Shown here: positions 1-61,734 of the stretch, one piece after another
How positions within the stretch are numbered: the first letter of the stretch is position 1
Layout of the letters: every line of letters starts with the position of its first letter
Virus record (IMG/VR): IMGVR_UViG_3300037458_000572
Length of the DNA stretch: 61,734 nucleotides
Reading direction: 5' to 3' (one strand)
Origin: a virus
The notes under the pieces: generated by a model
Told to the model about the DNA's origin: nothing
What the model saw: the letters and a program-made list of their open reading frames with translations, nothing else
Database searches by the model: none
Made by a program: the position numbers and the translations under genes

Positions 1-127
1 GTCGAAATTATGCCGCTGCTTTTAGATCCTATAAACTCAATATGCTGCGTCGAGTCACCAGCATATCCTGAAACGATTATATGGTTTTTATCAACAAAGT
101 TTGAGCCGGTCGATGAAAACCGAACCA
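1..127. repeat. terminal direct overlap, copy 1 (circular closure of the contig)
   Basis: Bases 1-127 read identical to 61608-61734, giving a unit genome length of 61,607 bp. Confidence 0.95.
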
Positions 128-422
128 AACCGTTATGCCCTGCTGTGAGTCCAACCGAATAGGTTATCGGATTCCCAGCAGCCCCGGCCGTTGGAGTGAT
201 TGACGCGCCCGAATAGGACTTGCTCGATCCCGATGAACCGCCTGAAATGTAAACGGTATCGCCGGCCGCAAGCCCCGTGATCGAGGAAAAGCTCGTCCAG
301 GCATTGGCCCACGTGGTTCCGTTGTTGCTGCCCGTTGCGGCAGAATCGACAAACCACTCTGCGGCAAAAGCGCCCGAAGCAATTATCATGATAAAGGTTA
401 TGCTACAAAAAATCTTTTTCAC
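1..422 (-). CDS. 5' part of wrap-around gene: signal-peptide-bearing right-handed beta-helix (pectate-lyase-fold) protein, putative tailspike/depolymerase
   Basis: The minus-strand frame is open from GTG 422 (GTGA overlap with the stop of 419..1111; alternative ATG at 389) to base 1. It continues in frame across the junction into 61607..59819 (2,211 nt in total, divisible by 3). The N-terminus MKKIFCSITFIMIIASGAFA/AEW is Sec-signal-like. It is followed by FVDSAATGSNNGTTWANAW...GDTVYISGG, typical of beta-helix protein N-termini. Confidence 0.7.
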   Translation of the reverse strand, partial: MKKIFCSITFIMIIASGAFAAEWFVDSAATGSNNGTTWANAWTSFSSITGLAAGDTVYISGGSSGSSKSYSGASITPTAGAAGNPITYSVGLTAGHNGLVRFSSTGSNFVDKNHIIVSGYAGDSTQHIEFIGSKSSGIIS

Positions 423-1111
423 TCGGACCCCCAGCTTGTGTTCTTGCGAATTTCTACCTGGTCCAGCTTGTACCTGATAATCGATGCGCGGGGCGCAATC
501 ATTATCTGATTAATTCCACTGCTTTCGGATGTTGTCCTAGTGGCATCTGCGCTGCTGACCACGTCGCCGCTGTCGTTTTTAATCTGGCATTGTACGCTTG
601 TGCCTGGGATATAGGTTATGTACAGCCAGTATTTACCGTCAGAAAATGTATCGACTCCGGTAAGGCTAGCCGTTGTGTTATTAACTCCGTCGTAGGCGTA
701 CAGAAGCGAAAAGTCTGTAAGATACCAGTAAAGCCAACACCCGGCTTTGGTGTCTCCGTCAAGCTGTAAACGTAAATCAAGGCCGTTGCGCTGATCGACT
801 TGTGATGTAAAATCTATCCCTCTAAACGCTAATCGCCCGTACACCGTTCCCGACGTTGTGGTGAACGTGTCGCTTGAATGCGTAGTCTCCGATGCGGCGT
901 TATAAAGACTTTCGTTGCCTTCAAGCGGCGAGGTGGTGTAATCGTCATTCCACCCTGAAGGGAGCGATCCCCATTGCGCGTCATCGTTGGCGTCTTCGAA
1001 GTCACTATAAAATATAAGGTTGGTTGCAACAGTTGGAGGCGGGCCGGTAACCATCTGAAACCCGGTTATCCAAAAAAAACAGATAAAAAGCGTCAACAAG
1101 CGCAATATCAT
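419..1111 (-). CDS. hypothetical signal-anchored protein
   Basis: 230-aa ORF with a hydrophobic N-terminus MILRLLTLFICFFWITGF. It is packed directly against neighbouring genes. The sequence looks beta-rich, with no catalytic motif recognised. Confidence 0.6.
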   Translation of the reverse strand: MILRLLTLFICFFWITGFQMVTGPPPTVATNLIFYSDFEDANDDAQWGSLPSGWNDDYTTSPLEGNESLYNAASETTHSSDTFTTTSGTVYGRLAFRGIDFTSQVDQRNGLDLRLQLDGDTKAGCWLYWYLTDFSLLYAYDGVNNTTASLTGVDTFSDGKYWLYITYIPGTSVQCQIKNDSGDVVSSADATRTTSESSGINQIMIAPRASIIRYKLDQVEIRKNTSWGSE

Positions 1112-1483
1112 TTAAACCTCCGTGTCCGTCATGGTGATACCCCCAGATAGAATACGGCTTTGAAGCTCTGTGATGATTGCATTTTTATACATCTTGCCTA
1201 TTCGCTTATCTACATCGCCAGCGACAACCTGAACCCTGTGGATACGGTTATATTGAGCATCAGTTTCAACCCCAGGAGTCGCCGGATCGTCTGCGATGTT
1301 CGTAAAGATTGCAGTTTGTTCAACCTTGCCATTCACAGGGACAACGCCGGTGTCGGAGTGCCAGACGTAAACCACATCGATCACTTTGCGGCTGAGGTCC
1401 GTGGTCCATCTAATCAATTCCACCCACGTTGCGGACGGCGGCGCCAGCGCTTGAGCGCTTGATAGATTTATTCTGTCGCCCAT
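1112..1483 (-). CDS. hypothetical protein
   Basis: 123-aa ORF whose start overlaps the stop of the upstream gene at 1483 and whose end abuts the next start at 1111. Confidence 0.55.
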   Translation of the reverse strand: MGDRINLSSAQALAPPSATWVELIRWTTDLSRKVIDVVYVWHSDTGVVPVNGKVEQTAIFTNIADDPATPGVETDAQYNRIHRVQVVAGDVDKRIGKMYKNAIITELQSRILSGGITMTDTEV

Positions 1484-3000
1484 TAGTCTCTCTCCTCGAA
1501 GCTGTCGATTAGGTAGAAAATTTTAAGCCCTACAACCCTTATTGCCTGTGTGCTTGTATCGTGCGTACCGTCGTCGTTGTCTCTTGTCAGTCGAACGAAC
1601 AGCAGATCACCTCCAGCCCCACTTGCCGCCATAGCAGTTTTGTTTTTGACCTTGAAAAAATCGTATTGCGTATCAACCGTTGTGGCGGTTGTTTCTGCGT
1701 CTTCGAAGTAGGCGTTGCCGTTTGTTGTTACCCAGGTATTGTTGATTGTTTCGTCGTTACCGCGTGCTTGGATGGATATTTCGAACTCTATCGTTCCTGA
1801 CGGAGAGGCTTCAGCAGAGAACACTTCGGGCTCAATGAACAGGTTTCCACCGTCCCAGTTTTCAGGCATTACAACCTGAACGTCTATGGTTCCTGCCGCG
1901 TCGGAACAAGCCGTGTAGTAGATATACGGCCCGCTGTTGATTGCGGCAGATGTCACCGCCGCGCAGTTAGTGCCATCAACCCGGAACGCGCCAGGATGGA
2001 CATAGATAGACTTCCACGATCCTGCGGCCGGAATCGTAGCTACGGTAAAGCTGCTGTCCCCCGGTATCGTCGCCGTCCGTGCGTCTGAAAACGCAAAACT
2101 CCATGTCAGGGTGCCGGTGCCGTCTGCATCGGCTATCGGTACGGACTCGCTGATTGACTCCATGAAAAAGGTTCCGTTTACGTCCTGAATCGGTATCCAT
2201 ACCGAGCCTGACCACATGACCTGATAATCGTCCGTGCCGGCAATGTTAGACGGATCCCACCCTGCGGCCTCGTTGTTGGCCCAATAAAACATGCCCACGA
2301 CAAGATCATCCCCTGTCGGCGCGGCGCTCCACACGCGGCCGATCTCATCCCTAACGACCGCCGGATTGACAAGGCCCGGATCAATGTACCCGTCGTTGAC
2401 GGTATCTCCGGGCAGATCATCGATATCACCAACCGCTCCACCAGAATCACAATTACCGTCTGATTTCAGATACCCGGTGCAAGATCCCAATGCCCACAAC
2501 CCGACAAAATCGGTATATGCTGCGGCTGAGTATCCGCTACCATTACCAGCGCCTTTAACCGGCCCAATTATGCCGCTGGCGAGGGAGGATAGGTCGGCAT
2601 CTGCCTCCTGGTAGCCTGCGTGGGTATGGTCGCCGGCGGCTACGGTTCCGGAAGTCGTGCCAATGTCAGCCACTGCAGCAGATCCTAAGCCAATTGCCGC
2701 GCGCTGATCGCTGGCCGACTGTGACACCATTTCGCCGCCCTGAATTTGCAAAAACCCATCAAGCAGTCCGTGGCCTTTCTGCACGATGTTTTTCAGATGC
2801 ACCCGACGGCCGCGGCTGGCCGACACTGAATACATGGGTGCATAATCTTCGCCGCTAGGCGACGGTTCCTCAGTTTGATCGCTTATAGCTGTGCCTTGCT
2901 GGCAAAAAGCTGTGTCGCATAGAACCAACAACGCCAAGCAAGCCGCCGCCAGAAATTTAATGATCACTCCCATTGGATCGTGTCTCCAGTGTCGTCCCAT
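1483..3000 (-). CDS. tail-fibre-like protein with signal/lipoprotein-like N-terminus
   Basis: 505-aa ORF. The N-terminus MGVIIKFLAAACLALLVLC is hydrophobic (alternative start 2973). The motif LGSAAVADIGTTSGTVAAGDHTHAGY resembles a motif common in phage tail fibres. Confidence 0.6.
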   Translation of the reverse strand: MGRHWRHDPMGVIIKFLAAACLALLVLCDTAFCQQGTAISDQTEEPSPSGEDYAPMYSVSASRGRRVHLKNIVQKGHGLLDGFLQIQGGEMVSQSASDQRAAIGLGSAAVADIGTTSGTVAAGDHTHAGYQEADADLSSLASGIIGPVKGAGNGSGYSAAAYTDFVGLWALGSCTGYLKSDGNCDSGGAVGDIDDLPGDTVNDGYIDPGLVNPAVVRDEIGRVWSAAPTGDDLVVGMFYWANNEAAGWDPSNIAGTDDYQVMWSGSVWIPIQDVNGTFFMESISESVPIADADGTGTLTWSFAFSDARTATIPGDSSFTVATIPAAGSWKSIYVHPGAFRVDGTNCAAVTSAAINSGPYIYYTACSDAAGTIDVQVVMPENWDGGNLFIEPEVFSAEASPSGTIEFEISIQARGNDETINNTWVTTNGNAYFEDAETTATTVDTQYDFFKVKNKTAMAASGAGGDLLFVRLTRDNDDGTHDTSTQAIRVVGLKIFYLIDSFEERD

Positions 3001-3206
3001 AGTATTTGTTCACCGCTGGGCTCCCATAGTATCGTATCTTCATCGCCAGCCGACTGCGCCGCCGCCATGGAGTCGCGGTCATAAGCCGGCTTGCAAGCCG
3101 CGTGCGCCCCGCACGTCGGACACCTGTCAACATCTTCCTGTTGGTGGTCATCCTCCACCCATAAGTTCCGGCAGTTCCAGCATATCCGAAGGTCGAAAAG
3201 CGACAT
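2964..3206 (-). CDS. small zinc-ribbon-like protein
   Basis: 80-aa ORF with CWNC...CPTC cysteine pairs. The acidic C-terminus carries ILWE/ILWD/IQWE repeats. Confidence 0.45.
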   Translation of the reverse strand: MSLFDLRICWNCRNLWVEDDHQQEDVDRCPTCGAHAACKPAYDRDSMAAAQSAGDEDTILWEPSGEQILWDDTGDTIQWE

Positions 3207-3243
3207 GGGCTATCCTATTTAGACTCGCCAAACCACGTTTGCA

Positions 3244-3582
3244 CTACGGTACTAATCTTATTCCTGCGGGAGTAGGTGGCGCCGCTGGCCGGGTAAATTC
3301 GAAAGGGACGGCAGCGCTGCATTGTTCCCCCCAAATAGGATCGCTTTTGCATGCCTTGACAGTTAAGCTCGTTATCGCTCCCGCTTCGGCCGCGGTTATG
3401 TCCATGCGTATCGCCCCATCCGGTTGGGCCGGTACCGTTGCGGGAACCCACACTGGACCGGTCAGTTTATAAACCTGCACCCCGGACTGCGGGTCGCAAA
3501 CCAGGAACGGAGCCGCCCATACGGTGGTTGAGACAACTACAGCTACGCTTATGCCCATCAAAACCTTGTTCATTTGGCACAA
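3244..3582 (-). CDS. hypothetical secreted protein
   Basis: 112-aa ORF. Probable start is MNKV at 3573. Signal-like VLMGISVAVVVSTTVWA/AP. Confidence 0.6.
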   Translation of the reverse strand: MCQMNKVLMGISVAVVVSTTVWAAPFLVCDPQSGVQVYKLTGPVWVPATVPAQPDGAIRMDITAAEAGAITSLTVKACKSDPIWGEQCSAAVPFEFTRPAAPPTPAGIRLVP

Positions 3583-3600
3583 TCCTTATTGCTTGTTTGC

Positions 3601-4116
3601 CTACGGGATCCACGGCCGCGCGAACAGTAGGTATAGCGAAAACTGATTGGCCGCCGTGCCGGTGTCCGTAACGGCGATCGTCAGCACATCCGCAATCGGC
3701 CTTTTTATTGGCAAAATGCTGTTGGTGATCTGCGCGACGCCGGTTGACGCCGTTGAAAGCGTAAGCGTGTCGCCCGCGACTGAGCCTATTAGTTGCAGCC
3801 CGCTCGCGGATGTTATTGTCACCGCGCCGGACGTGGGGTAGGTGGCGGCGGGGTTTACCGCCCACGCGGTAACGAGGTAATACCCCATGTATTTGTATTC
3901 GACCGGCAGGTAAGACCCCGCGCCGAACACCTCCGCGTGCGTCAATGTCTTGTTGGTGAACGTGCCATCGGTCTCTGCGATGCAAGCTAGTTTCACCACC
4001 AAAAACGATTGGTTTTGCGAAATCGAATAAAGCGATGGCGTCATCGAAGAGGCCGCATGCGCCCCAACGGCGCACAGCAAATAAATTGCCAATACGATCG
4101 CAACAACCCTTTTCAT
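3601..4116 (-). CDS. hypothetical secreted protein
   Basis: 171-aa ORF with a classical Sec signal MKRVVAIVLAIYLLCAVGAHA/AS. Confidence 0.65.
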   Translation of the reverse strand: MKRVVAIVLAIYLLCAVGAHAASSMTPSLYSISQNQSFLVVKLACIAETDGTFTNKTLTHAEVFGAGSYLPVEYKYMGYYLVTAWAVNPAATYPTSGAVTITSASGLQLIGSVAGDTLTLSTASTGVAQITNSILPIKRPIADVLTIAVTDTGTAANQFSLYLLFARPWIP

Positions 4117-4134
4117 CTCTAAGCTCCTTTATCG

Positions 4135-4437
4135 CTACAGCCTGCGGCGCGTTTTCTCCACTGCATCGCCAAGTCCCATCGCCTGATCCTTACCGCTCTC
4201 GATCCGGCAGCTCTCGATGTCCAACCCGAGCGACCGCGAACCCCATTCTCCGGAGTACGCGCTTATGGACGATACCTTGCCCGTGACGATCACCGTCACC
4301 TCGTCTTGCAGACTGAGACCATCCATGCCTTCCGGGTTGATTTTGCTTTTTTCCGGAAAAGAAAGATTAAGGCTTGGCGCTGGATTTGGCTTTATCCCTA
4401 CCGGTTGGTCCGTGGATTTAGACTTTTTCTCGGACAT
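4135..4437 (-). CDS. hypothetical protein
   Basis: 100-aa ORF in the late operon; no motif recognised. Confidence 0.5.
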   Translation of the reverse strand: MSEKKSKSTDQPVGIKPNPAPSLNLSFPEKSKINPEGMDGLSLQDEVTVIVTGKVSSISAYSGEWGSRSLGLDIESCRIESGKDQAMGLGDAVEKTRRRL

Positions 4438-4459
4438 ATCACCACCTATGTTGGGCTAT

Positions 4460-5065
4460 TCAATCGCTGAATGTTTTTTTGTTTCTGCTTTTACCTGAAC
4501 CCTGAAACCTGAACCCTGAACCCTCTTCAACTTCATCCACCCTCTCGCCCACCGCTTTTTCAGTGGCTGGCGGCCCCTGCATTGATGTTTCCGCCTGCGC
4601 GTAGACGAAATCCCCGAACCGGATGGAGATCGCCTGCCCCCACCAGTCCGGACGCTTGGGGAAAAGGTCCATCCATGAGAACGGCCCCGATGTTTCCTGT
4701 TGGTTACCGCTTGGCGCCCGGGTGTACAAGATTGAATCGAGATCTGAATCTGATCCGGTGAACGCCTGGAAGTCTCCCTGCATCTCCTCTTCCCGCCGCT
4801 GCTTGGCCGCGTAGTACGATTCTGAAATTTCCTTTCCGGCGCGCGTCCACCATGCGATCGCCGCCTTGCGCTGCACCGCCGAGGTCATGATGTCGAACTC
4901 GGCCTCGCTCCTGATGGGCTCTCCGTTGCGGTATCCATAGCTGCCGTTTTCGAACAGCATCACCTGGGCGCCGGATGCGTCTTGCCAGCTTCGAATCACC
5001 ATCACCTGTTTAATTGTCTTTTCTCCGGTGGCGCCGGTTATCTCCACATTCAGCTTTTGGGGCAC
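4460..5065 (-). CDS. hypothetical protein
   Basis: 201-aa ORF with a GTG start. It lies downstream of the capsid module. The C-terminus contains GSGF repeats. Confidence 0.6.
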   Translation of the reverse strand: MPQKLNVEITGATGEKTIKQVMVIRSWQDASGAQVMLFENGSYGYRNGEPIRSEAEFDIMTSAVQRKAAIAWWTRAGKEISESYYAAKQRREEEMQGDFQAFTGSDSDLDSILYTRAPSGNQQETSGPFSWMDLFPKRPDWWGQAISIRFGDFVYAQAETSMQGPPATEKAVGERVDEVEEGSGFRFQGSGKSRNKKTFSD

Positions 5066-5090
5066 AAATCACACTACCTTTCCTTTGCCT

Positions 5091-5135
5091 GCGGCCGGGG
5101 TCTCCGGCCGCTGGGTTTTTTTTTATTTTTTTTTC
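5091..5135. other. GC hairpin (GCGGCCGG/CCGGCCGC) adjoining a long T/A run, 3' of gene 5136..5600
   Basis: Read directly: gcggccgg ggtct ccggccgc tgg ttttttttt a ttttttttt. The T-run follows the stem only on the plus strand; on the sense (minus) strand an A-run precedes the stem. Confidence 0.6.
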
Positions 5136-5600
5136 CTACTCCCCAAGCAGCATGATCAACATCGACGCTGCGGCCGGCGCGATCGTGGACGCCATTTCCT
5201 TCAGCGGGCCGAAGTCGTATGTGGTGTCGATTGCGGTTCCGGAGAACCGCACCACGGTTTCGGCATCGGCGCTGTTCTCCGCGTATGCTCCATTGGCGAG
5301 CGCGCCGGTCGCCGTCGATCCCGTTCTCATGCCTTGGGTGTAGATTATGATTTTGTGGTTGGCGCGGTCGAATTTGTAAATAAACCCGTTCACCGGCTGC
5401 TCGATCACGCCGAACTCGATCGCCTTCTTGAACCCGAAAACACCTATTGCCGGCAGTGGAACGCCGCCGGTGGGGTAGGTTAGCGATCCATTCCCAAAAC
5501 CGACCGATGCGATTTGCATCAGCTTCGGGCCACCGGGGGCGATGTCCCGGTTGCGCGTCGAAACACTGACAGTTACATCACTGGATGCGATAGCCGCCAT
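5136..5600 (-). CDS. hypothetical structural protein (possible decoration/minor capsid protein, by position)
   Basis: 154-aa ORF with AAGGAGA upstream of the ATG. GC hairpins bracket it on both sides. It lies two genes downstream of the capsid gene. Confidence 0.7.
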   Translation of the reverse strand: MAAIASSDVTVSVSTRNRDIAPGGPKLMQIASVGFGNGSLTYPTGGVPLPAIGVFGFKKAIEFGVIEQPVNGFIYKFDRANHKIIIYTQGMRTGSTATGALANGAYAENSADAETVVRFSGTAIDTTYDFGPLKEMASTIAPAAASMLIMLLGE

Positions 5601-5618
5601 GACCGTCTCCTTTTGTTG

Positions 5619-5638
5619 GGGCGGCTTTTTAGCCGCCC
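5619..5638. other. GC hairpin (GGGCGGC/GCCGCCC) in the 5' leader of gene 5136..5600
   Basis: Read directly: gggcggc ttttta gccgccc, 18 nt upstream of the start codon on the sense strand. On the plus strand it is followed by aaatttttatttttttt. Confidence 0.6.
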
Positions 5639-5655
5639 AAATTTTTATTTTTTTT

Positions 5656-5680
5656 GTGGGAGCGGCGTCCCGCCGCGATT
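5656..5680 (-). repeat. 25-nt GC hairpin motif, copy 1 (intergenic)
   Basis: The plus strand reads gtgggagcggcgtcccgccgcgatt. The minus strand reads ATCGCGGCGGGACGCCGCTCCCAC, with stem GCGGCG/CGCCGC. Confidence 0.85.
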
Positions 5681-5744
5681 AATTCTTTTTGGTTTATGTA
5701 CTTAGCCGCCGGGAACGCCACTCGCTCCCGGCGGCCAATCCACG

Positions 5745-6197
5745 CTACGCCGTCGCCACCATGTCGGTCTGGTTGGCCTTGGTCTCCGACAGCGGCTTAA
5801 CCAGCAGCACCGGCTCGAAGTGTCCTGCAGGGCCCGTGACCGGCGCCGTGGTGATCTGCACGACAACCTCGTCCCCGGCGTTCAGCACGGTGCCCTTGGC
5901 CACTTCGTCATAAAGCACCTTGCCGGCGGCGGTCGTGCCCATGGCGAACTCGCCGATGTCGCCGTCGCCGCGGCCAGAATCACTACCGGCGGTCACGCGG
6001 CGGTCCATCTTCACGACGCCGGGGGTCGACCCGGCGCATGTCTCGGTGATGATGAGTTGGGCCATCACCACCTCGCACTTGAACGGCACCAGGATCCGCG
6101 CGACATCGGCGGCAACCTGGTCCAGGTCGATTCCGGCCGTGTCGTCAAAGTCGATCTGCTTCACAACCGGCAGGGGGATAACGTAATTTTCAAGCAT
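5745..6197 (-). CDS. hypothetical protein (possible head decoration/cement protein, by position)
   Basis: 150-aa ORF immediately downstream of the capsid gene, followed by a strong hairpin GCCGCCGGGA...TCCCGGCGGC. Confidence 0.65.
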   Translation of the reverse strand: MLENYVIPLPVVKQIDFDDTAGIDLDQVAADVARILVPFKCEVVMAQLIITETCAGSTPGVVKMDRRVTAGSDSGRGDGDIGEFAMGTTAAGKVLYDEVAKGTVLNAGDEVVVQITTAPVTGPAGHFEPVLLVKPLSETKANQTDMVATA

Positions 6198-6272
6198 TTT
6201 ATTTCTCCTTGTCTATGCGGCGGCGGAATCTAACGCCGCCGGTTATTTGTTGTTCAGCCTTCAGCCTTCAGT

Positions 6273-7232
6273 CTAAGAGCTGGTCACCCGCACGATCTTG
6301 GCCTCGTAGTCCGAAGCCGAATCCCAGGTGGTCGCAAACGCCACGACCCCGTACCAGGCCACGGCCTTCTTGCGCCCGAAGTCCCCCTGGTAATTCGGGT
6401 TGACCCGCAGGTGGGGAAACTCCGTCTCGATTCGGCTGACAGCCTCTTCGCCGAAGACAACTCCCTCGCCGAGCACCGAGCCGGAGCCTACCCCATCGGT
6501 CAGCGCCGCCGTGTGCACGCACTCGACCAGGCGGATGCTTTCGCAGCGCCCGCACTCGGAGCGGAAAATCAGGTCGCCCTTGCGCAGGTACATATTCCAG
6601 CTTTCGAACCGGCGGTCCTGTTTGATTCCGCGCAGGCCCTTGGTGGAAAAAACGCCCACATAGTTTGATCCGTCGTGGAACGGGACATGGATGGTGTTCG
6701 CCATGTAGTCGCGGATCACCCCGAGGTGGTCGGCGTTGATATTCACCAGCGCCTGGGTGGATGGCGTCCCGTCGGTGTCCCACACGCCGCCGGTTAGGCT
6801 CGTCGGGATGAAGGCGACCTTTGCCGCCTTGAAAGCCGTCGCGGCGGCCTTGTCCATGGCGCGCTCCATCTGCCGCGTGAGCTGCCGCTGGGCGCCCTTG
6901 GCCGGGTCGAACTTGGATAGGTCCTGCATGAGCGACGTGTACTCGACTCCGCGCCCCCACTCCTGCACGGTGATCTGGCGCACGTCCATGCTGAGTTTAT
7001 CGATCGGGATGCGGGTGTCCTCTTCAAGCGCCGCGCTGGTGGGGTCGGAAAGCTCGTTGTAGTGCACGAGCGTAATGGACTCGCCCATGTGCTTCCCGAA
7101 TGTTTCTTCCTTGTCGGTGAACGGGACGAAGACCATCTTCTGTGCCGCGGTCTCTAGCAGCTTTCCCGATAAAGCATGATTTTTGTAGACGCCGGTTTCG
7201 GCGTCGTAGGTCCAAGTGGTGGTATTGCTCAT
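6273..7232 (-). CDS. major capsid protein (HK97-fold-like)
   Basis: 319-aa ORF directly after a scaffold-like gene and the portal. Size and sequence character are typical of HK97-type capsid proteins. A GC hairpin follows the stop. Confidence 0.75.
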   Translation of the reverse strand: MSNTTTWTYDAETGVYKNHALSGKLLETAAQKMVFVPFTDKEETFGKHMGESITLVHYNELSDPTSAALEEDTRIPIDKLSMDVRQITVQEWGRGVEYTSLMQDLSKFDPAKGAQRQLTRQMERAMDKAAATAFKAAKVAFIPTSLTGGVWDTDGTPSTQALVNINADHLGVIRDYMANTIHVPFHDGSNYVGVFSTKGLRGIKQDRRFESWNMYLRKGDLIFRSECGRCESIRLVECVHTAALTDGVGSGSVLGEGVVFGEEAVSRIETEFPHLRVNPNYQGDFGRKKAVAWYGVVAFATTWDSASDYEAKIVRVTSS

Positions 7233-7281
7233 TTCCTGTTTCCTCCGTCGATGTCGCCGGCGGCACTATGGCCGCGCCGGC

Positions 7282-8352
7282 TTATAATCGGCGGCGCTCG
7301 TTTGCCCTGGCGATCGCGTCTCCTAACCCGATTGGCCCGCCGGCGGAACCGCCCGCCTGGCCCTCCGGTGCGCTTCGTACCCGCCCGCCTTCGCCCATGG
7401 GCAGGTTGGATGCCTGCCGGGCGCGGGCCTGGATCGCCGCCTTGCGTTCCTTGTATCGTTCGATGGTCCACTCGATCTGCTCGTCGAGGGACAGGCTCCT
7501 TCCATTTTCGTCCCGCGTAGGTGTTGTCAGCGACACCCCGACCCAAAGCTCGTCGTTTGGGTCTATTGCCGCCGCATTGGCGCGCGAATCGATATACTCT
7601 CGCACCTGCTCGCGGCGGACCTGCTCGTCCGCGGGTACTGCCGGCGCTGCTGCCCGGGGCGCATCTGCTTCCGCAGTATAACCATACGTTGTTCCGGGAT
7701 CGCTTGCGGGTTGCTGTCTTTCGCCGCCCGCTTCCTTTTCCGGAACTGCGGAGGGGGAGGGTTCTGGCGATGGTGGCGCGATCGGCTTCCCGTCCTTCCC
7801 GACCGGGTTTATAGTGAATTTGCGCACATCGGAGTCCCTGCGCGCATATATCTGCGCTACCTTTTTGCGGTGCGCCGGGTCGTCCGGATCAAGCGCCTCG
7901 ATTTCTTCTAACGCCTTTTCCGTGCGCTCGGTCATGTACTCATCGATCGCATGGTCTACTGCTGATTGTGCGGCGCTTGCGATCTCCTGCTTTTGACGCG
8001 CGGCGTGCTGCGCCTCGTATTCCGCGATTTTTCTCCGCGCCTCGGCCGCTTCCTGCTCGGCCCGGGTCGCCTTGCCCTGCAGCTCGCGGTATCCGCGCTC
8101 GGCATCTTCGTGGGTTTTGAACCTCAAGGCCACGGGGGGGGCTGCCGCAGGCTCTTCCGCTTTCCCCGTTCCTGTTTGCGTTACGTTTTCATTGGCTTCG
8201 CCCGGGTGGTCCTCGGCTGGGGCCGGGGTGGCTGGTTCTTGAGTTTTCTCTTCGCCAGGGCCGGGAGCGGCGTCGGCATTCCCGAACGCAAAAATATCGG
8301 TGCCGGTCACGATTGGCGTGGTCTGGCTTGGTTGTGCTGCCAAATTACCCAT
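7282..8352 (-). CDS. scaffolding-like protein
   Basis: 356-aa protein, highly charged, with long coiled-coil-like E/A/R/K runs. It sits between the portal and capsid genes. Confidence 0.6.
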   Translation of the reverse strand: MGNLAAQPSQTTPIVTGTDIFAFGNADAAPGPGEEKTQEPATPAPAEDHPGEANENVTQTGTGKAEEPAAAPPVALRFKTHEDAERGYRELQGKATRAEQEAAEARRKIAEYEAQHAARQKQEIASAAQSAVDHAIDEYMTERTEKALEEIEALDPDDPAHRKKVAQIYARRDSDVRKFTINPVGKDGKPIAPPSPEPSPSAVPEKEAGGERQQPASDPGTTYGYTAEADAPRAAAPAVPADEQVRREQVREYIDSRANAAAIDPNDELWVGVSLTTPTRDENGRSLSLDEQIEWTIERYKERKAAIQARARQASNLPMGEGGRVRSAPEGQAGGSAGGPIGLGDAIARANERRRL

Positions 8353-8354
8353 GT

Positions 8355-8702
8355 TCAGCTTGCTTTCTCCGGCGTGGTCTCGCTTGCGAGGGCCGGGATT
8401 AGAAAGTTATAGCGCCTGACGTAGCGCCGGGCGGCTTCGCGCGCCGTTATGGACGCGGCGTCGATCGCCCTTAAAATATCCAGGCACGTCTTTGCCTGGG
8501 GGTCCTCATCCAGTATCGTCGCTATGCGCTGCTCCAACACCTGCACCACCTTGTCGGCTACCATCTGCGCGGCTGCCGACGCCGGAAGCCCCGCCATCTG
8601 CATCCGGTCCATCATCTCGTCGGCGTCCGTGCGCTTTTCGTCGCGCCCGAACGCGGGCGACATGGGCATTCCTGTGATGATGTCTACCGGCGATCCGCTC
8701 AT
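8355..8702 (-). CDS. hypothetical protein
   Basis: 115-aa ORF whose start overlaps the portal stop by 4 nt. Confidence 0.5.
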   Translation of the reverse strand: MSGSPVDIITGMPMSPAFGRDEKRTDADEMMDRMQMAGLPASAAAQMVADKVVQVLEQRIATILDEDPQAKTCLDILRAIDAASITAREAARRYVRRYNFLIPALASETTPEKAS

Positions 8703-10630
8703 TGTCCGCCCTCGTCGCGCGGCTTGTTTCCGGCTCCGGGACTTGATTTTCCAATCCCGATGTCGTTAAGAAGCTTTACCAATTCAGACACTTGCGCCAT
8801 GCCTTCGGCCTGCTCCACCTTTTTCTGGTCCTCGGCCGCTTGCGCTTTCATTTCCGCGTCGATCTGCATGGCCTTTTCGTCGCTCGCCACAATGCCCTCG
8901 TCGGTGAGGTTGGTCCTTGTTTCGAGCGCCTTCAGCATCTTATAGGGCTCCAGGTAGGGCGCGAACTGCGGCTGCGCGCAAAGCGGGATGAACACCTGGG
9001 TTAAGTGCTGCAGCGTCTCGGCGCCCTTCATCAGCGCCGAAACGCCGCTGACGTGGAACCTTCCCGACAACGCCGGAAGCCCGTTGACCCCGTTCGGACG
9101 GCGCGGGTCCGGCGCCATCATCATCTGCTCCAATGGCTCGCGGCCGAACATATCAGCGTAGTCGGTGTATCCGGCGAAGGCTTCTATGACTTCCTGCGCC
9201 GCGGCCAGCGCTGCGATTGCCCCGGATTCGACATTGGCGCCGATCAACTGGAACACGCCCAGCCCTTGGTCGAGCATTTGCTGGCTTTCGCGCCAGGTAA
9301 CATCCTTGCGGTATCCCGGGAGCCCCTGCACCGCGTCGGTGATAAAACTTCCGCGCTGGAATATCTGGTCATGGTACTGCTGGTTGGCGAGGATCGAACC
9401 GGTAACGTCGCGGCGGATGCTCTCGCGTACCGCCTGCTGCCCGTTGACGCTTTCGCGCGTGAGATACTTCTTGCCCGGCCAGTCCTCGACATCTCGCGGA
9501 TCCACCAACTGCTCGACGCACACCTCTTTGGGCGGGTTCACCAGCCACGAAAGCGCGTCCTCGAACAGGCATTGCAGGTTGCACATGGCCTCCCACACCG
9601 TGACCACGCTTTTCAAAAGTCCCCGCCCGCCGTACCCGAGCACCGATGGAAATGGCGAAAATGACACCCCTGGCCACCGTAGCCGGCGGTAGGGGACCGC
9701 TTTGGGCTCTTCGATTATCCGCCCCCCGCACACCGTCAACTGCGCCCGCGGCAGCACCACCTCCCCGCGCTTGTCTAGCACCGTGCCGTACATTTCCTCC
9801 ACCAGGTGCAGCGTGCGGAAGTCGCTGCGGCGGTGCACCTGTCTCTTGCGCGCCTCGATCGCGTCCTTGGTCAGGAATGGGTCGTTGGGTGATGCCGTCG
9901 ATTCCGACGTGTTGCGCACGCGCTCGATGTCGAAATACTTGCCCCGCGCCTCTCCGTCCTTCAAAACATGCCAGTCAAGCCATTCGCGGTGGATCCAGTA
10001 AAGCCCGCCCTGCGGGTCGCGGCGGGGTGCGTCCGGGTCGCGCAGGATTTTCCAGGGTTCGATCAGCGAGTACTGCAGCCCGCGACCTGGTATCCAGCGG
10101 GGGATGATTTCCATGCTGACGCCGACGGCAAGCGCCATGGTTACCGCGTCGGCGAAGGCGGTGACGAAATTTCCGTGCTGGTCGTCGTTCTGTATATCGA
10201 GTACGGTTTTCCAGAACTGCTTCGCCGTCTCCGACTGGTCGTCGTGGATGGTCAAAAAATCAGGCGAGAACGCCTTTTTTATAACCGCCGCGCCGAACTG
10301 CACCGTCGCAAACGGCTTTGGCACGATAACCCGCGATTGCCAGGCGTCTTTATTGGAGTACGAATACGGCTCTTCCTCGTTGTAAACCCGCCAACAATGG
10401 TCCTGTTGCCGCCGCAGCTCATCGGTCGCCTGCACCGATGTCTTCACGCAGTCGGCCACGTAATCTACGATCGACTTCTCCTGTTCGACCGCGATCCGAC
10501 GCGCGGCGTCCTCGCGCTCGGCCGTCTCCTGGTCGTCAATTTGCTGTGTGGCGTACTCAGCGCGGTCAACGCGCCTACGCGCCTCCACCAACTCGTCCAT
10601 CGGATCGCGTGTTATTTCGACCTGAGGCAT
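8699..10630 (-). CDS. portal protein (by size and position)
   Basis: 643-aa ORF downstream of terL and upstream of the scaffold and capsid genes. Confidence 0.7.
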   Translation of the reverse strand: MPQVEITRDPMDELVEARRRVDRAEYATQQIDDQETAEREDAARRIAVEQEKSIVDYVADCVKTSVQATDELRRQQDHCWRVYNEEEPYSYSNKDAWQSRVIVPKPFATVQFGAAVIKKAFSPDFLTIHDDQSETAKQFWKTVLDIQNDDQHGNFVTAFADAVTMALAVGVSMEIIPRWIPGRGLQYSLIEPWKILRDPDAPRRDPQGGLYWIHREWLDWHVLKDGEARGKYFDIERVRNTSESTASPNDPFLTKDAIEARKRQVHRRSDFRTLHLVEEMYGTVLDKRGEVVLPRAQLTVCGGRIIEEPKAVPYRRLRWPGVSFSPFPSVLGYGGRGLLKSVVTVWEAMCNLQCLFEDALSWLVNPPKEVCVEQLVDPRDVEDWPGKKYLTRESVNGQQAVRESIRRDVTGSILANQQYHDQIFQRGSFITDAVQGLPGYRKDVTWRESQQMLDQGLGVFQLIGANVESGAIAALAAAQEVIEAFAGYTDYADMFGREPLEQMMMAPDPRRPNGVNGLPALSGRFHVSGVSALMKGAETLQHLTQVFIPLCAQPQFAPYLEPYKMLKALETRTNLTDEGIVASDEKAMQIDAEMKAQAAEDQKKVEQAEGMAQVSELVKLLNDIGIGKSSPGAGNKPRDEGGQ

Positions 10631-10654
10631 TTTTTATTTTTTTCCCTTAAACCC

Positions 10655-10906
10655 TTACACTCCGGCTCCGGGAGCCTTGGGGAATATCCGGTCGAAGTTC
10701 TTCCGGTATCCACCCTCGCGCTCCGCCGGTTTCCAATCGCTCGAATGCGACGGGCAGCTATGTGAACATTTATGCGTGTCTGGCTCTCCGTCGTGGCCTT
10801 TCGGGTGGTCCGTAACCGCGCCGCAGCCGGTGCATTTAAACACCTGACGATTGTTTTTTCTCGACCCCTCGCGCATTTCCCAAAAACGTGAATACTTTCC
10901 CATCAA
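10655..10906 (-). CDS. small Cys/His-rich (zinc-binding-like) protein
   Basis: 83-aa ORF containing CTGC...HKCSHSCPSH, between terL and the portal. Confidence 0.5.
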   Translation of the reverse strand: MMGKYSRFWEMREGSRKNNRQVFKCTGCGAVTDHPKGHDGEPDTHKCSHSCPSHSSDWKPAEREGGYRKNFDRIFPKAPGAGV

Positions 10907-10908
10907 AC

Positions 10909-12399
10909 TTAAATCCCTGGACGCAGCGTTATCTCGCCCGGCGCCCCTAATTGCGCTGGGCGGCGGATAACCGTTTGTCTTCCGTCGTATGGCGCCGAGG
11001 CGTAACTCATCGCCCGCTTGAGCGGATTGAAAAAAGGGTTGCGGTTTTTTGCGGGGGCCACGAACTGCCGCGCATACGGCAGCACACGTGCCACTCCGTA
11101 GGCAAGCGCGTCGCCGAGGTCGGCCGCCTTATCCTTGACCGGAAGATTGCCGATGATGTTGCCCTGGTTGTCGCTTTTAAAATGCCATCCGCCGTTGAGC
11201 GCCCGGTGCAGGTCATGGGCGGTTTGCGAGATGTATATTACCGGGCTTCCATCGCCTGCGAGCGTGCCGAGCGCCGTGCGCAGCGGATCGATTCGGTAAC
11301 TCCATTTGGTGGGTCCGGGCTCAAAGCGCGTTTTTAGTATCTGTTCGATTCTGCGCGCCGCGGTCATTCCCGTGGTCGATTGGTCGGGGGTGCGCATTGT
11401 GGGGTCGCCTATATCGCGCCAGTCCGGGATACGGCCGGTGAACTTGGGACCCTTTACGAGCGGCAGAACCTGCTGCTCGCAAAGCTCTTTAGCGCCTATG
11501 CCATCTCCCCAAAAACAGTTATGCACCCATATTTTTCCGGGCGGGATATATTGCGCCACCAGACATACCGGGTGGTGCCACCCGTCATAGAACCTTAGCC
11601 CAAGCGCTCCGGGCACTACCGGCAACTCGCGTCCGGCGAAATGGATTTTAGGGTTATACTCGGGCGTCACACGTTTTCCGCGCTGCACCGGGGCCGCGAT
11701 GCCCTCGACGTAGCGGGCGTACTTTCCGGGGTCGTTTTTGAACGCGGCCTTGTTTGCCAGACGGGCGATCTGATTCAGATAGGTGTTCTCGCCGTAAGCG
11801 ATCCGGAAGACGTGCTTGACGATCCGCTCCCCTGTCGCCTCATCCTCGGCATACACCTCTGGCATGTTGGCGACTTCTTCCGTCCAGTGATCTTCGTCGG
11901 CAGGGTTCTGCGTCACCTGCACCCGCATCCGCGTCCCCTTCTGTCGCGCAGCGCGGGCGATTGCCATATCAAACACGTCGCGCGGAAGCCCCGCGTTCGC
12001 CTTTTCGATGATCGGCGCCGGCTCTTCGAGCCAGATCAATCCGTACTCGGGACCCTGCAGCTTTGACAGCGCGGCGGGGTCGTCGATCCCGAACAGATCC
12101 GCCTCTACCCGCGGCTGCGAATGGATCACCATCTGCTTGCAGTCGTCGTGGAACTCCACCCACGCCCCAAAAATCTCCTTCAGGCTCGGGACCGTCGAAA
12201 TTTTGATGTTCTGGTGTGTGTCCCGCACCACCGCCGCCCGGATGTCCTTCTCGCACCGGTGCGCGTGCCTAACGACGCCCGCCGCGCCGCTATAGGTCTT
12301 CCCTTCACCCATTGGTCCCATGAGCATGGCAATTTGTGCATCGCTTTCTACGAATGCGCTCTGCGTTGGCGAAAGGTCGAAAACGAGGTCTTTAGGCAT
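10909..12399 (-). CDS. terL: terminase large subunit
   Basis: 496 aa. Walker A is GPMGEGKT, Walker B-like is GLIWLEE, and a TQNP coupling motif is present. The acidic residues of the C-terminal half are consistent with a nuclease domain. Confidence 0.9.
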   Translation of the reverse strand: MPKDLVFDLSPTQSAFVESDAQIAMLMGPMGEGKTYSGAAGVVRHAHRCEKDIRAAVVRDTHQNIKISTVPSLKEIFGAWVEFHDDCKQMVIHSQPRVEADLFGIDDPAALSKLQGPEYGLIWLEEPAPIIEKANAGLPRDVFDMAIARAARQKGTRMRVQVTQNPADEDHWTEEVANMPEVYAEDEATGERIVKHVFRIAYGENTYLNQIARLANKAAFKNDPGKYARYVEGIAAPVQRGKRVTPEYNPKIHFAGRELPVVPGALGLRFYDGWHHPVCLVAQYIPPGKIWVHNCFWGDGIGAKELCEQQVLPLVKGPKFTGRIPDWRDIGDPTMRTPDQSTTGMTAARRIEQILKTRFEPGPTKWSYRIDPLRTALGTLAGDGSPVIYISQTAHDLHRALNGGWHFKSDNQGNIIGNLPVKDKAADLGDALAYGVARVLPYARQFVAPAKNRNPFFNPLKRAMSYASAPYDGRQTVIRRPAQLGAPGEITLRPGI

Positions 12400-13081
12400 C
12401 CGGTTTGCCCTCCTGCGGTTCCTTGGGCTTGCCGAAATGCACCACCATGGGCTTGCGCCGCTGCTTCTCGGTCTTGGCTTCCGGGTCGTACTCGTTGCTG
12501 CTGTCTACGATCACGATCTTCCCGCGGCCGTCTTCCTTGAGCAGACCTGATTTGGCGAGCTTTAGCTCGATCACCTTTACCGCCATGGCGGCGGCCTTTA
12601 GGCGCTTATCCTGTAGTCGCTCGTCTTTGAGGATGTATTCGAGGCAGGTTTTGACGATCTTCTTGATGATTTTTCTTCTGGTGTCATGGTCTTCTAAGTT
12701 GGCTTCCGCCTGCGCGATCAATCTGCACCATGTAGTGATCTCGAAATCGATTGCGGACTTTACTGACGCCAGGCGTTCCGCCATCTCGCTCGGCTCTTCA
12801 TTGAACCATTTGAGAGATACGGCTTCTACCTTTTCGAGTGCCACAAGGTCGTCCGGAACTACCTTGTCGACATGCTCTTGGATTATCTTGTCTGCCCGGC
12901 TTTTTGCTACCCTGCCAACGCGGGCCAGATAGCGATTGACCGCGGCATCGCTTATCTTGTGCCCTTCCTTGCGCAAGATGCGCCCGATCTCCCGTCCGAC
13001 CGTGATTCCGTCGTCGATCATCAATGACGAGACGCGCTCGGCGAGGCCCATGCGGTCTATCTTTGAAGCGGTATTTGCCAC
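12392..13081 (-). CDS. terS: terminase small subunit (putative)
   Basis: 229 aa with a GTG start. It has an HTH-like N-terminus and a coiled-coil centre. It overlaps the terL start by 8 nt and is the first gene of the late operon. Confidence 0.55.
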   Translation of the reverse strand: MANTASKIDRMGLAERVSSLMIDDGITVGREIGRILRKEGHKISDAAVNRYLARVGRVAKSRADKIIQEHVDKVVPDDLVALEKVEAVSLKWFNEEPSEMAERLASVKSAIDFEITTWCRLIAQAEANLEDHDTRRKIIKKIVKTCLEYILKDERLQDKRLKAAAMAVKVIELKLAKSGLLKEDGRGKIVIVDSSNEYDPEAKTEKQRRKPMVVHFGKPKEPQEGKPDA

Positions 13082-13485
13082 GCACCAATCGTATCACCTG
13101 TTTTTAAGATTAAATGCCGTTCAAAACCGGTGGTCATGATTGGCCGCGATTTGCACGCTTGAATGGCACTTCAGGAGTGGTAAAGTTGCGTTTGTTGCAA
13201 AAAAAGTTCTTGACAAGGTTTAAAATAACGCCTTGAACCCGCCGCCCGATGTTTTTTTAAGGGCACGTTGGTTGAAAGTTTGAACGACCCCATGCGCTTG
13301 GAGTCTCATGGGGGGAGGGAGTCCCGGTCGAGCGGTTTCTGTTCGGCGGACGGCACCCTGTGGATGGTTGGTGGGTCGGTCGGTCGGAGTCAATTTCGAA
13401 AGGACCGAAGGCCGAGGGGCGGCCGGCCGACGATCGAACGGCGACCGATTGGTAGGTGGATTGGATGGCCTTGACCGCTGCCAGA

Positions 13486-13577
13486 TGGTTGGACCTCGAT
13501 CCCGGAGATCCCGGTTCAGGCATCGACCACCTGGTTGGACCTCGATCCCGGAGATCCCGGTTCAGGCATCGACCACC
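13486..13577. repeat. 46-bp perfect tandem direct repeat x2, each unit with two GATC sites
   Basis: tggttggacctcgatcccggagatcccggttcaggcatcgaccacc is read twice, back to back. Confidence 0.9.
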
Positions 13578-13630
13578 TGGACGCCGTGTGACCTGGCGAT
13601 CGTTTTTATGGCAGGCAAGGGGGTGGTCGA

Positions 13631-13657
13631 TTGCCAACTTTCGTTATTAGTTGGCAA
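13631..13657. repeat. perfect 9-bp stem hairpin TTGCCAACT/AGTTGGCAA; a related GCCAACTAATAA copy lies at 13742-13753
   Basis: Read directly. The 12-mer at 13645-13656 is the reverse complement of 13742-13753. Confidence 0.8.
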
Positions 13658-14091
13658 TGGCTCTTCGACGATATTTGAAGCAGTTACAGGATGTTAATCC
13701 TATTTTAACCCCCTGCAACCCAAAACAGCCGTTTTTGTACGCCAACTAATAAGGACAAAACGCCAAAAACAAGGCATTCGGACGACCACCTCCAGGAGGA
13801 CCACGGAAACCGCTTTTTCCGCCAGGTCCGGCTGACTCGCCATTTTTCATTGACTCACACATGCCGAACCACCATTTTGACCAGGAGCACCAATGCCGCA
13901 CCCCGAACAAACCCAGGCTGCTTCTGCATCCACAAAAAACAATCCTCTCCAACCCCCGCCCCCCGTGTATCCCCAAAGAGCTACCGCACACGGATGGTTG
14001 TCCTGCCTCACTCTACACGATCTAATCGAGTCACAAAACCCTCCACGATCCCCCTCCGTCCATTGTTTTGAAGCGGAGGCAGCTGGCGAAA

Positions 14092-14383
14092 GCGTCCAAA
14101 GTTGCTCAATCAAGGTGCTTTTCGAAGCACCACGCAAAGCCTCGCCAGGACTGGATTTGTCCAAAGTTGCGTCCAATGTCCAAAGTTTTTCCTTATTGTT
14201 TTTATCCAGCGCTCTTCTTATGCCTCCCCCCTTTCGCCTATATAAAATATTTATTTATTTTTTCCCGCAATGAAAACAACTAGCAAAAACTTTGGACATT
14301 GGACGCAACTTTGGACAACAGCCTGTAATCACAACTTATAAAAACACCACCAACGACCTCTTAAAACATCAAACTTTGGACGC
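14092..14383. promoter_or_regulatory. dyad-symmetric iteron cluster (GTCCAAAGTT x6), candidate origin/operator
   Basis: A perfect 32-bp inverted repeat (14159-14190 and 14285-14316) flanks a 94-bp AT-rich spacer. Outer 12-mers GCGTCCAAAGTT (14092-14103) and its complement (14372-14383) share exactly the same dyad centre, 14237.5. Confidence 0.7.
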
Positions 14384-15025
14384 TCTGAACCTAAAAAAAA
14401 CAAAATGGGCGGCGGGAAGCAGGCAATTATTTTGGCCAAGTAAAGTTCATAAAGTTGAACTTTTATGGCAAAATGTTCAAAAACATGAATCTTATCAACT
14501 TTTCAAGTGTATCCGCATGTTAAGCACTTTTTAGGTTGATTTTACCAAAAAAGCGGTTCATAAAAATGAAACTCACCAAAATTTTAACGCTGATTTTATT
14601 ACCTTTTCTCACTGGCATAATATATGCACTTAAAAAGTGTATGATTTTAACCTTAAACCTTGGGAGAATAAAAATGAAAGATCGCTATGACAAAATGACG
14701 GACGAAGAATTTGACTCAATCCTGGAGGAATTATTGATCCGCGACGCATCAACGAGGAACGCGGCGGCTGGCTGGTATGCCGCCAGCCCGGAGGCCTGTT
14801 GTGCGGAATCATCTGGAGCGACGGGAGCTACTACGCCAACCTGATCGAGGACGCTGACGGCAGGCCGTGCAAGAGACTTCTAAGGCGCGGAGGTCAGCGG
14901 GTGCGCGGTACGATCAAGGTCGATCCCGATAATTCCGCCAACCTGGGCGGAATACTGTTTTAGAGCAAACCCACCGGCCGGCGCGAGCGCAGCGGATCGC
15001 GCCGGCTGTAATTGGAGGTAATCCC

Positions 15026-15658
15026 ATGAGCAACCACAACCACCCCCAAGCCGGATCATCCATCAAGGTCGAGCCAATCCGCGACCTGAAGGACATCCGC
15101 CTAATAAAAAAGCTCTTGGCGGATCGTCCCCGGGACCTGGCGCTCTTCGTGCTCGGCATCAACACAAGCCTGCGCGCCTCCGACCTCGCTCGCCTCACCG
15201 TCGGCCAGCTGCAGGGGCTTAAACCCATGGATGAACTGGAACTCAAGGAGAAAAAAACGGGCAAAGTGCGGCGACTCAGCCTAAACCGCGCCTGTATCGA
15301 GGCTATTGAGGGGCAGCTAAAGGCGTTATCGTCATGTTCGAAACCCAATGACGGTCATCCGTCATCTGTTTTACCAATAGATTCCCATCCTTTTTTTGCA
15401 TCCAGAAGGGGAGGCGGGGCGCTGACGGTATCAAGTATCCATCGGCTGGTGAAAAGCTGGTGCCGTGCCATCAACCTCCGCGGAAACTACGGCTCACACA
15501 CGCTCAGAAAGACATGGGGCTATCATCAGCGCGTGACCTATGGCCAAGCCCTACCCGTTCTCTGTGAGGTCCTGGGGCACGCCACACAGCGCCAGACGCT
15601 GACTTATTTGTGCATCCAGGCCGAGGAAATCAAATCGGTTTACGCAAACGAACTATAG
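15026..15658 (+). CDS. short tyrosine recombinase (catalytic domain only)
   Basis: 210 aa. The motifs LRASDL (Arg), HTLRKT (H-x-x-R), LGH and LTYL (Tyr) occur in the canonical order. There is no N-terminal SAM-like domain. Confidence 0.8.
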   Translation: MSNHNHPQAGSSIKVEPIRDLKDIRLIKKLLADRPRDLALFVLGINTSLRASDLARLTVGQLQGLKPMDELELKEKKTGKVRRLSLNRACIEAIEGQLKALSSCSKPNDGHPSSVLPIDSHPFFASRRGGGALTVSSIHRLVKSWCRAINLRGNYGSHTLRKTWGYHQRVTYGQALPVLCEVLGHATQRQTLTYLCIQAEEIKSVYANEL

Positions 15659-15675
15659 AAAGGAGAAATAAGACC

Positions 15676-15996
15676 ATGATCAAGATTATTGATGGAGTAC
15701 GCTACGACACGGAAAAGGCCATCGAAGTTGGCAGCGCCGAAGCATCATGCCCGCAAAGCGATTTTCATTATTGGAGCGAAACGCTCTACAAGGCCCCCCG
15801 ATCCGGCCGCTTCTTCATTGCCGGCGAGGGCGGCCCCATGAGCAAGTGGAGCAAACCCGTCTACCAAAACTCATGGAGAGGATCGTCAGGTATCCGTCCC
15901 ATGAACGCCGAACAGGCGCGCGAATGGTGCGAGCAGTACCTCGAAGACACCGACTGGACCGAGCATTTCCCGAAGGGCGCCATCGAAGACGCATAA
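15676..15996 (+). CDS. hypothetical protein
   Basis: 106 aa counted from the ATG at 15676, which is preceded by AAAGGAGA. The gene follows the recombinase by 17 nt. Confidence 0.55.
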   Translation: MIKIIDGVRYDTEKAIEVGSAEASCPQSDFHYWSETLYKAPRSGRFFIAGEGGPMSKWSKPVYQNSWRGSSGIRPMNAEQAREWCEQYLEDTDWTEHFPKGAIEDA

Positions 15997-16278
15997 AAAA
16001 CCGGGCCGGGGTCTGCGTCAACAGCCCCCGGCCCATGTGCACACAAACCAAATACCTTGGGAGGATCTCAGATCATGCGCACAATCATTATTTGCACCAT
16101 CCTGTCATGGTTGTCAACCGCTGCGGCCCTAACCCTCCACCAAACAGAAACCAGCGCCCCGCCGTCCGCTATCGTTAAATGGAGGGCGGGGAAATGATCG
16201 ACACGCTAATAAGGTGGTCCATCGCTTTAATTATAGCCCTGCTGCTCTCACTCGACGACATTGTAATGTAGTAGCTAC

Positions 16279-16314
16279 GAGCGGCCCCGCTATACCAACC
16301 CACCGGGGCCGCTC
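16279..16314. terminator. 11-bp perfect GC hairpin between convergent genes
   Basis: gagcggccccg N14 cggggccgctc read directly. No clear U-run is present on either strand. Confidence 0.5.
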
Positions 16315-16318
16315 AATC

Positions 16319-16822
16319 TCACATAATAACCGCCTGCCGCCCCCCCTTCTGCCGATCATTGATCCCTAAATCAAAACCAAACGCATAAGCGGTAGCCGCC
16401 GCGTCCCATATCTCCGGTTTTATGCCGCTCACATCAAGCACCGTGCCTTGATCCGGGTTTATCATACCCCCCATGGCCGCCAGCAGGTCTAACGCCCCGG
16501 CTGCAGCCAGCGGGTGCATCTTTTTCATTTGACTGATTACAACCGTCATCTGCACCTCGGTCATTTGCCCTTGACGGAACAAAAAGTATGATCCCTTTAT
16601 GATCTCATCATCGTTGGTGGCCTTGCTGTTGCCGATAGCGTAACCGAGCACTCGCGCCGTATTCTTTATTCCCAACAACGCCAACTGATCGTTGTTGCCG
16701 ATTCCGGACGTGGAAGAACTGCATCCATGAGTCCATATCATTATTTGCAGCAGTAAAAAAATCACAACCACCAGTACCGTCCACCCAACCCCAAACTCAG
16801 CCCCGTTTATTCGCCGAAACAT
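16319..16822 (-). CDS. hypothetical lipoprotein/membrane-anchored protein
   Basis: 167 aa. A hydrophobic N-terminus is followed by THGC/SSS, which is lipobox-like. It is the last gene of the early leftward operon. Confidence 0.6.
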   Translation of the reverse strand: MFRRINGAEFGVGWTVLVVVIFLLLQIMIWTHGCSSSTSGIGNNDQLALLGIKNTARVLGYAIGNSKATNDDEIIKGSYFLFRQGQMTEVQMTVVISQMKKMHPLAAAGALDLLAAMGGMINPDQGTVLDVSGIKPEIWDAAATAYAFGFDLGINDRQKGGRQAVIM

Positions 16823-17043
16823 TTTGGGCCTCCTATCGTTTAATGCTTTGTTCGCCGGCGGCCGGTTAACATGGCCGCCGGCTCTCCACCCGGATTTTAC
16901 CTGTCGCCTCGGCTATTGCCGTCAGCGTCGATTATTCATGCACCCCACCTCCTTCCGGCCCCATACAATCCACACCAACCCGACATGGATCGTCCAACCA
17001 CGGGGCTCTAATGAAGCCATTTTTCGGCACAAAACCAGCAAAA

Positions 17044-19710
17044 TCATAATATCGAGGGCTTCAACCCTATCCCTATAAAAGCCTGCCTGCGCGCGTTGCC
17101 ATCGTCCATTTTACCTTTTTTGACCTGCGGCAGATAGTTGGTGAGGCTATGGTAGAATTTTATCTTGCCCAGCGCGTTCAACCCACTTTTATCGGCCCAC
17201 GACCTGTAATCCTCGTACAAAAATTCGGCTACGGCCTTATGCCCATTCCCCACGTCGGCCCGCTCCGCTACCCACATCAGGAACGGGTTCATCTCCTGCA
17301 AGAATTTCTGTCGCTCTTCCTCTGCGATCTGGCTTTCAGCGAAACCCTTCCGGCGGATCAAGTCCACCGCGCCCTCCAACATCCACAAAAAAATACCGTT
17401 GCGTTCGTCTAAGAGCTTTTCCAGTAGGTCTACGTCCTTCTTCTCGCCCTCGAACCGCTGATCAAAACGCAAAATCAACACCTTCCGCGCGAACCCATAG
17501 CTTTTGTCAACGATGTTAGGCACCTCGTTCAAGGCAAAACAAAACTTCGCGCTTGGCCAAAAGTCTATGCGCTGCTTATACTTATGTTCCCCGCTCACCA
17601 TGTCGCCAGAAATGCACTTCTTCAAAACGCTTATCGCGCTGGGCTCCCTCGTCGCCATCTCCGTGCACGTCACCAGGAGCTTATCCTGCAGATATGGGAT
17701 GTTAAAACTCCGCGCCAGGTCGTCGAGGGACAGCTCTATCGTGTTTTCCTTGCCCAATAGGTTGATGAACACCTTTAGCATGGTGCTCTTGCCGTTTGCG
17801 CCCGGGCCGACCATGAACGCCGCCCGCTCGAACTTGCATGTCGGCAGCAGCAAATACCCTGCAAACTGTTGCGCAAGCTGGATCTTGTCATCTCCATCGC
17901 AGTTTTTACCGTCCTGCATGCACTCGCGCCCCTCCGGGAAAACCTCCCACAAGAACTTGATCCAGCGGTTGGCATCCGCATCCGGGTTGAACTCCACCGG
18001 CAACTGCGCCCGGCTTCCATAACCTGGGTCGTGCGGCTTCAATATCGAGCCTAAATCCACATCCTTTCCTGCCCTAACCAGTTCCTCCAGGTCGATCACC
18101 CCATTTTTTAGGTTGATCAAGTAGGGTCGGCGTACCCATTGTGTTTCCAATCGGTTCACCATGGCGCCCAGCACCTGCATGGCGCTCTTGATCCAGTCCG
18201 CCTGCACCCGGTCCTTCAATGCCTGCACGATCGTCTGCTTGATCGTATCATCGTGGAATCGCCGCCAGCAACCATCCGTGTAGCGCCAGAACACCCCGTC
18301 CGTGCAAACAAGCGGGCTGAAATATGTCGCCAAATACTTCGCCATGCTCTCCAATACGAACGCCGGGCGCCCGCCGTGCCCCCGCACCGTAAAAAACTCC
18401 ATGGGATCGATCTCGGTCGGCGGCGGCAGCGTCGGCACCCCCACCTCAACGTGGGTCGGAACGATCTCGATCTCGTGCAGCAGGCCGGACCCAAGGGGCT
18501 GATCCTCTGGTTTCCAATTCGGATCGTATCCTTCGCACCACTCTTTTAGACTCGCGTCCCCGCTGATCGCATACTTGGCATCCTGCCAGGTCTTGCCCTG
18601 GCAGCTGTTGTGCGAGCAGTGATAGAGCAGCTTCCCGCTCGTTTCCTGGCAGATCGCCGCGTCCTTGGCCTTGTGCTCGGGGTTGAACACGCACTCGCGC
18701 AGGTTGTAACGCTTGATCGCCCCATGATCGTCAACGCTGTGCAGCTCGCGGCCAAAATGCGCTAAGTATTCGGCCACCTTGAGCGGGCCGAGCCCGTTCG
18801 GGCGCTGGTTTGTCCGCTCGGTGTTCGCCTTCCGGCTGCGCTTTGCCGGAACCTGCTTGCTTTCTTTTTCTACCCCGGGTGGTTTGGCGCCGGGGGGCTC
18901 TTTGCCTTCCGCCAGACCCGCCAGCCGCTCCAGCACCGCAAGCGGCGTAACCGGCACCCGGGCGAACTCATCTGGCGCATCCGCAAAGATGAAACTCCGG
19001 CGGTGCGGCCTGTCGGCGCTTGCGAACCCCTTGCGCGCAGTCGTGCCGTACAGTTTCCAGATCCGCGACGGGTTGAAAACGGACAGGTCGAACTTGACGC
19101 GCGGGAACTCCTTGCTTAACCGCGCCTCGATTGCGTGCAGACAACGGCGCACAAGCGAGTCGCTCTTGTACTCTTTGCTCGTGAATATCTCCGGGGGAAT
19201 ATCGTCGATGCGGTAGTTGAGATGATAGCCGTTCCCCGAAAGCGCCTTGATCGGTTCGGCCAACCCCATCTCGCGCAGCCACGCCGCGCACGCCTTGGCG
19301 CAATCGAGCGTCGGCGACATCTCATCTTCGGTCGCCGAAACCCCGACCGCGTGATCGCTGTCGAAGTCCACCAGCAGCCAACGCACCGCTTGGATATGGT
19401 GGTCGGCGGTCGAAGGCCGTTTTTTTGCGGGTGTCACCAGGCGGTTTGGAGCGCGCTGGAAATGGTCACGGTGGACAAGATTTGGGGTGAAATAAATACC
19501 AGGCGCCTCGGACGCCTCCAGCGCCAGGGCCGCGCGGCCGAAGTCATCGGCGTTGTCGAAGTATCCGAACACCACGGCATCCTCGCCGGTGGCGGAACGG
19601 GCGAACCCCTCCCACGCCTTGTTTCTACCTGAAACACCGATCGCCCGGATCTCGGTAACTTCGCCGGGGGCAAAGAAAAGGCGGTATGTCTGCTTTATAT
19701 CGGTAGGCAC
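17044..19710 (-). CDS. bifunctional primase-polymerase / SF3 (D5/P4-alpha-like) helicase
   Basis: 888 aa with a GTG start. AEP motifs are LLVDFDSDH and SGNGYHL. A Cys/His cluster CQETSGKLLYHCSHNSC is present, and the Walker A is GPGANGKST. Confidence 0.9.
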   Translation of the reverse strand: MPTDIKQTYRLFFAPGEVTEIRAIGVSGRNKAWEGFARSATGEDAVVFGYFDNADDFGRAALALEASEAPGIYFTPNLVHRDHFQRAPNRLVTPAKKRPSTADHHIQAVRWLLVDFDSDHAVGVSATEDEMSPTLDCAKACAAWLREMGLAEPIKALSGNGYHLNYRIDDIPPEIFTSKEYKSDSLVRRCLHAIEARLSKEFPRVKFDLSVFNPSRIWKLYGTTARKGFASADRPHRRSFIFADAPDEFARVPVTPLAVLERLAGLAEGKEPPGAKPPGVEKESKQVPAKRSRKANTERTNQRPNGLGPLKVAEYLAHFGRELHSVDDHGAIKRYNLRECVFNPEHKAKDAAICQETSGKLLYHCSHNSCQGKTWQDAKYAISGDASLKEWCEGYDPNWKPEDQPLGSGLLHEIEIVPTHVEVGVPTLPPPTEIDPMEFFTVRGHGGRPAFVLESMAKYLATYFSPLVCTDGVFWRYTDGCWRRFHDDTIKQTIVQALKDRVQADWIKSAMQVLGAMVNRLETQWVRRPYLINLKNGVIDLEELVRAGKDVDLGSILKPHDPGYGSRAQLPVEFNPDADANRWIKFLWEVFPEGRECMQDGKNCDGDDKIQLAQQFAGYLLLPTCKFERAAFMVGPGANGKSTMLKVFINLLGKENTIELSLDDLARSFNIPYLQDKLLVTCTEMATREPSAISVLKKCISGDMVSGEHKYKQRIDFWPSAKFCFALNEVPNIVDKSYGFARKVLILRFDQRFEGEKKDVDLLEKLLDERNGIFLWMLEGAVDLIRRKGFAESQIAEEERQKFLQEMNPFLMWVAERADVGNGHKAVAEFLYEDYRSWADKSGLNALGKIKFYHSLTNYLPQVKKGKMDDGNARRQAFIGIGLKPSIL

Positions 19711-19716
19711 GCGAAC

Positions 19717-19932
19717 CTAGTAGGGCACTTCTTTTGTGATGTCGGCACAAACGTCGAACGGCGCGATGATTTCGGCCACGGATCTTAACGCATCCTCCCG
19801 GCTGCGCTGCACCATTCCGATCCACTGCCTGTGCGTATCCGGCTTGTTGGACTCCAGCGCCGGATGGTAGGCCCTCACATCAAAATCACGCCATCCGCCG
19901 CAAGGGAGCTTTATTTCATACCAAAAATACAA
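19717..19932 (-). CDS. hypothetical protein
   Basis: 71-aa ORF with a TTG start and an AAGGGAA upstream. Confidence 0.4.
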   Translation of the reverse strand: MYFWYEIKLPCGGWRDFDVRAYHPALESNKPDTHRQWIGMVQRSREDALRSVAEIIAPFDVCADITKEVPY

Positions 19933-20157
19933 AATACATTCCCTTAGACCTTAGCCAAGTCTTTCGCCCGCCGTTTACGATCTTTATTTTTTCCCGTCTT
20001 TCCCGTCTGGACATTATTTCACCTCCTTCATCCGCTCCACCTCAGCCTTGTCTTATTTTCTTGTTTATCTTTCAAGATCACGCGAAATTCTTAGCTCTCT
20101 AATCTCGGCGTTAGTCACCGCACCGCGCCCGGACGACTCGGGGCCGGGGTTGGTTTC

Positions 20158-20532
20158 TCAAACAGCACCTTGGCGCTTAATCAAACTGTAACTCTTGCCG
20201 TTACGTGCCACCATCCACGGCACCCCGCGGCGCGTGTAGTCCCGGCAGAACGAGACCAGGATCTCCCATTCATCGGCGCTTATGGCCGGCAGAACGTCGT
20301 ACAGAACGCCCGGCCCGGCCCTGAAAAGCTCCTTGCTTTTAAACCCCGCCACTATAATCATGTCCCCAAGGTCAACCGTCCGCGCGCCGTCCATGTCCGC
20401 CCGGCTGGCGCAATCCGCCGCCGCCGGACGCCGGCAGATCCCGCGCGCCGTCAGCCCCCAGGAACCTGCTACCGGCGGCAGGCAATGCGGACACGCGGCG
20501 TGGTACATACGGCACAATGACAGTTGTTTCAT
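20158..20532 (-). CDS. hypothetical protein
   Basis: 124-aa ORF overlapping the upstream stop by 4 nt. Confidence 0.45.
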   Translation of the reverse strand: MKQLSLCRMYHAACPHCLPPVAGSWGLTARGICRRPAAADCASRADMDGARTVDLGDMIIVAGFKSKELFRAGPGVLYDVLPAISADEWEILVSFCRDYTRRGVPWMVARNGKSYSLIKRQGAV

Positions 20533-20738
20533 CCATCCACCTTCGCGCTATCACCCTTGATTTTAACCCACTCATCTATCTCCCGCGAATCGTACTTCTT
20601 CGCTCCCGCTACCATGTGTCCCGGAACGTCCAGCCGCCGGAAGCTCCGCGGCGACACCCCCAGGTAGGCCGCCGCCTCGTCCGCCGAAAGAATCGGCGTG
20701 CTCAACCGCACGCCGCGTCCCATGTCGATGGTTTTCAT
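20529..20738 (-). CDS. excisionase/AlpA-type HTH DNA-binding protein
   Basis: 69 aa. LSADEAAAYLGVSPRSFRRL is typical of MerR-like HTH_17/excisionase proteins. Confidence 0.65.
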   Translation of the reverse strand: MKTIDMGRGVRLSTPILSADEAAAYLGVSPRSFRRLDVPGHMVAGAKKYDSREIDEWVKIKGDSAKVDG

Positions 20739-20917
20739 GCTTCCTCCAGCGCCTCGATCCGAACCATGTGCACCGCGCGCGGCATGGTATGACCGGACTC
20801 CCAGCGGCTTATCGTGCTCTTTTTAACCCCCATACGTTCGGCCAGGTCCGCCATGGTCCATCCGTGAGCGGCCCTTAGCCGCAATATCCGCTCGGCAACG
20901 CCATTCCGGCCGTCCAT
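20735..20917 (-). CDS. XRE-family HTH protein
   Basis: 60 aa counted from the internal ATG at 20917, which overlaps the upstream stop by 1 nt. Motif: WTMADLAERMGVKKSTISRWESG. Confidence 0.75.
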   Translation of the reverse strand: MDGRNGVAERILRLRAAHGWTMADLAERMGVKKSTISRWESGHTMPRAVHMVRIEALEEA

Positions 20918-21309
20918 CAGAACCCCATCTCCACCCCGATGCTTGCGTTGTGCGCCACCACCCCGGCCTGAAATACAATCGTCATATACTGCCACGGCTC
21001 GCGCCATCCGGGCGGCAGCGCCATCGCCACCGCCGTATGCGCCAGGATACCCGCCGCAAAATAGGCGTTCACCGCCGAAAGCGAGGGGTGCCTGCCAAGC
21101 ACAGGATTGCTTTCGTAGAACCGATCCGGATTTCGTGCAATGTCCCGCGTCTGCATCCAATCAAGCGCCAGCGACGCCGCTACCCCCGCCTGCCGGTAAG
21201 AATCCGCGCGCGACCATCCTCCGTTAGCGCACCCGCAAACGGTAAGGCCGGCCACCGCTGCGCAGCCGGCCATCAGTTTGAACACTAGGATCAAGCGACC
21301 CTCCAGCAC
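20917..21309 (-). CDS. hypothetical lipoprotein/membrane protein
   Basis: 130 aa with a lipobox-like LMAGC and hydrophobic segments. Confidence 0.55.
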   Translation of the reverse strand: MLEGRLILVFKLMAGCAAVAGLTVCGCANGGWSRADSYRQAGVAASLALDWMQTRDIARNPDRFYESNPVLGRHPSLSAVNAYFAAGILAHTAVAMALPPGWREPWQYMTIVFQAGVVAHNASIGVEMGF

Positions 21310-21569
21310 CGGACACCGTTCTTGATCCTACCGTCAGACGCCGATGCCTCGGTGACCTTCTTGACGCTGAACTTGATTCCAATGCCCTTGGAAAATCTGC
21401 GCGCAGCGTTCGTTACCGAACTAAGCGCTTTGCTAACCGCCTCACTCGTCTCGCCATGGACAAAAAACGAATCTCCTACCTTTTGCATTTCGCTGAACGG
21501 ATATTTCCTGCTTACTCGCACCGATACCTCTGCCACCGGTACGCCCTTCTCAATCTCGATCTTTTCCAT
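21291..21569 (-). CDS. hypothetical protein
   Basis: 92-aa ORF. The KYPFSEMQKVGDSFFV segment resembles small conserved phage proteins; this is from memory only. Confidence 0.55.
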   Translation of the reverse strand: MEKIEIEKGVPVAEVSVRVSRKYPFSEMQKVGDSFFVHGETSEAVSKALSSVTNAARRFSKGIGIKFSVKKVTEASASDGRIKNGVRCWRVA

Positions 21570-21611
21570 CTCTTTAAATCCTTTCTTTTTGTTTTTAGTA
21601 TAGCCCTATGC

Positions 21612-21881
21612 TCAATTCATCTTCATCCCCGCCGCTTTCATTTTTTCAGTATCAGGCAGCGGGCCGAACTGCGCCTCATAATGTGCCACCATCCGCGCCA
21701 GCAGCAAAGATACGCTCTTGGCGTGCTGCGGGCTCATTACCACGACCACCAGCTCCTGCGGTTGTTCTGCACCGTCCCGCATTCTGCGGAACACCAACTC
21801 AAAATCAAATAATGATAAATGGCATTGCAGGTTGTTGGCGTAGATCGTCAGCGGCAGGTCACTTTCCATCGCAGCCACCAT
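21612..21881 (-). CDS. DUF3467-like protein
   Basis: 89 aa. The pattern FDFELVF...VVVVMSPQHAKSVSLLLARMVAHYEAQFGPLP matches my memory of DUF3467. Confidence 0.55.
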   Translation of the reverse strand: MVAAMESDLPLTIYANNLQCHLSLFDFELVFRRMRDGAEQPQELVVVVMSPQHAKSVSLLLARMVAHYEAQFGPLPDTEKMKAAGMKMN

Positions 21882-22353
21882 CCTCCAACTTACCGTTCAT
21901 CGCGGGCTCGGTTTCGAACCGGGCGCCGCACCGGCCGCAGAACAACGCCTGCCGCATCAAAATCTTATCCTCGCGCGCGCCGATTATGATCCGGCTCACC
22001 GAGTACACAGCGTAGTTCTCTTCAAAGCACGCGCAGCCACACTCCGCGCACGGTCGCAGCCGTGCGTTTTCCTTCACGAACGCGGGAATCTTCTCGTTCG
22101 GCATCAGCCAGCCGCAACCGCGGCAGCTCATCAAATCCACAAACGCCAACTGCTCGCCCGCACCGCCGATCGCGGCGGGCACGGCCATGATCTGCGTCAT
22201 TTTCCGGAAATACTCCCCGGCGCACAATGGGCAGCGCCGGTTGACAATATTCTCCGAGGACACCGCCACCGTCCTGACCCCACCGTAAACCGGGTCCTCC
22301 GGAGGGTACTTGCGCCCGTGCCATAAATGCTGCTCATTAAACCTGCGCCCCAT
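21859..22353 (-). CDS. multi-zinc-ribbon protein
   Basis: 164 aa with several CxxC pairs: CPLC, CRGC, CAEC, CGRC. Confidence 0.5.
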   Translation of the reverse strand: MGRRFNEQHLWHGRKYPPEDPVYGGVRTVAVSSENIVNRRCPLCAGEYFRKMTQIMAVPAAIGGAGEQLAFVDLMSCRGCGWLMPNEKIPAFVKENARLRPCAECGCACFEENYAVYSVSRIIIGAREDKILMRQALFCGRCGARFETEPAMNGKLEDGGCDGK

Positions 22354-22576
22354 TATTTCCTCCTTCTGCGCGCCGGGGCGCCGCCATCGCCTGCAGCTTC
22401 ATGCCGGGGGATCCCAGCCATACCGCCAGCGCCATCAACTGCTCGCCCGCGCACCGCGGGCAAAAACGCTTCGGGCGCCGGCTGATCGTGTTGCAGTTTA
22501 TGCATACCAGCGCCTCGCAAAGCGGTATCTGCTCCATGTTCTGCGCGATTTTTTCTTTCATTGCTTTTGCCTCCAT
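22337..22576 (-). CDS. zinc-ribbon protein
   Basis: 79 aa with CINC...CPRC. An alternative start at 22561 forms an ATGA overlap with the upstream small ORF. Confidence 0.5.
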   Translation of the reverse strand: MEAKAMKEKIAQNMEQIPLCEALVCINCNTISRRPKRFCPRCAGEQLMALAVWLGSPGMKLQAMAAPRRAEGGNNGAQV

Positions 22577-22719
22577 GCCGCGACCGCGCGCAGGTTGGCA
22601 AGCTCTGCCTGCGCATCAAATAATTTCTGTTCGACATCCTCTAAACGGCGAGCGCAAAAAAAGGCCGCCATACCGAGGCCGCATAAAAAACCGACGATCC
22701 ACACCAGCACCCCCGTCAT
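22558..22719 (-). CDS. small TM + coiled-coil protein (below the ORF-track size cutoff)
   Basis: 53 aa, MTGVLVWIVGFLCGLGMAAFFCARRLEDVEQKLFDAQAELANLRAVAAWRQKQ, translated by hand. It has an ATGA overlap with the SLT stop. Confidence 0.4.
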   Translation of the reverse strand: MTGVLVWIVGFLCGLGMAAFFCARRLEDVEQKLFDAQAELANLRAVAAWRQKQ

Positions 22720-23213
22720 GCCGTCGCCCCCGCTCCGCCCGCGCGGATCCTCTCAGCCGTCGCCAGCACATGCCGCACGTACAAAAAGTTTACATATTCG
22801 CCGTCAGGATTAAGACGCGGGCTGCCGGCGTTGTAGGCGGCTATCGCGTCCGGCAGCCCCCAGCGCTTGACGCACCTGTTAAAGTACCGACACCCAAGCT
22901 CGATTTGCTGATCCATGCTGGCTAAAATCTCCGTCAGCCAACCCCTGTATCCCATCTCGCGCAGGTTGGCTCCCATGACCTGCATCAGTCCCAGGCTGGT
23001 TTTCTGCAGCATTTCCTCCGTCTCGACGCTGCATCCAGGCGGGCGCACGCGCCGCGGGTCGAAAAGGTGGCGGTAATCGGGTTCGTAGCGCGCCGCGGCC
23101 GGCTCGCAACCGCTCTCCACCGCAACGATCGCCATCACCAGCGCCGGATCCAACTCATACACATCCGCCCACCGCTTAACCACCGCCACCAAAATGGGAT
23201 CATCGGGTTTCAT
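22716..23213 (-). CDS. lytic transglycosylase (SLT domain), putative endolysin
   Basis: 165 aa. SLT motifs are AVESG (catalytic Glu), GLMQVM and AYNAG. Confidence 0.85.
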   Translation of the reverse strand: MKPDDPILVAVVKRWADVYELDPALVMAIVAVESGCEPAAARYEPDYRHLFDPRRVRPPGCSVETEEMLQKTSLGLMQVMGANLREMGYRGWLTEILASMDQQIELGCRYFNRCVKRWGLPDAIAAYNAGSPRLNPDGEYVNFLYVRHVLATAERIRAGGAGATA

Positions 23214-23391
23214 GCACCCCTCCTTTCTGCCAATCGCGGATCGAACAGGTAGGGGGATCCGGCTCGTATCGCACGGCCCAGGGGTTGCCCTCGCTCTCCG
23301 CCTGCACCAGCGCCATGACCAGCGCCGGTTCGGTGTCGTACACCCCGGGGCAATGATTCACTGCCGCCACAATCTCGCCGCTGAAATTCAT
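23200..23391 (-). pseudogene. truncated paralogue of the SLT N-terminus
   Basis: The 63-aa ORF segment EPALVMALVQAESEGNPWAVRYEPD parallels DPALVMAIVAVESGCEPAAARYEPD of the adjacent full-length gene. DNA similarity is also visible. Confidence 0.5.
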
Positions 23392-23412
23392 TTCGCAACC
23401 TCCGCAACTAGT

Positions 23413-23655
23413 TTACTCGGCATATTTAGTGATCATTTTCATAACAAGTTCTGCAATTCGCATTTCTGCGTATCTATATATAAAAATTATAATCTTATTT
23501 TCTGCTTCTATCGGTGTTATTAAATATTCATATACAAAATATTCTTTACCTGTCGTAAACTTATATATATATTTATTAGGGCAGCCTATTAACTCAAGAA
23601 CACTTCCGTCAAGTGGTCCTCCAATAAATAAAAAACTATTTATTTTATATCCCAT
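23413..23655 (-). CDS. hypothetical protein (AT-rich island)
   Basis: 80-aa ORF with AT-rich codon usage, adjacent to the HNH gene. Confidence 0.45.
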   Translation of the reverse strand: MGYKINSFLFIGGPLDGSVLELIGCPNKYIYKFTTGKEYFVYEYLITPIEAENKIIIFIYRYAEMRIAELVMKMITKYAE

Positions 23656-23656
23656 T

Positions 23657-24316
23657 TTAATTTTTTTTCTTCAGTCTATTTATTCTTTTATATTCGTTAG
23701 CACAACCTTTGTGCCCTCTATTTTGTCCATCTTTTGTTATAATTAAGTTTTGTTTTGAGTCATATTCTTTGCAAATTGGGCATTTTATATTATTGGAATC
23801 GCCGCTTTCTTTTAATGCACGTTCTCTCTGGTGCAAAAGCATATGATATGCTTGGTTCTCGCATACAACGAGGTTGTTGTTGCTGTTATCTTTCCTGTCT
23901 CCATTAACGTGATGGATGACTACTCCTTCACGAAGAGTAGTTCCTAATATTTTTTCTACGATAAATATATGCTCTAAAACATAATTTTTGATGGCTCTTT
24001 TATGCCCAGGAATATGTATCATTACATATCCATATATATGACTTATTTTTCCGTTTTTCCAATTTGCGTGTTTAACGCCTTTGCGCCAACGATCACAGCC
24101 GCAAGACTTTGTTTTGTTTTCAACCAGGTAGGGCGACAATACAGCACAATGATTGCCACAATCACAAACACATTCCCATTTAGCTCTATACTTTTTTGGG
24201 TTATTTGGTTTATAATGTATTCTTTTTAAAGCAACCAATTTCCCAAATCTTTTCCCTGTTAAATCTTCGGCCTTCCAAGTCATTTTTTTGCCTTCCATGT
24301 GTTGTCGGTCGGTCAT
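23657..24316 (-). CDS. HNH homing endonuclease
   Basis: 219 aa. HHVNGDRKDNSNNNLVVCENQAYHMLLH is an HNH motif. Cys clusters CVCDC and CGC are also present. Confidence 0.85.
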   Translation of the reverse strand: MTDRQHMEGKKMTWKAEDLTGKRFGKLVALKRIHYKPNNPKKYRAKWECVCDCGNHCAVLSPYLVENKTKSCGCDRWRKGVKHANWKNGKISHIYGYVMIHIPGHKRAIKNYVLEHIFIVEKILGTTLREGVVIHHVNGDRKDNSNNNLVVCENQAYHMLLHQRERALKESGDSNNIKCPICKEYDSKQNLIITKDGQNRGHKGCANEYKRINRLKKKN

Positions 24317-24380
24317 ATTTGGGGCTTTATAATCATCAGATATGGCGATTATCTCTAACAGAAAATCAATTTGGCCCTTT

Positions 24381-24426
24381 CATAAAATAAAAGGGCGCGC
24401 GGCCACCTACGCCAAACGCGCCCTTT
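24381..24426 (-). terminator. rho-independent terminator
   Basis: On the minus strand, stem AAAGGGCGCG/CGCGCCCTTT is followed by TATTTTAT. It lies downstream of 24449..24682. Confidence 0.7.
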
Positions 24427-24448
24427 GAAATTTGCTTCTGCCCGCTGC

Positions 24449-24682
24449 CTATCCAGGCGGGTCCTGGGCCTGGGCCTCGATTATCGACGTCGCAAAGTCT
24501 TCCATCCCCTGGGCCTTTTCCAGGTCCTTTCGAACGTTCTTTATATACCGCCGGAGTTCTATCGCATCCTCTGCGATCCGCGCGCTGTGGCTGAGACCCG
24601 CGAGCGCCTGTCTCTCCAGCCGCTCGATGCCGATATCCGCGATATAAATCACCGCAGCGATCACTTCTTTGGTCGTGTTCAT
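24449..24682 (-). CDS. hypothetical protein
   Basis: 77-aa helical-looking ORF, followed by a terminator. Confidence 0.5.
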   Translation of the reverse strand: MNTTKEVIAAVIYIADIGIERLERQALAGLSHSARIAEDAIELRRYIKNVRKDLEKAQGMEDFATSIIEAQAQDPPG

Positions 24683-24939
24683 TTTTGCCTACCTTGTGAT
24701 TTTGACGTTGCCGGACGTAAAAAAAAACCGCCCGAGATGTGTCAACGCTCACAAGTAAGCGCCCAGGCCCTCGCGGAGTCCCGGCATCTCGGACGGAATC
24801 TTTTGAACCGTCAAATACAGCACCCCCTCTCGGCGCCTCATTGGCTCCCAAGGGATGGGCGCTACTTGTGCTTTTGACGGTTTTATTCTCGCACATACTG
24901 CCCCGCGTCGTCAACATGATCCGTGGTAGCTTCCGGGCC

Positions 24940-25794
24940 TTATTTTAAAATCTTCACCCAGCCGGCGGCGTTCCGGTGTCCACCGCCGCCGCGCAACCGC
25001 GCCAACTCGCCCACGTCCACGGCCTGCGAGTAAAGGCGGTTCACCCTTACCAGCCGTCCGCCGCGCAATTCGTCATGGTAGCAATGCAGCACATTGTGCC
25101 CCATCTCCCGCGCGGCCTCGCCCAACTCCCCCGTTCCAGGAAAATTGAGCGTCAGCACCGTCATATTGTCCGTACCGTGCAGCGGCACGACGCGGCCGTA
25201 ACGCATCAATATCTGGCGTATGCTTTTCTCTTTGGCCTTATAGATGATCTCCCCGTCTGCCAGCTCGTCGTATATTTGGGCCGGTCCAGGGGCAAGCCAC
25301 CGATCCCACACCGTGCTGCTCGGCCTCGGGTCCTGCTGCCAAAACGCCTCATGGAAATACTTGCTCATAACACCATATTTTAACTCCCATACGTCCCGGT
25401 CGGCTATCAGCTTCACCGGCAACGGCGCGGGGATGTCCGGGTTGCAATAGGTCCATGTCATCAGGCAGGCGGCCTGCTGCGTTCCGCGCCGCCCCGGAAG
25501 ACCGCCGAACTCTTTGCCCAGCGCGTCTATCGCCGTCTGGTGATGATCGATCCAAACAAGTTCGCCTACCAAACCGCGCAGCCGCCGGAAATCACCCGCA
25601 GGTAGCGAAAAATCCAGCACCCACGCCTCCACAGCGCCGGGCTCCCGCCCCTCGAAATGCGACCAGTCGACCGCCTGCCCGTAATCCATTGGCACATACC
25701 GGCATTCCTGCTTCATAAACCGCCCATCCCGCCCGGCGATTGCCGCGCAACAAAGCCCGTCGGCGTCCGTGTGGTGCAGTATCACCCTCATCAT
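24940..25794 (-). CDS. DHH/DHHA1-family phosphoesterase
   Basis: 284 aa. Motifs occur in order: HHTDADG, VLDFS, IDHH, ADRD and the C-terminal GGGGHRNAAGW. Confidence 0.8.
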   Translation of the reverse strand: MMRVILHHTDADGLCCAAIAGRDGRFMKQECRYVPMDYGQAVDWSHFEGREPGAVEAWVLDFSLPAGDFRRLRGLVGELVWIDHHQTAIDALGKEFGGLPGRRGTQQAACLMTWTYCNPDIPAPLPVKLIADRDVWELKYGVMSKYFHEAFWQQDPRPSSTVWDRWLAPGPAQIYDELADGEIIYKAKEKSIRQILMRYGRVVPLHGTDNMTVLTLNFPGTGELGEAAREMGHNVLHCYHDELRGGRLVRVNRLYSQAVDVGELARLRGGGGHRNAAGWVKILK

Positions 25795-26072
25795 CGTTGT
25801 CTACCTTTCCCGGAGCAGCCTGCGCACCTTTCCTCGTCAGGGATTTTTCCTGCGCGCACTTGCTCGGCGGAATATCCGTGCTCCATGAACCACTCCAGTT
25901 CCATGCGTTTGTGCCGTGACGTTTTTTCATCTATTGTTTCTATGGCGGCATCATTAGCTATCGCTTTTTGCCGCCACGCCTGATACTCAACCCACACCGG
26001 TTTATATTTGAAACCTCTGCCGGAGCATGCCGGGCATATCTGCTCGCTTTCAACCAATCTCTGCTTATCCAT
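25791..26072 (-). CDS. DnaJ-type zinc-finger-like small protein
   Basis: 93 aa counted from the internal ATG (MDKQ) preceded by GGAGG. It has two CxxCxGxG motifs, CPACSGRG and CAGCSGKG. Confidence 0.6.
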   Translation of the reverse strand: MDKQRLVESEQICPACSGRGFKYKPVWVEYQAWRQKAIANDAAIETIDEKTSRHKRMELEWFMEHGYSAEQVRAGKIPDEERCAGCSGKGRQR

Positions 26073-26289
26073 TTTGACCTCCGTTCGCCCCCAAAATCGT
26101 CGGCCGGTAAATAGTCGCCCATGCCCATCCGGAAACAAAAACCTTCCTCGGCCCGAAATCGCACTCCACGCGCGGCAGACACACCGATTTACCGGTCACG
26201 GCGTCCTTAACCGTCACCTGCCGATCGGTCGTCGCCTGGATGTCCGTTATTTCGCGGCAAACCCAATTCAGTTTGCGACCCATCACCAT
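26065..26289 (-). CDS. hypothetical protein
   Basis: 74 aa counted from the internal start MVMGRK. The longer ORF-track version has an implausible N-terminus. Confidence 0.4.
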   Translation of the reverse strand: MVMGRKLNWVCREITDIQATTDRQVTVKDAVTGKSVCLPRVECDFGPRKVFVSGWAWATIYRPTILGANGGQNG

Positions 26290-26482
26290 CTCCCCTTGCG
26301 CCGGCATCGTTCCACTCGGCCGCCTCGGCGCATCGCCTGGCGTCGGCCAGCGAATCCCATTTGATCGCAAAAATGCGCACGGCCCAATCGAGGATTTCAA
26401 ACGCGGCATCGCTCTGCGGGTTTTTAACGTACCGGACCCAAGCCGACTCCATCTCCCGGTATGCGGCTATCGGAACCTGCAA
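26207..26482 (-). CDS. hypothetical protein
   Basis: 91-aa ORF. The N-terminal two-thirds look protein-like. The 3' end overlaps the next gene. Confidence 0.4.
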   Translation of the reverse strand: MQVPIAAYREMESAWVRYVKNPQSDAAFEILDWAVRIFAIKWDSLADARRCAEAAEWNDAGARGDGDGSQTELGLPRNNGHPGDDRSAGDG

Positions 26483-26562
26483 CCGCTCGCACTCCGACCT
26501 GTTAAGCTCATTTTATGCGGATTTGATCCGGGCTTCTTCCGGATATACATGGTCCCGCATGA

Positions 26563-26760
26563 TCACTTACCCTCCCGGCCTTCTATGAACCTGTCCCAAT
26601 CCTCCCGCGTGTACCGACGGAACGCCTTTACCCTGGCGCAATCTTCGGACGGCAAAAGCAGATCGACCTGGGCCGCTAGTGCGTCCAGGTCGTTCAGTGT
26701 GCGGCGCCTTAGCGCCTCGATTGATTGTTTTACCAGCCTTAGTTCGTCGTAGGAACGCAT
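26563..26760 (-). CDS. hypothetical protein
   Basis: 65-aa helical-looking ORF in the early operon. Confidence 0.45.
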   Translation of the reverse strand: MRSYDELRLVKQSIEALRRRTLNDLDALAAQVDLLLPSEDCARVKAFRRYTREDWDRFIEGREGK

Positions 26761-26815
26761 GCTTGACGATCACAACTTAGAAATGTTAGTATATGACGGC
26801 GTTGATTAGCGCATA

Positions 26816-27061
26816 TCAGGTGCAGGGGGACGTAATCTTCCCGGAGCGGTGGTCGTATCGTCCAGGGAAGACCTCGGTAAGAGGCCGTCCAAGCACCCGG
26901 GCGATCTCGCAGGCCACCGTTAACGAAGTGGCCTTGCCGTCGCGCACCAGGTAAATCAAGGTTGCGCTGACGTTGAGACGCCGCGCCATCGCCGCAGGTC
27001 GGGCGCTGCTGTCCCGTATCGCGGCCTTGAACATCTCGATTTTGATTTCTTCAGGTGTCAT
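26816..27061 (-). CDS. Cro-like HTH regulator
   Basis: 81 aa with AAMARRLNVSATLIYLVRDGKA as an HTH. It is the first gene of the leftward early operon and is divergent from the cI-like gene. Confidence 0.6.
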   Translation of the reverse strand: MTPEEIKIEMFKAAIRDSSARPAAMARRLNVSATLIYLVRDGKATSLTVACEIARVLGRPLTEVFPGRYDHRSGKITSPCT

Positions 27062-27152
27062 TAGGTTTAATCTGGTTTTAATATTTCAACTTAATTTAAA
27101 TTTATTAAATGTAACTTAGATTGTCAAGCTATTTTTTCAATTAAGTTAAACT
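27062..27152. promoter_or_regulatory. divergent promoter/operator region of the lysis-lysogeny switch
   Basis: 91-bp AT-rich spacer. Leftward promoter: TTGACA (27127-27122), 17 nt, TAAATT (27104-27099). Rightward promoter: TTGTCA (27121-27126), 16 nt, TAAGTT (27143-27148), ending 4 nt before the cI-like ATG. Repeated AACTTAATT (27089), AACTTAGAT (27113) and inverted AATTAAGTT (27140). Confidence 0.6.
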
Positions 27153-27809
27153 ATGGATTCTTTAGCAAAAAGAATCAAGTCAGTCCGCATCGGCGCGGAT
27201 TTAAACCGTTCGGCCTTTGCTCGATCTTTAGGCGTTTCGGCCGCGCACATATCTGCTGTCGAAAAAGGAAAGCCGGCCAGTGAAGCTTTTTTAAAACTGG
27301 TGGCTTTAAAGTATAAGGTGCAAGAAGAATGGTTGCTTAGAGGTGCGGCCATGTCGGTATCCCAAACCCAGCAGCCATTCGAGCCGCGCGGCAAGTGGCA
27401 GCCATCGCTGACCATAGAGGAACTTACCGGGATCCACGCCGGTCTCGGCATGGGGTGCGCCGTGGATCTGCTGAGCGCGATATACGCCTCGAAAGACGAA
27501 GCGCTCATACGCGCCATATACTCTAACCTTCAGACATTCGCGGGCGCTGTTCGCGAGCGCGAAAAGCGGCTGGATATAGAGGCGGCGCTTAATAAATTAA
27601 AGTCCGAAACGAATGTTTTGCGGGAAGAGGTTTCCGAACTGCGCGCAATGGTGCTGCAGGCGCCGTCGCTGGCGGCGAATTATTTGGGACCCGAACGCCG
27701 CAACGGCGCCGACCGCCGGCAAGAAGTGGCAAACTCGACGTTGAGCAGTGACCGGCGCGGGGGGGACGACCGGCGTGGGAATGCGTTGAACAACCATAAC
27801 CATTCATAA
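27153..27809 (+). CDS. cI-like XRE-family repressor
   Basis: 218 aa with an N-terminal HTH LNRSAFARSLGVSAAHISAVEKGK and a coiled-coil-like C-terminal half. No S24 peptidase motif was seen. Confidence 0.8.
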   Translation: MDSLAKRIKSVRIGADLNRSAFARSLGVSAAHISAVEKGKPASEAFLKLVALKYKVQEEWLLRGAAMSVSQTQQPFEPRGKWQPSLTIEELTGIHAGLGMGCAVDLLSAIYASKDEALIRAIYSNLQTFAGAVREREKRLDIEAALNKLKSETNVLREEVSELRAMVLQAPSLAANYLGPERRNGADRRQEVANSTLSSDRRGGDDRRGNALNNHNHS

Positions 27810-27829
27810 CGGATTGACGGAGCATCCAG

Positions 27830-28930
27830 GTGGCCGTCATCATGCTTAAAGACGGCCGCTGGGTCGTCTACTATCGGGAGTTCCGCCCTGACGGCAAACC
27901 CTACCTCAAGCGCGAATACTTCGGCCGAGGTCCCCAGGCCGAGGCTTCTGCACGGGCAAAAGACAAAAGCTTGAACCTCGGCGCCCGCCGGCCGCAAACC
28001 GCAACGGCGGAAGGCCCCACCTTCGCCGAGATCGCCCGCGAATATTTCAACTCCCACCGCTTTGCATCTCCCGGTGCGCGTGACCAGCACCGCCTGCGCA
28101 TGGTCTCGCGCCTGCTGCCATTCTTCGGCCCGCTCGCCGCCACCCGCGTCGCCGACGCCGACCTCGACCGCTACATCGCCGCCCGCCGCCGCGACGTGAC
28201 CGATTCGACCATCCGCCGCGAACTCGTTGACCTCAAGGCAATCTTCAACTTCTCCGCCCGCCGGCGCCCGCCCCTCATCGCCTTCAATCCCGTGCGGGAC
28301 TACCGCATCCCGCGCGAAACCCTCGAAATCATCATGCCGCCGACAGACGCCGAATTTTCGGCGATCATGGATCACGCCCCCGAGCACCTCCGACGCATCC
28401 TGCTCTTATCTTACTACCTCGGGCTGCGCCCGGGGCCGGTCGAGTGCTACCGCCTGCGCTGGGAGAACTGCGATTTCGGCGCCAACACCATCCTGATCCA
28501 CGGCGCCAAGAAGGGCGGCCCGGTGAAGCGCCTCGTCCCGATCCACCCGGATCTCATGCCGCTCATGCGCCGGTGGCGGTCTCTCGACGCAGACCGCGGT
28601 ATCCCATGGGTCATCCATTGGGGCGGGAAAACCATAAACAAGATCGCCACCGCTTGGGCCAACGCGCTCGAAAACGCGGGCATCACACGCCGCCTGCGCC
28701 CCTACGACATGCGCCACCTGTTCGTAACCCGCGCGCTAGAGCGCGGGGCCGACATTAAACCCCTCGCCGAGATCGTCGGCTCTCGCCCCGAAACGCTCAT
28801 GCGGTTTTATCAGCACGTTTCCGCCGCAGCCCACCGCCACACCGTCGGCTTGATCCCACCGGCGCCTGGTAATAACGCCGCGCCCATTAAGTTATCACCA
28901 AAACGCAATATAAAACGCTGCAATATCTAA
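27830..28930 (+). CDS. int: tyrosine integrase
   Basis: 366 aa. Motifs: YYLGLRPGP (Arg), MRHLFVTR (H-x-x-R) and RFYQH (Tyr). It lies immediately downstream of the repressor gene. Confidence 0.9.
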   Translation: MAVIMLKDGRWVVYYREFRPDGKPYLKREYFGRGPQAEASARAKDKSLNLGARRPQTATAEGPTFAEIAREYFNSHRFASPGARDQHRLRMVSRLLPFFGPLAATRVADADLDRYIAARRRDVTDSTIRRELVDLKAIFNFSARRRPPLIAFNPVRDYRIPRETLEIIMPPTDAEFSAIMDHAPEHLRRILLLSYYLGLRPGPVECYRLRWENCDFGANTILIHGAKKGGPVKRLVPIHPDLMPLMRRWRSLDADRGIPWVIHWGGKTINKIATAWANALENAGITRRLRPYDMRHLFVTRALERGADIKPLAEIVGSRPETLMRFYQHVSAAAHRHTVGLIPPAPGNNAAPIKLSPKRNIKRCNI

Positions 28931-28946
28931 TAGATATGCAGCGTTT
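28913..28946 (+). terminator. near-perfect 34-bp palindrome overlapping the int stop codon (terminator and/or recombination core)
   Basis: aaacgctgcaatatcta a tagatatgcagcgttt read directly. There is a one-base bulge, and it is followed by only a short T-run. Confidence 0.5.
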
Positions 28947-29032
28947 CACTCCCCTAACAGGGTTTTTCTTGATGCCTTAACCACAAGCCCTGAACATCAT
29001 TGCGGTGGAGATAAATTTGTATCACCGACACA

Positions 29033-29272
29033 TCATATTAGATCCCAATCTGCCGGGCACTCATCACCAATTGGAACACGAAAACGTATTCGCGGGGCTC
29101 CCGATATGCTGTAAGGCTCTATCTCCCCCGGCCTTCCGCCATAAAAACAATCGCCATCGACCCATGCCAGCCTTTTCGCACAGCGGGGGGCACAGCGCTT
29201 CTTGTTTTTGGTTTCTCTTGCGCACCCGAAACACGGAGAACAATACTGGTCAGCGTTCCCGTTGCCGCGCAT
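29033..29272 (-). CDS. hypothetical Cys-rich protein
   Basis: 79-aa ORF, the last gene of the late operon. Confidence 0.4.
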   Translation of the reverse strand: MRGNGNADQYCSPCFGCARETKNKKRCAPRCAKRLAWVDGDCFYGGRPGEIEPYSISGAPRIRFRVPIGDECPADWDLI

Positions 29273-29278
29273 TTAAAA

Positions 29279-29521
29279 TCATATTTCCTTTCTGCAATGC
29301 ACCGCGCCGGCAGCGTTTTCGCACGCCTCGACGATCAGTTCCTGTTGATACTGTATAGCCTCTTTTATACTTTCGAGGCACGATAGCAGATGGTTCAAGT
29401 CTTTATCCGACAGTTCTCCATCTCTCGCCAACCGGGCATGGATGTTTTGCAGTAGATTTATGGCTTGCGATACACGGGATGCAAAGGGTTCCAGTAAACC
29501 AGTGCGTCGTTTTTTTTCCAC
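29279..29521 (-). CDS. hypothetical protein
   Basis: 80-aa helical-looking ORF. Confidence 0.45.
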   Translation of the reverse strand: MEKKRRTGLLEPFASRVSQAINLLQNIHARLARDGELSDKDLNHLLSCLESIKEAIQYQQELIVEACENAAGAVHCRKEI

Positions 29522-29528
29522 GCCAAGA

Positions 29529-29786
29529 TCACCCTATCGTATTTTTTACCCCGGAGTGCGTCCCGGTCGCCGTCGCCGCCGCGACAACCGCCGCCACCCA
29601 CTGCGAAGAGTCGTTCCAGCCGTGTGTGAGCGCTAAATAGGACAACACTCCTAAAAACAGTATAACCAGCGGAATTAGCCGGTTGGGAAATCCCGGCAGC
29701 GCATTTTTAAGAATGCCTCCGACTACCATCAGCGCCGCAATCACGCCGCCGAACTCCGTTAGATTTATGTTTATCGACCCGTCCAT
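29529..29786 (-). CDS. holin-like small membrane protein
   Basis: 85 aa with two to three hydrophobic helices (GGVIAALMVVGGIL, LIPLVILFLGVLSYLAL, VAAVVAAATA), at the end of the late operon. Confidence 0.5.
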   Translation of the reverse strand: MDGSININLTEFGGVIAALMVVGGILKNALPGFPNRLIPLVILFLGVLSYLALTHGWNDSSQWVAAVVAAATATGTHSGVKNTIG

Positions 29787-30011
29787 TTATTTTACCTCCT
29801 TTTGTTTCTGGTGTTGCGCCGCGGCCCACGCCTGCGAATCGGGGTTGCCGCAGCGGTAGCTGTTGTCTTCGAGCCGCATCCACCACATGCAGCGCCGGGC
29901 GTGGCTCGCCATGCCAAACCCGCGGCAGGCGCTTTGCTGCCCGACCGCGAAAAACCTGCATTTGGTCAGCGTTTCGTAAACGCTGCAATACGCACCGTCA
30001 TCGTCCGTCAT
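29787..30011 (-). CDS. hypothetical Cys-rich protein
   Basis: 74-aa ORF that abuts the holin-like gene. Confidence 0.4.
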   Translation of the reverse strand: MTDDDGAYCSVYETLTKCRFFAVGQQSACRGFGMASHARRCMWWMRLEDNSYRCGNPDSQAWAAAQHQKQKEVK

Positions 30012-30396
30012 CGCACGTAATGGACGGGAGCATCCCCGCCGCGCGCTCTATTCTCGGAAGACTCAACTCCAGCCGTTGCAGGATAAGAGCTAGCTGGGTT
30101 GCCATACGGGTAACATCCGATGCCAGCGCCGTATTTTTTGTCAGCAGATCCCTAAACTTCTCGCGGCCGTCTTCCAGGTCTTGTATGATTTGCCGGTGCT
30201 GCAGCACGCACATCTCTTTGTCTATTTTGTCGTCATCGAGCTGGTCAAGACTTCTCTGCGTGGCTTCAACGGCGGCTTTAAGTTCAGCCCGCACAGATCT
30301 CAACTGGTCCAGCATGTATTTTATCGCTCCTCCAAAAACCCCCGTGCAACATATCCCCGTCACGATAGCCGCCACCACCTGATTTGTCTCACCCAT
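29998..30396 (-). CDS. N-terminal TM + coiled-coil protein (spanin-like architecture)
   Basis: 132 aa with TM helix VVAAIVTGICCTGVFGGAI followed by a long charged helical region. Confidence 0.5.
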   Translation of the reverse strand: MGETNQVVAAIVTGICCTGVFGGAIKYMLDQLRSVRAELKAAVEATQRSLDQLDDDKIDKEMCVLQHRQIIQDLEDGREKFRDLLTKNTALASDVTRMATQLALILQRLELSLPRIERAAGMLPSITCDDGR

Positions 30397-30473
30397 CCCT
30401 TGGTTGTCTCCTATTGTACCTCCCCCCCTGGTCTACGCTTTCCGCGCCTCCGACCGGCGCGGGCTCAACGCCC

Positions 30474-30653
30474 TCACCTCTCGCGCCGCCCTCCTTCATT
30501 CTTGCAGCGGCGCTTTCTTTTTTCCTGCGCGTAATCCCACATTCCGTAGCACTGCCCGGCGGCCTGCTCGCGGCTCTTGCCCTCCTCGATCACGCGCGGT
30601 ATGCACCGGTTGACGAAACGCTCCATCTTCTCCCCCTTGCGCGGCTTTGGCAT
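30474..30653 (-). CDS. small conserved phage protein (MPKP..GE...F..RC....EG...QA.G.CY..W motif)
   Basis: 59 aa, translated by hand and just under the ORF-track cutoff. A strong SD, GAAGGAGGAGG, precedes it. From memory, this motif is widespread in phage genomes with unknown function. Confidence 0.5.
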   Translation of the reverse strand: MPKPRKGEKMERFVNRCIPRVIEEGKSREQAAGQCYGMWDYAQEKRKRRCKNEGGRRER

Positions 30654-30679
30654 GCGCCTCCTCCTTCATTTTTTTTCTA

Positions 30680-30709
30680 CTTAAAACCTAACACCTAAAA
30701 CCTAACACC
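30680..30709 (-). repeat. 7-nt periodic UAR repeat block, site A
   Basis: The minus strand reads GGTGTTAGGTTTTAGGTGTTAGGTTTTAAG. It starts 5 nt after the stop of the giant ORF and ends 27 nt before the next start. Confidence 0.85.
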
Positions 30710-30713
30710 GCCT

Positions 30714-33700
30714 TTATCTCTTAAACGTCTCTTTGTACCACCGCGACGCCCGCTTAACCGTCTCGCGGTCTTCCTGTGAAAGTTCGTTTAAAAACTTCGT
30801 CCGATACTTATTTGGCAGCGCGGCCAGCGGATGCGCCCGGTCAACCGAAATCTTTAAGCCTTTCATGGTCCCGCCGAGGTCCTTATACTTATTGAGATAC
30901 CGCTCGGCCGCCTTGGCGTCCCCGTACTTGATCGCGGTCTTGTACCAGTAAAGCGCGTTGCTCCGGTCGGTCGGCTCATGGAACGGCCGCTCGATGTTAC
31001 GATCCTCCAGGAACCTGCCCACCATCTCGCGCGCGCCGTAGTAGGCCGTTTCTCCCGGGTTGGCCGAATAGCTGAAGGTCCGGAGCACGTCCTCCCACAC
31101 CTGCCCGGCCACTGTGCCCTCTTTCATCGGACGGCCGGCGGCGCGCCGGTAGAACCCTTCCAAAGACAGCATCCGCGCCACGTACTCGCCACGGTCGCGG
31201 ATCGGGCGGGGGCGGGCAAAGTCGGGGTAGATCGTTTTTCCTCCGATCAGCTCGCCGAACCCTTTGATGTCCGGCCGGATCCCCTGCAGCATTTTGTTTA
31301 CGGGCTCGCGGGCGGACTGCCCCAGCCACTGGTAAACCGTTTGCTTGCCATTAACGAGGTCCCGCATGTCCTCCGGGAAGTCGTGCAGGTTGAACCAGGA
31401 AAGCGCATCGGAAAGCGCCCCTTGCAGGCGCAGCGTCATGATGCTGCCGTCCGCTCTCCGCCCGAGGATCAGGTGCATCTGCCGGCGGCCCTCTTCGCCC
31501 AGCTCTTCTTCTTCGTCCGGGAAGACGAGCGCGTTCCACAACGCGATCGCCCCGTACAGCATGAATGCCTTGGCCCCCAGGAAAGCCGCCTTCTTGCCGG
31601 CCACGGCTCCAAGCAGCGCCACCCGCCGGCCGGCCGGCTCGCCCTCTATCGAAATGTTCCGCATCAGCCGCCAGTAGCGGGGGGCGTTGATTTCAGAGTT
31701 ACCCGTTATCATCACCTGGCCGTTCTGACGCATGACCCAAGTACCGTTTGCGGTCTTTGGACACCAGACGGTCCCGGTGTAATGCTCGCGGGTGTTTTCC
31801 CACTTGTTGAGCTGAATCTTGTCCCTTTTTTTTACATAAAGGCTATAGCATTTATCTTTACCTTCGCCGCAGTTCTTGGGTCTTATATGGCCAGCCTTGC
31901 CAAGCATGTAGCAAAGTATCTGGAAGGCATCGAGGACTGGTCCGGCATTCTGCGGGAAAGCGACAAGACTATTTACTGAAGTTCCTTCCGCCGCCAGCAT
32001 TGCATCGTACATGGCTTGGCACTCATTTAAACCAAGTCGAGTCACGATTCCGGGTAGGTCGTCTTTGGATTTAAAAACAGCACGGATCGCTTTCAGCTTC
32101 TCACTTTTTAATCGGAAGCAGATAACTCCGGTGCCGCGGTGAACCGCTTCCGTTGAAATATAATCGGAAAAGTCCCGCCTGATGTTTTCAACATCGGCTT
32201 CTTTCTTCTGATAAAGCATTGCCTCAAACGATTTTGGGGAGTGCTTACGCACTCTAAAATACCCGTCAGTTACAAGCCACCCCAACAAAGCCGCATCCGT
32301 TACGGAAAGCACGCTCTGTCCCACAAACTCATGGGGGGCTACTGTTGGAATATGCTGATGAGTCTTTAAGTCTTTCGCAAAAATAAATTTGCGTTGGTCT
32401 TTGTATTTCTCGATCACGACAACCCTGTGGTCTTCGGTAAATTGATATTTAAATCCCCATGCGTTTTGAATGGTAACAAGGTCTCCGTCGAACGGAAAAA
32501 CCGCTTTATCCTGGGCTGGTTGCCATTCGGTGGTGCGCTCCTTCATATTGTATGTCAGAACTTCCTCGCCTATCACAAGCTCGGTATGGTGTTTCCATCC
32601 ACGCCGGGTAAGTATCTCGGTATGATCAGGGACGCACCACGAGTAAAACGGGATCAGCTTCCGTCGCAGCCAGCGCCCACCCTTTGAAAGCCCGCCGTAG
32701 TCGCCGATCAACTCCCGCGCCAACAGTCCCGCCTTGCGGTCGATCTCGGTGTCGTCAATCGCGTTTACCTTATTAGGCAGGCTTGCCCCATAAACCCGCT
32801 CGCCGGCCGCGACCCGCTCCTTGAAATACCGGAAAGCCGCCAGTCGCAGCACATTCTCGCGGAATTGCGTAAAATTCTTGGAACCGTGCCAGAACCGCTG
32901 GATCAGGTCGATCGCCACGTTGTCCCTGGCGCCCATCGCGCGCTCCAACTGGCGGAAATCCGCCATCTTGCCGATGTCCGGGATGTCGTGCGCCGTGATC
33001 CCGCCGATTACCCCGTGTTTCAGCGCCGTCCTGAACTCTTCTTTAAGCTCCGGGGTCATGTTTTTGTTGTAGTGATAGGCCCATAGGTCTTTTATCGCCC
33101 GGCCCGCGTACCGCAAAATGCGCGGATCGTAGGCCAGCGTTATGTCCAGATCGCCCGAGGTGTTGTTCAAATTGTATTTTATGACGCGCAGCGGATTGAT
33201 CAGTATCCACCGCTTCCACATATTCATGGTCGCCTCGGCGGCCTGCGATACCACGTTGTCCTTCGGCGATCTCTGGAAGTCGGCGCCATCCATCACCTCG
33301 GCCAGCTCCGCCGGTATTACCCAGCGCACATCCGCCCCCCGCGCCAAAACCGGCCGCACGTCGCTGGCTTCAAGCTGCCGGTTGCCCGCGAGCACCTCGC
33401 CCAGGATCTGGTCGTTGATCGAGTTGGTCATGTACCAGGCCGTGCCCGGCCGCGGCACCCACTCGGCCCACCCGGTCGACCCCGCCCGCGGCGCACGTTC
33501 CTTCATTACATCGCGCCAGGTCTTGAGTCGGCGGCCGAGGGTCTCCTTTATTTCACGGTTGCGGTCGCCGATCGCTTTGAATATCATTCGCGCCTGGGCG
33601 GCACCTTCGCCGTCCGTGTTGGCAAGCCATCCCAAATACCTAAATAGGCTACCGTCGGGGTCGAACCCAACCGTATCGGACGCATCGCGCTCGGCGAGGG

Positions 33701-36700
33701 CCTCCACCACGTTTTCAAACGGGCCTGGATCTAATCTTCCGCGCTCGGCCAGCTTGGAAATTTGACCAAGCCCCATGGCAATTTTCTGGCGATAGGGAAG
33801 CAACGGGTCGTTCTGCGGCTGGCGCATATCTGCTGCCGTTATTTCCGGCATAAGTTGCCGCAGTTGGGCGGCCTTGACCTCATAATAGTTTGATAAATTG
33901 TCGCGTTTGGCTTTTGATTTAAGCTCGCTGAGGATATTCGCGTGCTCCCCGATCTCGTCCAGCACCTGCTTTCTCGCCAGCCGTTCGAAGCCCTGGGCCA
34001 GCACTTCGAACTCGGATTCGAGGTACTTGGTGTTGTAGTCCTTGATCGAGCCCGTGCGCGCGTACTGCCACCCTGCTTTCCGCACCCGCACCTCGCCGGC
34101 TTTCTGGTCGACGCCGGCGAACCGCTTGGCGTTCGCGTATTCAAGCACTTGATGATGGAAATACCGCTCGTCGTTCAACACCTGCTCGGGGAGCATCTTT
34201 TCTTTGACCAGCTGCTTGCGCAGGTCTCCGATTGCCTGCTGACGCCGCGCGATCGCCGCCGCCGCCGCCGGTTGTCGGGCGAGCGCGGCGTCTACCCTGG
34301 CAAGCGCATCGTCCACCTCGTCCTTGCTCTGGAACCCAAAAGCGATCTCGCCCTGGCTCGCTACCATGTCCTGCCAGTCCTCCAGCACCCCGCCCGGCTC
34401 CATGTCCTTCTGCATGTCGTCGAGCACCAGCTTTAGCCCAAACAGCTTGTAGTCCTCGGCCTTGAGGTTTTTCGGGTCCAGAATGTCCTTCAACTCCATG
34501 ATCGCCCGCGCTCGGCCGTAGTCGCCCGCCTCCATGAACTCGCGCAGCAGCACATTCTCGCGGCCAAAATACCTGTTCGGCATTTTCGGGAACATCCGCC
34601 CGGGCGTAAAAGTCGCCGCCGTCATCTTGGCTTTCTCGCGGATCACGGCAAGCAGCTTCGGCTTGCCGGCCCCTTGAGCGTCCCGGTAGCGGTCGGCAAC
34701 CCCCGCCGGCAGCACATCGTCCACGATGTCGTATTCTTGCCCTTGTGGGAGCGGCGTCCTCGCCGCGATTCCTTTCTCGCCTTCGAATAACTGGTTTTGC
34801 TCGATCCCCAGGCGCCCTTCGCCAGAACGCTCGTAAATCTTTCCGCTTTCGACCTTTCGCACCACGCCGCGCGCGGTAACTGAAAAAAGCGACACCACTG
34901 AGTCTATGATGTCACGCACCAGGTCCAGCATTCCGCGCAGCGTGCCGCGGTGCTCCTTGCGGTTCAGCAGCTCCCGCGCCAGCCAGTGGGCGCGGTCCTC
35001 CGGGCCGCCGATGTCCTGCTTGTTGACGGGCGTCCACTTGCCGTTATTCGCGTCGAACCTGATCTTGGAGCGCATGGCAAGGACTTCGTTTTTTGTAATT
35101 ATGCCGGAGTCTTCAAGCCAATGCTCGCCTTCGTGCGCTATGGTGTACTCGTTCGTTCCGGCATCCCTGACGAGCTTCATTTCGCCGCGGCCTGTAAGGT
35201 ACGACCCCCGCGCTGTCACTTTTACGTTGGGATCTGGCTTTCGCCCGTAATACATCTCGACCGCCGCGCTATCGGCGGAAATATGGTCCACCACATGCAC
35301 ATAGGCCGATCGCCCGCCCTGCGTCCTGATCCATATCCCTCCCGATTTTTCATCCCGCTCGACGCTCTGGCCGCGGTAGTGCTTCCGCAGCATCTCCAGC
35401 GGCACGTCCCGCAAATCGACGCGGCGGGCGGCCTGCGGCCGCAAATCATATTTTGTGGCTTCCGCCTTGACTTTCCCCAGCCACTGATTTAGCATCTTGT
35501 CAGAGCCGGATTCGGGGAAGTTAGACGCTGTCGAACTAAGGGCAGAAATGTCGTCCCCTTCTCCGGTTCTTGTTATTTGAATGTCGGATATAAAGACGTT
35601 GTGAAGCTCGTTCCGTGCGTCCTTGATTTCTCGCACCGTCAACCGCGCAAAATAGTTCTCGCCGTCTAATTCGATTCGGTTCAGGTAGTTGTGGTACTGA
35701 AGGACATTGGTGCGCAGATGGGGCTTTCGTTCAAGTTCCGGGTAGATCGGGACGGCGCTTTCCGTGATCGAATCCAGTTGAGGGACGGCGCGCAGAATTA
35801 CCTCACGATTTTTATGGCCGGCAATTTTGTCAAAGGTCTCCATCACGAACGATATTTTGCGGCCGTCGTGACGATTTACCACCGATTTTATCGCTCGGTA
35901 CGCTTGCTCTGCGGTCTCCTTTGAAATTGGGGGAGTTTCTATCCGTATCGGATCAGCCGCCATCACCCGCTGAAACTTCTCAAATTCGGAAGCCTCGCGC
36001 CCCGCCAGTGAATACAACTCACCCCCCCGATCGGTATCGCCGGCCAGAGCGGCTTCATTCGGTTTCGGCGGAGATTCCTTAATCGCATCCTGCACCGCGG
36101 CGCGGTATTCGTCTTCCAGCGGAATGTCGACGCCGGCGATCTTGCCGGCGGGTTTGGCCAGCTCGAAGTGCTGCTTTGCGACGGCGCGCAGGTCTTCAGG
36201 AACTTTTTCAGCGGCCGCAACCAGTTTCTTGAACTCGGATTCACCGGTTCGCTCAAGTTTTTCCTTGGCAGCTTCAATAACCTGTTTCCTTGTGCCGGCG
36301 CGGCTTTCGATAGCCAACCCGGTCGTTGCTTCAGAAACTGTCCAAGAAAATTCTTCGCCGGGTATATTGTGCGTGAATGTTTCAGCCCATGTGACTATTT
36401 TAGCGGGACGGGCATGCGGGACGGGCTTGAACCCTTGATTCGTGAAAATATAAAATTCAGCTTTTGGGGTAGGCGCTTCTTCAGCAGTTGCATCCGCGCC
36501 ACCCTCTATTCCGACTTCCGCCTTCGCACTTCCGCCTTCCTCATCTGCTTCCCGCTCGATGTTTGCGAAATTAAGCAGGTTCCTTATCGCGTTGCCTTCG
36601 TCGGCAACAGCACGGTTCACTAGGGACGGCAGCGCCTGCAGCTCGCGCTCGATCTCGGCCAGGCGCTGCTCGGTGGCGGCCAGTTCGTCGGTCTGCTTGA

Positions 36701-39700
36701 AGGGCGACTTGGATATTTTTTCGTACTCGGCAAGGTCGGCTTGCTCTTTTTTGATATGTTCTTTTAACTCGGCTGGGCGCTTGAAAATACCGTCGATGCT
36801 GTTCTCAAGCGAACTCATCAGCCCGCCGATCGTGTTGACCGATCGCTTAATCAGGAAGTCATCGCCTTTGCGGCCGAAACCTACTGCGATGTCGGGTGCG
36901 TCTCTTAGATTCCACTTTTCTTCTTTTTTATTGTTCCACGCATCCCAATCGACACCGTAATCAGGCCGGACACCGACCTGCACGCGCTGGCCGTGCGCCG
37001 TGAACTGAATATGCGCCGGAGTTACGTTGTTGACATACTCTTTCCATTCTTTCTTACCAATTAACTGCTTCGGGTGCTTGGCGTTCTCGGCCGCCACGAA
37101 TGCCGCCAGGGCTTCGTTGACATCCTTGCGCTCGGCCGGCTTGCCGTTCAGGGTGAACTCTTTGAGTTTGCCGCCGGGTACAGTCTTTTCGAGCTCGGCG
37201 GCGGTCTTTTCGGCGTCTTCTAACGTCTTTTCGGTTTCCTCGATCCGCGCCTGGGTCCTTTCGGTATTACGCCGGGCCATGGAGACTTCATGCTCCCAGC
37301 GCAGCTTCGCCCGCCGCAGCTTCTTGGCCTTCAACTCGACGTCGGTTTTTTCGAATACCAGCGGATTGCCGGAAAAAGCCGCCATCATTTCGGCGAGACT
37401 CGCCTGTTCTTCGGATAGCGGGTCGTCGAACTCGCGGCTCTCGATGTCTCCGACCAGCATCTGGTCGATGAACCGCTGCTTTTTGGTGAGCCGGTCGTAC
37501 ATCACCGAATCAAGCGTCGCGCGAACACCGTAGTTAAAGATCCGCACCTTGGGGTTGGTGTTTCCCTCGCGCACGATCCGTCCGTTCCTCTGCTCGATGT
37601 CCATCGGCCGCGGCGGAACGTCGACGTGGTGGGCCGCGATCAAAAGATCCTGCATGTTGACGCCGACCCCAAGCTTCTGAGAACTGCCGATGATCACCCG
37701 CACCGCTCCGGAGCGCACCCGGTCGAACAGCGCCTCGCGCGCGGAGTCTCCTTTCGCGTCCGTCACCAGCGCCACTTCGGATTTCGGGATGCCCTTGTCG
37801 ATCAGCTTCTGCCGCAGGTCTTCGTGCGAATTGAAAGTCTTGGTGCTGTCGTTCTGGCTGTCCAGGAAAACCACCTGCGTCGATCGGTTTCCGGAGGTTC
37901 CCTGCCAGATCTCATGGACCTTTTCGACCACCTTGTTGAGCTTGCTGTCCGGGTGGTCCTCGTAGGAGGCAGATACCAGGCGCATGTCGACCGCAGCCTT
38001 CTTGGCCAGTCCGAACAGCACTACAGGTACGTGGCGGCTTTCCCTCTTTTCCTTGCCGGTCAGATGGTCCCATGCTTCGCGCGCGGCTCTAAGCTCGTCG
38101 ATGAACCGGTTCAGGGAGGGCGTGCGTTCCACGGTCACGAACTCGGGCTTGCCGCCGGCCACGTCCGGAAGCCGCAGGCCGGCGTCCCGGGTAAGCTGCA
38201 CGTCGGCCGCCGTGCGCCACATGGTCAATAGCTCGGTCCCGTTCACGTACTTGTTGAACCGTTCGACCTCTCGATAGGTGCCGGTCTCGGTCTCTTCGAG
38301 GGCGGTCTGCGTCTGCCCGAACGTGGCCGCGAAATCGTCGAACAGGTCTACCCCGTAATCCTCCAGCAGGTCCGGGCGCACGTAGCGGATGATCGTCCAC
38401 AGCTCGGCCGTCGTGTTGCTGATCGGGGTCCCGGTCGCCAGGATTACGTTCTTCCCGCCGGTCTTCTCCTGCACGTAGCGGGACTTCATCAGCAGCGACG
38501 TCGACCGCTGGGAGGCCCCCTGGTCGATCCCTTTCACGCGCTGCATCTTGGTGAAGAATTCGCTGCGCTTATAAGCATGCGCCTCGTCCACCAGAAGGGC
38601 ATCGATCCCCATCTTCTCGAAGTTGAGCGCCTTGTCCTTGCGGCGGTTGAGCGCCTTCTCGATCCGGTCCTCTTTGCGCTTTTTCAACGCTTCCAGGTCT
38701 TTGACGGTGAAACTCTTCTTGCCCTCTTCCGCTTCCGCGTCAGTGATCGCCTCCTCGATCATTTTAATTTGTTCGCGGATGAACCCGATCTCGCGGTCCA
38801 CGTCGTCGGCGATCGCATCGAAAAAGCTGTGCGGCACCACCACGGCGTCCCAATCTCCGGTTGCGATCTGCGACAGCAGCCGCTGCCGGTAGCGCGCCGC
38901 GCGCTGCTTCTCGTCCGGGATCAGCACACGTGCGCCGGGGTACAGCTGGTTGAACGCCTTGCGGTACTGGCCGATCGTGCTGTTCTGCACCACGATCATG
39001 GGCTTCTTGGCGGTTCCCACCCGCCGCATCTCCATGGCGAGCGATATGAAGGAATAGGTCTTTCCGGTGCCGACCCCGTATGCGAAGATGGTCGACTCGC
39101 GCAGGCCTCGCGCCACGAACCGTTTTTGCAGCGGCCGCAGCTTGATGTGCGGATTGGCGCCCGGGAAGTGCTCGATCTTTGGCGTTTCGGTTTTGCGGAG
39201 GACGTGCCCGTTCTTTTCCTCGTTGTAGACCTCGGCGAGCTTGTCCTTCCACTTTTCGCTCGCGCGCGCCCAGCGCAGGAATTCCTCCTGGATTTCCTCC
39301 TGCTTGGCCTGGGCCGCTTCGGTCGCTTCGTCGTCGCGGGCGGTCCTTTTGCTACCGTTTTCGTCCTCGTAGGTGTAGGTGATGACCGGCCGCTTCATGT
39401 TCAAAGCGGACAACACAAGATCATCTCCACCGCGCCCGCCGGCGCCCCAGGTTTCGTTGTTCAAGGCTGTGGCGTAACCGTCCTCGACCGCCAGATGCCA
39501 GCTGCTTTGCTCTGAATTTTTGCTGTAGGTCGCTGTCGCCGTGACCCCCATGGTCTCTTTCAGGAAGTCGGATATCGCCTCGCCCGGTATCCAGGGGGTG
39601 CCCAGGCGGAAGTGGATGAACTCGATGTCGACCGGATCCGGCTGCACGGCGGAAAGCGCTTTCACGTTGCTGGCGTACTCCGGGTTGTCCTCTGCCGCGG

Positions 39701-42344
39701 CCTCGGCCGCTTTGAGCTTCTTCTTGACGTTGCCGGATAGATAAAGGTCCGGTGCCTCTAAAAGACCGGTCTCCGGGTTGATGAAGGCCATGCCTTTTTC
39801 GACCAGCTCGGCTTTTACCTCCTCCTCGCTCCGCGCCGTCAGCTTGGCGATATATCCGGTGTCCAGCCCGGCCCGGTAGACCTCGGAGAGGGTCGCCGCC
39901 TCCTCGATGCTGCCGGCCGTCTCCGGCTCGACGAACGGGTAAATCGTGCGCTTGGTAAAAACGTCGGCCTTGGTGAAAGTCTTTACCCGGCGGTTTACCG
40001 GCTGGCCCTTGTTCGGCCCGCTCTTGACCGTATCGGCCACGATGGAGACCTCTTCGTTCTCCAGCGCGTCCACGATCGGAAATTCAAGGTCGATCCGTTT
40101 CAGGAACGAGTTGCCCGGTTCGCCCACGTTGCCGTACTTCTTAACGAAGTCGTCATAGGCCCGGTTCAGCTCGGCGCGCAGGGCGTCCAGCTCGGCATCG
40201 GTCGCATCGGTCGTATTGCTGCGATCGATCAGCCGCTTGTGGATGTCTTTGATTTTAAGGTACTGCCGAGCGCGGGCCTTGCGGGCGGGGGAGGATAACG
40301 CCAGGGACTCCTTGCCCTTGTCGTTGATCAGTGTCGGGGCAACGAGCTTGCCCTCCGAAACCATGTAAACTTCGCCGTCGCGCTCGACCAGGGCGCCGTC
40401 GATGTCCTTCATCGTGGCGTACTTGACTTCGGTCTCAACCGCGGCCGCCGCGTTGCCCTCGCTCATGATGTTTTCGGGGAGGGCCTCGATCGCCCGGGCG
40501 ATCTGAGCGTTCAGGTCCGCGCCGGTCGGCTCCACCGTGTACTCGTCCGCCCCGCGCATGCTGCCGGTCATGGCGTGCTTGCCCATCACCATTTCGGGGT
40601 GTTTGACGAAATACTCGTTGATGAAGGCCGGCGGCTTGCCAGGCGCCACCTCCACCTGCTCGGCAACCCGAAAATCCTGGTTGAGCCCGTAGCTCGTCGC
40701 GTCTTTTTTTCTGAAAACCAGTATATCAGTCACGACCTCGGTGCCGGCGTTCTTTTTAAACGCCGTGTACGGCAGCCGGATCCCGCCCACGAAGTCGGCC
40801 TTCTTGGCGAGCGCCGCGCGGGTCTCGCCGTTCGTCACGGCGTCCATGGTGAAATGGCTCGTGATCGCCACCACCAGACCACCCGGCCGCACGGCGTCGA
40901 TCGACCGGCCGAAAAAATAGTTGTGGATGCTCCATTTGCCGTACTGCGGTCGCTTGGGGTCGAACACGGAGAACTTGCCGAAGGGGAAATTCGAAATCAC
41001 CAGGTCTTGGCTGTTGTCGGGGATCCCGCGCGCCTTCTCGAAGCCCATCACCTGCACGCGCGCCTGTGGGTATAACTTGGTCAGGATCTGGCCGGTGATG
41101 GAGTCAAGCTCGACCGCGTTGATCCGGCTGGCGCCGGCCAGGTCCTGGGGCATCAAGCCGATGAAATGCCCGGCGCCGGCGGCGGGCTCGGTCACGGCGC
41201 CGCCCTTGAACCCCAGCCGGCGGACGAGCGACCACATGCGGTCTATAACGTCCCGGTCGGTGTAGTGGGCGTTTAGCGTGCTGGCCTTGGCCGCTTCCCA
41301 TTCCTCCTCGGTCAGCGCGCCGCCCAGCTTCGGGTGCAGCTTGCGGCCGTACTTGCGCTCCCAATTCTGGTACTTTTCGAGGGTGCTGCCGTAGAGGATG
41401 CGGTCGGCGGCCATGCCGCGATCGATGATGCGGTCCAGCGCCTTGGTGTACTCGTCGTTGAAGATTTTCTGCGCGAAGGCGCCCCAGCCCGTATATTGGG
41501 CCAGCACCTTCTTTTCTTCGGGGGATGGGTTGCGGTTTTCTGCGGTGAGGCGCTTGACAAGCTCGATGGCCCGGATGTTGGCCTTGATCTTGCCTTCGTC
41601 GCCGGGCGGTACGATCTCGTCGCCCGGCTCGATGACGTGGTTGCGGTTCTCTGGGGCTAACTCAGCAGACCGCTTAGAATCTTCTCGCGCTCTTCGTCCG
41701 GCAGCGGCTTCGGGGGATTCGAGGATAGCGCCGGTCCGTCCGCCGGCGCCACGATCCGGCCGAACACCTTTTCCTCGGCCAGGTCGCGGGCCTCCCCCTT
41801 CAGTCTCAGCCGCTGCAGCTCCAGGCTCGCCAGTTGCAGGTTGCTCACCAGCTCCGCCTTCAGCTTGCCCGGGCTCTCCCGGAACAGCTTCGCCACGCGC
41901 TGGGGCTGGTTGTCCAGCAGCCAAACCAGCCGTGCCTCGAACATCGGGTCGCTCTCCGGGTTCTCGATCTGCAGGCTCGACGGTTCGAGCCCGTCCAGTT
42001 CCTTCAGGCTCAACGCTCTCATCTTCCACCTCCTGGGTGGGGGCCTGTGCCTCACCTTCAATTATAGTCTGTTTTGGTGCGTTTTCAAGTGTTTTTTCTG
42101 CCTCTTGTGGGAGCGGCGTCCCCGCCGCGATTTTTTCATCAACCTCGCCGCCTGCCTCTTTCACTTGCCGGAGGATGTCCGCCCGTTCCTCTTCCAACTC
42201 CCTGATATAGTCCTTGACCGCGTTCACGGCTGCGGCGTGCGCCTCGTACCCGTCACGCTGGTAGTCCGCCGCCATGGCCCGCAGGATGGTCTCTTCGTGC
42301 TTTCCGGCCCCGATCCGCTTCAAGCATACCGATAGGCTGCTCAT
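30714..42344 (-). CDS. giant polyvalent protein (N6-adenine MTase + SNF2/DEAD-type helicase + HExxH zincin + intein-bearing C-terminal domain), DarB-like
   Basis: Uninterrupted 3,876-codon ORF whose start forms an ATGA overlap with the upstream gene. The domain motifs are listed as separate features. Confidence 0.85.
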   Translation of the reverse strand: MSSLSVCLKRIGAGKHEETILRAMAADYQRDGYEAHAAAVNAVKDYIRELEEERADILRQVKEAGGEVDEKIAAGTPLPQEAEKTLENAPKQTIIEGEAQAPTQEVEDESVEPEGTGRARTVEPADREPGERPDVRGTAGLAAGQPAPARGEAVPGEPGQAEGGAGEQPATGEPGAAAAETEGGGPRPGRGKGVRPDRGAGGRTGAILESPEAAAGRRAREDSKRSAELAPENRNHVIEPGDEIVPPGDEGKIKANIRAIELVKRLTAENRNPSPEEKKVLAQYTGWGAFAQKIFNDEYTKALDRIIDRGMAADRILYGSTLEKYQNWERKYGRKLHPKLGGALTEEEWEAAKASTLNAHYTDRDVIDRMWSLVRRLGFKGGAVTEPAAGAGHFIGLMPQDLAGASRINAVELDSITGQILTKLYPQARVQVMGFEKARGIPDNSQDLVISNFPFGKFSVFDPKRPQYGKWSIHNYFFGRSIDAVRPGGLVVAITSHFTMDAVTNGETRAALAKKADFVGGIRLPYTAFKKNAGTEVVTDILVFRKKDATSYGLNQDFRVAEQVEVAPGKPPAFINEYFVKHPEMVMGKHAMTGSMRGADEYTVEPTGADLNAQIARAIEALPENIMSEGNAAAAVETEVKYATMKDIDGALVERDGEVYMVSEGKLVAPTLINDKGKESLALSSPARKARARQYLKIKDIHKRLIDRSNTTDATDAELDALRAELNRAYDDFVKKYGNVGEPGNSFLKRIDLEFPIVDALENEEVSIVADTVKSGPNKGQPVNRRVKTFTKADVFTKRTIYPFVEPETAGSIEEAATLSEVYRAGLDTGYIAKLTARSEEEVKAELVEKGMAFINPETGLLEAPDLYLSGNVKKKLKAAEAAAEDNPEYASNVKALSAVQPDPVDIEFIHFRLGTPWIPGEAISDFLKETMGVTATATYSKNSEQSSWHLAVEDGYATALNNETWGAGGRGGDDLVLSALNMKRPVITYTYEDENGSKRTARDDEATEAAQAKQEEIQEEFLRWARASEKWKDKLAEVYNEEKNGHVLRKTETPKIEHFPGANPHIKLRPLQKRFVARGLRESTIFAYGVGTGKTYSFISLAMEMRRVGTAKKPMIVVQNSTIGQYRKAFNQLYPGARVLIPDEKQRAARYRQRLLSQIATGDWDAVVVPHSFFDAIADDVDREIGFIREQIKMIEEAITDAEAEEGKKSFTVKDLEALKKRKEDRIEKALNRRKDKALNFEKMGIDALLVDEAHAYKRSEFFTKMQRVKGIDQGASQRSTSLLMKSRYVQEKTGGKNVILATGTPISNTTAELWTIIRYVRPDLLEDYGVDLFDDFAATFGQTQTALEETETGTYREVERFNKYVNGTELLTMWRTAADVQLTRDAGLRLPDVAGGKPEFVTVERTPSLNRFIDELRAAREAWDHLTGKEKRESRHVPVVLFGLAKKAAVDMRLVSASYEDHPDSKLNKVVEKVHEIWQGTSGNRSTQVVFLDSQNDSTKTFNSHEDLRQKLIDKGIPKSEVALVTDAKGDSAREALFDRVRSGAVRVIIGSSQKLGVGVNMQDLLIAAHHVDVPPRPMDIEQRNGRIVREGNTNPKVRIFNYGVRATLDSVMYDRLTKKQRFIDQMLVGDIESREFDDPLSEEQASLAEMMAAFSGNPLVFEKTDVELKAKKLRRAKLRWEHEVSMARRNTERTQARIEETEKTLEDAEKTAAELEKTVPGGKLKEFTLNGKPAERKDVNEALAAFVAAENAKHPKQLIGKKEWKEYVNNVTPAHIQFTAHGQRVQVGVRPDYGVDWDAWNNKKEEKWNLRDAPDIAVGFGRKGDDFLIKRSVNTIGGLMSSLENSIDGIFKRPAELKEHIKKEQADLAEYEKISKSPFKQTDELAATEQRLAEIERELQALPSLVNRAVADEGNAIRNLLNFANIEREADEEGGSAKAEVGIEGGADATAEEAPTPKAEFYIFTNQGFKPVPHARPAKIVTWAETFTHNIPGEEFSWTVSEATTGLAIESRAGTRKQVIEAAKEKLERTGESEFKKLVAAAEKVPEDLRAVAKQHFELAKPAGKIAGVDIPLEDEYRAAVQDAIKESPPKPNEAALAGDTDRGGELYSLAGREASEFEKFQRVMAADPIRIETPPISKETAEQAYRAIKSVVNRHDGRKISFVMETFDKIAGHKNREVILRAVPQLDSITESAVPIYPELERKPHLRTNVLQYHNYLNRIELDGENYFARLTVREIKDARNELHNVFISDIQITRTGEGDDISALSSTASNFPESGSDKMLNQWLGKVKAEATKYDLRPQAARRVDLRDVPLEMLRKHYRGQSVERDEKSGGIWIRTQGGRSAYVHVVDHISADSAAVEMYYGRKPDPNVKVTARGSYLTGRGEMKLVRDAGTNEYTIAHEGEHWLEDSGIITKNEVLAMRSKIRFDANNGKWTPVNKQDIGGPEDRAHWLARELLNRKEHRGTLRGMLDLVRDIIDSVVSLFSVTARGVVRKVESGKIYERSGEGRLGIEQNQLFEGEKGIAARTPLPQGQEYDIVDDVLPAGVADRYRDAQGAGKPKLLAVIREKAKMTAATFTPGRMFPKMPNRYFGRENVLLREFMEAGDYGRARAIMELKDILDPKNLKAEDYKLFGLKLVLDDMQKDMEPGGVLEDWQDMVASQGEIAFGFQSKDEVDDALARVDAALARQPAAAAAIARRQQAIGDLRKQLVKEKMLPEQVLNDERYFHHQVLEYANAKRFAGVDQKAGEVRVRKAGWQYARTGSIKDYNTKYLESEFEVLAQGFERLARKQVLDEIGEHANILSELKSKAKRDNLSNYYEVKAAQLRQLMPEITAADMRQPQNDPLLPYRQKIAMGLGQISKLAERGRLDPGPFENVVEALAERDASDTVGFDPDGSLFRYLGWLANTDGEGAAQARMIFKAIGDRNREIKETLGRRLKTWRDVMKERAPRAGSTGWAEWVPRPGTAWYMTNSINDQILGEVLAGNRQLEASDVRPVLARGADVRWVIPAELAEVMDGADFQRSPKDNVVSQAAEATMNMWKRWILINPLRVIKYNLNNTSGDLDITLAYDPRILRYAGRAIKDLWAYHYNKNMTPELKEEFRTALKHGVIGGITAHDIPDIGKMADFRQLERAMGARDNVAIDLIQRFWHGSKNFTQFRENVLRLAAFRYFKERVAAGERVYGASLPNKVNAIDDTEIDRKAGLLARELIGDYGGLSKGGRWLRRKLIPFYSWCVPDHTEILTRRGWKHHTELVIGEEVLTYNMKERTTEWQPAQDKAVFPFDGDLVTIQNAWGFKYQFTEDHRVVVIEKYKDQRKFIFAKDLKTHQHIPTVAPHEFVGQSVLSVTDAALLGWLVTDGYFRVRKHSPKSFEAMLYQKKEADVENIRRDFSDYISTEAVHRGTGVICFRLKSEKLKAIRAVFKSKDDLPGIVTRLGLNECQAMYDAMLAAEGTSVNSLVAFPQNAGPVLDAFQILCYMLGKAGHIRPKNCGEGKDKCYSLYVKKRDKIQLNKWENTREHYTGTVWCPKTANGTWVMRQNGQVMITGNSEINAPRYWRLMRNISIEGEPAGRRVALLGAVAGKKAAFLGAKAFMLYGAIALWNALVFPDEEEELGEEGRRQMHLILGRRADGSIMTLRLQGALSDALSWFNLHDFPEDMRDLVNGKQTVYQWLGQSAREPVNKMLQGIRPDIKGFGELIGGKTIYPDFARPRPIRDRGEYVARMLSLEGFYRRAAGRPMKEGTVAGQVWEDVLRTFSYSANPGETAYYGAREMVGRFLEDRNIERPFHEPTDRSNALYWYKTAIKYGDAKAAERYLNKYKDLGGTMKGLKISVDRAHPLAALPNKYRTKFLNELSQEDRETVKRASRWYKETFKR
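31698..32636 (-). mobile_element. intein with LAGLIDADG homing endonuclease, in frame within the giant ORF
   Basis: 313 aa. It starts with Cys (FYSW/CVPDHTEIL). Block B is TEDH. LAGLIDADG-like motifs are LLGWLVTDGYF and MYDAMLAAEGT. It ends VMITGN/SEIN, with +1 Ser. The region is visibly lower in GC than its flanks. Confidence 0.85.
34745..34770 (-). repeat. 25-nt GC hairpin motif, copy 2 (in frame, encodes IAARTPLPQ)
   Basis: The plus strand reads gtgggagcggcgtcctcgccgcgatt, inside the giant ORF. Confidence 0.85.
35121..35135 (-). other. HExxH (HEGEH) zincin-type metallopeptidase motif within the giant ORF
   Basis: TIAHEGEHWLED read in the translation. The fold has not been verified. Confidence 0.5.
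37540..39140 (-). other. SNF2/DEAD-like helicase core within the giant ORF (approximate bounds)
   Basis: Walker A GTGKT (39056-39070), DEAH (38577-38588), ATGTPISN, and motif VI QRNGRIVREGN (37560-37592). Confidence 0.85.
40690..41290 (-). other. N6-adenine DNA methyltransferase domain within the giant ORF (approximate bounds)
   Basis: Motif I VTEPAAGAGHFIG (41156-41195) and motif IV-like ISNFPFGK (40973-40993). An upstream QYTGWGA segment is typical of MTase-helicase fusions. Confidence 0.8.
41657..42022 (-). CDS. nested out-of-frame gene inside the N-terminal linker of the giant ORF
   Basis: 121 aa (MRALSLKELDGLEPSS...EKILSGLLS). The SD AGGAGGTGG ends 5 nt upstream of the ATG. Third codon positions are strongly G/C in this frame, but A/T-rich in the giant-ORF frame over the same span. 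Confidence 0.6.
   Translation of the reverse strand: MRALSLKELDGLEPSSLQIENPESDPMFEARLVWLLDNQPQRVAKLFRESPGKLKAELVSNLQLASLELQRLRLKGEARDLAEEKVFGRIVAPADGPALSSNPPKPLPDEEREKILSGLLS
42061..42088 (-). promoter_or_regulatory. sigma70-like promoter upstream of the nested gene
   Basis: Minus strand: TTGAAA (42088-42083), 16-nt spacer, TATAAT (42066-42061). It sits about 35-40 nt upstream of the nested-gene ATG and inside the giant-ORF coding sequence. Confidence 0.55.
42107..42132 (-). repeat. 25-nt GC hairpin motif, copy 3 (in frame, encodes IAAGTPLPQ)
   Basis: The plus strand reads gtgggagcggcgtccccgccgcgatt, immediately upstream of the internal promoter. Confidence 0.85.
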
Positions 42345-42565
42345 CTCTCTCCTTCGATTACCGCCACGAACAGCGGAATCAGATCAACTATCTCTTCATC
42401 TTCATCCGCCGCGAGCCACACCTTGCGGTCGACCGGCTCGTAATCGTAATCCCAATAACCTCCGCCGCCGACCCTGGCGGGATATTCGACTTCAACGAGC
42501 GCCGTCATCGGCGGAAAATACGCCGGGGCGAAGTAGGCCCCGGCGAAGTAGTTGCGCGCGAACAT
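42341..42565 (-). CDS. small YF-repeat protein
   Basis: 74 aa counted from the internal ATG (MFARNYFAGAYFAPAYFPP). Start/stop overlaps couple it to both neighbouring genes. Confidence 0.5.
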   Translation of the reverse strand: MFARNYFAGAYFAPAYFPPMTALVEVEYPARVGGGGYWDYDYEPVDRKVWLAADEDEEIVDLIPLFVAVIEGER

Positions 42566-43161
42566 CAGTCGGCATCCAGCACGACCGCCGAACGGTTGCC
42601 GTACTGATCTGTGGTGGCGTCGATCCTGTTTTTGGTGTCCGCGAGGTTTCGAAACTTGGGGTTGGTCCCTTCGGCTCCCGATAGCTTGCCGAACAAAGCG
42701 GAAGCTATTAGCCTCATCATCTCCCTGGGAGAATACCCCTCGATGTCGGGATCGTCCCAAACGTCGTCCGCCGAGATCCCCGCGCCGCCTTCCGAACTGA
42801 ACGAAATCGCCTGGACCGGCTGCTGGTAATTGATCCGCACCACGTAGTCTCCGGTCGTGCTGTTGAATGGATCCCCGCCGCCGTCTACCAAAAGGATTCC
42901 GTCGGTGACATTTAATGTGTGATCAGCCTCCTGGGGCTTGATGCGCCAGCCGTTGAGCAGAAACGCATAGATCGGGATCTTGGTGCCGGCGCCCGGGTCG
43001 ATGTCGTCGCCGCCGACAACCAGGAAGGCCGGCAGATATTTCGAATTGTCGGACAGTGCAATCCAATCGACCCACCGGCTCCAGGCGTCCCGCACCGACA
43101 TCGTGGTTGTACCGGCCGTCAAGGTAATGACCTTGCTGGCCCCGTCGAAGCTATATCCCAC
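42565..43161 (-). CDS. virion structural protein (tail-fibre-associated, by position)
   Basis: 198-aa ORF directly downstream of the fibre-like genes. Confidence 0.6.
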   Translation of the reverse strand: MGYSFDGASKVITLTAGTTTMSVRDAWSRWVDWIALSDNSKYLPAFLVVGGDDIDPGAGTKIPIYAFLLNGWRIKPQEADHTLNVTDGILLVDGGGDPFNSTTGDYVVRINYQQPVQAISFSSEGGAGISADDVWDDPDIEGYSPREMMRLIASALFGKLSGAEGTNPKFRNLADTKNRIDATTDQYGNRSAVVLDAD

Positions 43162-43169
43162 GTCTCCCC

Positions 43170-44819
43170 CTATGCGAGGTAAGCTCTATCCGTTTCAGCC
43201 GTCAGGGTGATCGAAATCGCCTTGCTCTGGTTGATGGTCCCGGTCGCCACAACCGGCTTGGCGCTACCCGGATACCCCGCCACAACGGTCACGGCGGCGT
43301 TGGTGCCCGCTGTCCGTCCGCCCTGTACGTTATTGCTGTAGTCGAACGTGAACGCCATCTGCGCGGCGCTGATCGTCCCGGCGATGTCAACGGCGTCCTT
43401 GTCGTCCACAGTCACGGCTCCAGACTCCCCGTAGTCGTTGCCGGCGCCGGGCAGCGTGGTGAAAAACATCCGGTAATAGCCGCCTACCAGGTTGGCGCTG
43501 AAGTTAAGGTTTCCGGCGCTGGCGTAGGGATACTCGCGCGTGGCTGCGGTGTTGTCGTAGAAGACGATGGAGTTAAGATCGGCGGCGGCGAGGCCCTGCA
43601 CCAGCACGCCTGATCCGCCTCCGTTCGGGTTGGTCGGAGTGTAGAACCCGCACTTTAGACTGTCGCCGACGAAGTTCAGCAGCAGCCCGGCCGTGGACCC
43701 GGTGACAGACCCCGAAACTGAGTTGATGTTGCTGTTCTGCCGCAACAAGTATTGAACTTTAGTGTAGATTTGAGCAAGTGAAGCTGATACCGGCGCTGCC
43801 AGTTGAGCGGTAAATGACAGGTTGGACCCGCTGGCGATCGTGCCGGTCACGGTGATGGTCGTTGCCGTGTTGGCGGTGATGGGGAAGGATACGTTTTTGT
43901 CGGTCCCCTCATAAATCGTCAAGGTGCCGCCGACGAACGCCGAGGCGGTCATGCCGCCCTCGGCCGTGGTCAAGACCGATCCGCCGCCGGGCGCCGAACC
44001 GTCGATCCCCGAATGCGTGCCGACATCGACCACGATCCCGAAATTGCGGCTGGTCGCCGAGTCGATGTCCCGCGTGAACGCCCCGGTGAAGTAGCGTACC
44101 TTGATGGACGTGAAGGGCGAATTGGCCGCCACGTTAACATCCGTATCCTGGATCTTAAGGTCGGACCCAACCGCGATCGGCAGCGCGACCTTGTAGGCGC
44201 CGGTCCCGGTTTCGCCGACATCCCCCAAAACCGCGTCGTCGTACAAGTAGTTATATTCGCGGCAGAACATCTTGAAGAACGTGCGCTCGTCGAAATTCCC
44301 GTTTGAAGCGTCCCCGTAGACCTGGATGGCCTCGTTTGGCGCGTCGGTATACGTGAAATTAGCCTTCGCCCCGGTCGAAGTGCGCTGGTAGTAGAACTGT
44401 GCCCCGGACGGAAAACCGGAGGCGAGCGCCACCATGCCGACGTACTGGCGGTTGAGCGCGCCGGCGTTGCTGTACTCGCTCCAGCCGGCGTCCCGAATCA
44501 TCTGCCGCGTCGCGTCATTGTAAGGTTTCCAGCCGTTGTAGGCGCCGCCGGGGTCTTGTCCGAAAATATACTGGCCGGATCGGGCGTCGAGCACGTTCAT
44601 CGGAAAGGCGTATGGCTGGTATGTGGTCCCGCTGGCCCACAGGTCAACGAATTTTGCCCACAAAGCGTTTCCGGTGCATCCGTCCTTGGCGACCAGTACG
44701 CCATAGGCTGATAGCTGGAACGTCTTGGCGGAGGTGTCCAGCCAGATGTTGCCGTCAACGCCCAAATTACCGGAAGATGAAGACACAACAAGATCATCGG
44801 GATCGGTTAGCTTTGCCAA
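43170..44819 (-). CDS. tail fibre/spike-like structural protein
   Basis: 549 aa. Composition is Gly/Ser/Thr/Asn/Ala-rich and beta-rich. It sits next to the 887-aa fibre-like protein. Confidence 0.65.
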   Translation of the reverse strand: MAKLTDPDDLVVSSSSGNLGVDGNIWLDTSAKTFQLSAYGVLVAKDGCTGNALWAKFVDLWASGTTYQPYAFPMNVLDARSGQYIFGQDPGGAYNGWKPYNDATRQMIRDAGWSEYSNAGALNRQYVGMVALASGFPSGAQFYYQRTSTGAKANFTYTDAPNEAIQVYGDASNGNFDERTFFKMFCREYNYLYDDAVLGDVGETGTGAYKVALPIAVGSDLKIQDTDVNVAANSPFTSIKVRYFTGAFTRDIDSATSRNFGIVVDVGTHSGIDGSAPGGGSVLTTAEGGMTASAFVGGTLTIYEGTDKNVSFPITANTATTITVTGTIASGSNLSFTAQLAAPVSASLAQIYTKVQYLLRQNSNINSVSGSVTGSTAGLLLNFVGDSLKCGFYTPTNPNGGGSGVLVQGLAAADLNSIVFYDNTAATREYPYASAGNLNFSANLVGGYYRMFFTTLPGAGNDYGESGAVTVDDKDAVDIAGTISAAQMAFTFDYSNNVQGGRTAGTNAAVTVVAGYPGSAKPVVATGTINQSKAISITLTAETDRAYLA

Positions 44820-44832
44820 TTTGGTTCCCCTC

Positions 44833-47496
44833 CTATGTCAAATAATATCTGTCTACTACCTGCGATATTGGCACGGAAGCGTCTGCGCTTGGCTTCGTGT
44901 AGGCTCGGATGAAAAACGGAACGTAACCCTCTTTATAAATGCCAATGTCGATACTGTTGCCCGCCTCTGCAGCCGGATAGTCGTAAACGTAGGATGTGCC
45001 GGCGATGTCCTGGGATGACTCGATCACCGTGGTTGTCCCGGCCGCGTAGATCACCACATCGCTGCCGGTGACAATCGGCGAAAGGGTCAGGTTGCGGGCG
45101 TTGACAACCGTCACGGTCGCCCCGGCCGTGCGAATGCTGGGGGTGCTGCCGCCGCTGGTAATGGTGATCTGCACCGATCCGGTGGCGATATTGACGTAAA
45201 CCGCCTCGTTGCCGGTCGATCCGTCGCTCGCCGCATACCCGCTGAACGTGCAGCCTTCGAGGCTGAAATCAGCCGCGCTTCCGCTGATCTCGATGCCGTG
45301 CTGGGTGCCGGTTGTTTTGGTAAACGTGCAGCGCTTGATCTTGGCCGCGTTCGCGGGGGAGCTGGCGCCTACCTTGGTATTGGTAAAGCTGCAGTCTTCG
45401 ATTTCGGCGCCGTTTTGAGTAAAAACGGGGCAAGAGATAAAGGACATGAACGCGAACGCGGTGTTGAGATCGCGCAGCGTCACGTTGGCGTTAATGACTG
45501 ACGAACCCGTAAAATCGATGGTGGCGGTTGCTGCTGCCGAAGCATCCCACTCCCAGCGATATTGGCTGGGGCTGGTGAAAACGGTATTTGTGATTTTGAT
45601 CGAATCGCCGGATTTGGGATAGAATTTGATCCCCGCCACATCGACCGCCGCGTTCCAGCCGAAGTTTGCCGTGCCGTCATATCGCGTTGGAAACTGAAAC
45701 GAGTTCAAATCGCAACTGATCGCAACCGGATCGCCGCCGCCGAATTGCAGCGGCGCCCAAATCAGCGCCGCCGAGCCTGATTGCTGGATAAACGGAAACA
45801 TGCCGATGCAGCGATTGGCCACATAGGCGATGTCGTCCAGGTTGAGCGGAAGCGCGGTCGTTCCCCCGGCGATGCCTATGCGCGTCACCAGCGACAGCAT
45901 GCTCCATTGCACGGCCGCGGCGCCGAAGTAGCCAAATGTCGATAAATAGATCCGCGTGACCGAACTCTTGTTGATACCGGACCTGCTGGCCCATGCCGTA
46001 GCCGAGCCGTTCCAATCGATCGCCCACACGCTCCGGCCGTCCAGGTCAAGATTTTTGCAGCCCCTCGCGCCGATCTTATAGCTTTCGTAACACACGCCAG
46101 CGTCTAGCAGCGTTACCTGCACCCCTCCCGGCAGTTGCGATGCCTCGGCAATGTCTACCGCGAAATCGCGCGCCAGGACCGGCCGGATCGTTCCGACCAG
46201 GATGCCGGTGTCGAGATCGACCGCGGCGCCGAACTGCAGCTCGCAACCGTTCAGCGTACTTGTGCTGGATGATCCAGCGTTTTGACAGGCGTCCGTGTAG
46301 GGGTTGGTGCCGCCGTCGCCCGCAGCCGACGCCACGATATAGGCCGCGGGATGACATTGCGCGCGGCCCTGCGACACTATTATGGCCGTGGTGTAAAGTG
46401 TGCCGATGTTGGCCCGCACCCAATACTTCGTGACCCCGTTCACCGAGGTCTGCGCCATCGCGGCCTTGATCGCAGCCGTGAAATCAAGCCGCTGCCAGCC
46501 GGTCGATGTCAGGTTATTGGTCGGCATGCCGGTGGATGACCACGCCGACCCGGTATAGTACTCCCAGGCGATCACGCCCGCCGCGCCCGCCGTCGATACA
46601 TTCAGCGCTAAAAATTGCCATGCTGTATCGAACCCGAAATAAACGAAGTCGCTTGTCGCTGTCGGAAATGTAACGTCGGCCGTCGCGGAGCTGTTGAGGG
46701 CTGATAATACATCCGTAAACACCCCCGGGCCGACATCCTTGTAGGCAGCGGTCAAATCGCCGCCCAGCATGGTCGTGTTGAGCGAAGTCGGCCACGAGTC
46801 GCTATACATGGTGCCAAGCCCGACAAGCGGTCTGACCACATCGCCGGAGGAAATGGCCGAATCCGAATAACGCGGAACGCTCGCGCCCGAGGAACCGTCT
46901 TTAACGGCCACGACGATCCCGCGGCCGTCATCGTTGCCGCGGCCAAACCATTTAGCCGCCGCGACCGCGCCTGCGGTTTTTTGAAACGTATAAGCGACGC
47001 CGGTTGAGTTCGATCCGTTATCCCCCGCATGCAGGTTAACCAGCGGCGGGTGCGCGGTGGGCGAAAGTCCTGAATCCGTAAACCACGCATGAAAAATCAG
47101 GCAATCGGTATCGGTGCCGGTATTGGCAGAAGGCCCATCGAACGGCATGGCCGAATCATCGGACGAGCTTTCAGCGCTCACGGAAATCGGGCTCGATGTC
47201 GGCGCCCCCTCGATCGCCACAACGACAACATGAAAATTTTCAGGGGTGCCGGTGACAAGGGTGAGGGTTTCCGCCGCGCTCGCCGCGACCTTGTATTCGC
47301 TGCGGTAGGCCGCGCCCGCGCTCGCGCCGTCCTGAATCGCCGTCCAACCAGAGGTGGCGTTGATCGCGGGCGTCCCGTCCTTGCTGGCGAAGTAAATCAG
47401 GATGTCGTTCGCCTGGTGCGTCGGCATGTTGCACACCAGCGAACCGGTCGTCGCCGTGCCGTACTCGGTTACCGCAAAGTCTCGGATATTGGCCAT
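44833..47496 (-). CDS. tail fibre/spike-like structural protein
   Basis: 887 aa. The C-terminal segment has repetitive C.FT.T / GCTFSGY beta-helix-like turns. Confidence 0.7.
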   Translation of the reverse strand: MANIRDFAVTEYGTATTGSLVCNMPTHQANDILIYFASKDGTPAINATSGWTAIQDGASAGAAYRSEYKVAASAAETLTLVTGTPENFHVVVVAIEGAPTSSPISVSAESSSDDSAMPFDGPSANTGTDTDCLIFHAWFTDSGLSPTAHPPLVNLHAGDNGSNSTGVAYTFQKTAGAVAAAKWFGRGNDDGRGIVVAVKDGSSGASVPRYSDSAISSGDVVRPLVGLGTMYSDSWPTSLNTTMLGGDLTAAYKDVGPGVFTDVLSALNSSATADVTFPTATSDFVYFGFDTAWQFLALNVSTAGAAGVIAWEYYTGSAWSSTGMPTNNLTSTGWQRLDFTAAIKAAMAQTSVNGVTKYWVRANIGTLYTTAIIVSQGRAQCHPAAYIVASAAGDGGTNPYTDACQNAGSSSTSTLNGCELQFGAAVDLDTGILVGTIRPVLARDFAVDIAEASQLPGGVQVTLLDAGVCYESYKIGARGCKNLDLDGRSVWAIDWNGSATAWASRSGINKSSVTRIYLSTFGYFGAAAVQWSMLSLVTRIGIAGGTTALPLNLDDIAYVANRCIGMFPFIQQSGSAALIWAPLQFGGGDPVAISCDLNSFQFPTRYDGTANFGWNAAVDVAGIKFYPKSGDSIKITNTVFTSPSQYRWEWDASAAATATIDFTGSSVINANVTLRDLNTAFAFMSFISCPVFTQNGAEIEDCSFTNTKVGASSPANAAKIKRCTFTKTTGTQHGIEISGSAADFSLEGCTFSGYAASDGSTGNEAVYVNIATGSVQITITSGGSTPSIRTAGATVTVVNARNLTLSPIVTGSDVVIYAAGTTTVIESSQDIAGTSYVYDYPAAEAGNSIDIGIYKEGYVPFFIRAYTKPSADASVPISQVVDRYYLT

Positions 47497-47499
47497 GTA

Positions 47500-47856
47500 T
47501 TAAGCCTTTGCCACTACTTTTTTGATTCTGCCGTCCGCGTCCCGCTCGATCGTGAAGTCCCACCGCCGCGCGCGTTCGGGAACTGGAGGCGGCTGAACCG
47601 CCTTGATGGCCGTGGCGATCCCTTTGCCGATCCGCTCGATCGCCGCCGCGGTTTCGCTCCGGGTCTCGGCGATCACTCCGGCCAGGGTCTCCTGGGTTGC
47701 TGCCAGCTTGCCGAGCACCCGGACCGTGGCCTTATGCGTCTCGGCGTGCTCGTCGGGGCTCTCCTTTTCAATGCGGCGGCTTTCGTCAGGGAGGTGCTTG
47801 GCCTTGCCAGACACCCGCATCAAATTCGCATCCTTGTCGCTCAGATATTTAGGCAT
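47500..47856 (-). CDS. hypothetical protein
   Basis: 118-aa ORF overlapping the upstream gene's end by 16 nt. Confidence 0.5.
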   Translation of the reverse strand: MPKYLSDKDANLMRVSGKAKHLPDESRRIEKESPDEHAETHKATVRVLGKLAATQETLAGVIAETRSETAAAIERIGKGIATAIKAVQPPPVPERARRWDFTIERDADGRIKKVVAKA

Positions 47857-50800
47857 TCCAATATCTTCCTGGCCATGGCGGTCTGCTCGGAGTTTTCGGC
47901 CAATGCCGTGTCCGCCCGCTCCTTTATCATCATCGCCGCACCGGACTCCGAATACGCCTTGATCTCCACCATTATTTCAGACAGCGGCGGTGCCTGCTTT
48001 TCCTGCGCGGGAGCGGGTTGCGGCTGCAATTCGAAGCTGTCGGCCGGCAGTCCATTTTCGCCCTTGCCTTCGATCTTGACGTACTCGCGGCCGTCCTCGA
48101 AATAATCGTCGATTACCCTGCCGGCGAACCCGACATTCAACCCGCCGGCCGCCGTCGGCGTCACCATGTCGCCGTATTTAAACTTGAGGTCTTTCGGCGC
48201 CGGCGCCTGTGATTCTAATCCTTCAGCCTTCGGCTCTCCCTCCGCTTCTCCCGCTTCAACAACCTGATACGCTGCCGCACCTTCAACAGGCTCCGCTTTT
48301 TCCTGTTCACGCTGTCCCCTCTCGAAGTCCTGGCGCGCTTCTTTAGCCGCCTCGATGAGCGCCTGCTTCCGCGTCCACTTCGCCGGGTATCCCGGTCCCT
48401 TTTCGCTGCGAATCCCGTTTTCAGTACGCCGGTAGTAGAAACTCCCCGTGCCGGCCTGCTGCACGGAGTAATCCACCCCTGCGATCCGCGCCGCCCCGCG
48501 GCTAATCATCTTCCCCGCCCAATCGGCCATGTCCTTAGCCTTGGATCGGGGGGGTTGTTTCCCGGTTATCGTTGCCGCCACATCGGTCTTGGGCTTTTCC
48601 TGTGGGAGCGGCGTCCCCGCCGCGATCTCTTCCTCAACCTGCGGAACTGACGGCCTGCGGTTCGGGGCCACCCTCCCCGTCAACACCTCGAAGGCGGCCC
48701 TCGGTGGTTCGCCAGCGGCGCCCTTATCGTTTACTCCACCCTCCCGTACCGGCTGCCCCGCGATCGCCTCACCACGAGGCTCTAATGCAGCCGATTCTTC
48801 GGACGGACGGCGAGATGGTGCTCGCCGCCCGGTTAGCGCCTCGACCGCGTTGGTTGCCGGTTTTTCAACTAAATCCGGGTACTCGGCCAATACCGTCGGC
48901 GGTACGGGCTTGCCTTCGCCAATCGCCAGCGCCACGATGTTCTTATGCCGCTGGTTGGCGCGATCATCGATCACGTTGCCGGCCGATACGCTTTCAACAT
49001 ATTCCCGCCGCGTCATCTCCCACGGTTCTTTTACTGGCAAACCGGCGGCTTCCGCGGCCGATGGAAACGTCCCCCCCTGCACGCCCTCGGTTACGATCTC
49101 ATCCTGAACGGCCTCTGACGTAGCCGTAGGCGCCTGTTCAATGGGTGCCTGCGACGGCTGCCGCATGGGCGCACGCCGCCCGGTGAGCGCCTCGACCGCG
49201 TTGGTTGGCGGTTTATCAACCAAATCCGGGTACTCGGCGAGGACTTTGGACGGGACGGGATTGCCGTTTTTAAGCGCTTTTTTGATGTAATCTTTGTGCG
49301 ATACTGTTATTGCATCAGCGTCGGTATATTTGGCTGTGTCTATCGTTCGGATCACGAACGAACTACCGTCAGGAGAACGCACCGACAAATAATTATTGCC
49401 ACGATTTACAGTTGAAGTTTCGGCATATTCCCGCCGCGTCATCTCCCACGGCTCTTTCACTGGCGAACCGGGGGCTTCCGCAGCCGGCGGCAACGCCCCC
49501 CCCTGCACGTCCTCGGCAGCGATCGCTGCGGGGGTGGCCCCTGTTGGTGGCTGCTGTTCAATTTCAACGGGTGCCTGCGACGGCTGCCGCATTGGCGCTC
49601 GCCGCCCGGTCAGCGCCTCGACCGCCGATATTGCGGGTCTTGCCTCATCCTGCGGGAGCGGCGTCCCCGCCGCGATCTCTTCCTCCGGCGCTACCGACGG
49701 CTGCCGGCTCGGGGCCACCCTCCCCGTAAAAATCTCGGCCGCCGTCTTTTTCCGCTTTGGCTTTTCGGCCGGCGACGTAGCCGCTGCCGTCGTATCTTCC
49801 CCGGCCGCCCCGACCGGCGCCGCATCTCCCGAACCCTGAACCCCGAACCCGTGGTCCTCGTCGATTTCTTCAGAAATCGACTTGCCCTGCAGCACCGCCA
49901 TTGTCGCCCCGGTGCGCCAGCGATCCGCCAAGCCCGGGTCCGTGCGCGCGATCTCGTCGTAAACCTCACGCACCGCCCCCAGCCGTTCCTCGGGGTCCGC
50001 GTCCTTGTCGGTTATCAGGCTCCTTACCTGGTTCGAGCGCGCCTTGTGAAGCCCGCCGCCGAGCGCCCCGAAAATCAAACTGGATACGGTGATCTGCCCG
50101 AAATTGTCCTTTATCGCCTGCCAGAATGTATCCTCCGATGCCCCGGTTGACCGCTGGACTTCGGCCTGTATGGCGGTGTTGGCCAACTCGCCGGCCTCTT
50201 CGGACGCGGCGATGCCCAAGCCTTTCTTGGCTGCCGCCGAATACGACGACTGGATTACCCGCTTCGCGCTGTTCTTGGTCGCTTCGCGCAGCGGCTTGGT
50301 AAAGCCTCCGCCGCGTAGGAGCAGGATGTCCAGTACGTCGGAAAAAAACTCGGAGCCTGTTTCGGATAACCCCTCCATCACCGCCGCGTCATGCGCCTGG
50401 TCCTTCGGAACACCTTTTTTTACATACTCGTCATACGCCTTGTCGTACTGCGCCATTCCGAACAGCGGCGCCCCTGGAAGCTGCCCCGCGGCAGCCGCCG
50501 CCAGTTTCCCGCCGCCGCGCGCCGCCGCGCCGGCGACCCCCGCGGCCATGCTCGGGGCTGTCACCGCCAGGCTTTGCACGGTTGACTCGGCGGCCCCGGT
50601 CCAGTCGCGCCGCCAGCCCGGAGAACTCGCTTCTTTTGACACGGGCAAGGCGTCGTCTCGAAAGCTCGATATATCCTCGGCTATCTCGCGCGACTTGCCA
50701 TCATCCACCCCAACAGCCTTGTCCAGCGCCGCCAGCGCCCGGGCATAGGTCTCGGGAGCACCGACGATCCCACGCGCAACCGATACGCCGAGATCGGTCA

Positions 50801-51014
50801 ACACCCCACGGGAGGGCGGCGGCGGCCGGTGCGGCTCAAGGTTTATCTCGATGAAATCGTTTTTTACGGATGAAAGTTCGTTTTCGGGAAGGTCGGAAAA
50901 CTTGGCGGACAGCTTGTCGTCGAAATACCCGCCAAGCGCCCGCTGCTTGTCGATCGTTGAAAGTGCCTTGAAATCAGGATCGGCGAACCACTGCTGCACA
51001 ACCTTGTTCAACAT
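47841..51014 (-). CDS. large internal-virion/ejection-like protein with tandem repeat modules
   Basis: 1,057 aa. Repeated modules are AVEALTGRRAP.R.PS, VKEPWEMTRREY and PVP..VLAEYPDLV. There are two copies of EEEIAAGTPLPQ. Any function is inferred from size and position only. Confidence 0.75.
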   Translation of the reverse strand: MLNKVVQQWFADPDFKALSTIDKQRALGGYFDDKLSAKFSDLPENELSSVKNDFIEINLEPHRPPPPSRGVLTDLGVSVARGIVGAPETYARALAALDKAVGVDDGKSREIAEDISSFRDDALPVSKEASSPGWRRDWTGAAESTVQSLAVTAPSMAAGVAGAAARGGGKLAAAAAGQLPGAPLFGMAQYDKAYDEYVKKGVPKDQAHDAAVMEGLSETGSEFFSDVLDILLLRGGGFTKPLREATKNSAKRVIQSSYSAAAKKGLGIAASEEAGELANTAIQAEVQRSTGASEDTFWQAIKDNFGQITVSSLIFGALGGGLHKARSNQVRSLITDKDADPEERLGAVREVYDEIARTDPGLADRWRTGATMAVLQGKSISEEIDEDHGFGVQGSGDAAPVGAAGEDTTAAATSPAEKPKRKKTAAEIFTGRVAPSRQPSVAPEEEIAAGTPLPQDEARPAISAVEALTGRRAPMRQPSQAPVEIEQQPPTGATPAAIAAEDVQGGALPPAAEAPGSPVKEPWEMTRREYAETSTVNRGNNYLSVRSPDGSSFVIRTIDTAKYTDADAITVSHKDYIKKALKNGNPVPSKVLAEYPDLVDKPPTNAVEALTGRRAPMRQPSQAPIEQAPTATSEAVQDEIVTEGVQGGTFPSAAEAAGLPVKEPWEMTRREYVESVSAGNVIDDRANQRHKNIVALAIGEGKPVPPTVLAEYPDLVEKPATNAVEALTGRRAPSRRPSEESAALEPRGEAIAGQPVREGGVNDKGAAGEPPRAAFEVLTGRVAPNRRPSVPQVEEEIAAGTPLPQEKPKTDVAATITGKQPPRSKAKDMADWAGKMISRGAARIAGVDYSVQQAGTGSFYYRRTENGIRSEKGPGYPAKWTRKQALIEAAKEARQDFERGQREQEKAEPVEGAAAYQVVEAGEAEGEPKAEGLESQAPAPKDLKFKYGDMVTPTAAGGLNVGFAGRVIDDYFEDGREYVKIEGKGENGLPADSFELQPQPAPAQEKQAPPLSEIMVEIKAYSESGAAMMIKERADTALAENSEQTAMARKILECLNI
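48603..48627 (-). repeat. 25-nt GC hairpin motif, copy 4 (in frame, IAAGTPLPQ)
   Basis: The plus strand reads gtgggagcggcgtccccgccgcgat. Confidence 0.85.
49652..49676 (-). repeat. 25-nt GC hairpin motif, copy 5 (in frame, IAAGTPLPQ)
   Basis: The plus strand reads gcgggagcggcgtccccgccgcgat. Confidence 0.85.
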
Positions 51015-51054
51015 TATGGATTGTCTCCAAAAATAGGCTCTTGGTCGTCATGCG

Positions 51055-52668
51055 CTACTCGTTTTGAATGCGGCGCTTTGCCGGCGGCTCGGCGGCGTTC
51101 GCCCGTTTCTGTTGAAACCACTGGTCCATGCCCTGCACGATCTGCTCGGCGAGTGACCCGGGCTGGGCGATGCGCGGCTGGCTTGCGGCGGCCACCCCCA
51201 GCGGTGGCGCCGCCCGCACCTCGGCCGACTTCAATGCCTGACCGCCGGCTGATGGCGTCAAGGCGTTTTGGCCGCGAACATATTTCCAGTATTCCGCCTG
51301 CCCCGCACGCTCGCGCTGCTCGTTGCGCTCCCGGTTGCGGCGGCGCAGCGCATCGTCTTCCGTTTCCTCCGTACCGGGCGCTTCAGCATCCTTTCCGCCG
51401 CCCGTACCGGCCGCCTTCAAAAGCTCGTCCATCTTGGCGCGCATGTCGGCGCGGGTGATGTCGCGCTCGCCCGACTTGTCTGCGATCTTGCCCTTTGACC
51501 GCTCCACCCAGTCCTGGAACTCGAACAGCACCTTGTTCATCATCACGCGCTGCTTGTTGGGGTCCTGCTCGCCGTTCAGATAGACCGCCGCCACCCCCTG
51601 CGCCGCCAGCTCATACGGTTCCATCCCGTCGTGCTTGGGCCAGTAGGTCGGCATCCACTTCTCGGCCATGCTGGCGGTGTTTTGCTTCATTTCCCGCCAA
51701 CTGGACCCCGCCACCTTGTCGGTTTTGATTTCTCCGGTGCGCTCGTTAAACATCCTTTGGCCGTAAGTGCCATCGCTCATGGGCACCAGCGTCCCGGTCG
51801 GCTTCCACTCCGCCTGCTGCTTGACCCCCGCCATTTCCAGCAGTTGCCAATCGTGCAGCTTGGACCCGGTAGGCATGCGCTCGTTTTCGTCGCGCAGATA
51901 CAAGTATTTCTCTACCGGCGAAAGTGCCAGCCCGTGCGCCAGCTTGGTTAGCGGCCCCTCGCTGTTGTATTTCATAAACCGCTCGGCCGCGATGCGGTCC
52001 TTTAAATCGGCCTCCTTGGTGATCTCCAGCATCCGGCGCTGTGCGGTCGGGTCTTGGGCTGCGTAGGATCGCTCGATCAGCTCCTGCGGCGTTACCTTTA
52101 TCGTGGATGTCCTGCCGGTCTTTGGGTCGGTCGTCGTCCAGTCCCACAGCTCCTGCCCGTTGGCACCAATTGCCCCGGTGCGTGCCGCTGCCACCCGGCC
52201 GCCGGCGAACTCCTGCGAGTCGTCGTCGGCGTTGATCGCCTCCGCTAAGTGCCCGAGGTCGTTCTGGTAGGCTCCGCCTTCCTTTGCCAAACTTATCAAG
52301 GTGGGCGCCATTTTGCGGAAAGCGTTTTCGCGCTTCATTGCGGCCTTGGTCTGCTCCATGGCCAGCTTGGTTGCTTCCGCGCGGCGGGACTCTTCGGCCT
52401 GCGCCAGCCGCGACCGCTCGACATTCAAAAGCGGGGTTCCGAACCGCAGCCGGCTGGCCACGGCGTCAACGATCGCGTGCATGACTCCATAGCCTTCCTC
52501 CTTTGGCTTGTCAGCCTCCGGGGCGGCTTGCTGCTGCGGGGACGCGGGCTGCGCCGCTTGTGGCGCTTGCTGCGGTTGCGGCTCCTGCGGCGCTGGCATC
52601 GCGGGGGGAGCAGTGGCGTTTCTCCAATCGTCTTCTGAAAATCTCTCGTTCTCGTACAGTCCGGGCAT
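51055..52668 (-). CDS. hypothetical large virion-module protein
   Basis: 537-aa ORF with a Q/P/A-rich N-terminus. Confidence 0.7.
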   Translation of the reverse strand: MPGLYENERFSEDDWRNATAPPAMPAPQEPQPQQAPQAAQPASPQQQAAPEADKPKEEGYGVMHAIVDAVASRLRFGTPLLNVERSRLAQAEESRRAEATKLAMEQTKAAMKRENAFRKMAPTLISLAKEGGAYQNDLGHLAEAINADDDSQEFAGGRVAAARTGAIGANGQELWDWTTTDPKTGRTSTIKVTPQELIERSYAAQDPTAQRRMLEITKEADLKDRIAAERFMKYNSEGPLTKLAHGLALSPVEKYLYLRDENERMPTGSKLHDWQLLEMAGVKQQAEWKPTGTLVPMSDGTYGQRMFNERTGEIKTDKVAGSSWREMKQNTASMAEKWMPTYWPKHDGMEPYELAAQGVAAVYLNGEQDPNKQRVMMNKVLFEFQDWVERSKGKIADKSGERDITRADMRAKMDELLKAAGTGGGKDAEAPGTEETEDDALRRRNRERNEQRERAGQAEYWKYVRGQNALTPSAGGQALKSAEVRAAPPLGVAAASQPRIAQPGSLAEQIVQGMDQWFQQKRANAAEPPAKRRIQNE

Positions 52669-52683
52669 GTCCGCTGTCCTCCG

Positions 52684-53328
52684 CTAGTTGGCGTATAACC
52701 CTTGTCGCCGCTGCCGCTTCTTTCGTTCTTCGCCGTACATCCAATCTGCCGCCGATTGTATTTTTTGGCCTGTTTCGGTTTGGTTGTCCTCTCCGAACGC
52801 ATTGGCGAAGTCCGCCGCGCCGTCGAGCGCCGCGCCGATTTTCTTACCGATCTTGTTGCGGGCGTAGTTCTGCATGGCGTTTTTTATATATTCGCCGATA
52901 TGCGGATCGGCCTTCTGTGCCGATGCGGACGCCTGTTTACCGTATTCCTGACCGCCGAATACGTCTATTTGCTTTTCAGCAGCTGCGGGTGCACTCGATG
53001 CAACGGCGGGCTGCGATATACCGCCGCCACCGCCAAGTTCAGTTGCGGTGCCCGAAGCTCCGGACTCTGCCGCGGCGCCCGAAGCTCCGGACTCTGCCGC
53101 CGCGCCGCCCGAAGCTCCGGACTCTGCCGCCGCGCCGCCCGAAGCTCCGGCTGCTCCGCCGGCTATGGCGCCGATGATGCTTTTAGCTCCGATCGGGTGG
53201 TCCTGGCGGTTCAATTTGACTTCGCCGCCTGGTGGCGGGGTGTTCATGGCCTCTGTTTTTAATTCTTCATGCTCCGCCATGCGCTGGTCGATTTTTCTTT
53301 TTGCTATTGCCGCCAATACTTGCCACAT
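52684..53328 (-). CDS. Gly/Ala/Ser-repeat protein
   Basis: 214 aa with a central AAESGASGG repeat region encoded by a DNA tandem repeat. Confidence 0.6.
   Translation of the reverse strand: MWQVLAAIAKRKIDQRMAEHEELKTEAMNTPPPGGEVKLNRQDHPIGAKSIIGAIAGGAAGASGGAAAESGASGGAAAESGASGAAAESGASGTATELGGGGGISQPAVASSAPAAAEKQIDVFGGQEYGKQASASAQKADPHIGEYIKNAMQNYARNKIGKKIGAALDGAADFANAFGEDNQTETGQKIQSAADWMYGEERKKRQRRQGLYAN
53051..53160. repeat. 27-30-bp tandem repeat (about 3.7 units)
   Basis: cccgaagctccggactctgccgc(c/g)gcg(ccg) read three times, plus one partial unit. Confidence 0.85.
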
Positions 53329-53343
53329 ACCGCGCCCCTCCGC

Positions 53344-54045
53344 TTAAAGGCTAAAACTCCATCCGCTCGATTTGCCTTGGTTCATCGGACGCATGCCCGC
53401 CTCGTTGGCGTTTATGGCGTTGCCATACAGCCCTTGTGCTCTGTCCGCCGCGCTCTTGACCGTGTAGCCGCCCTCGGTTGCGGCCGTGTTGTAAGGCGTG
53501 TCCTGTATGCCCGATCGCGCAGCCATGGCAGACTTGAGCTTGCTGAACGTCTCGTCGCGCGCCTCGGTCCTGGCGCTCGCCCGAGCCCCCGATATGGACC
53601 GGGCGCGGTCCATGGCGATCGCTTTCATAAGGTTCTGATGCCGCGCGCCGGAAAGATTGACCCCCGTCCGCGACAACCCGCGGCGCACGCTCTCCGGCAC
53701 GTTGGCGTATTCGGACACCACGCCCGCCTCGGCTTCGGCCTCGCGCTGCGCAACGTCAACCGGAGTCGCCGCCTCTTTATAGAACGCTTCCATTGCCGGC
53801 GCCGATGCCCGCATTTCGGACATCAACTGTTCGTTGGTGAGGTCTTTAAGCGGCCGGGACCGCTCCAGATCCAGCATGCCCTCCGACATCACCTTGCGCT
53901 CATAGGGCGTATAGACCTCCCGCGCCAGGCTCCACTGCTCTTCCGCCATCTGCTGCTGGCGCTCGGCGACCCCAGCCATTCGCCGCGAGGCTTGCGGGTC
54001 AGTGGGATACTGGTTTGTGGTGCTCGACTGCCTTCCACCGCCCAT
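53344..54045 (-). CDS. hypothetical virion-module protein
   Basis: 233-aa ORF with SD AAGGAGAT upstream. Confidence 0.65.
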   Translation of the reverse strand: MGGGRQSSTTNQYPTDPQASRRMAGVAERQQQMAEEQWSLAREVYTPYERKVMSEGMLDLERSRPLKDLTNEQLMSEMRASAPAMEAFYKEAATPVDVAQREAEAEAGVVSEYANVPESVRRGLSRTGVNLSGARHQNLMKAIAMDRARSISGARASARTEARDETFSKLKSAMAARSGIQDTPYNTAATEGGYTVKSAADRAQGLYGNAINANEAGMRPMNQGKSSGWSFSL

Positions 54046-54048
54046 TTT

Positions 54049-54690
54049 TTATATCTCCTTCTTCGTGGGAGCGGCGTCCCCGCCGCGATTTTGTTTTTCT
54101 TTTGTTTCCGTTTTTTTACACCGCGCCTGCGTCATGCAGGACATAACCCCGTCCACCGCGCAGTTAGCGTAAATGTCGTATAGCATTCCTGGGACCGTCC
54201 CGAGGCGCTCCATCCCAACAGCCTTGGCGAACTTGACGGCGGAAATATTGTTGACCGGCGTTATGCCCAACAAAACACCCACCAGCGGCAGGCGCCCTTC
54301 TTCGCCGTCCGCGGCCAGTATGTATTCCAGTACATGCCGACCGATCATCTTGGTCTCTGAGCCCCAAAATTTTTTAAATATCGCATGATGCAAGTGCGCT
54401 GCATTACCAATAAAATCCCTGATCCAAAAAACCCCTACCATTTCAGCGCCTGCCGGTTCGTCCCTTCCCGCCCAAACCGTGAAGAAAAAAACCCCAGGGG
54501 TCTTCACCAGCCGCACGAACTCGCGCGCATCCGTCACCATGCCGTCGAAAAACAGCCACCGCACCGACCCTTCGGACCTCAACCGCTCAAACCACCCTTC
54601 GATTTCCGAATCCCTGAAGCTCGGCACCCCGTCATGCACCGCGTAAGGCACTATCTGGTATTCTCGGCTCATGTTTCCTTCCTGAACCAT
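54049..54690 (-). CDS. GNAT-like acetyltransferase (tentative)
   Basis: 213 aa. The segment GITPVNNISAVKFAKAVGMERLGTVPG resembles the GNAT C-terminal beta-alpha region; this is from memory only. Confidence 0.5.
   Translation of the reverse strand: MVQEGNMSREYQIVPYAVHDGVPSFRDSEIEGWFERLRSEGSVRWLFFDGMVTDAREFVRLVKTPGVFFFTVWAGRDEPAGAEMVGVFWIRDFIGNAAHLHHAIFKKFWGSETKMIGRHVLEYILAADGEEGRLPLVGVLLGITPVNNISAVKFAKAVGMERLGTVPGMLYDIYANCAVDGVMSCMTQARCKKTETKEKQNRGGDAAPTKKEI
54065..54090 (-). repeat. 25-nt GC hairpin motif, copy 6 (read in a different frame at the 3' end of a CDS)
   Basis: The plus strand reads gtgggagcggcgtccccgccgcgatt. Here it is translated as NRGGDAAPT. It lies 20 nt upstream of the next start codon. 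Confidence 0.85.
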
Positions 54691-54708
54691 TACCCCTGCA
54701 ACCTGTAT

Positions 54709-54909
54709 CTACTCCCCCGGCACCTCGTCCGCCGTGATCACCCCGAGGTCCACCAGATCCTGGAACGTCACCGCTCGGCGGCTCACATTTCGCCGCGTAT
54801 GGTTCCCCTGCAGCACCTGCACCGCCTCCCGCAGCGCCCGCAGCAGCCAGCCATGCCCGGTAGGCAAATCCTGCGGCACATCCGGTATCGTCACAACCCC
54901 ATCTCTCAT
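54709..54909 (-). CDS. hypothetical protein
   Basis: 66-aa ORF with an A-rich leader and no SD. Confidence 0.4.
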   Translation of the reverse strand: MRDGVVTIPDVPQDLPTGHGWLLRALREAVQVLQGNHTRRNVSRRAVTFQDLVDLGVITADEVPGE

Positions 54910-54933
54910 TTTTTTTGCCTTTGATCTTTTCGG

Positions 54934-54980
54934 CTTTTACCTAAAACTTAACACCTAAAACTTAAAACCATTTTTACACC
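54934..54980 (-). repeat. 7-nt periodic UAR repeat block, site B
   Basis: The minus strand reads GGTGTAAAAATGGTTTTAAGTTTTAGGTGTTAAGTTTTAGGTAAAAG. It starts 2 nt after the stop of 54982..56913. Confidence 0.85.
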
Positions 54981-54981
54981 A

Positions 54982-56913
54982 TCATTCAGTGTAAAGTTCC
55001 TCCATCCCGCTCGCTATTTCTATTTTGCGCACCGGAACATACCCGTCTACTCCCGCCTTGAACCGCCGGGAGCGAAACCCGCCCGGGAGCCTGAACCCGT
55101 CGCTGGCCGATAGCGTCTTGCTGTATTTCAACACCCCATCGCAATGCCACCTAAAGGTTGTAGTGGTTCCATACTGCAAATCGCTCGGCGATTTCAGCGC
55201 ATCACCGTTTAGCCCGTATACATTCAACTCGTCGCCGCCGATCCCGCCGGACACCCCGCCGGCGGAGAATATCGCCTCGTTATAGTCCTCTATCGACGCA
55301 TCTTCAGCCGCCAGCGCGGCGGCCGCCGCCGCGTATTCCTCGTCCACCGTGACGCGCGCCGCGCCGAAGTTAACCGCGGCGGGCAGCAAGATGTCGCCGC
55401 TTTCCCAATTGTAATAGAGTGCTGCTACCGGGTGCGCCTGCCACTCGGAAATATAAATCGGCACGGTCGCCGGAGGATTGTCCGGGTCGGTTTCCTCATT
55501 GACCGCCACATACAACTTCCCGTCGTCGTCCGAAATGTGCATGGCGTGCGCCGCCATTGCGGCCTGCGTGTAAATTCCGCTGGCGATGTCGATGATTGCG
55601 ATCCTGGAACTGTTGTACCCGGCGATGTATTTGCCGCCGAAAAAAACCGCGTGCATTGAATCTGGATACAAATCGTCCCAATCGTCTGCGTCCATCAGTT
55701 CGGCGGTCGTGTTTCTCAACCCGTTCTCGCTGGCGATCACGAGCCCTGGGGCGCTGGCGTACAATACCCCATCGGGCGTCTCCGCCGCGCTGCGCTTGCT
55801 CACGCAGGGGTATGTCCCGTCGAGGCGCACCACGGTCATCTGGTCGGGCTGCGCGCCGGAAACGAAATAGGCCGGCCCCGCCGTAAGCGCTACCAAGCTC
55901 GATCCCCGCACCTTTAACGTCACCAGCGGATGCGGTAGCTGCACCCTAAAATCGTCCGTATACGTCCCTTGGGGCCAGGCGTGCGGGTAGGACGGCTCGC
56001 TCATGTAAATCGTGCTGCCGACGAAACCCGCCATGACCCCGTTGGGCAGGGAACAAAGCGCCGTCAGATCGTCCGGCGGAGGTTCCCAATCCATGCTAAC
56101 CATAACGTCCGGCTGCAGACTGCCATCGGCGATTGAGTCGTACCAGTCGTCCCATTCGGTCGCGCTGCCGACGGGTGTAACGCCCGTTGTGTTGTTCTGC
56201 ACGCACTTGAACAGGCTGCCATTGTAAACCACAAGGTCGCCGTTATTGTAGGTCGCGGTCGCGGAATATATTTTCAGGTCGGTTGCAAACACCAGTTGAA
56301 ACTCGGCGAATCCAACTCCGCTCGAATTGGTGCGGTAAACCCTTATTTTGTCGATCGCGCGTCCGGATGGCGCGGACGAAAACCCGGTCAACGTCACGTT
56401 TCCCGAACCATAATTGCTGATCTCGATCAGTGGGGAGGGCGGCCCTTCCTCTCCGTACCGGTTAACGTAAGTATATGCGTATGCCCTGTACGTGGTAGCG
56501 GTGCTGTAGCCGCTTGCGCTCAATGCCGCGGCCGGGGCTGGCACGCCGAGCTTGATGTAGTCGGCGTCCTGGTCGAACGGGTCGCTCACATTGTCGTTGG
56601 CGAAAAAACGCGGCTCGCTTAATCCAGTGAAATATACCCGTTCATATGCGTCGTCCGGCACCGGACCCTTGCGCACATCAACGTCCGTGGCGAACTCAAG
56701 CCAATGCGCGGTTGCTGTCTCAACCCATTTGGCGATCGTCGCAAGCGCGGTTAGCGCCGCGTCCGCCACTTTGTACGGCATCGCCTCGGCGCGAATGTCG
56801 CCGCCGTCCAGGTCGCAGTTTTCCGCCACCGACGCCTCTCCGGGCGCCAATAAATGTGACGCGGCGATCGGCCGCATGCCCCTGAATCCGTTTGCCGGGA
56901 GTGTAATTTTCAC
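54982..56913 (-). CDS. large tail (tube/nozzle-like) structural protein, by size and position
   Basis: 643-aa ORF lying between adaptor/fibre-like genes and internal-protein-like genes. Confidence 0.6.
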   Translation of the reverse strand: MKITLPANGFRGMRPIAASHLLAPGEASVAENCDLDGGDIRAEAMPYKVADAALTALATIAKWVETATAHWLEFATDVDVRKGPVPDDAYERVYFTGLSEPRFFANDNVSDPFDQDADYIKLGVPAPAAALSASGYSTATTYRAYAYTYVNRYGEEGPPSPLIEISNYGSGNVTLTGFSSAPSGRAIDKIRVYRTNSSGVGFAEFQLVFATDLKIYSATATYNNGDLVVYNGSLFKCVQNNTTGVTPVGSATEWDDWYDSIADGSLQPDVMVSMDWEPPPDDLTALCSLPNGVMAGFVGSTIYMSEPSYPHAWPQGTYTDDFRVQLPHPLVTLKVRGSSLVALTAGPAYFVSGAQPDQMTVVRLDGTYPCVSKRSAAETPDGVLYASAPGLVIASENGLRNTTAELMDADDWDDLYPDSMHAVFFGGKYIAGYNSSRIAIIDIASGIYTQAAMAAHAMHISDDDGKLYVAVNEETDPDNPPATVPIYISEWQAHPVAALYYNWESGDILLPAAVNFGAARVTVDEEYAAAAAALAAEDASIEDYNEAIFSAGGVSGGIGGDELNVYGLNGDALKSPSDLQYGTTTTFRWHCDGVLKYSKTLSASDGFRLPGGFRSRRFKAGVDGYVPVRKIEIASGMEELYTE

Positions 56914-57266
56914 TGTTTGGCTTCCAGCATGCGCGAAACGCCGCCATAGCCGTTTCGCACCAATTTAAGCAGTTCTTCCTTGGCGGCCTGGCCGTCCGTC
57001 AGCGCGGCCATTGCCTGGAAAACTGATGCGTTTTTGGTTTCGCCAACTTCTTTGTGCACCATCGCCATCCTGTTCTGCAATCCCGACAGTTCTTCAGCGA
57101 TCATAAACTGACTGCAACCGTAAACGACTACCCGCTCGCCATTGTCGAACGTATTGTCGGAAACGTATTTCATCGCACACCGCTCCCACCGCTTGCGGCA
57201 CGGCTTGCTGTTGTAGGGACACTCAAGATCGCGGCGGTCTATTTCCCTTCCAGGTCTCATCGTCAA
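56910..57266 (-). CDS. hypothetical protein
   Basis: 118-aa ORF with 4-nt overlaps at both ends. Confidence 0.5.
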   Translation of the reverse strand: MTMRPGREIDRRDLECPYNSKPCRKRWERCAMKYVSDNTFDNGERVVVYGCSQFMIAEELSGLQNRMAMVHKEVGETKNASVFQAMAALTDGQAAKEELLKLVRNGYGGVSRMLEAKQ

Positions 57267-58060
57267 TTCCTCTGCTGGCGCGTGAAATTGCGTCCGGTGG
57301 GCCGCCAGGTGGCTGACGTTCCTGATTCGCCGGTGGCGCCGGTGCCAGCCGCGCCGGTTCCGCCCGTGCCAGCCGCCGAGGTGGCGGTATGCCCTGTAAT
57401 ATTCAGCGCGTAAGTAAGCCCCGTGCCTCCAGGGTTTCCTGCTGCCAGCATACTTGTGCTATGCGAACCGGTATCGTGGGTGTGGCTTGGGCCGGTGTGG
57501 GTGTGGGAGGGACCGGTGTGCGTGTGCCCGGGCTGCATCCATGTGCCGCCCGACTTGTTTGTACCCGCGGCTTCTCCAGAGGCACCGCTGCCTTTGGTGA
57601 CGTAAACCAGTCCGTCGTCCACGTCCGTCTTCAGCGTGTAACCCAGCGCCGCTGTGTCTTTTTCGAATAAAATAATATCGCCGGCGGGTATGGCGCTCGC
57701 CACCCAATCCATAATCCCCGCAGTCAGCCGCAGTACGACCGCATGGTCGGAGGATGCCGTAACGGCCAGCGCCGACGTTCCTTCCTGCGCGCGGCCGGAA
57801 ACATTCCCGGTTGTCTGGTCCGCCACGCTGCTGCCGATTGTCACCACATCGGACCCCGAAGGACGCTTGATTACCTTGATTATTTCTCGGCTTCCAGCGC
57901 TATTGACCAGCGTGATGAAAAAATGCTTTTCCTGCCCTGTTTCTATTGCCGGGCACCCGAGATCGCCGTGGCCGCTTTTTAGCGTGAGCGTCGTTGCGAC
58001 GGCTGTGCAGTCGGTTGACAGCTCCATGACGTACTGGTTTTTGAATTGTATGGCCGACAT
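57263..58060 (-). CDS. tail-fibre/collar-like protein
   Basis: 265 aa. GHTHTGPSHTHTGPSHTH and a Gly/Thr/Ala-rich C-terminus are typical of short fibre/collar-domain proteins. Confidence 0.65.
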   Translation of the reverse strand: MSAIQFKNQYVMELSTDCTAVATTLTLKSGHGDLGCPAIETGQEKHFFITLVNSAGSREIIKVIKRPSGSDVVTIGSSVADQTTGNVSGRAQEGTSALAVTASSDHAVVLRLTAGIMDWVASAIPAGDIILFEKDTAALGYTLKTDVDDGLVYVTKGSGASGEAAGTNKSGGTWMQPGHTHTGPSHTHTGPSHTHDTGSHSTSMLAAGNPGGTGLTYALNITGHTATSAAGTGGTGAAGTGATGESGTSATWRPTGRNFTRQQRN

Positions 58061-58089
58061 TCCGACCGTCTCCTTTCTTGACCGTTACA

Positions 58090-58770
58090 TTAAATGTCGT
58101 GCTGCGCGGCGTCAGGCGCTACGGCGTCAGTTTCAACGCGCTCGGCAATACCGATTGACGATTGAAACTTAGAATACCATGCGAGCGCCCTTTCGCGCGC
58201 TCCATTAGAAAAATCGGCGTCCTTTGCGTAAGACCAGTAGCAACAGAACTCGGTCAGCGCATTGGCGTGCTCGTCGCCAATTCCGATTGCCACAGCGTAA
58301 CTGCCGGGATTGACTAAATCTGCTGGCAGCGCGCCATACGTCATGTAGACATAGCCTTGCGCGCTTGACGGTTGAGGGGGGATGACCGCGAACTGCTTGG
58401 GGATCTTGTCGTCGTAGGCGTAATGGCGCGCCTCGGCCGATGCGTCCATGGCGGCGAAGAACGGATTATAGGCCCCCATTTTTTCAAGGTTCACCTTGGT
58501 CACAAGCCGCCCCGGCGTAAGCCCGTCGGCGCCCATGTTGTGGGATATGCGCAGTAGTACGAGACCGCCCGCCGGAAGGCTCTGGTACGTTCCGGCCGCG
58601 AGTTGCACGGCGCCGGATACTAAATTCGCATCGGGCTTCAACGCACAGATTTCGCGCTGACCGTGGTTGACCCCCGAGAAAAGCCATTCCTCGGTCCAGC
58701 GGTCGTATCCTTCGTCATGCAGAAACCCGGACGCCGTCGCCATAATTGCCGATGCCAGTATCGTCCCCAT
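58090..58770 (-). CDS. head-tail adaptor-like protein (tentative)
   Basis: 226-aa ORF. WTEEWLFSGVNHGQREICALKPDA resembles phage adaptor families; this is from memory only. Confidence 0.55.
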   Translation of the reverse strand: MGTILASAIMATASGFLHDEGYDRWTEEWLFSGVNHGQREICALKPDANLVSGAVQLAAGTYQSLPAGGLVLLRISHNMGADGLTPGRLVTKVNLEKMGAYNPFFAAMDASAEARHYAYDDKIPKQFAVIPPQPSSAQGYVYMTYGALPADLVNPGSYAVAIGIGDEHANALTEFCCYWSYAKDADFSNGARERALAWYSKFQSSIGIAERVETDAVAPDAAQHDI

Positions 58771-58798
58771 TTTTTTGCCTTTTATTCTTGTTTTGGTT

Positions 58799-58832
58799 CT
58801 TACTTAAAACTTAAAACGTAAAACTTAAAACT
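58799..58832 (-). repeat. 7-nt periodic UAR repeat block, site C
   Basis: The minus strand reads AGTTTTAAGTTTTACGTTTTAAGTTTTAAGTAAG, lying between 58842..59750 and 58090..58770. Confidence 0.85.
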
Positions 58833-58841
58833 ATGCGGTTA

Positions 58842-59750
58842 CTACAACCTCACCAGATACTGGTCCCCCTGCAGCGCCCGCATAGCCGCCTCTTCCCGAA
58901 CCCGCTTAACCTCTTCGATAAAACCCTTATGGTGCAGCAAAACGGGCTTGCCCAACTTTTTGCCTGAAGTAAACCTGAATGCCGCCTCATCGCAAATTGC
59001 CCGGCAGCTTTCTTCTGGCAGTCCCCATACGCCATAGTCTGAAAACACCGGCGCCGGCTTTCGAATGTATGGGATCGTGAATGTCCCCGTTGAATCGGCG
59101 CTGGGCGCGTCCAGTAACAACTGCTGCGTTGATGCCGGCACGACAACATAGGCATCGCCGCTGCCAAACCCCTGTGAGCTTCCGCCGAACATCGCGCATT
59201 TCAACTGCGTCACGGCGGCAACTGAAAGCACCAAACCGTGGCTTTGCCGTGTCGTATTGTGCACGTTGTCACGCGCCTGCACCGTGCCCGTGAATGTCTT
59301 TGCCGTGTCCGTCAGCGCCGCCTCGCCGCCGGTCTCCCCCCCGGCCGATGTAGTCGTTCCGGTAATGCGGCTTTCGTCGGATTCCCGCGCCGCAACCGCC
59401 ACCCGCGACGGATATTGCCGCTCCGTGCTTTCGTTGGCGCGGAATATTTTTTCCTGGCTGGAAACGACCGGCCAGTGTTCGTCGCCGGTGCCGTCAACAT
59501 ACTTTATTACCAGCCGACGGCAGGAGTCGTATGCGTACAGGTCTATAAAATCAGGCGGCAGATCGTACCTGACGGCCGCTGCTATAGAAGTAATGCTAAT
59601 CGTCCCGGTCAGCGAGCGCGTCAGCCGCGCGAACTCGATTGCCGCAGCGTCCAGGTGCCTGTAGATTGTTCGGGAATTTAGTTGCAGCAAATCGGTGTCT
59701 GGCCTGTCTACTGCGTCCAAAAACATCTCAATTAGTGTTTTTCCGTCCAT
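58842..59750 (-). CDS. hypothetical virion-module protein
   Basis: 302-aa ORF downstream of the beta-helix gene. Confidence 0.65.
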   Translation of the reverse strand: MDGKTLIEMFLDAVDRPDTDLLQLNSRTIYRHLDAAAIEFARLTRSLTGTISITSIAAAVRYDLPPDFIDLYAYDSCRRLVIKYVDGTGDEHWPVVSSQEKIFRANESTERQYPSRVAVAARESDESRITGTTTSAGGETGGEAALTDTAKTFTGTVQARDNVHNTTRQSHGLVLSVAAVTQLKCAMFGGSSQGFGSGDAYVVVPASTQQLLLDAPSADSTGTFTIPYIRKPAPVFSDYGVWGLPEESCRAICDEAAFRFTSGKKLGKPVLLHHKGFIEEVKRVREEAAMRALQGDQYLVRL

Positions 59751-59818
59751 GGCGCCTTTCTATGTTACTTATATATACCATCGTTTCCGCCGCTGCTAGA
59801 CAATCGAGCTGCGCAAGG

Positions 59819-61734
59819 CTATTTAGCGACAACTTTTCTTCCTCCGGCCTTCAGGGACACCTTTGGAGCATTAGGGGCTACCGGCGGAGGAGGTTCGGAA
59901 GCGGCTATCAATTCGGGCTCGAACCAGTCAAAAAACGTGTTGGGCTCCCGTCCACGGATAGCAAGCGTGTGGTTGCCGGAAGTCAAATATATTTCATAAG
60001 GACTGTATTGTGGCGCTGAAAAGGTTCCCGTTCCGCGTTTGTTCAAATAGGTCGTCACCCAGGCTCCGTAATATTCAGGCAAGCTGGACGGATTGCCGTC
60101 CCAGGTATCCTCGTCCGCGCCGTCGATTGAAAAATAAAACGAGTCCGCGCTGGCTGATTGTAGGTAAACCCTTGTTTGTATTCTATAGGTGCCCGTTTGT
60201 GCGACTGAAAACGTATAATTGGCCGTTCCCTGGCCGCTGACTGTGGTGTGGATATAGTGGCCTCCAGATGCCGCAGAGTTTGAAGCAACGACCATCGGTG
60301 ACACTATCGTTCCGTCCTCGGCCTCGTTGTAATCTGTCGCCGGCGGGGATGCCGCCGAAATAGTGTAGCTCATCGAGGTGGTGGCGGAGGTGTTTGCCGG
60401 GGATGCCGTATCCTGCGCAGCAACGTAGGTCGTATAGGTTGCGCCACAGGCCCGCGACACTGTACGGGTATGCGTCAGGTTGTCCTGCGTGCTAAAGACG
60501 CTCGGTAAAGATGCGTAGACCACGTTTGACGATCCGTATTTCGCCGTTGCGACCTCGTTCGTGCTTATGACTTCCTCCACGTTCACCGGATCGGAAGTGC
60601 AGGCAAGCGACTGCCCGGCGGTGGGCGAAACTATCGTAATGACCGGAGGCGTGGTGTCTGATGGCGGAGTCGGCGGCGTCCCGCCATATTCGTATGGGCC
60701 GATGTCCCAGGTGGTGCCGCGAGAGTTGCCGTCCTTGTCGAGCGTAAAATAGGAGGCGGCGTTCGTCCCTTGGTTTATGATCCCGGTCGCGTTTACGGTA
60801 GGGCGAAAGTTGTTAGCGTCGCCGCCGTATTGTGAGTATGTCGTAAAATAGGTTGCCGCTTGAGTCGTGGTCAAAAACAGACTATCGACTTCCGTTGCAA
60901 CGGCCGTCTGGACAGATGTGTATCCATTATTCACGCAAACATTGTTATAAACGTAGTTGTTTGTAAACGTGTTTGTAGGAGACCCCGATGTGTTTGAAAA
61001 CGCTATGCAGCGCTCTCCAGGGTTGTCAGCTATCAAATTGTTTGCGATGATTATGTCGTTCCAGGTCGTACCAGTAGAGTTTGTCCCCAATGATATGCCC
61101 TGATAGTTTGTCGCAATAACCGAAGCCGAACTCTTGTACGCTATGTTATTGTATATTTTGACATGGTTAAATGTGTAATCTCTTTGTGCCTGCAAAAAAA
61201 TGCTATAGTTGGTGACATCGACAAACGTATTGTTATAAACACTTAAATAATACGCGCCAAGAGACTGCAAGCCGTCCATGTGCTGTATCGTAGAGGTGTA
61301 CGGAATCCCCTTTGCGTAGTTGTTATAAACTGAGACTCCCTTTCCTCCTGCCTTGAAACAGTCCTCTCCTATGCCATTCCCGTTTAATTGATACGGAAAA
61401 TATATCGTGTTGTCGTGTACCAACACGCTACCGTATGCATCGGGGTTGCTCCACGAACCTTGGAGATAAAAAACGTGGTCGGCGTTTGCGGTGGTCGGAA
61501 GTTTGTTGATATAGCAATGGTCTATCTCTACATTGGACAAACCGGAGCCGTAAAAAAACCTGCCATTGCTTCCGACACTTTTTACATAAGATATTTTCGC
61601 GTTGGTCGTCGAAATTATGCCGCTGCTTTTAGATCCTATAAACTCAATATGCTGCGTCGAGTCACCAGCATATCCTGAAACGATTATATGGTTTTTATCA
61701 ACAAAGTTTGAGCCGGTCGATGAAAACCGAACCA
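59819..61734 (-). CDS. 3' part of wrap-around gene: right-handed beta-helix protein (putative tailspike/depolymerase)
   Basis: The frame is open to the window end and continues from 1..422 across the junction. Repetitive N.....N/Y.N turns (YNNIAY, IANNLIADN, YVYNNVCVNN) are typical of parallel beta-helices. The C-terminal region is probably a beta-sandwich. Confidence 0.75.
   Translation of the reverse strand, partial: VRFSSTGSNFVDKNHIIVSGYAGDSTQHIEFIGSKSSGIISTTNAKISYVKSVGSNGRFFYGSGLSNVEIDHCYINKLPTTANADHVFYLQGSWSNPDAYGSVLVHDNTIYFPYQLNGNGIGEDCFKAGGKGVSVYNNYAKGIPYTSTIQHMDGLQSLGAYYLSVYNNTFVDVTNYSIFLQAQRDYTFNHVKIYNNIAYKSSASVIATNYQGISLGTNSTGTTWNDIIIANNLIADNPGERCIAFSNTSGSPTNTFTNNYVYNNVCVNNGYTSVQTAVATEVDSLFLTTTQAATYFTTYSQYGGDANNFRPTVNATGIINQGTNAASYFTLDKDGNSRGTTWDIGPYEYGGTPPTPPSDTTPPVITIVSPTAGQSLACTSDPVNVEEVISTNEVATAKYGSSNVVYASLPSVFSTQDNLTHTRTVSRACGATYTTYVAAQDTASPANTSATTSMSYTISAASPPATDYNEAEDGTIVSPMVVASNSAASGGHYIHTTVSGQGTANYTFSVAQTGTYRIQTRVYLQSASADSFYFSIDGADEDTWDGNPSSLPEYYGAWVTTYLNKRGTGTFSAPQYSPYEIYLTSGNHTLAIRGREPNTFFDWFEPELIAASEPPPPVAPNAPKVSLKAGGRKVVAK
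61608..61734. repeat. terminal direct overlap, copy 2
   Basis: Identical to bases 1-127. Confidence 0.95.

Follow-up and report, generated by a model that had tools for sequence, protein, structure and literature searches.

RAYT-class bacterial REPs as single-strand, mostly single-frame singlets in a temperate podophage genome

Introduction

Repetitive extragenic palindromes (REPs) are short, GC-rich imperfect palindromes of ~20-40 nt with a conserved GT[A/G]G head. They and the REP-associated tyrosine transposases (RAYTs) have been described as chromosome-bound and vertically inherited, and to our knowledge RAYTs are described as absent from horizontally mobile DNA. Small palindromic repeats within protein genes have a precedent in the Rickettsia palindromic elements (RPEs), which Ogata et al. 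in 2000 reportedly found inserted in frame in protein-coding genes. RPEs are ~100-150 bp long and reside on the chromosome of an obligate intracellular bacterium; we know of no transposase for them. Among elements moved by Y1 transposases, the orientation of IS200/IS605 is said to be tied to replication direction (a result attributed to Ton-Hoang et al., 2010). Conserved hairpins in phage DNA may also be promoters, those of N4 being small hairpins with 3-nt loops.

A REPIN is a pair of inverted REPs, ~20-60 nt apart, that behaves as one unit. In REPIN theory it is the doublet that replicates, and a singlet is what is left of one as it decays (PMC3116915). Our comparison with REP/REPIN-RAYT systems used three papers: Nunvar 2010 (PMC2817692), Bertels & Rainey 2011 (PMC3116915) and Bertels 2017 (PMC5581495). 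The DNA analysed here, which we call the window, is the whole 61,734-nt stretch of IMG/VR virus record IMGVR_UViG_3300037458_000572, a temperate Bcep22/Gervaisevirus-like podophage.

Results

Hairpin copies in the window

The motif ATCGCGGCGGGGACGCCGCTCCCAC occurs six times in the window, always on the minus strand, which is the coding strand for nearly all window genes. Five copies match it with at most one mismatch, against a chance expectation of 0.00 (100 shuffles); the sixth, at 5656-5679, lacks one base of the loop and is missed by searches that allow substitutions only. The RNA minimum-free-energy fold is a 6-bp stem, at -10.9 to -13.2 kcal/mol, closed in most copies by a GNRA-type loop.

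Five of the six copies lie within ORFs, and four of these are in frame as IAAG/RTPLPQ. Two belong to a 1057-aa virion-module protein (47841-51014, minus strand) that has no family match and carries its copies in low-complexity linkers: one at 49652-49676, with tail CCCGC, is read as EEEIAAGTPLPQD, and a perfect one at 48602-48626 is read as EEIAAGTPLPQE and marks a mosaic junction. The other two belong to a 3876-aa polyvalent protein (30714-42344, minus strand; SNF2 helicase, LPD3), namely a perfect copy at 42107-42131 (amino acids 72-80) and a copy with loop AGGA at 34745-34769, read as GIAARTPLPQG at amino acids 2526-2534, in a variable linker with conserved blocks on either side. The perfect copy at 54065-54089 (loop GGGA) is read as RGGDAAPT and falls within the final 14 codons of ORF 54049-54690, with 19 nt between its end and the downstream ATG at 54045 (gene 53344-54045). 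The 24-nt copy at 5656-5679, with a 3-nt loop (GGA), is intergenic; it lies between ORF 5745-6197 and ORF 5136-5600, upstream of the latter, amid other hairpins.

The preliminary description had reported six copies in one orientation, four in frame as IAA(G/R)TPLPQ, one intergenic and one in a different frame; all of this is confirmed, with coordinates right to within 1 nt. It had also named two degenerate copies, both on the minus strand, which are plausible relics of the motif. The site at 8263-8274 (GACGCCGCTCCC), a possible half-REP in another frame within ORF 7282-8352, is an exact 12-mer from the 3′ half of the motif, and this 12-mer has seven exact matches in the window against 0.05 expected. 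The site at 30026-30045 (GCGCGGCGGGGATGCTCCC), possibly a degraded REP, is a weak candidate in which 5′ arm, loop and TCCC remain and the 3′ arm is truncated.

A second host-type small repeat is also present, as minus-strand heptamer arrays: (GGGTTCA)n at 4494-4523, and (GGGTTCR)n at 49828-49850, ~150 nt upstream of the 49652 REP and inside the 1057-aa ORF. In relatives such arrays adjoin REPs or replace them.

Identity of the motif

We identify the 25-base hairpin as a bacterial REP that belongs to the RAYT-associated class. Read as the reverse complement, GTGGGAGCGGCGTCCCCGCCGCGAT, it is a classic REP: in this canonical orientation it has the GTGGGA head (GT[A/G]G, at the 5′ foot of the hairpin), a 6-bp GC stem (GCGGCG and CGCCGC) around the pyrimidine loop TCCC, and a final GAT. 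The same layout is seen in the P. putida REPs of Nunvar 2010, Table 1 (TGTGGGAGCGGGCgTGCCCGCGAA; PMC2817692).

Scanning bacterial genomes, we found more than 120 stretches with the motif among the matches listed, with carriers in Chromatiales, Rhodocyclales, Pseudoxanthomonas, Alcanivorax, Desulfobacterota, Verrucomicrobiota and others. A single bacterial genome can hold many copies, at least 25 exact ones for one Thiohalocapsa MAG among the matches listed. An inverted partner lies within 120 nt of 85 of 153 bacterial copies, against a background of 0.03 per 120 nt. GT[AG]GGA heads were followed by a perfect 6-bp hairpin in 496 of 1286 cases, where 1.3 were expected, and these 496 hairpins use 23 distinct stems, i.e., the stems vary in compensatory fashion.

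RAYT genes accompany the bacterial copies. Adjoining ORFs in three loci (L068, L063 and L024) match both Pfam Y1_Tnp and NCBIfam NF047646 (REP-associated tyrosine transposase), the latter with 127-133 bits at a cutoff of 80. Copies flank the RAYT gene on both sides in one case, L068, where the gene at 3854-4390 (127 bits to NF047646) has inverted copies on either side (3800+/3873- and 4404+/4504-). The phage differs: no RAYT was detected in the window by Pfam and PHROGs scans, nor in the window and nine phage loci by six-frame HMM search, and no Y1_Tnp/RAYT gene such as an autonomous IS200/IS605 element carries was found in the window or its phage relatives. The sequence belongs to the REP family, and its location in the phage is atypical, being extragenic in bacteria but intragenic for five of the six window copies.

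Turnover among related phages

Orthologous ORFs of the window and the related locus L002 have their REPs at different places; at the spot orthologous to 54065, L002 has a (CGGTTCA)n array and no REP, and it also has the GGA loop variant in an intergenic position (1573-1596). The 49652 copy is orthologous to one in L125 (position 3235) and is missing from the homologue P0003. At the 42107 site L124 has a heptamer array and L259 a decayed REP with three substitutions, and no REP was found in the L259 linker equivalent to that of 34745. Four further relatives (L252, L254, L258 and L260), whose neighbouring 887-aa protein is 73-88% identical, have zero copies in ~22 kb each.

A second variant occurs in the clade. 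Eight of the nine copies in L124 are the identical compensatory variant ATCGCGGCTGGAAAGCCGCTCCCAC (variant 2), whose stem GCGGCT/AGCCGC represents a G-C to T-A swap. ATCGCGGCTGGAAAGCCGCTCCCAC is itself a widespread extragenic repeat in bacteria, with 123 of 137 variant-2 copies there outside long ORFs and no frame bias. One REP variant stays perfect while the other decays within a single phage: variant-2 copies are perfect in both L124 (8/8) and L259 (2/2), and variant-1 copies are imperfect in both (1/1 and 4/4).

Because no inverted partner was found anywhere in the window, L124, L125, L002 or L259, the phage copies are REP singlets and not REPINs. Since relatives have different sites, a compensatory stem variant or no copy, and phage RAYTs are absent, the copies are host-type repeats gained lineage by lineage, rather than a conserved phage signal or peptide. 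None of 50,697 GenBank phage records has the motif, and only two further IMG/VR contigs do. Passive prophage invasion by REPs is clearly uncommon, which hints that something clade-specific is at work.

Proposed route of entry

The best explanation overall, in which we have good confidence, is that host-type RAYT-class REPs entered the phage lineage-wise and strand-specifically. What we infer for the entry route, for the causes of the strand and frame biases, and for the match between perfect copies and the REP type of the host is the following. Host-type REPs would have reached the phage genome, in lysogeny or while it was being replicated, inside a host that has the cognate RAYT/REP system. 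They would have come as single units with sharp bounds and by a strand-specific process, for which Y1-transposase action on single-stranded DNA seems likeliest. The inserted unit, of 25, 26 or 27 nt, would survive only where ~9 extra codons or a hairpin can be tolerated, namely in intergenic spacers and in the purine-rich linkers between domains of virion and ejected proteins, where it would be translated as IAAG[T/K]PLPQ. Copies like the REP type of the current host would stay perfect and those of another type would decay; direct same-frame REPs could then serve as junctions at which modules are gained or lost in frame. Against this explanation, the compared phage loci include no close pair of empty and filled sites, and the phage REPs are identical though singlets, to be set beside the view of singlets as decaying remnants (PMC3116915). 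The scarcity of the motif in other phages and the 14:1 frame ratio given below also weigh against it.

Module junctions

The phage copies are sharp-edged singlets at module junctions. Identity between the window and L125, at 85-97%, drops to non-homologous levels from the 48602 copy onward, exactly where L125 has an extra 213-nt module between two direct in-frame REPs and the window has a single copy. The 42107 copy lies exactly at the end of the conserved N-terminal domain, with variable modules downstream. Elsewhere in the clade, the copy at L259:8151 is a hybrid, its 5′ arm being of variant 1 and its 3′ arm of variant 2, and in L124 two copies, at 11570 and 11603, stand back to back.

Such positions, together with the frame lock at 14 of 15 coding sites (below), speak for a reading that we regard as possible but rather unlikely: the REPs would be co-opted recombination joints, i.e., portable, frame-locked crossover sites that the phage keeps and that a host RAYT possibly processes, allowing modules of virion and ejected proteins to be swapped, inserted or deleted in frame, with the single frame and strand as a compatibility rule. 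However, linkers are hypervariable anyway, and REPs and breakpoints may coincide through shared tolerance; giant proteins are mosaic in the close relatives that are free of REPs (L252, L254, L258 and L260) as well; homologous recombination would have only a short stretch, 25 nt, to act on; and a recombinant together with both of its parents was not identified among the compared loci. Recombination at REPs would add a layer to lineage-wise entry from the host, the two being compatible. We are slightly more doubtful of a combined model, in which the singlets are far from passive debris: the RAYT of the resident host would install them and keep them perfect, acting on one strand, as portable, frame-locked sites of crossover and excision for modules of the virion and ejected polyvalent proteins, and in which the variant records current and past host lineage.

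Strand and frame bias

Across the phage clade, every one of ~18 independent sites has the sense orientation, and a single frame (frame 1, IAAG[T/K]PLPQ) is used at 14 of the 15 coding sites, usually with acidic residues alongside. For bacterial singlets between co-directional genes, the corresponding counts are 9 sense and 7 antisense, with no frame bias. Simple tolerance of the peptide does not obviously predict the 14:1 ratio, since the REP is open in all six frames and yields bland peptides in three or more of them; given the frame bias, a secondary peptide-level constraint may act on the coding copies.

A stronger claim, that IAAG[T/K]PLPQ is a functional peptide (a protease site, or a packaging or ejection signal) and its nucleotide identity incidental, would suit this use of frame 1 in virion-module genes of several phages, as well as the acidic flanks. 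We consider it improbable, since synonymous positions do not vary and bacterial extragenic repeats have the identical sequence, the intergenic copies (window 5656, L002 1573 and L124 2207) keep the same sequence and strand, and orthologues lack the motif or have it elsewhere, with none in close relatives. At L259:8106, moreover, a loop deletion shifts the second half into another frame.

Even less probable is a phage-specific cis element, be it a promoter used by an RNA polymerase of the phage or its virion, a site for RNase processing or stability, or an antitermination hairpin resembling boxB. In its favour, the conserved 25-mer has sharp edges and lies on a single strand in the same direction as the genes, most copies have a GNRA-type loop, and the 54065 copy is just upstream of a ribosome-binding site and ATG. 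On the other hand, Pfam and PHROGs scans of the window gave no RNA polymerase domain and no Rfam family matches the motif; most copies are mid-ORF, positions vary among relatives, and close relatives are without the element, which in bacteria is high-copy in both orientations and flanks RAYT genes. A resemblance by chance can be practically dismissed, and so can an artefact of assembly or a chimera in what is a metagenomic contig: shuffles expect 0 matches, the same copies lie at the same sites in independent JGI and NCBI assemblies (L249-L251), and copies sit inside long conserved ORFs.

Discussion

The preliminary description had held that conservation acts on nucleotides, and this stands: the 25-mer recurs in non-coding DNA, in another frame and in bacterial extragenic DNA with compensatory stems, and searching relatives and bacterial genomes for the motif and for stem covariation gave bacterial copies, 23 paired stems and the phage variant GCGGCT/AGCCGC. 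The phage-specific roles suggested there (RNA-processing site, protein-binding site or fossil of gene fusion) give way to a bacterial REP whose positions are unconserved in related phages. The intergenic copies, the presence and absence among orthologues and the fixed synonymous sites speak against the peptide signal also suggested. A ubiquitous host REP with no positional bias had been named as what would refute the proposal; the motif is indeed a ubiquitous host REP, but in this phage clade its bias is strict for strand and near-strict for frame, and bacterial copies have neither bias.

What goes beyond ordinary REP biology is the sense-only orientation, the single frame and the sharp-edged singlets at junctions. 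With up to ~1 identical REP singlet per 2.5 kb, on one strand and in one frame, this phage clade misfits the picture of chromosome-bound doublets, and it offers a natural system for how REPs move, which strand RAYTs use and how a single REP acts. The REP variant may be a host fingerprint for uncultured phages, and the pattern of perfect and decayed copies may record host switches. The REPs also point to a concrete sequence-level route by which modules of giant ejected proteins could be shuffled in frame. Should all of this prove wrong, the clade would remain a clear example of selfish host repeats that phage protein linkers tolerate.

Comparison with known systems

T7-type promoters and the hairpin promoters of the N4 virion RNA polymerase share with the motif a conserved length of ~23-25 nt, restriction to one strand and some intra-ORF positions. 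A T7- or N4-like promoter set was rejected: no phage RNA polymerase was found, positions are not conserved and the sequence is that of a bacterial REP.

Rickettsia RPEs are likewise small palindromic repeats inside ORFs, translated as a tolerated extra peptide; the phage unit differs in being a 25-27-nt RAYT-class REP with strict strand and frame. With IS200/IS605 the link is through the Y1 transposases, to whose superfamily RAYTs belong (as in the L068, L063 and L024 matches), and a strand-specific mechanism on single-stranded DNA would leave all copies in one orientation, as they are in the phage. Unlike IS200/IS605, the phage element comes without a transposase gene, and no target site or insertion intermediate was seen in it.

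The REP/REPIN-RAYT system is the one to which the window motif belongs, sharing the GT[A/G]GGAGC head, GC stem, short loop and GCGA tail, the compensatory stems, the high bacterial copy number, the inverted doublets and the adjacency to RAYT genes. The phage copies depart from it: they are singlets yet identical, whereas known singlets are described as decaying (PMC3116915), and they are mostly intragenic and translated, on one strand and in one frame.

REP copies in the window

The motif is a bacterial repetitive extragenic palindrome (REP) that phage lineages have acquired independently, rather than a signal or peptide conserved in phages. Its consensus in the window is ATCGCGGCGGGGACGCCGCTCCCAC, on the minus strand, the strand that encodes nearly all genes. 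Searching the whole window at no more than one mismatch recovered five copies (34745, 42107, 48602, 49652 and 54065, all on the minus strand), with none expected from 100 dinucleotide-preserving shuffles, a control of the kind that the preliminary description had proposed; a sixth (5656-5679, minus strand) has its loop shortened from GGGA to GGA by a one-base deletion. The copies have a predicted fold with a 6-bp stem, at -10.9 to -13.2 kcal/mol. Four are read as IAAG/RTPLPQ, two of them in a 1057-aa ORF (47841-51014) and two in a 3876-aa ORF (30714-42344); the 54065 copy falls within the final 14 codons of ORF 54049-54690, is read in a different frame and ends 19 nt upstream of the next ATG; and the 5656 copy is intergenic. 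The preliminary description of six copies, four in frame, one in another frame and one intergenic, was therefore accurate, and the two half copies that it added are plausible relics.

Window REPs are confined to the virion and ejected-protein modules, with none in the regulatory and replication region at 13-30 kb. The intergenic region around the 5656 copy (5600-5745) holds two further GC-rich hairpins, GGCCGCCGGGA...TCCCGGCGGC and GGGCGGC-TAAAAA-GCCGCCC, and its terminator-like matches are on the plus strand only. Along the plus strand (1-61734) GC skew is everywhere negative and AT skew mostly so, which makes the sense strand rich in purines over its full length.

Another short repeat, on the sense strand, consists of (GGGTTCA)n heptamer arrays that often directly adjoin a REP. 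Such arrays lie at 4494-4523 and 49828-49850 in the window (both minus strand), at L124:2241, 7012-7046 and 18709, L125:3869 and L002:4882 in phage relatives, and at L001:4377 in an unrelated viral contig. The same heptamers occur in bacterial and metagenome loci as intergenic inverted pairs, sometimes beside REPs (L137, L172).

Identity as a bacterial REP

A scan of one genome per species, with the exact 22-mer as query, found more than 120 bacterial stretches (a lower bound), with many copies per genome on both strands; among the matches listed were Chromatiales, Rhodocyclales, Pseudoxanthomonas, Alcanivorax, Desulfobacterota and Verrucomicrobiota. Desulfosarcina widdelii PP31 is one carrier with a complete genome. 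In the opposite orientation (GTGGGAGCGGCGTCCCCGCCGCGAT) the motif has the same architecture as a REP associated with REP-associated tyrosine transposases (RAYTs), that of P. putida, TGTGGGAGCGGGCgTGCCCGCGAA (Nunvar 2010, PMC2817692). An inverted partner lies within 120 nt of 85 of the 153 bacterial copies (background 0.03), which is the arrangement of the inverted REP doublets known as REPINs. The genes adjoining copies at three loci (L068, L063 and L024) match Pfam Y1_Tnp and also, with 127-133 bits where the cutoff is 80, the NCBIfam equivalog 'REP-associated tyrosine transposase'; the L068 gene is itself flanked by inverted REP copies. Stem covariation, which the preliminary description had put forward as a check, was found in the fetched loci: a perfect 6-bp hairpin follows 496 of the 1286 GT[AG]GGA heads, against 1.3 expected, and the 23 different paired stems amount to compensatory variation. 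For a second variant, with stem GCGGCT/AGCCGC (variant 2; the window copies, with GCGGCG/CGCCGC, are variant 1), 123 of the 137 bacterial copies have no long ORF across them and are thus extragenic, and reading-frame preference is absent.

The exact 22-nt core occurs, in isolates and metagenome-assembled genomes, in at least five phyla (Gamma- and Betaproteobacteria, Desulfobacterota, Verrucomicrobiota, Armatimonadota and Aminicenantes), a spread that fits poorly with REP/RAYT evolution being strictly vertical and lineage-specific.

REPs in related phages

The REP was absent from the 50,697 GenBank phage records searched and nearly absent from plasmids, and in IMG/VR it was found only in L001 and in L002, a syntenic relative of the window with ~70% amino-acid identity. 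L001 is a 37-kb contig of 45% GC whose intergenic REP, in the stretch 4371-4446, lies between two co-directional genes, opposite in orientation to transcription, with a heptamer array alongside; the run of seven T after it makes it resemble an intrinsic terminator.

Among relatives the positions of copies shift. The L002 orthologue of ORF 54049-54690 carries its REP within a 21-aa mid-protein insertion, where the window has it in the C-terminal tail, and at the spot of the window 54065 REP L002 has a (CGGTTCA)n array (L002:4882). Such replacement by a heptamer array is also seen at the 42107 site, in L124 (18709), and the L259 REP there is decayed, with three substitutions. The REP peptide stands at differing places in homologues of the 1057-aa protein, and some lack it altogether. 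No copies were found in ~22 kb each of L252, L254, L258 and L260 (whose adjacent 887-aa protein is 73-88% identical) or of the more distant L253, L255 and L256. L124 has nine in 22.7 kb, eight of them the identical variant 2, ATCGCGGCTGGAAAGCCGCTCCCAC, in which a stem G-C is swapped for T-A, and which is also a widespread, mostly extragenic bacterial repeat. Variant-2 copies are perfect (8 of 8 in L124, 2 of 2 in L259) and variant-1 copies damaged (1 of 1 and 4 of 4, respectively). One of the damaged copies, L259:8151-8175, is a hybrid with a variant-1 5' arm, a variant-2 3' arm and a mismatched stem, and at L124:11570-11627 two different variants lie back to back with 8 nt between them (PLPQENIAAGTPLPQ); both seem to have arisen by recombination within or between REPs.

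Several junctions coincide with copies. L125 has two copies in common with the window, and its third copy and the next one bracket a 213-nt module missing from the window; identity between the two, otherwise 85-97%, collapses over ~300 nt beginning exactly at the 48602 copy. The 42107 copy marks the end of the N-terminal-domain homology of the giant 3876-aa protein in all relatives. BLAST with L259 shows a gap of 9 aa at the 34745 site, in a linker too diverged for a nucleotide-level call. These junction data agree with REPs having been co-opted as in-frame recombination joints, a compatible reading, but they equally fit REPs and junctions both being tolerated in linkers.

Three findings contradict a pure peptide signal: synonymous sites are fixed, some copies are intergenic and some orthologues lack the motif. 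(The two orthologous REPs of the window and L125 differ at 2 of 14 four-fold sites against a 36% background, P ~0.07, no more than suggestive.) A role as promoter, processing site or antitermination element is likewise contradicted: positions are not conserved, close relatives do without the motif, copies lie in mid-ORF, and the bacterial distribution speaks against it. N4-like or T7-like promoters, considered on account of the 3876-aa protein and two ~888-aa ORFs, were rejected on finding the giant protein to be an SNF2/LPD3 polyvalent protein and no RNA polymerase (the two ~888-aa ORFs proved to be a D5-type primase and a protein without a family match); a CsrA-binding hairpin, suggested by the loop GGA and by csrA in Ralstonia phage UAM5, was dropped on the bacterial REP identity, the Pfam scan of window ORFs having given no CsrA-family domain; and a -1 frameshift stimulator was set aside when inspection of the sequences upstream of copies revealed no consistent slippery heptamer.

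The phage and its proteins

The window, which is a rotated form of JGI contig Ga0392393_0000118, is a Bcep22/Gervaisevirus-type temperate podophage with genes for a major head protein (6273-7232), portal or adaptor (8699-10630), D5-type primase (17044-19710), SNF2/LPD3 polyvalent protein (30714-42344) and internal virion protein (54982-56913), as well as terminase and integrase-family and repressor gene(s). Annotation and domain scans found no RNA polymerase anywhere in the window, and Rfam and tRNA scans gave no matches. We found no close relatives among GenBank phages, no IMG/VR relatives of the 1057-aa protein and no prophage relatives in the bacterial REP loci.

The N-terminal ~68 aa of the giant protein (42141-42344, aa 1-68) are conserved in all relatives, and the domain families beyond them vary: ART-PolyVal/RadC (L252), LPD38 (L253), LPD39 (L256) and SNF2/LPD3 (window). 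This constancy beside differing downstream families suggests, from sequence comparison, a common leader or anchoring domain with swappable cargo. Within the 1057-aa ORF a domain containing KEPWEMTRREY is duplicated; ~390 nt are missing from L125. In the same ORF the peptide (A)LTGR(R/V)AP.R.PS recurs directly before or after REP copies. A homologue of the phage 887-aa protein (46% identity) lies at L257:10001-13665, on a contig of 39% GC (NCBI GCA_053489895.1) that looks bacterial chromosomal (leuS-like and tat genes); a Y1_Tnp gene directly adjoins it on the opposite strand.

Strand, frame and entry

Phage REPs are distributed unlike bacterial REPs. Clade copies are all singlets and all on the sense strand (~18 independent sites, two-sided binomial P ~8e-6), whereas among bacterial singlets that lie between co-directional genes 9 are sense and 7 antisense. 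The frame giving IAAG[T/K]PLPQ is used at 14 of the 15 coding sites in the clade (P ~6e-6), and the REP has no stop codon in any of its six frames. The preliminary description had named a ubiquitous host REP-type element with no positional bias as an outcome that would count against its reading; the ubiquitous REP is borne out, the lack of bias is not.

The phage copies have sharp edges and non-homologous, purine-rich flanks, and so resemble insertions of a defined unit rather than segmental duplications; no consistent target-site duplication or conserved insertion target appeared in those flanks, and searches of the window, six-frame ones included, gave no Y1 transposase. Host REPs may have entered strand-specifically, as would be expected for a Y1 transposase acting on single-stranded DNA, and selection would then fix the frame, possibly jointly with recombination compatibility.

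The REP is a known kind of element in a new setting, where it follows a strict strand rule and a near-strict frame rule, and the singlet arrangement in phages is noteworthy because the REPIN literature treats singlets as decaying remnants (PMC3116915).

Follow-up and report, generated by a model that had tools for sequence, protein, structure and literature searches.

DarB of the myovirus P1 is a 2,255-aa protein that is packaged into the capsid and defends against type I restriction. DarB-like giants are known from Bcep22, JC1 and CSP3 (Lessievirus), UAM5 (Gervaisevirus), LASTA and SopranoGao (Lastavirus), PEp14 and Pseudomonas phage 8P. They are also annotated as 'PLxRFG domain-containing protein'. 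A gene of this kind costs a podophage a fifth of its genome. JC1 gp69 and Bcep22 gp75 were found in virions by mass spectrometry (PMC9144972), CSP3 orf43 was likewise described as a virion protein (PMC10269572), and DarB-like giants that occupy approximately 22% of a podophage genome have already been reported (PMC9144972, PMC10269572, PMC5512222). In the virion RNA polymerase of coliphage N4, an HExxH domain directly precedes a large C-terminal region that is required for encapsidation (PMC5512222). The protein gp47 of phage phi24B is a packaged polyvalent giant of 2,811 aa that is abundant in virions and was proposed to act as an ejection protein or trans-periplasmic conduit.

The window analyzed here is a 61,734-nt stretch of viral DNA (IMG/VR record IMGVR_UViG_3300037458_000572), of which bases 1-127 are duplicated exactly at the 3' end. 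Given this terminal repeat, the non-redundant genome measures 61,607 bp, and the presence of a tyrosine integrase gene identifies the phage as temperate. A single gene of 11,631 nt takes up 18.8% of the window and 18.9% of the non-redundant genome, in keeping with the approximately 19 percent given in the original prediction. The gene probably encodes one polyvalent-class polypeptide, the DarB-like giant of a closed 61.6-kb temperate phage with the virion-gene order of Bcep22/LASTA-type podophages. Its domains would be arranged as leader, disordered linker, LPD36-MTase-SF2 helicase, coiled coil, LPD3, HExxH domain and a helical C-terminal module (C-module) (Table 1). Polyvalent proteins unite at least two unrelated effector domains with LPD domains and are encoded beside virion genes; here, a methyltransferase (MTase), a helicase, LPD3 and an HExxH domain are found in one polypeptide in such a setting. 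The overall interpretation proposed at the outset holds for the MTase-helicase pair, the genomic slot and the intein, and an LPD3 domain is present as well, but a zincin fold, a transmembrane (TM) helix and a nested gene were not supported. A DarB-like giant is not new and its novelty had been overrated; the part that has not yet been described is the C-module family together with its intein.

Table 1. Features of the giant gene and its neighborhood (coordinates refer to the window).
Feature	Residues	Coordinates	Strand	Basis
Giant ORF, 3876 aa + stop	1-3876	30714..42344	-	ORF listing, translation
N-terminal leader	1-65	42150..42344	-	Recurs at N-terminus of family members with differing middles
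Low-complexity Gly/Ala/Pro/Glu/Arg-rich linker	66-240	41625..42149	-	Translation
LPD36-like helical region with GWGA, before MTase	241-345	41310..41624	-	Sequence, motif from PMC5512222
N6-adenine DNA methyltransferase, EcoKI/TaqI type	346-660	40365..41309	-	PDB profile, DarB BLASTP, phrog_11801 match
Inter-domain region of core	661-1060	39165..40364	-	phrog_10089, alignments to 8P and LASTA giants
SNF2-like SF2 helicase/translocase	1061-1720	37185..39164	-	Pfam, PDB, P1 DarB
Coiled-coil region after helicase, end of core	1721-1930	36555..37184	-	phrog_10089 extends to aa 1928
Block after core	1931-2141	35922..36554	-	Common to P0005 alone
LPD3 (large polyvalent protein-associated domain 3)	2142-2243	35616..35921	-	Pfam PF18798, E 7.5e-17
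Conserved HExxH domain	2298-2531	34752..35453	-	jackhmmer, AF2
Putative C-terminal carrier module, N-extein part, ending ...RRKLIPFYSW	2532-3236	32637..34751	-	
Intein, 313 aa	3237-3549	31698..32636	-	Empty-site homologues, L096 comparison, related inteins
Putative C-terminal carrier module, C-extein part, starting SEINAPRY	3550-3876	30717..31697	-	
Moderately hydrophobic helix, then PDEEEELGE	3575-3608	31521-31622	-	Kyte-Doolittle
Upstream virion gene, 643 aa		54982..56913	-	phrog_511, E 3.5e-100
1057-aa protein		47841..51014	-	Homologous to N-terminal ~730 aa of L096 giant
Downstream small membrane-protein genes		29529..30396	-	PHROG and translations
Tyrosine integrase		27830..28930	+	phrog_1, E 4.8e-48

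The reading frame starts with an ATG closely preceded by the ribosome-binding site GAAGGAG, and the terminal stop codon is the only one in the translation. Judged from the base composition, 3876 stop-free codons would occur by chance with a probability of approximately 1e-65, and the second-longest ORF of the window encodes 1057 aa. Collinear single ORFs are present in independent assemblies and encode P0005 (3077 aa, 56-68% identity to the giant protein), the giant of L096 (4130 aa, 58-80% identity), which is the closest relative, and P0010. No close cultured relative was detected, as a megablast search with the gene yielded a single 55-nt match among 50,697 phage records. With no internal stops, a good ribosome-binding site and collinear relatives, the uninterrupted 3,876-codon minus-strand ORF of the original prediction is real, and all motifs that had been read in the protein were located in the translation at the residues given below. 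The suspected nested gene was not recovered. Ten antisense ORFs of at least 150 aa lie within the gene, none of them with a Pfam match, and the largest (30978..31979) cannot be conserved because it overlaps intein DNA that is missing in the closest relative. The LAGLIDADG endonuclease is encoded in frame inside the intein.

The DarB-like core spans aa 62-1928 (phrog_10089, bit score 1489). The leader resembles the N-termini of P0079 (aa 1-63) and P0042 (aa 1-81) with 36-40% identity, and phmmer searches returned no homologues for the linker at aa 66-240. LPD36 was defined as a helical domain N-terminal to the MTase with the motif GxGU / GxG[GAS] (PMC5512222). In the giant protein, GWGA is found within LAQYTGWGAFAQ approximately 95 aa ahead of MTase motif I, where no Pfam model match was reported, and 20 family members match this LPD36-like block. 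The MTase itself contains the stretch VTEPAAGAGHFIG at aa 384-396, with EPAAGAGHF as motif I, and NFPF as motif IV within ISNFPFGK (aa 450-457). Profile searches against the PDB matched the M subunits of EcoKI (1.4e-9) and StySJI (6.5e-9) as well as M.TaqI (1e-6). Motif IV reads NVPF in P1 DarB and N[VP]PF in most relatives. Inactivation of the MTase through replacement of NPPF by NFPF was considered and rejected, as P1 DarB and most relatives likewise have a residue other than proline there.

The SF2 helicase is fused on the C-terminal side of the MTase and its motifs I (GTGKT), II (DEAH) and VI (QRNGRIxR) are intact, as part of GVGTGKTYS (aa 1090-1098), LLVDEAHAYK (aa 1250-1259) and QRNGRIVREGN (aa 1585-1595). 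Pfam reported SNF2-rel_dom (33.6 bits, cut-off 24.9), ResIII and Helicase_C. Sequence searches of the PDB with the whole protein, the intein and aa 1905-2531 yielded SNF2 helicases, among them ISWI and SNF2h, as the sole matches. BLASTP alignments to P1 DarB cover the MTase (aa 356-549, E 6e-24, 30% identity) and the helicase lobes (aa 882-1346, E 5e-12; aa 1551-1722, E 1e-11). For the coiled-coil region at aa 1721-1930, Pfam gave weak coiled-coil-type matches alone. The predicted MTase and SNF2-type helicase, for which profile searches had been proposed as a check, were thus borne out by the EcoKI M and M.TaqI profile matches and by the SNF2 score above the Pfam cut-off. Both share homology with P1 DarB and with the podophage 'DarB-like antirestriction' giants.

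Searches of Pfam, NCBIfam and PHROGs with the whole protein and with 300-700-aa tiles detected nothing in aa 1-240, 1931-2141 and 2244-3876 except weak Hint/Intein matches, and the block at aa 1931-2141 has no PDB match either. LPD3 scored 62 bits against a Pfam cut-off of 27 and is missing from the close relatives P0005 and L096. The HExxH domain was detected by jackhmmer in approximately 18 family members, mostly immediately ahead of the C-module. It contains HEGEH at aa 2404-2408 and a conserved Glu 41 residues past the second His; across 13 homologues, H2404, E2405, H2408 and this Glu vary little or not at all. The AF2 model (core pLDDT 80-97) shows five strands followed by helix 116-130, which bears the HExxH motif, and by helix 165-181, which bears the Glu. 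A small beta-sheet ahead of two such helices is the layout of zincin-like metallopeptidases. None of the 13 members had a Pfam peptidase match (E<=1). Foldseek against the PDB returned no zincin (best E 0.58), a negative that carries little weight because the mean pLDDT of the model is only 60.5. The HExxH motif and the downstream Glu of the proposed zincin are therefore conserved, but a match to a known zincin family or fold is absent from Pfam and the PDB.

The remainder of the protein, apart from the intein, is the all-helical C-module of approximately 1,030 aa. It has no match in Pfam, PHROGs or NCBIfam, and when the 50,697 deposited phage genomes were queried by tblastn with the C-terminal half or with family member P0003, intein matches alone were returned. 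At E<=1e-3, the C-module family comprises at least 2,474 clusters/representatives; the proteins measure 580-6,639 aa, and hundreds of them are 3,000-6,600 aa long. The module is the sole part common to all 2,474 representatives and almost always occupies the extreme C-terminus of variable polyvalent proteins, with a median distance of 10 aa between its end and that of the protein. The N-terminal parts of these proteins contain ART-PolyVal, PBECR3, SLT or RadC domains; among the 155 family proteins examined, 24-29 have the DarB dyad instead. Often the C-module is paired with the conserved HExxH domain and at times with the conserved N-terminal leader. Its distribution covers uncultivated phages of approximately 60-65 kb and prophages of Desulfobacterota, Nitrospirota, Gemmatimonadota and Geobacter. 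The AF2 model of the C-module (pLDDT 69.7, medium confidence) yielded 39 BFVD matches at E<1e-3, all of which fall on the final segments of giants of the phage 'large polyvalent protein' type. No relative was found by Foldseek in the PDB (best E 1.1), and ABC-transporter-like helical bundles at this level were dismissed as noise.

Unlike the giant protein described here, the known DarB-like giants end in the NF032893 'tail-700' PLxRFG domain of approximately 680 aa. NF032893 was not detected in the whole giant protein at E<=0.1 or in the C-module family members P0003, P0002 and P0009 at E<=10, while the tails of LASTA and 8P scored 677 and 768 bits. A regex search for the PLxRFG motif found PLSRFG in 8P and PLARFG in LASTA and nothing in the C-terminal half of the giant or in P0001-P0004. 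An hhalign comparison of the C-module (156 sequences) with the PLxRFG domain (58 sequences) produced three weak collinear local matches (E 0.027, 0.14 and 0.48; probability <2%). Homology between the two is not claimed, as the probability stayed below 2% with shallow and then deeper profiles. We lean slightly toward regarding the C-module as a second, uncurated 'carrier' domain, which would be the counterpart of the PLxRFG tail-700 domain and may be its very distant relative. The TM-like segment suggested near the C-terminus could not be upheld. The helix at aa 3575-3608 has a borderline Kyte-Doolittle 19-residue mean of 1.43, which is not above that of other, ordinary helices of the giant protein. 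It stays under the usual TM thresholds, as does its counterpart in 87% of 63 scored family members.

The predicted intein in the C-terminal domain is real and splits the most conserved motif of the C-module, PFYSW-x-EINAPRY. Its boundaries are proven by empty-site homologues, since P0001-P0004 carry PF[YFW]SW[MQ]EINAPRY without interruption, and the L096 DNA lacks exactly 939 nt at this position, with flanks that are 78-79% identical. The intein starts with Cys1 (C3237), contains a TEDH block B and two LAGLIDADG motifs (LLGWLVTDGYF and AMLAAEG) and ends in ...ITGN3549, followed by S3550 at the +1 position. The penultimate residue is Gly where His is usual, which creates a Gly-Asn end, so that splicing competence is an assumption. 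Homologous inteins occupy the same motif in other proteins in two insertion registers that lie 2 codons apart, and the intein copies are 62-78% identical to each other, in comparison to 35-40% for their exteins. Searches by tblastn matched the inteins of phage methylase, portal and polymerase genes (26-27% identity over approximately 320 aa, E 1e-16 to 1e-19). In Pfam, Intein_splicing and Hint were matched at E 0.015-0.02 only, and a PDB sequence search gave no match for the intein. No description of inteins in polyvalent, DarB or ejection proteins, or under 'PLxRFG', was found in the literature, and PMC5512222 does not mention inteins.

The giant gene closes the virion module and is co-oriented with it; spanin- and holin-like ORFs and the integrase come after. 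This agrees with the predicted slot next to virion and lysis-like genes and is the position of the known giants. Along its entire length, the 643-aa protein is homologous (tblastn, 28-30% identity) to an 'internal virion / virion-associated protein' whose gene lies ahead of the giant in UAM5, CSP3 and LASTA. The 1057-aa protein aligns to the L096 giant with 41.5% identity (tblastn, E 5e-131). Downstream, the spanin-like gene (29998..30396) matches the Rz-like spanin phrog_739 (E 5.8e-4) and the translation of the holin-like gene (29529..29786) contains two hydrophobic segments.

Different explanations of the locus were weighed against these data. It is scarcely credible that misassembly or a frameshift error fused several genes into the single 11.6-kb ORF. 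The genome apparently is a metagenomic assembly, to judge from its 127-bp terminal overlap, and a module that the closest relative has inside its giant is encoded on its own here, which indicates that fission and fusion occur in the family. However, the improbable stop-free length, the collinear single ORFs from independent assemblies and the hundreds of family members of similar size speak against an artificial fusion. It is also very improbable, if somewhat less so, that the protein stays unpackaged, either as a cytoplasmic enzyme for the methylation or remodeling of replicating phage DNA or as a prophage defense helicase-methylase of the DISARM/BREX type. Such a role would suit a temperate phage, and the helicase C-lobe has weak NCBIfam matches to DISARM DrmD and a PLD anti-phage protein. 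Yet these matches reach 44-56 bits against cut-offs of 610-1100 and the identity with a DISARM/PLD defense protein was rejected on these grounds; in addition, the gene closes a co-oriented virion module, as it does in phages with the homologue in virions, and both LPD3 and the fold matches are indicative of a polyvalent virion protein.

A greater, though still small, likelihood is assigned to a mainly structural ejection (pilot) protein, which would provide an envelope-crossing channel for a short-tailed phage, with the enzymes as accessory cargo and the C-module as the channel- or core-forming part. The precedent of phi24B gp47 favors this possibility, as do a neighboring gene for an internal virion protein homologue and a C-module that is long, all-helical, shared by every family representative and equipped with a hydrophobic helix that is conserved and leads into an acidic patch. 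Nevertheless, the C-module has no fold likeness to solved ejection proteins or anything else in the PDB, and the hydrophobic helix is too weak for a TM segment in most members. An ejection function would also leave room for an anti-restriction role, as both can coexist.

Returning to the preferred reading of a DarB-like polyvalent giant, virion packaging and anti-restriction activity are suggested by homologues, and a virion location is extrapolated from giants whose PLxRFG (NF032893) C-terminal domain is not detectably the same. We further infer ejection, splicing and proteolysis of the protein. It would be made late in infection, and self-excision of the 313-aa intein would restore the invariant PFYSW-x-EINAPRY motif. 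The C-module, perhaps together with the leader, would then act as a constant 'carrier' that brings the protein into the capsid and later out through the tail with the DNA. In the new host, the methylase-helicase unit may travel on or modify the incoming DNA and protect it against restriction, in the way that P1 DarB counters type I systems. Should the HExxH domain be a peptidase, it could cut the polyprotein into working pieces.

The giant separates constant parts (the extreme C-module, the adjacent HExxH domain and a short leader) from swappable cargo (the DarB dyad and LPD3). As the C-module family is missing from Pfam, PHROGs, NCBIfam and, at BLAST sensitivity, the genomes of cultured phages, it offers a target for capsid-loading studies and a search handle for polyvalent effectors in metagenomes. 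If the carrier reading is true, homing of the intein into the invariant PFYSW-x-EINAPRY would mark this motif as functionally essential, and no intein would have been described before from a polyvalent protein packaged in capsids. The intein singles out the residues that are the best candidates for an essential role and predicts that the spliced junction peptide ...LIPFYSW-SEINAPRY... should occur in virions.

In comparison to known systems, P1 DarB shares the order of an EcoKI/TaqI-type N6-adenine MTase followed by an SF2 helicase, and in both proteins the second residue of motif IV is not Pro. Unlike the giant protein, it consists essentially of the dyad alone and its packaging needs DarA/Hdf/DdrA; identity is only 21-30%, and the giant has approximately 1,950 extra aa past the dyad (LPD3, HExxH, C-module and intein) plus the N-terminal leader. 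The giants of Bcep22-, LASTA-, 8P- and UAM5-type temperate podophages are virion proteins of 4,400-5,100 aa with the same core (31-36% identity over 1,200-1,860 aa). For the giants of Atu_ph08, VvAW1, 8P, PEp14, LASTA and CSP3, identity is 33-36% over approximately 1,500 aa. The known giants also represent 19-22% of an approximately 60-kb genome, are accompanied by the conserved upstream virion protein and are encoded by the last virion-module gene, ahead of holin, lysozyme and integrase genes in 8P, CSP3 and UAM5. In contrast, approximately 1,300-1,800 aa ahead of their core (with an SLT lytic transglycosylase in CSP3) are missing here, and none of the four known giants compared has an intein at the equivalent site. 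The LAGLIDADG inteins of a mycobacteriophage methylase, a Gordonia phage portal protein and a KIL-phage DNA polymerase are alike in Cys1, TxxH, the terminal Asn, the +1 nucleophile, two LAGLIDADG motifs and insertion at the most conserved motif of the host protein; here, the host is a polyvalent virion protein, predicted as such from its relatives, and the penultimate residue is Gly instead of His. N4 virion RNA polymerase and phi24B gp47 are very large proteins that are carried in a podophage capsid and ejected, and their pairing of HExxH with a C-terminal region resembles the HExxH and C-module pair of the giant and of many family members, but their cargo is an RNA polymerase or LPD1/5/38 instead of the DarB dyad. 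This analogy is positional only, as no sequence or fold match of the giant to the N4 enzyme was found. The Pfam LPD/PolyVal models do not include the C-module of approximately 1,030 aa, which sets the giant apart from the polyvalent proteins of PMC5512222. With these it shares several unrelated modules per polypeptide, the MTase-helicase dyad with a putative LPD36 in front, LPD3, an HExxH module, the late-gene context and fast module shuffling among close relatives.

The giant protein is encoded by an ATG-initiated ORF of 3,876 codons that is preceded by GAAGGAG and contains a single stop codon at its end. This translation bears out the originally predicted uninterrupted minus-strand reading frame, and all motifs quoted in the original prediction were found at their places. 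Given the base composition of the window, a run of 3,876 codons without a stop would arise by chance with a probability of ~1e-65, and the next-longest ORF spans 1,057 codons. Bases 1-127 of the window are identical to bases 61608-61734 (an assembler-type terminal overlap) and the window therefore represents a closed genome of 61,607 bp, circular or circularly permuted, 18.9% of which is occupied by the giant gene. A frameshift or an assembly artefact is argued against by collinear single ORFs in independent assemblies, which encode proteins of 3,077 aa (P0005, 56-68% identical), 4,130 aa (IMG/VR contig L096, 58-80% identical) and 5,267 aa (P0010).

The N-terminal half is of an already known kind and DarB-like. 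Residues 62-1928 matched PHROG 10089 ('DarB-like antirestriction') with 1,489 bits and tblastn searches detected 33-36% identity over ~1,500 residues to giants of phages including Agrobacterium phage Atu_ph08, Vibrio phage VvAW1, Pseudomonas phages 8P and Itty13, Erwinia phage PEp14, Klebsiella phage LASTA, Sinorhizobium phage PBC5 and Burkholderia phage CSP3. DarB of phage P1 aligned with the MTase (E 6e-24) and with both helicase lobes (E 5e-12 and 1e-11). Comparison of an MTase-region profile with solved structures retrieved EcoKI HsdM (1.4e-9), StySJI M and M.TaqI (1e-6). By sequence, the enzyme belongs to the EcoKI/TaqI-like N6-adenine family, which Iyer et al. place in the polyvalent 'methylase-helicase dyad' (PMC5512222). 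Its motif IV reads NFPF and not NPPF, a variation that is normal for the DarB-like clade; P1 DarB contains NVPF and most relatives N[VP]PF. The helicase exceeded the Pfam SNF2 cut-off and retains intact motifs I, II and VI. Profile and structure searches thus support both of the folds that had been proposed.

BLASTP against four known giants aligned only residues 143-1904. Known giants end in the 'tail-700' PLxRFG domain (NCBIfam NF032893, 677-768 bits for LASTA and 8P), whereas this model matched neither the giant protein nor its relatives, and the PLxRFG motif is absent. The C-terminal half thus sets the giant apart from those described, and it ends in a module that is termed the C-module here.

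Features of the giant protein and of its genomic surroundings
Feature	Giant (aa)	Window (nt)	Strand	Remarks
Giant ORF	1-3876	30714..42344	-	
N-terminal leader	1-65	42150-42344	-	MSSLSVCLKR...ILRQVKE
Unassigned block	1931-2141			after helicase and coiled coil
LPD3	2142-2243			Pfam, 62 bits
LPD3 block		35460-36110	-	LPD3 with flanks (aa ~2079-2295)
Conserved HExxH domain	2298-2531			
C-module	2532-3876 minus intein			~1,030 aa
Intein	3237-3549	31698-32636	-	starts with Cys, ends with Asn, followed by Ser
Holin-like ORF		29529..29786		downstream of giant
Spanin-like ORF		29998..30396		downstream of giant
Small basic ORF		30474..30653		downstream of giant
1,057-aa protein		47841..51014	-	three genes upstream of giant
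643-aa protein		54982..56913		

Only four C-module relatives turned up when 5.8 billion proteins were searched with a word index; searched with a profile, 1.84 billion cluster representatives yielded 2,474 sequences with the module at E<=1e-3 (1,829 at E<=1e-30). Among 155 sequences examined, a median of 10 residues separates the end of the module from the protein C-terminus. Family members range from 580 to 6,639 aa and vary in their N-terminal parts, some of which carry ART-PolyVal, PBECR3, SLT or RadC domains; about one in six contains the DarB dyad. They are encoded on IMG/VR contigs of ~60-65 kb and in metagenome-assembled genomes of Desulfobacterota, Nitrospirota, Gemmatimonadota and Geobacter, as well as in a few Firmicutes, and BLAST found no match to the module among 50,697 deposited phage genomes. 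One 1,570-aa member (P0004) on a 23-kb phage-like contig (L005, 5565-10277) combines the C-module with another N-terminal part, which contains a ParB-like DGNNR motif and lacks the DarB dyad. The AlphaFold2 model of the spliced module is all-helical (pLDDT 69.7, pTM 0.58). No PDB relative of this model was found; 39 BFVD entries matched at E<1e-3, almost all of them final segments of phage giants labelled 'Large polyvalent protein associated domain-containing', among them the giants of Cellulophaga phage phi19:3 and Escherichia phage PTXU04. When the C-module profile was compared with that of a 58-sequence PLxRFG alignment, three collinear matches emerged, each insignificant (E 0.027-0.48), which would be compatible with a very remote kinship of the two C-terminal ends. 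The TM-like helix of the original prediction did not stand out, as its Kyte-Doolittle 19-mer maximum of 1.43 equals that of ordinary helices elsewhere in the protein; across the family the equivalent helix has a median of 1.25 and 13% reach 1.6. Likewise, antisense ORFs compared with Pfam lent no support to a nested gene.

The intein proposed to interrupt the C-terminal domain is confirmed by empty-site homologues, in which PF[YFW]SW[MQ]EINAPRY runs uninterrupted across the insertion site, and by the DNA of the closest relative, which is 78-79% identical in both flanks and lacks exactly 939 nt at this site. The element contains TEDH (block B) and two LAGLIDADG motifs and is 26-27% identical (E ~1e-19) to inteins of mycobacteriophage methylase, Gordonia phage portal and KIL-phage polymerase genes. 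Related copies occupy the same motif in further C-module proteins and contigs (P0072, P0079, P0087, L081, L086/87 and L092). As these copies are 62-78% identical to the intein of the window while their host C-modules share only 35-40%, horizontal homing is indicated. Two insertion registers, 2 codons apart, were observed (PFY^SW.EINAPRY and PFYSW^xEINAPRY). Because Gly replaces His at the penultimate position, splicing competence is an assumption.

A jackhmmer search recovered the HExxH domain from about 18 family members, in which it usually lies immediately N-terminal to the C-module. Across 13 homologues H2404, H2408 and a Glu located 41 residues further on never vary, and E2405 hardly does. 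The model (pLDDT 60.5) places HExxH and Glu in successive helices behind a small sheet, the zincin arrangement described by Iyer et al. (PMC5512222). Nevertheless, Pfam peptidase models matched no member and Foldseek with the domain model retrieved no zincin. The zincin-type assignment of the original prediction remains a motif-level call.

Comparison with the two close relatives points to module shuffling. Both lack LPD3 together with its flanks (residues ~2079-2295 of the giant are missing from P0005, 1935-2297 from L096), so the LPD3 block is probably a recent insertion. The L096 giant carries ~1,000 extra N-terminal residues, and its first ~730 residues (L096, 437-2539) are 41.5% identical to the 1,057-aa protein, which has no PHROG match; a module fused to the giant in L096 is thus a separate gene in the phage of the window. 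The N-terminal leader recurs with 36-40% identity at the N-termini of P0079 and P0042, which otherwise have only the C-module in common with the giant. The leader might represent another constant element, such as a packaging or processing signal. Mosaicism of this kind has been described for polyvalent proteins (PMC5512222).

The giant is the last gene of a minus-strand virion module with terminase, portal-like, tail-fibre-like and internal-virion-protein genes. It is followed by spanin-like and holin-like ORFs and then by a tyrosine integrase on the opposite strand; the spanin-like, holin-like and small basic ORFs are the only ones at 29000-30700, and no endolysin was recognisable among them. 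Along its entire length the 643-aa protein shares 28-30% identity with the virion protein preceding the giant in phages UAM5, CSP3 and LASTA. Between this internal-virion-protein homologue and the giant, large minus-strand ORFs (42565-47496 and 51055-54690; 198, 549, 887, 537, 214, 233 and 213 aa among them) had no PHROG match at E<=1e-3, and the virion module is very distant from those of cultured phages. The same genomic slot is occupied by giants of 4,387-5,145 aa in phages 8P, CSP3, UAM5 and LASTA. Mass spectrometry of JC1 and Bcep22 virions detected the DarB-like giant, which takes up 22% of the genome (PMC9144972), and CSP3 orf43 is likewise described as virion-associated (PMC10269572). 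A further polyvalent giant, gp47 of phi24B, occurs abundantly in virions and has been proposed to be an ejection protein. The shared slot and the virion-associated homologues make the suggested virion delivery reasonable, although for the giant itself we infer it from these parallels.

Taken together, the giant is a DarB-like polyvalent protein that is probably delivered by the virion. As such proteins are already well described in Bcep22-type podophages (PMC9144972, PMC10269572), the novelty first attributed to it narrows to the C-terminal half: a large uncurated carrier family, sequence-distinct from PLxRFG, whose invariant motif harbours a homing intein. The giants of CSP3 and Bcep22 contain a lytic transglycosylase domain, which the giant described here lacks. 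Its C-module can be read as the 'carrier', the end that stays constant in a polyvalent protein, and likened in function to tail-700 as well as to the C-terminal region of the N4 vRNAP, which that polymerase needs for encapsidation (PMC5512222).

Follow-up and report, generated by a model that had tools for sequence, protein, structure and literature searches.

A probable mobile LAGLIDADG-type intein in the C-terminal module of a DarB-like polyvalent protein of a metagenomic phage

Analysis of a 61,734-nucleotide stretch of viral DNA (IMG/VR record IMGVR_UViG_3300037458_000572, hereafter the window) revealed a 3876-aa DarB-like precursor that very probably carries a mobile LAGLIDADG-type intein, which probably excises itself as 313 aa and ligates the exteins to a protein of 3563 aa. 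The intein reading proposed in the initial annotation was supported overall by the insertion, the predicted fold, the existence of empty alleles and the set of catalytic residues (Table 1). We infer splicing and endonuclease activity, as well as which of the cysteines initiates. The mature protein would probably read ...IPFYSW-SEINAPRYW..., and the predicted ligated product would yield the junction tryptic peptide LIPFYSWSEINAPR beside a free intein of 36 kDa. For annotation this means that the segment is to be marked as an intein, and that the mature protein would have 3563 aa, not 3876 aa.

The host protein matched phrog_10089, "DarB-like antirestriction", with 1374.8 bits, and Pfam detected the domains SNF2-rel_dom, ResIII, Helicase_C and LPD3. 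Its layout comprises a region resembling N6-methyltransferases, an SNF2 helicase and LPD3; the C-terminal module is uncharacterised. Also encoded in the window are an internal virion protein, a terminase and a gene resembling head-tail adaptors. The host, a giant multidomain protein that combines methyltransferase and helicase modules and sits among virion genes, fits the definition of a DarB-like polyvalent protein. The C-terminal module, in which the insert resides, obtained no function from Pfam (40 members), PHROGs or Foldseek against the PDB (best E 0.6), and Pfam and PHROGs searches with six more distant hosts gave no function either. Matches came from BFVD only, where its fold relatives were C-terminal parts of further polyvalent proteins of viruses. 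This domain, initially described as otherwise unrecognisable, thus has no Pfam, PHROG or PDB match.

Translation of positions 31698-32636 on the minus strand gave a stop-free segment of 313 aa (CVPDHTEIL...VMITGN), in frame within the ORF 30714-42344, with ...LIPFYSW before and SEINAPRYW after it; the sequence features lie at the coordinates initially annotated. The lower GC content that had been noted relative to the flanks was reproduced as well: the insert has 47.9% GC, compared to 60.4% in the remainder of the gene (z = -4.2 when the remaining windows of 939 nt in this gene serve as reference), and a GC3 of 52% against 76-81%. The composition changes stepwise at both intein junctions. An hmmsearch of all six-frame ORFs found no second intein of the same family elsewhere in the window. 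A plus-strand gene across the region (ORFs 30978-31979 and 32394-32687) was judged unlikely; ORF 30978-31979 runs antisense to the high-GC gene and had no Pfam match.

Table 1. Coordinates of the host gene, the putative intein and its predicted functional residues in the window.
Feature	Position	Strand	Details	Basis
Host gene, DarB-like polyvalent protein	30714..42344	minus	3876-aa precursor	ORF; Pfam, PHROGs
N-extein	32637..42344	minus	residues 1-3236, ending ...ELIGDYGGLSKGGRWLRRKLIPFYSW	motif conserved in 62 homologues
C-extein	30714..31697	minus	residues 3550-3876 + stop, starting SEINAPRYW	translation, alignment
Intein (predicted)	31698..32636	minus	313 aa, precursor residues 3237-3549	sequence, fold, relatives
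LAGLIDADG homing-endonuclease domain (predicted)	31803..32324	minus	intein residues about 105-278	model helices 112-124, 203-217; Foldseek to I-DmoI and endonuclease parts of PI-PfuI, PI-SceI
First LAGLIDADG motif	32262..32288	minus	LLGWLVTDG, residues 117-125, catalytic Asp124	acid in 146/146 relatives
Second LAGLIDADG motif	31983..32012	minus	MYDAMLAAEG, residues 209-218, catalytic Glu217	acid in 143/146 relatives
Cys1, block A nucleophile	32634..32636	minus	codon TGC	Cys in 146/146 relatives
Block B	32421..32438	minus	T67-E-D-H70-R-V72 (Thr B:7, His B:10, Val B:12)	alignment
Block F	31725..31769	minus	V290-W-C292-PKTANGTWVMRQ (Cys292 = F:4; Thr299 = F:13)	alignment
Block G	31698..31718	minus	QVMITGN: Thr311 G:5, Gly312 G:6 (penultimate), Asn313 G:7	alignment
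Ser+1, acceptor nucleophile	31695..31697	minus	codon TCT, first C-extein residue	comparison with intein-free alleles

Intein-free alleles define the site at which the segment was inserted. In all 62 clusters of extein homologues (62/62) the protein is uninterrupted at the junction and continues through PFYSW-x-EINAPRY, and within the aligned region of 1227 residues no other 15-residue stretch is as conserved as the junction motif. Relative to one intein-free allele, L006, which is 84% identical in protein, an insertion of exactly 939 bp separates TGG (Trp) from the +1 codon; the empty-site DNA of L006 reads ...CCGTTCTTCAGTTGG|CAAGAAATCAACGCCCCGCGATAC.... The intein-less alleles that had been sought across FYSW-SEIN were found, one of them differing by the exact insertion, and the insertion site proved as conserved as had been claimed. 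With 62 homologues uninterrupted at the site, an integral conserved domain was ruled out. The host domain may be functionally critical, as initially suggested, and the intein flags P-F-Y-S-W-x-E-I-N-A-P-R-Y as a key conserved motif of the DarB-like C-terminal module.

The AlphaFold2 model of the intein reached a pLDDT of 92.8 and a pTM of 0.91. In Foldseek its best match was PI-PfuI (E 1.8e-14, TMq 0.70), next came TliVMA, PI-TkoII and PI-SceI, and then I-DmoI (E about 5e-7, 20-21% identity). The matches to PI-PfuI, TliVMA and PI-SceI, together with that to the hedgehog autoprocessing domain 6tyy, identify a HINT fold, and those of the predicted model to I-DmoI and I-Tsp061I a LAGLIDADG fold. 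Two LAGLIDADG helices are present, each ending in a putative catalytic acid (Asp124 and Glu217); MLAAEG of the second corresponds to residues 213-218 of the intein. One relative, P0001, bore just a faint PF14528 mark.

Residue conservation was counted over 146 relatives, which are clusters at <=50% identity assigned by alignment. Cys1, Thr B:7, His B:10, Cys F:4 and Gly G:6 each occur in 146/146 relatives, Asn at G:7 in 144/146 and Thr at G:5 in 137/146. The window intein has a nucleophile at position 1, the Thr-x-x-His of block B (Cys1, Thr67 and His70; TEDH is residues 67-70) and a C-terminal Asn followed by a +1 nucleophile (N313|S; ITGN is residues 310-313). Cys1, TEDH, both LAGLIDADG-like helices and the Asn|Ser end were all located where the initial annotation had placed them. 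The layout, described there as canonical, is not that of a textbook class 1 intein, as Cys F:4 and Thr G:5 are also present. Position B:12 is Trp in 127 relatives, Val in nine, Phe in five, Ile in two and Cys or Met in one each; the window copy has Val72. At G:6 the window intein carries Gly312 instead of the usual penultimate His. This substitution had been pointed out before and is real, but it is no peculiarity of one copy, since Gly is found in all 146 relatives. Penultimate Gly, Lys or Ser has been reported in phage class 1 inteins (PMC5050341); the Gly is a known polymorphism, and a penultimate His is not a defining feature of inteins. F:13, which is His in most inteins, is occupied by Thr299, and both His that usually assist Asn cyclisation are thus missing (Thr F:13, Gly G:6). 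The +1 residue of the family is always Thr (88), Ser (52) or Cys (6 of the 146 relatives), and Ser+1 of the window stands where intein-free alleles have Met, Leu or Ile.

Curated intein profiles scored below their cut-offs on the intein: 15.6 bits vs 35.8 for Pfam Intein_splicing (PF14890), 13.9 vs 29.7 for Hint (PF01079) and 12.2 vs 24.5 for TIGR01445. PHROGs, Pfam and NCBIfam gave sub-threshold matches to the intein or none, and a single-sequence phmmer search of the intein against PDB sequences returned nothing meaningful. The NCBIfam model PRK08332 matched with an E of 1.4e-5 at profile positions 951-1112, a part of this ribonucleotide reductase model that we presume to contain an intein. 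The profile built from the family matched the NrdJ-1 intein (E 2.7e-5). The profile comparison suggested initially therefore gave a divided result, negative for the curated Pfam and TIGRFAM models, which remained sub-threshold, and positive for the family profile with NrdJ-1, for BLASTP with the curated Bethlehem RDF intein and, unambiguously, for the fold search.

An exhaustive HMMER search recovered 2138 cluster representatives of the family at E<=1e-10; this number and the match of the AlphaFold2 model at E 1.8e-14 show that the features of the insert are not due to chance. About two thirds of the closest family members are located in this one motif, inserted at either of two points that lie two codons from each other. 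Unrelated proteins host the same intein family too: a SAM methyltransferase, a DNA polymerase, a metallophosphoesterase-like protein and a portal protein, and a further host was judged by eye to be Rad52-like. The window intein is an unexceptional representative of this large family, which is missed by standard profile thresholds. These phage inteins represent a blind spot, as they fall under the thresholds of the Pfam and TIGRFAM intein models tested. New are the size of the family, its clustering in the same motif at two points, and the combination of an invariant Cys1 with a class 3 signature (W/V-C-T).

The intein is also present at this motif in the loci L013, L014, L016, L017 and L007. 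In L013, L014 and L016 the reading frame is free of stops throughout the sampled parts of both exteins and the intein. When the window, L013, L014 and L016 were compared, the inteins were 63-78% identical, while the flanking exteins were only 44-51% identical; the more distant L017 differed in the same direction, with about 40% for the intein vs 23-33% for the exteins. The GC content of the intein is below that of the flanks in 5/5 loci. The mismatch between intein and extein identity points to horizontal spread of the intein among hosts. At the window's insertion point the +1 residue is Thr in nine, Ser in four and Cys in three cluster representatives; the three closest occupied alleles there (L013, L016 and L007) have Cys, and the window has Ser. 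The points counted against the intein reading were the sub-threshold curated profiles, the absence of both assisting His, Val at B:12, and Ser+1 as opposed to Cys in the closest alleles. The locus of L007 is full of frameshifts, so that some copies may have decayed. The relative L008 stands alone as an ORF; it has Gly in the Cys1 column and Arg at F:4, and has neither the terminal TGN nor exteins.

In the proposed mechanism, Cys1 would form a thioester at the N-terminal junction, helped by Thr67 and His70. The N-extein would next be transferred to Ser+1, and cyclisation of Asn313 would free the intein without a penultimate His. The excised LAGLIDADG domain, with Asp124 and Glu217, may then cleave this motif in co-infecting phages whose alleles lack the intein, and recombinational repair would copy the intein into the cut allele, which amounts to homing.

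The unusual set of Cys1, class 3 triplet and Gly-Asn raises the question of which cysteine starts splicing. It is possible, though we consider it doubtful, that the intein is real but that Cys292 (F:4) initiates as in class 3, or that a relay runs via both cysteines. On the class 3 route a branched thioester at block F would come first, the N-extein would then move to Ser+1, and Cys1 would be dispensable or have another role, e.g., in a redox-sensitive disulfide. Thr or Ser is found at +1 in 140/146 relatives, and the spacing from Cys292 to Thr311, 19 residues, is identical to that of C320/T339 in MP-Be DnaB and of C124/T143 in MchDnaB1. The class 3 intein AceL NrdHF was the second-best PDB sequence match of the family profile, and Catera Gp206 is probably one of three WCT inteins that start with Ser or Cys. 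The class 3 signature of Tori et al. (2010; PMC2807308), who described three WCT inteins beginning with Ser or Cys, runs through the family (Trp B:12 in 127/146, Cys F:4 in 146/146, Thr G:5 in 137/146); AceL NrdHF, with Met at B:12 and without both assisting His, splices well (PMC7891396), and the Gp206 intein is listed as class 3 (PMC3196547). In the window, sequence alignment places Cys292 at F:4 and Thr311 at G:5 as in class 3; however, where that class has no Ser, Thr or Cys at position 1 and Trp at B:12, the window intein has Cys1 and Val72. Position 1 is variable among class 3 inteins, whereas Cys1 is invariant in 146/146 clusters, which argues that it is needed. Class 1 inteins with Cys F:4 are moreover known and polyphyletic (PMC3196547, PMC4031507), the RDF relative was treated as class 1 by Kelley et al. 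(2016; PMC5050341), and the similarity to the prototype Bethlehem TerL is weak (E 0.002, residues 5-189 only). It is rather unlikely that the family is a mechanistic hybrid of class 1 and class 3 in which both cysteines are required; the residues in its favour are the two invariant cysteines, found together with the class 3 W-C-T triplet, Thr or Ser at +1 and an invariant Gly-Asn end without both assisting His. If so, the thioester might be relayed from Cys1 to Cys F:4 and on to the +1 oxygen nucleophile, or Cys1 and Cys292 might form a redox-gated switch; the family could be the ancestral, phage-borne form, with Cys1 lost later on the way to class 3, and the pair of insertion points, separated by two codons, would record movement of the intein within its target site.

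We regard it as very unlikely that the intein has decayed and is inactive in splicing, so that the mature protein keeps its 313 residues or else the C-terminal module of this phage does not function. The non-canonical Val B:12, Thr F:13 and Gly G:6 could be taken as signs of decay, but all catalytic residues, non-canonical ones among them, match the family consensus, and the frame is open over the whole 3876-aa gene. Decayed or domesticated relatives do exist (the frameshifted L007 and the free-standing L008), and an inactive intein pseudogene is documented (PMC3196547); the Bethlehem RDF intein, however, shares this residue set and served in a splicing reporter (PMC5050341). Retention of the insert would also probably be deleterious, given that it breaks up the motif with the highest conservation in the domain. 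That a HINT autoprocessing domain (BIL-like or a polymorphic-toxin releasing peptidase) cleaves the polyvalent protein instead of splicing it seems very improbable too, even though built-in peptidases often process polyvalent proteins (Iyer et al., 2017; PMC5512222) and cleavage by HINT domains can occur uncoupled from ligation (PMC4031507). BIL domains are defined by the lack of a +1 nucleophile and by cleavage rather than splicing (PMC4031507, PMC7664689), whereas Ser+1 and the terminal Asn are both present here. The insert furthermore carries a homing endonuclease domain and splits a motif that runs on unbroken in 62/62 homologues, a site that does not lie between domains; Iyer et al. (2017; PMC5512222) make no mention of inteins.

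The host protein shares the methyltransferase-like, SNF2 and LPD3 modules of phage P1 DarB and other polyvalent proteins (Iyer et al., 2017; PMC5512222); unlike these named modules, its C-terminal module has no counterpart in Pfam, PHROGs or the PDB. In the literature searched, the single paper naming both inteins and polyvalent proteins draws no connection between them, and the word intein is absent from Iyer et al. (2017; PMC5512222). The intein in the RDF (metallophosphoesterase) gp51 of mycobacteriophage Bethlehem is a full-length homologue (BLASTP E 3e-11, 317 aa vs 313 aa) with the same catalytic set, namely Cys1, TxxH-R-V (Val B:12), V-W-C (Cys F:4), T-G-N and Ser+1, and it is likewise phage-borne with a LAGLIDADG domain. 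It is reported to splice and has been cloned into a splicing reporter, where changing the penultimate Gly to His raises precursor accumulation (Kelley et al., 2016, mBio; PMC5050341). It differs in its low identity (23%) and in its host protein and site (HEGNHD|C...N|SRARDY), and Bethlehem is an actinobacteriophage, while the window comes from a metagenomic phage of roughly 58% GC. The mycobacteriophage inteins ShiLan gp65 DNMT-2 and BillKnuckles gp54 TOPRIM, both curated as inteins in Table S2 of Kelley et al. (PMC5050341), matched over their full length with 22-27% identity (E 7e-7 for BillKnuckles); the ShiLan gp65 match, at coordinates 43313-44293, coincides with the published intein. Both share C1, Val B:12, Cys F:4 and the TGN end with the window intein but have other exteins (a DNA methylase and a primase, respectively), with Ser at +1 in ShiLan and Cys in BillKnuckles.

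With the class 3 inteins MP-Be "DnaB"/TerL, MchDnaB1 and AceL NrdHF, the window intein has Cys F:4, Thr G:5 and Ser or Thr at +1 in common, and most family members share their Trp B:12 too; it departs from them in its invariant Cys1, its invariant penultimate Gly rather than His and its Val B:12. PI-PfuI, TliVMA and PI-SceI are larger (366-537 residues) and only 9-13% identical; their ends are the canonical His-Asn, and they contain additional regions for DNA recognition. They nevertheless show the same two-part layout, a HINT domain split by a LAGLIDADG endonuclease, with query-normalised TM-scores of 0.58-0.70 to the model of the window intein.

Within the gene for the precursor of a DarB-like polyvalent protein, translation revealed an in-frame insert flanked by RRKLIPFYSW upstream and SEINAPRYW downstream. 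All motifs on which the initial annotation had based its reading as a LAGLIDADG intein were found: Cys1, T67-E-D-H70, LLGWLVTDG (residues 117-125), MLAAEG (213-218) and T311-G312-N313, followed by Ser at +1, the first C-extein residue. The lower GC content described there was also observed (47.9% vs. 60.4% in the remaining gene; z = -4.2 against the gene's remaining 939-nt windows). GC3 was 52% in the insert vs. 76-81% in the rest of the gene, and composition changed stepwise at both junctions.

Features of the window and compared intein loci (loci named L: positions in that locus; identities to the window intein; / marks a splice junction)
Feature	Coordinates	Strand	Details
Intein insert	31698-32636	-	313 residues, stop-free, CVPDHTEIL...QNGQVMITGN
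Host ORF carrying insert	30714-42344	-	3876 aa; insert in frame as residues 3237-3549
Terminase large subunit ORF	10909-12399	-	496 aa
229-aa ORF	12392-13081	-	no Pfam match
Phage_integrase family ORF	15026-15658	+	E 2.2e-10
HNH_3 endonuclease domain ORF	23657-24316	-	219 aa; E 8.6e-7
Phage_integrase family ORF	27830-28930	+	E 1e-13
Internal virion protein	54982-56913	-	phrog_511, E 3.5e-100
Lowest-GC island	23101-24700		GC down to 31%
Low-GC island	13701-15000		36% GC; ORFs all short
Other low-GC islands	301-1800, 26701-27600, 28901-29500, 60601-61700		
Intein in L013			78% identical; IPFYSW/...TGN/CEINAPRY; +1 Cys
Intein in L016			about 63% identical; insertion point as in L013; +1 Cys
Intein in L014 and L015	1501-2448		about 72% identical; IPFY/...TGN/SWLEVNAPRY, two codons upstream; +1 the motif's native Ser
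Intein in L017			about 40% identical; KAFY/...TGN/TYSRKNIP, distant host subfamily; +1 Thr
Occupied L007 (GCA_030153525.1, JASEKR010024730.1)	1-3100		67% identical; IPFWSW/CVPEDTEIL...VMITGN/CEINAP, the window's site
Free-standing ORF in L008 (Logan SRR18045715)	305-1219		304 aa, 49% identical; own start and stop, no exteins

Comparison with curated intein profiles, a check proposed by the initial annotation, was unconvincing on its own: Pfam Intein_splicing (PF14890, 15.6 bits, cut-off 35.8), Pfam Hint (PF01079, 13.9 vs. 29.7) and TIGR01445 (12.2 vs. 24.5) all scored below threshold. No match was obtained searching PDB sequences with the single insert sequence, or PHROGs with the intein family. 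An AlphaFold2 model of the insert, built with eight homologues as input, reached a mean pLDDT of 92.8 and a pTM of 0.91, and in a Foldseek search of the PDB intein homing endonucleases ranked first (PI-PfuI, E 1.8e-14, query-normalised TM 0.70, then TliVMA, PI-TkoII and PI-SceI), followed by free-standing LAGLIDADG enzymes including I-DmoI and a hedgehog autoprocessing domain. The family profile matched the NrdJ-1 intein (E 2.7e-5), and tblastn against phage genomes gave full-length matches at 26-27% identity in 145 records, located within DNA methylases, DNA polymerase, portal protein and others. One of these, in ShiLan gp65 (43313-44293), coincides exactly with the intein listed as DNMT-2 in the curated set of Kelley et al. 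(2016; PMC5050341). BLASTP matched the Bethlehem RDF intein over its full length (E 3e-11) and the BillKnuckles TOPRIM intein (E 7e-7). Close relatives of the insert occur in unrelated hosts, including a SAM methyltransferase, a metallophosphoesterase-like protein and a Rad52-like protein (the last called by eye).

Searching with the spliced exteins returned 63 clusters, 62 after setting aside P0002, an identical fragment of the same protein. In the alignment of intein-free homologues for which the initial annotation had asked, all 62 ran uninterrupted through [FYW][SA]W-x-E[IV]N. The DNA (L006) of the closest one (P0009, 84% identical) is colinear with the window, 80-84% identical on both sides of the junction, and relative to it the window carries precisely 939 extra bp, inserted after the Trp codon and before the one that follows. 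The claim that the intein sits at a conserved site was borne out over the 1227 residues of the 62 aligned homologues: the 15-residue window PFYSW/SEINAPRYWR ranked top (mean commonest-residue frequency 0.86), tied with the neighbouring LARELIGDYG window, and Pro, Trp, Glu and Asn around the junction were invariant. Residue +1 of the intein-free alleles was M (33), L (13), I (6), V (3), Q (2), K (2), A, C or T (one each) and in none of the 62 Ser; the nucleophile therefore came in with the intein. The sole homologue with Cys at +1, P0026 (IPFWSWCEINAPRYV), may preserve the footprint of an intein lost precisely, or may be a site that already suits invasion. As fold, sequence relatives, intein-less alleles and relatives in other hosts agree, we consider the identity settled despite the sub-threshold profiles: the insert is a phage LAGLIDADG intein, with splicing and endonuclease activity predicted.

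When 1.84 billion cluster representatives were searched exhaustively with HMMER, the intein family gave 5037 matches at E<=1e-3, 2138 at E<=1e-10 and 222 at E<=1e-30. Given the sub-threshold Pfam and TIGR01445 scores and the lack of a PHROGs match, automatic annotation would therefore miss most of the 2138 representatives. Intein ends could be bounded in 135 of the best 148 matches (P0071-P0218). Insertion followed P-F-Y and preceded [ST]-W in 78, with the native Ser/Thr serving as +1; 16, the window copy among them, were inserted after P-F-Y-[ST]-W, the usual M/L at +1 being replaced by T/S/C; the remaining 41 lay elsewhere, at least six of 14 listed examples being located in visible variants of the same motif. 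Members of one family thus occupy two registers two codons apart in one motif, and by this census the window copy is an ordinary member of a very common intein-motif association. Of interest beyond routine are the size of this sub-threshold family, the two registers and the mixed class 1/class 3 residues.

Scanning IMG/VR identified occupied alleles in other phage contigs (L013-L017). In all pairs among the window, L013, L014 and L016, inteins were 63-78% identical and exteins (300 residues each side) 44-51%; comparisons with L017 pointed in the same direction (about 40% vs. 23-33%). No stop codons interrupted the ORFs sampled from L013, L014 and L016, and at every locus the intein was lower in GC than its flanks. 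Such differences are consistent with horizontal transfer through homing and not with co-descent.

Two further loci were observed. L007 is riddled with frameshifts and stops, in the exteins and the intein end, and represents a prophage copy in decay or else an assembly rich in errors. The L008 ORF, adjoining an HTH_8 gene, has Gly in the Cys1 column, Arg at F:4 and no terminal TGN, with both LAGLIDADG motifs intact; it resembles a stand-alone endonuclease or regulator derived from an intein.

The N-terminal two thirds of the host protein matched phrog_10089 'DarB-like antirestriction' (1374.8 bits), with Pfam domains SNF2, ResIII, Helicase_C and LPD3. The intein-bearing C-terminal module, described initially as unrecognisable, indeed has no Pfam or PHROG family. 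Its model is mainly helical (pLDDT 77.2) and found no match in a PDB structure search (best E 0.6), but matched the C-terminal parts of numerous viral polyvalent proteins (E down to 1.6e-20), annotated as Zeta toxin, RelA/SpoT, DNA methylase or, in Anabaena phage A-4L, 'tail protein'. Given these matches, the module might be a shared carrier, perhaps for virion incorporation or ejection. The word intein is absent from Iyer et al. (2017; PMC5512222), and in the literature searched the one paper that uses both 'polyvalent protein' and 'intein' draws no link between them. Phage LAGLIDADG inteins as a kind are already known; we did not find this host protein and motif described.

The window is phage, encoding a terminase large subunit, a head-tail adaptor-like protein, a primase and an internal virion protein, the latter including a CBM_5_12 carbohydrate-binding module. 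The HNH_3 ORF, within the lowest-GC island, probably gives this phage another homing endonuclease, in this case a free-standing one. Further low-GC islands (>1.5 sd below the 58% window mean) may represent other acquired genes; one integrase-family ORF (15026-15658) lies directly downstream of such an island. The terminase large subunit ORF aligned only to the later part of two PHROG terminase profiles, and the 229-aa ORF overlaps its start by 8 bases; candidate identities for this ORF are the small subunit or a split N-terminal part.

Residues of the window intein and of 146 aligned representatives
Position	Window	Relatives
A:1	Cys	Cys 146/146
B:7	Thr	Thr 146/146
B:10	His	His 146/146
B:12	Val	Trp 127, Val 9, Phe 5, Ile 2, Cys 1, Met 1
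F:4	Cys	Cys 146/146
F:13	Thr	Thr 139
G:5	Thr	Thr 137, Ser 8
G:6	Gly	Gly 146/146
G:7	Asn	Asn 144, Gln 2
+1	Ser	Thr 88, Ser 52, Cys 6
LAGLIDADG acids	Asp, Glu	kept in 146 and 143

The penultimate Gly in place of His, remarked on initially, was present (Gly312); being a family trait, it is no defect of the window copy. Splicing would most plausibly start at Cys1, as in class 1. A class-3-like or two-cysteine route is a less likely but serious alternative: the residues at B:12 (Trp/Val), F:4 (Cys), G:5 (Thr) and +1 (Thr/Ser), taken together, give the family the class 3 signature (Tori et al., 2010; PMC2807308), and the 19 residues from Cys292 to Thr311 equal the spacing in MP-Be DnaB (C320, T339) and MchDnaB1 (C124, T143). 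However, class 3 inteins lack the position-1 nucleophile that is invariant here, class 1 inteins that carry Cys at F:4 also exist and are polyphyletic (PMC3196547), and the prototype class 3 intein is only weakly similar (E 0.002); initiation by Cys1 is therefore favoured. According to Kelley et al. (2016), the penultimate His is often absent in phage class 1 inteins, and changing Gly316 to His in the Bethlehem RDF intein makes more precursor accumulate; the window intein shares its residue set with that intein.
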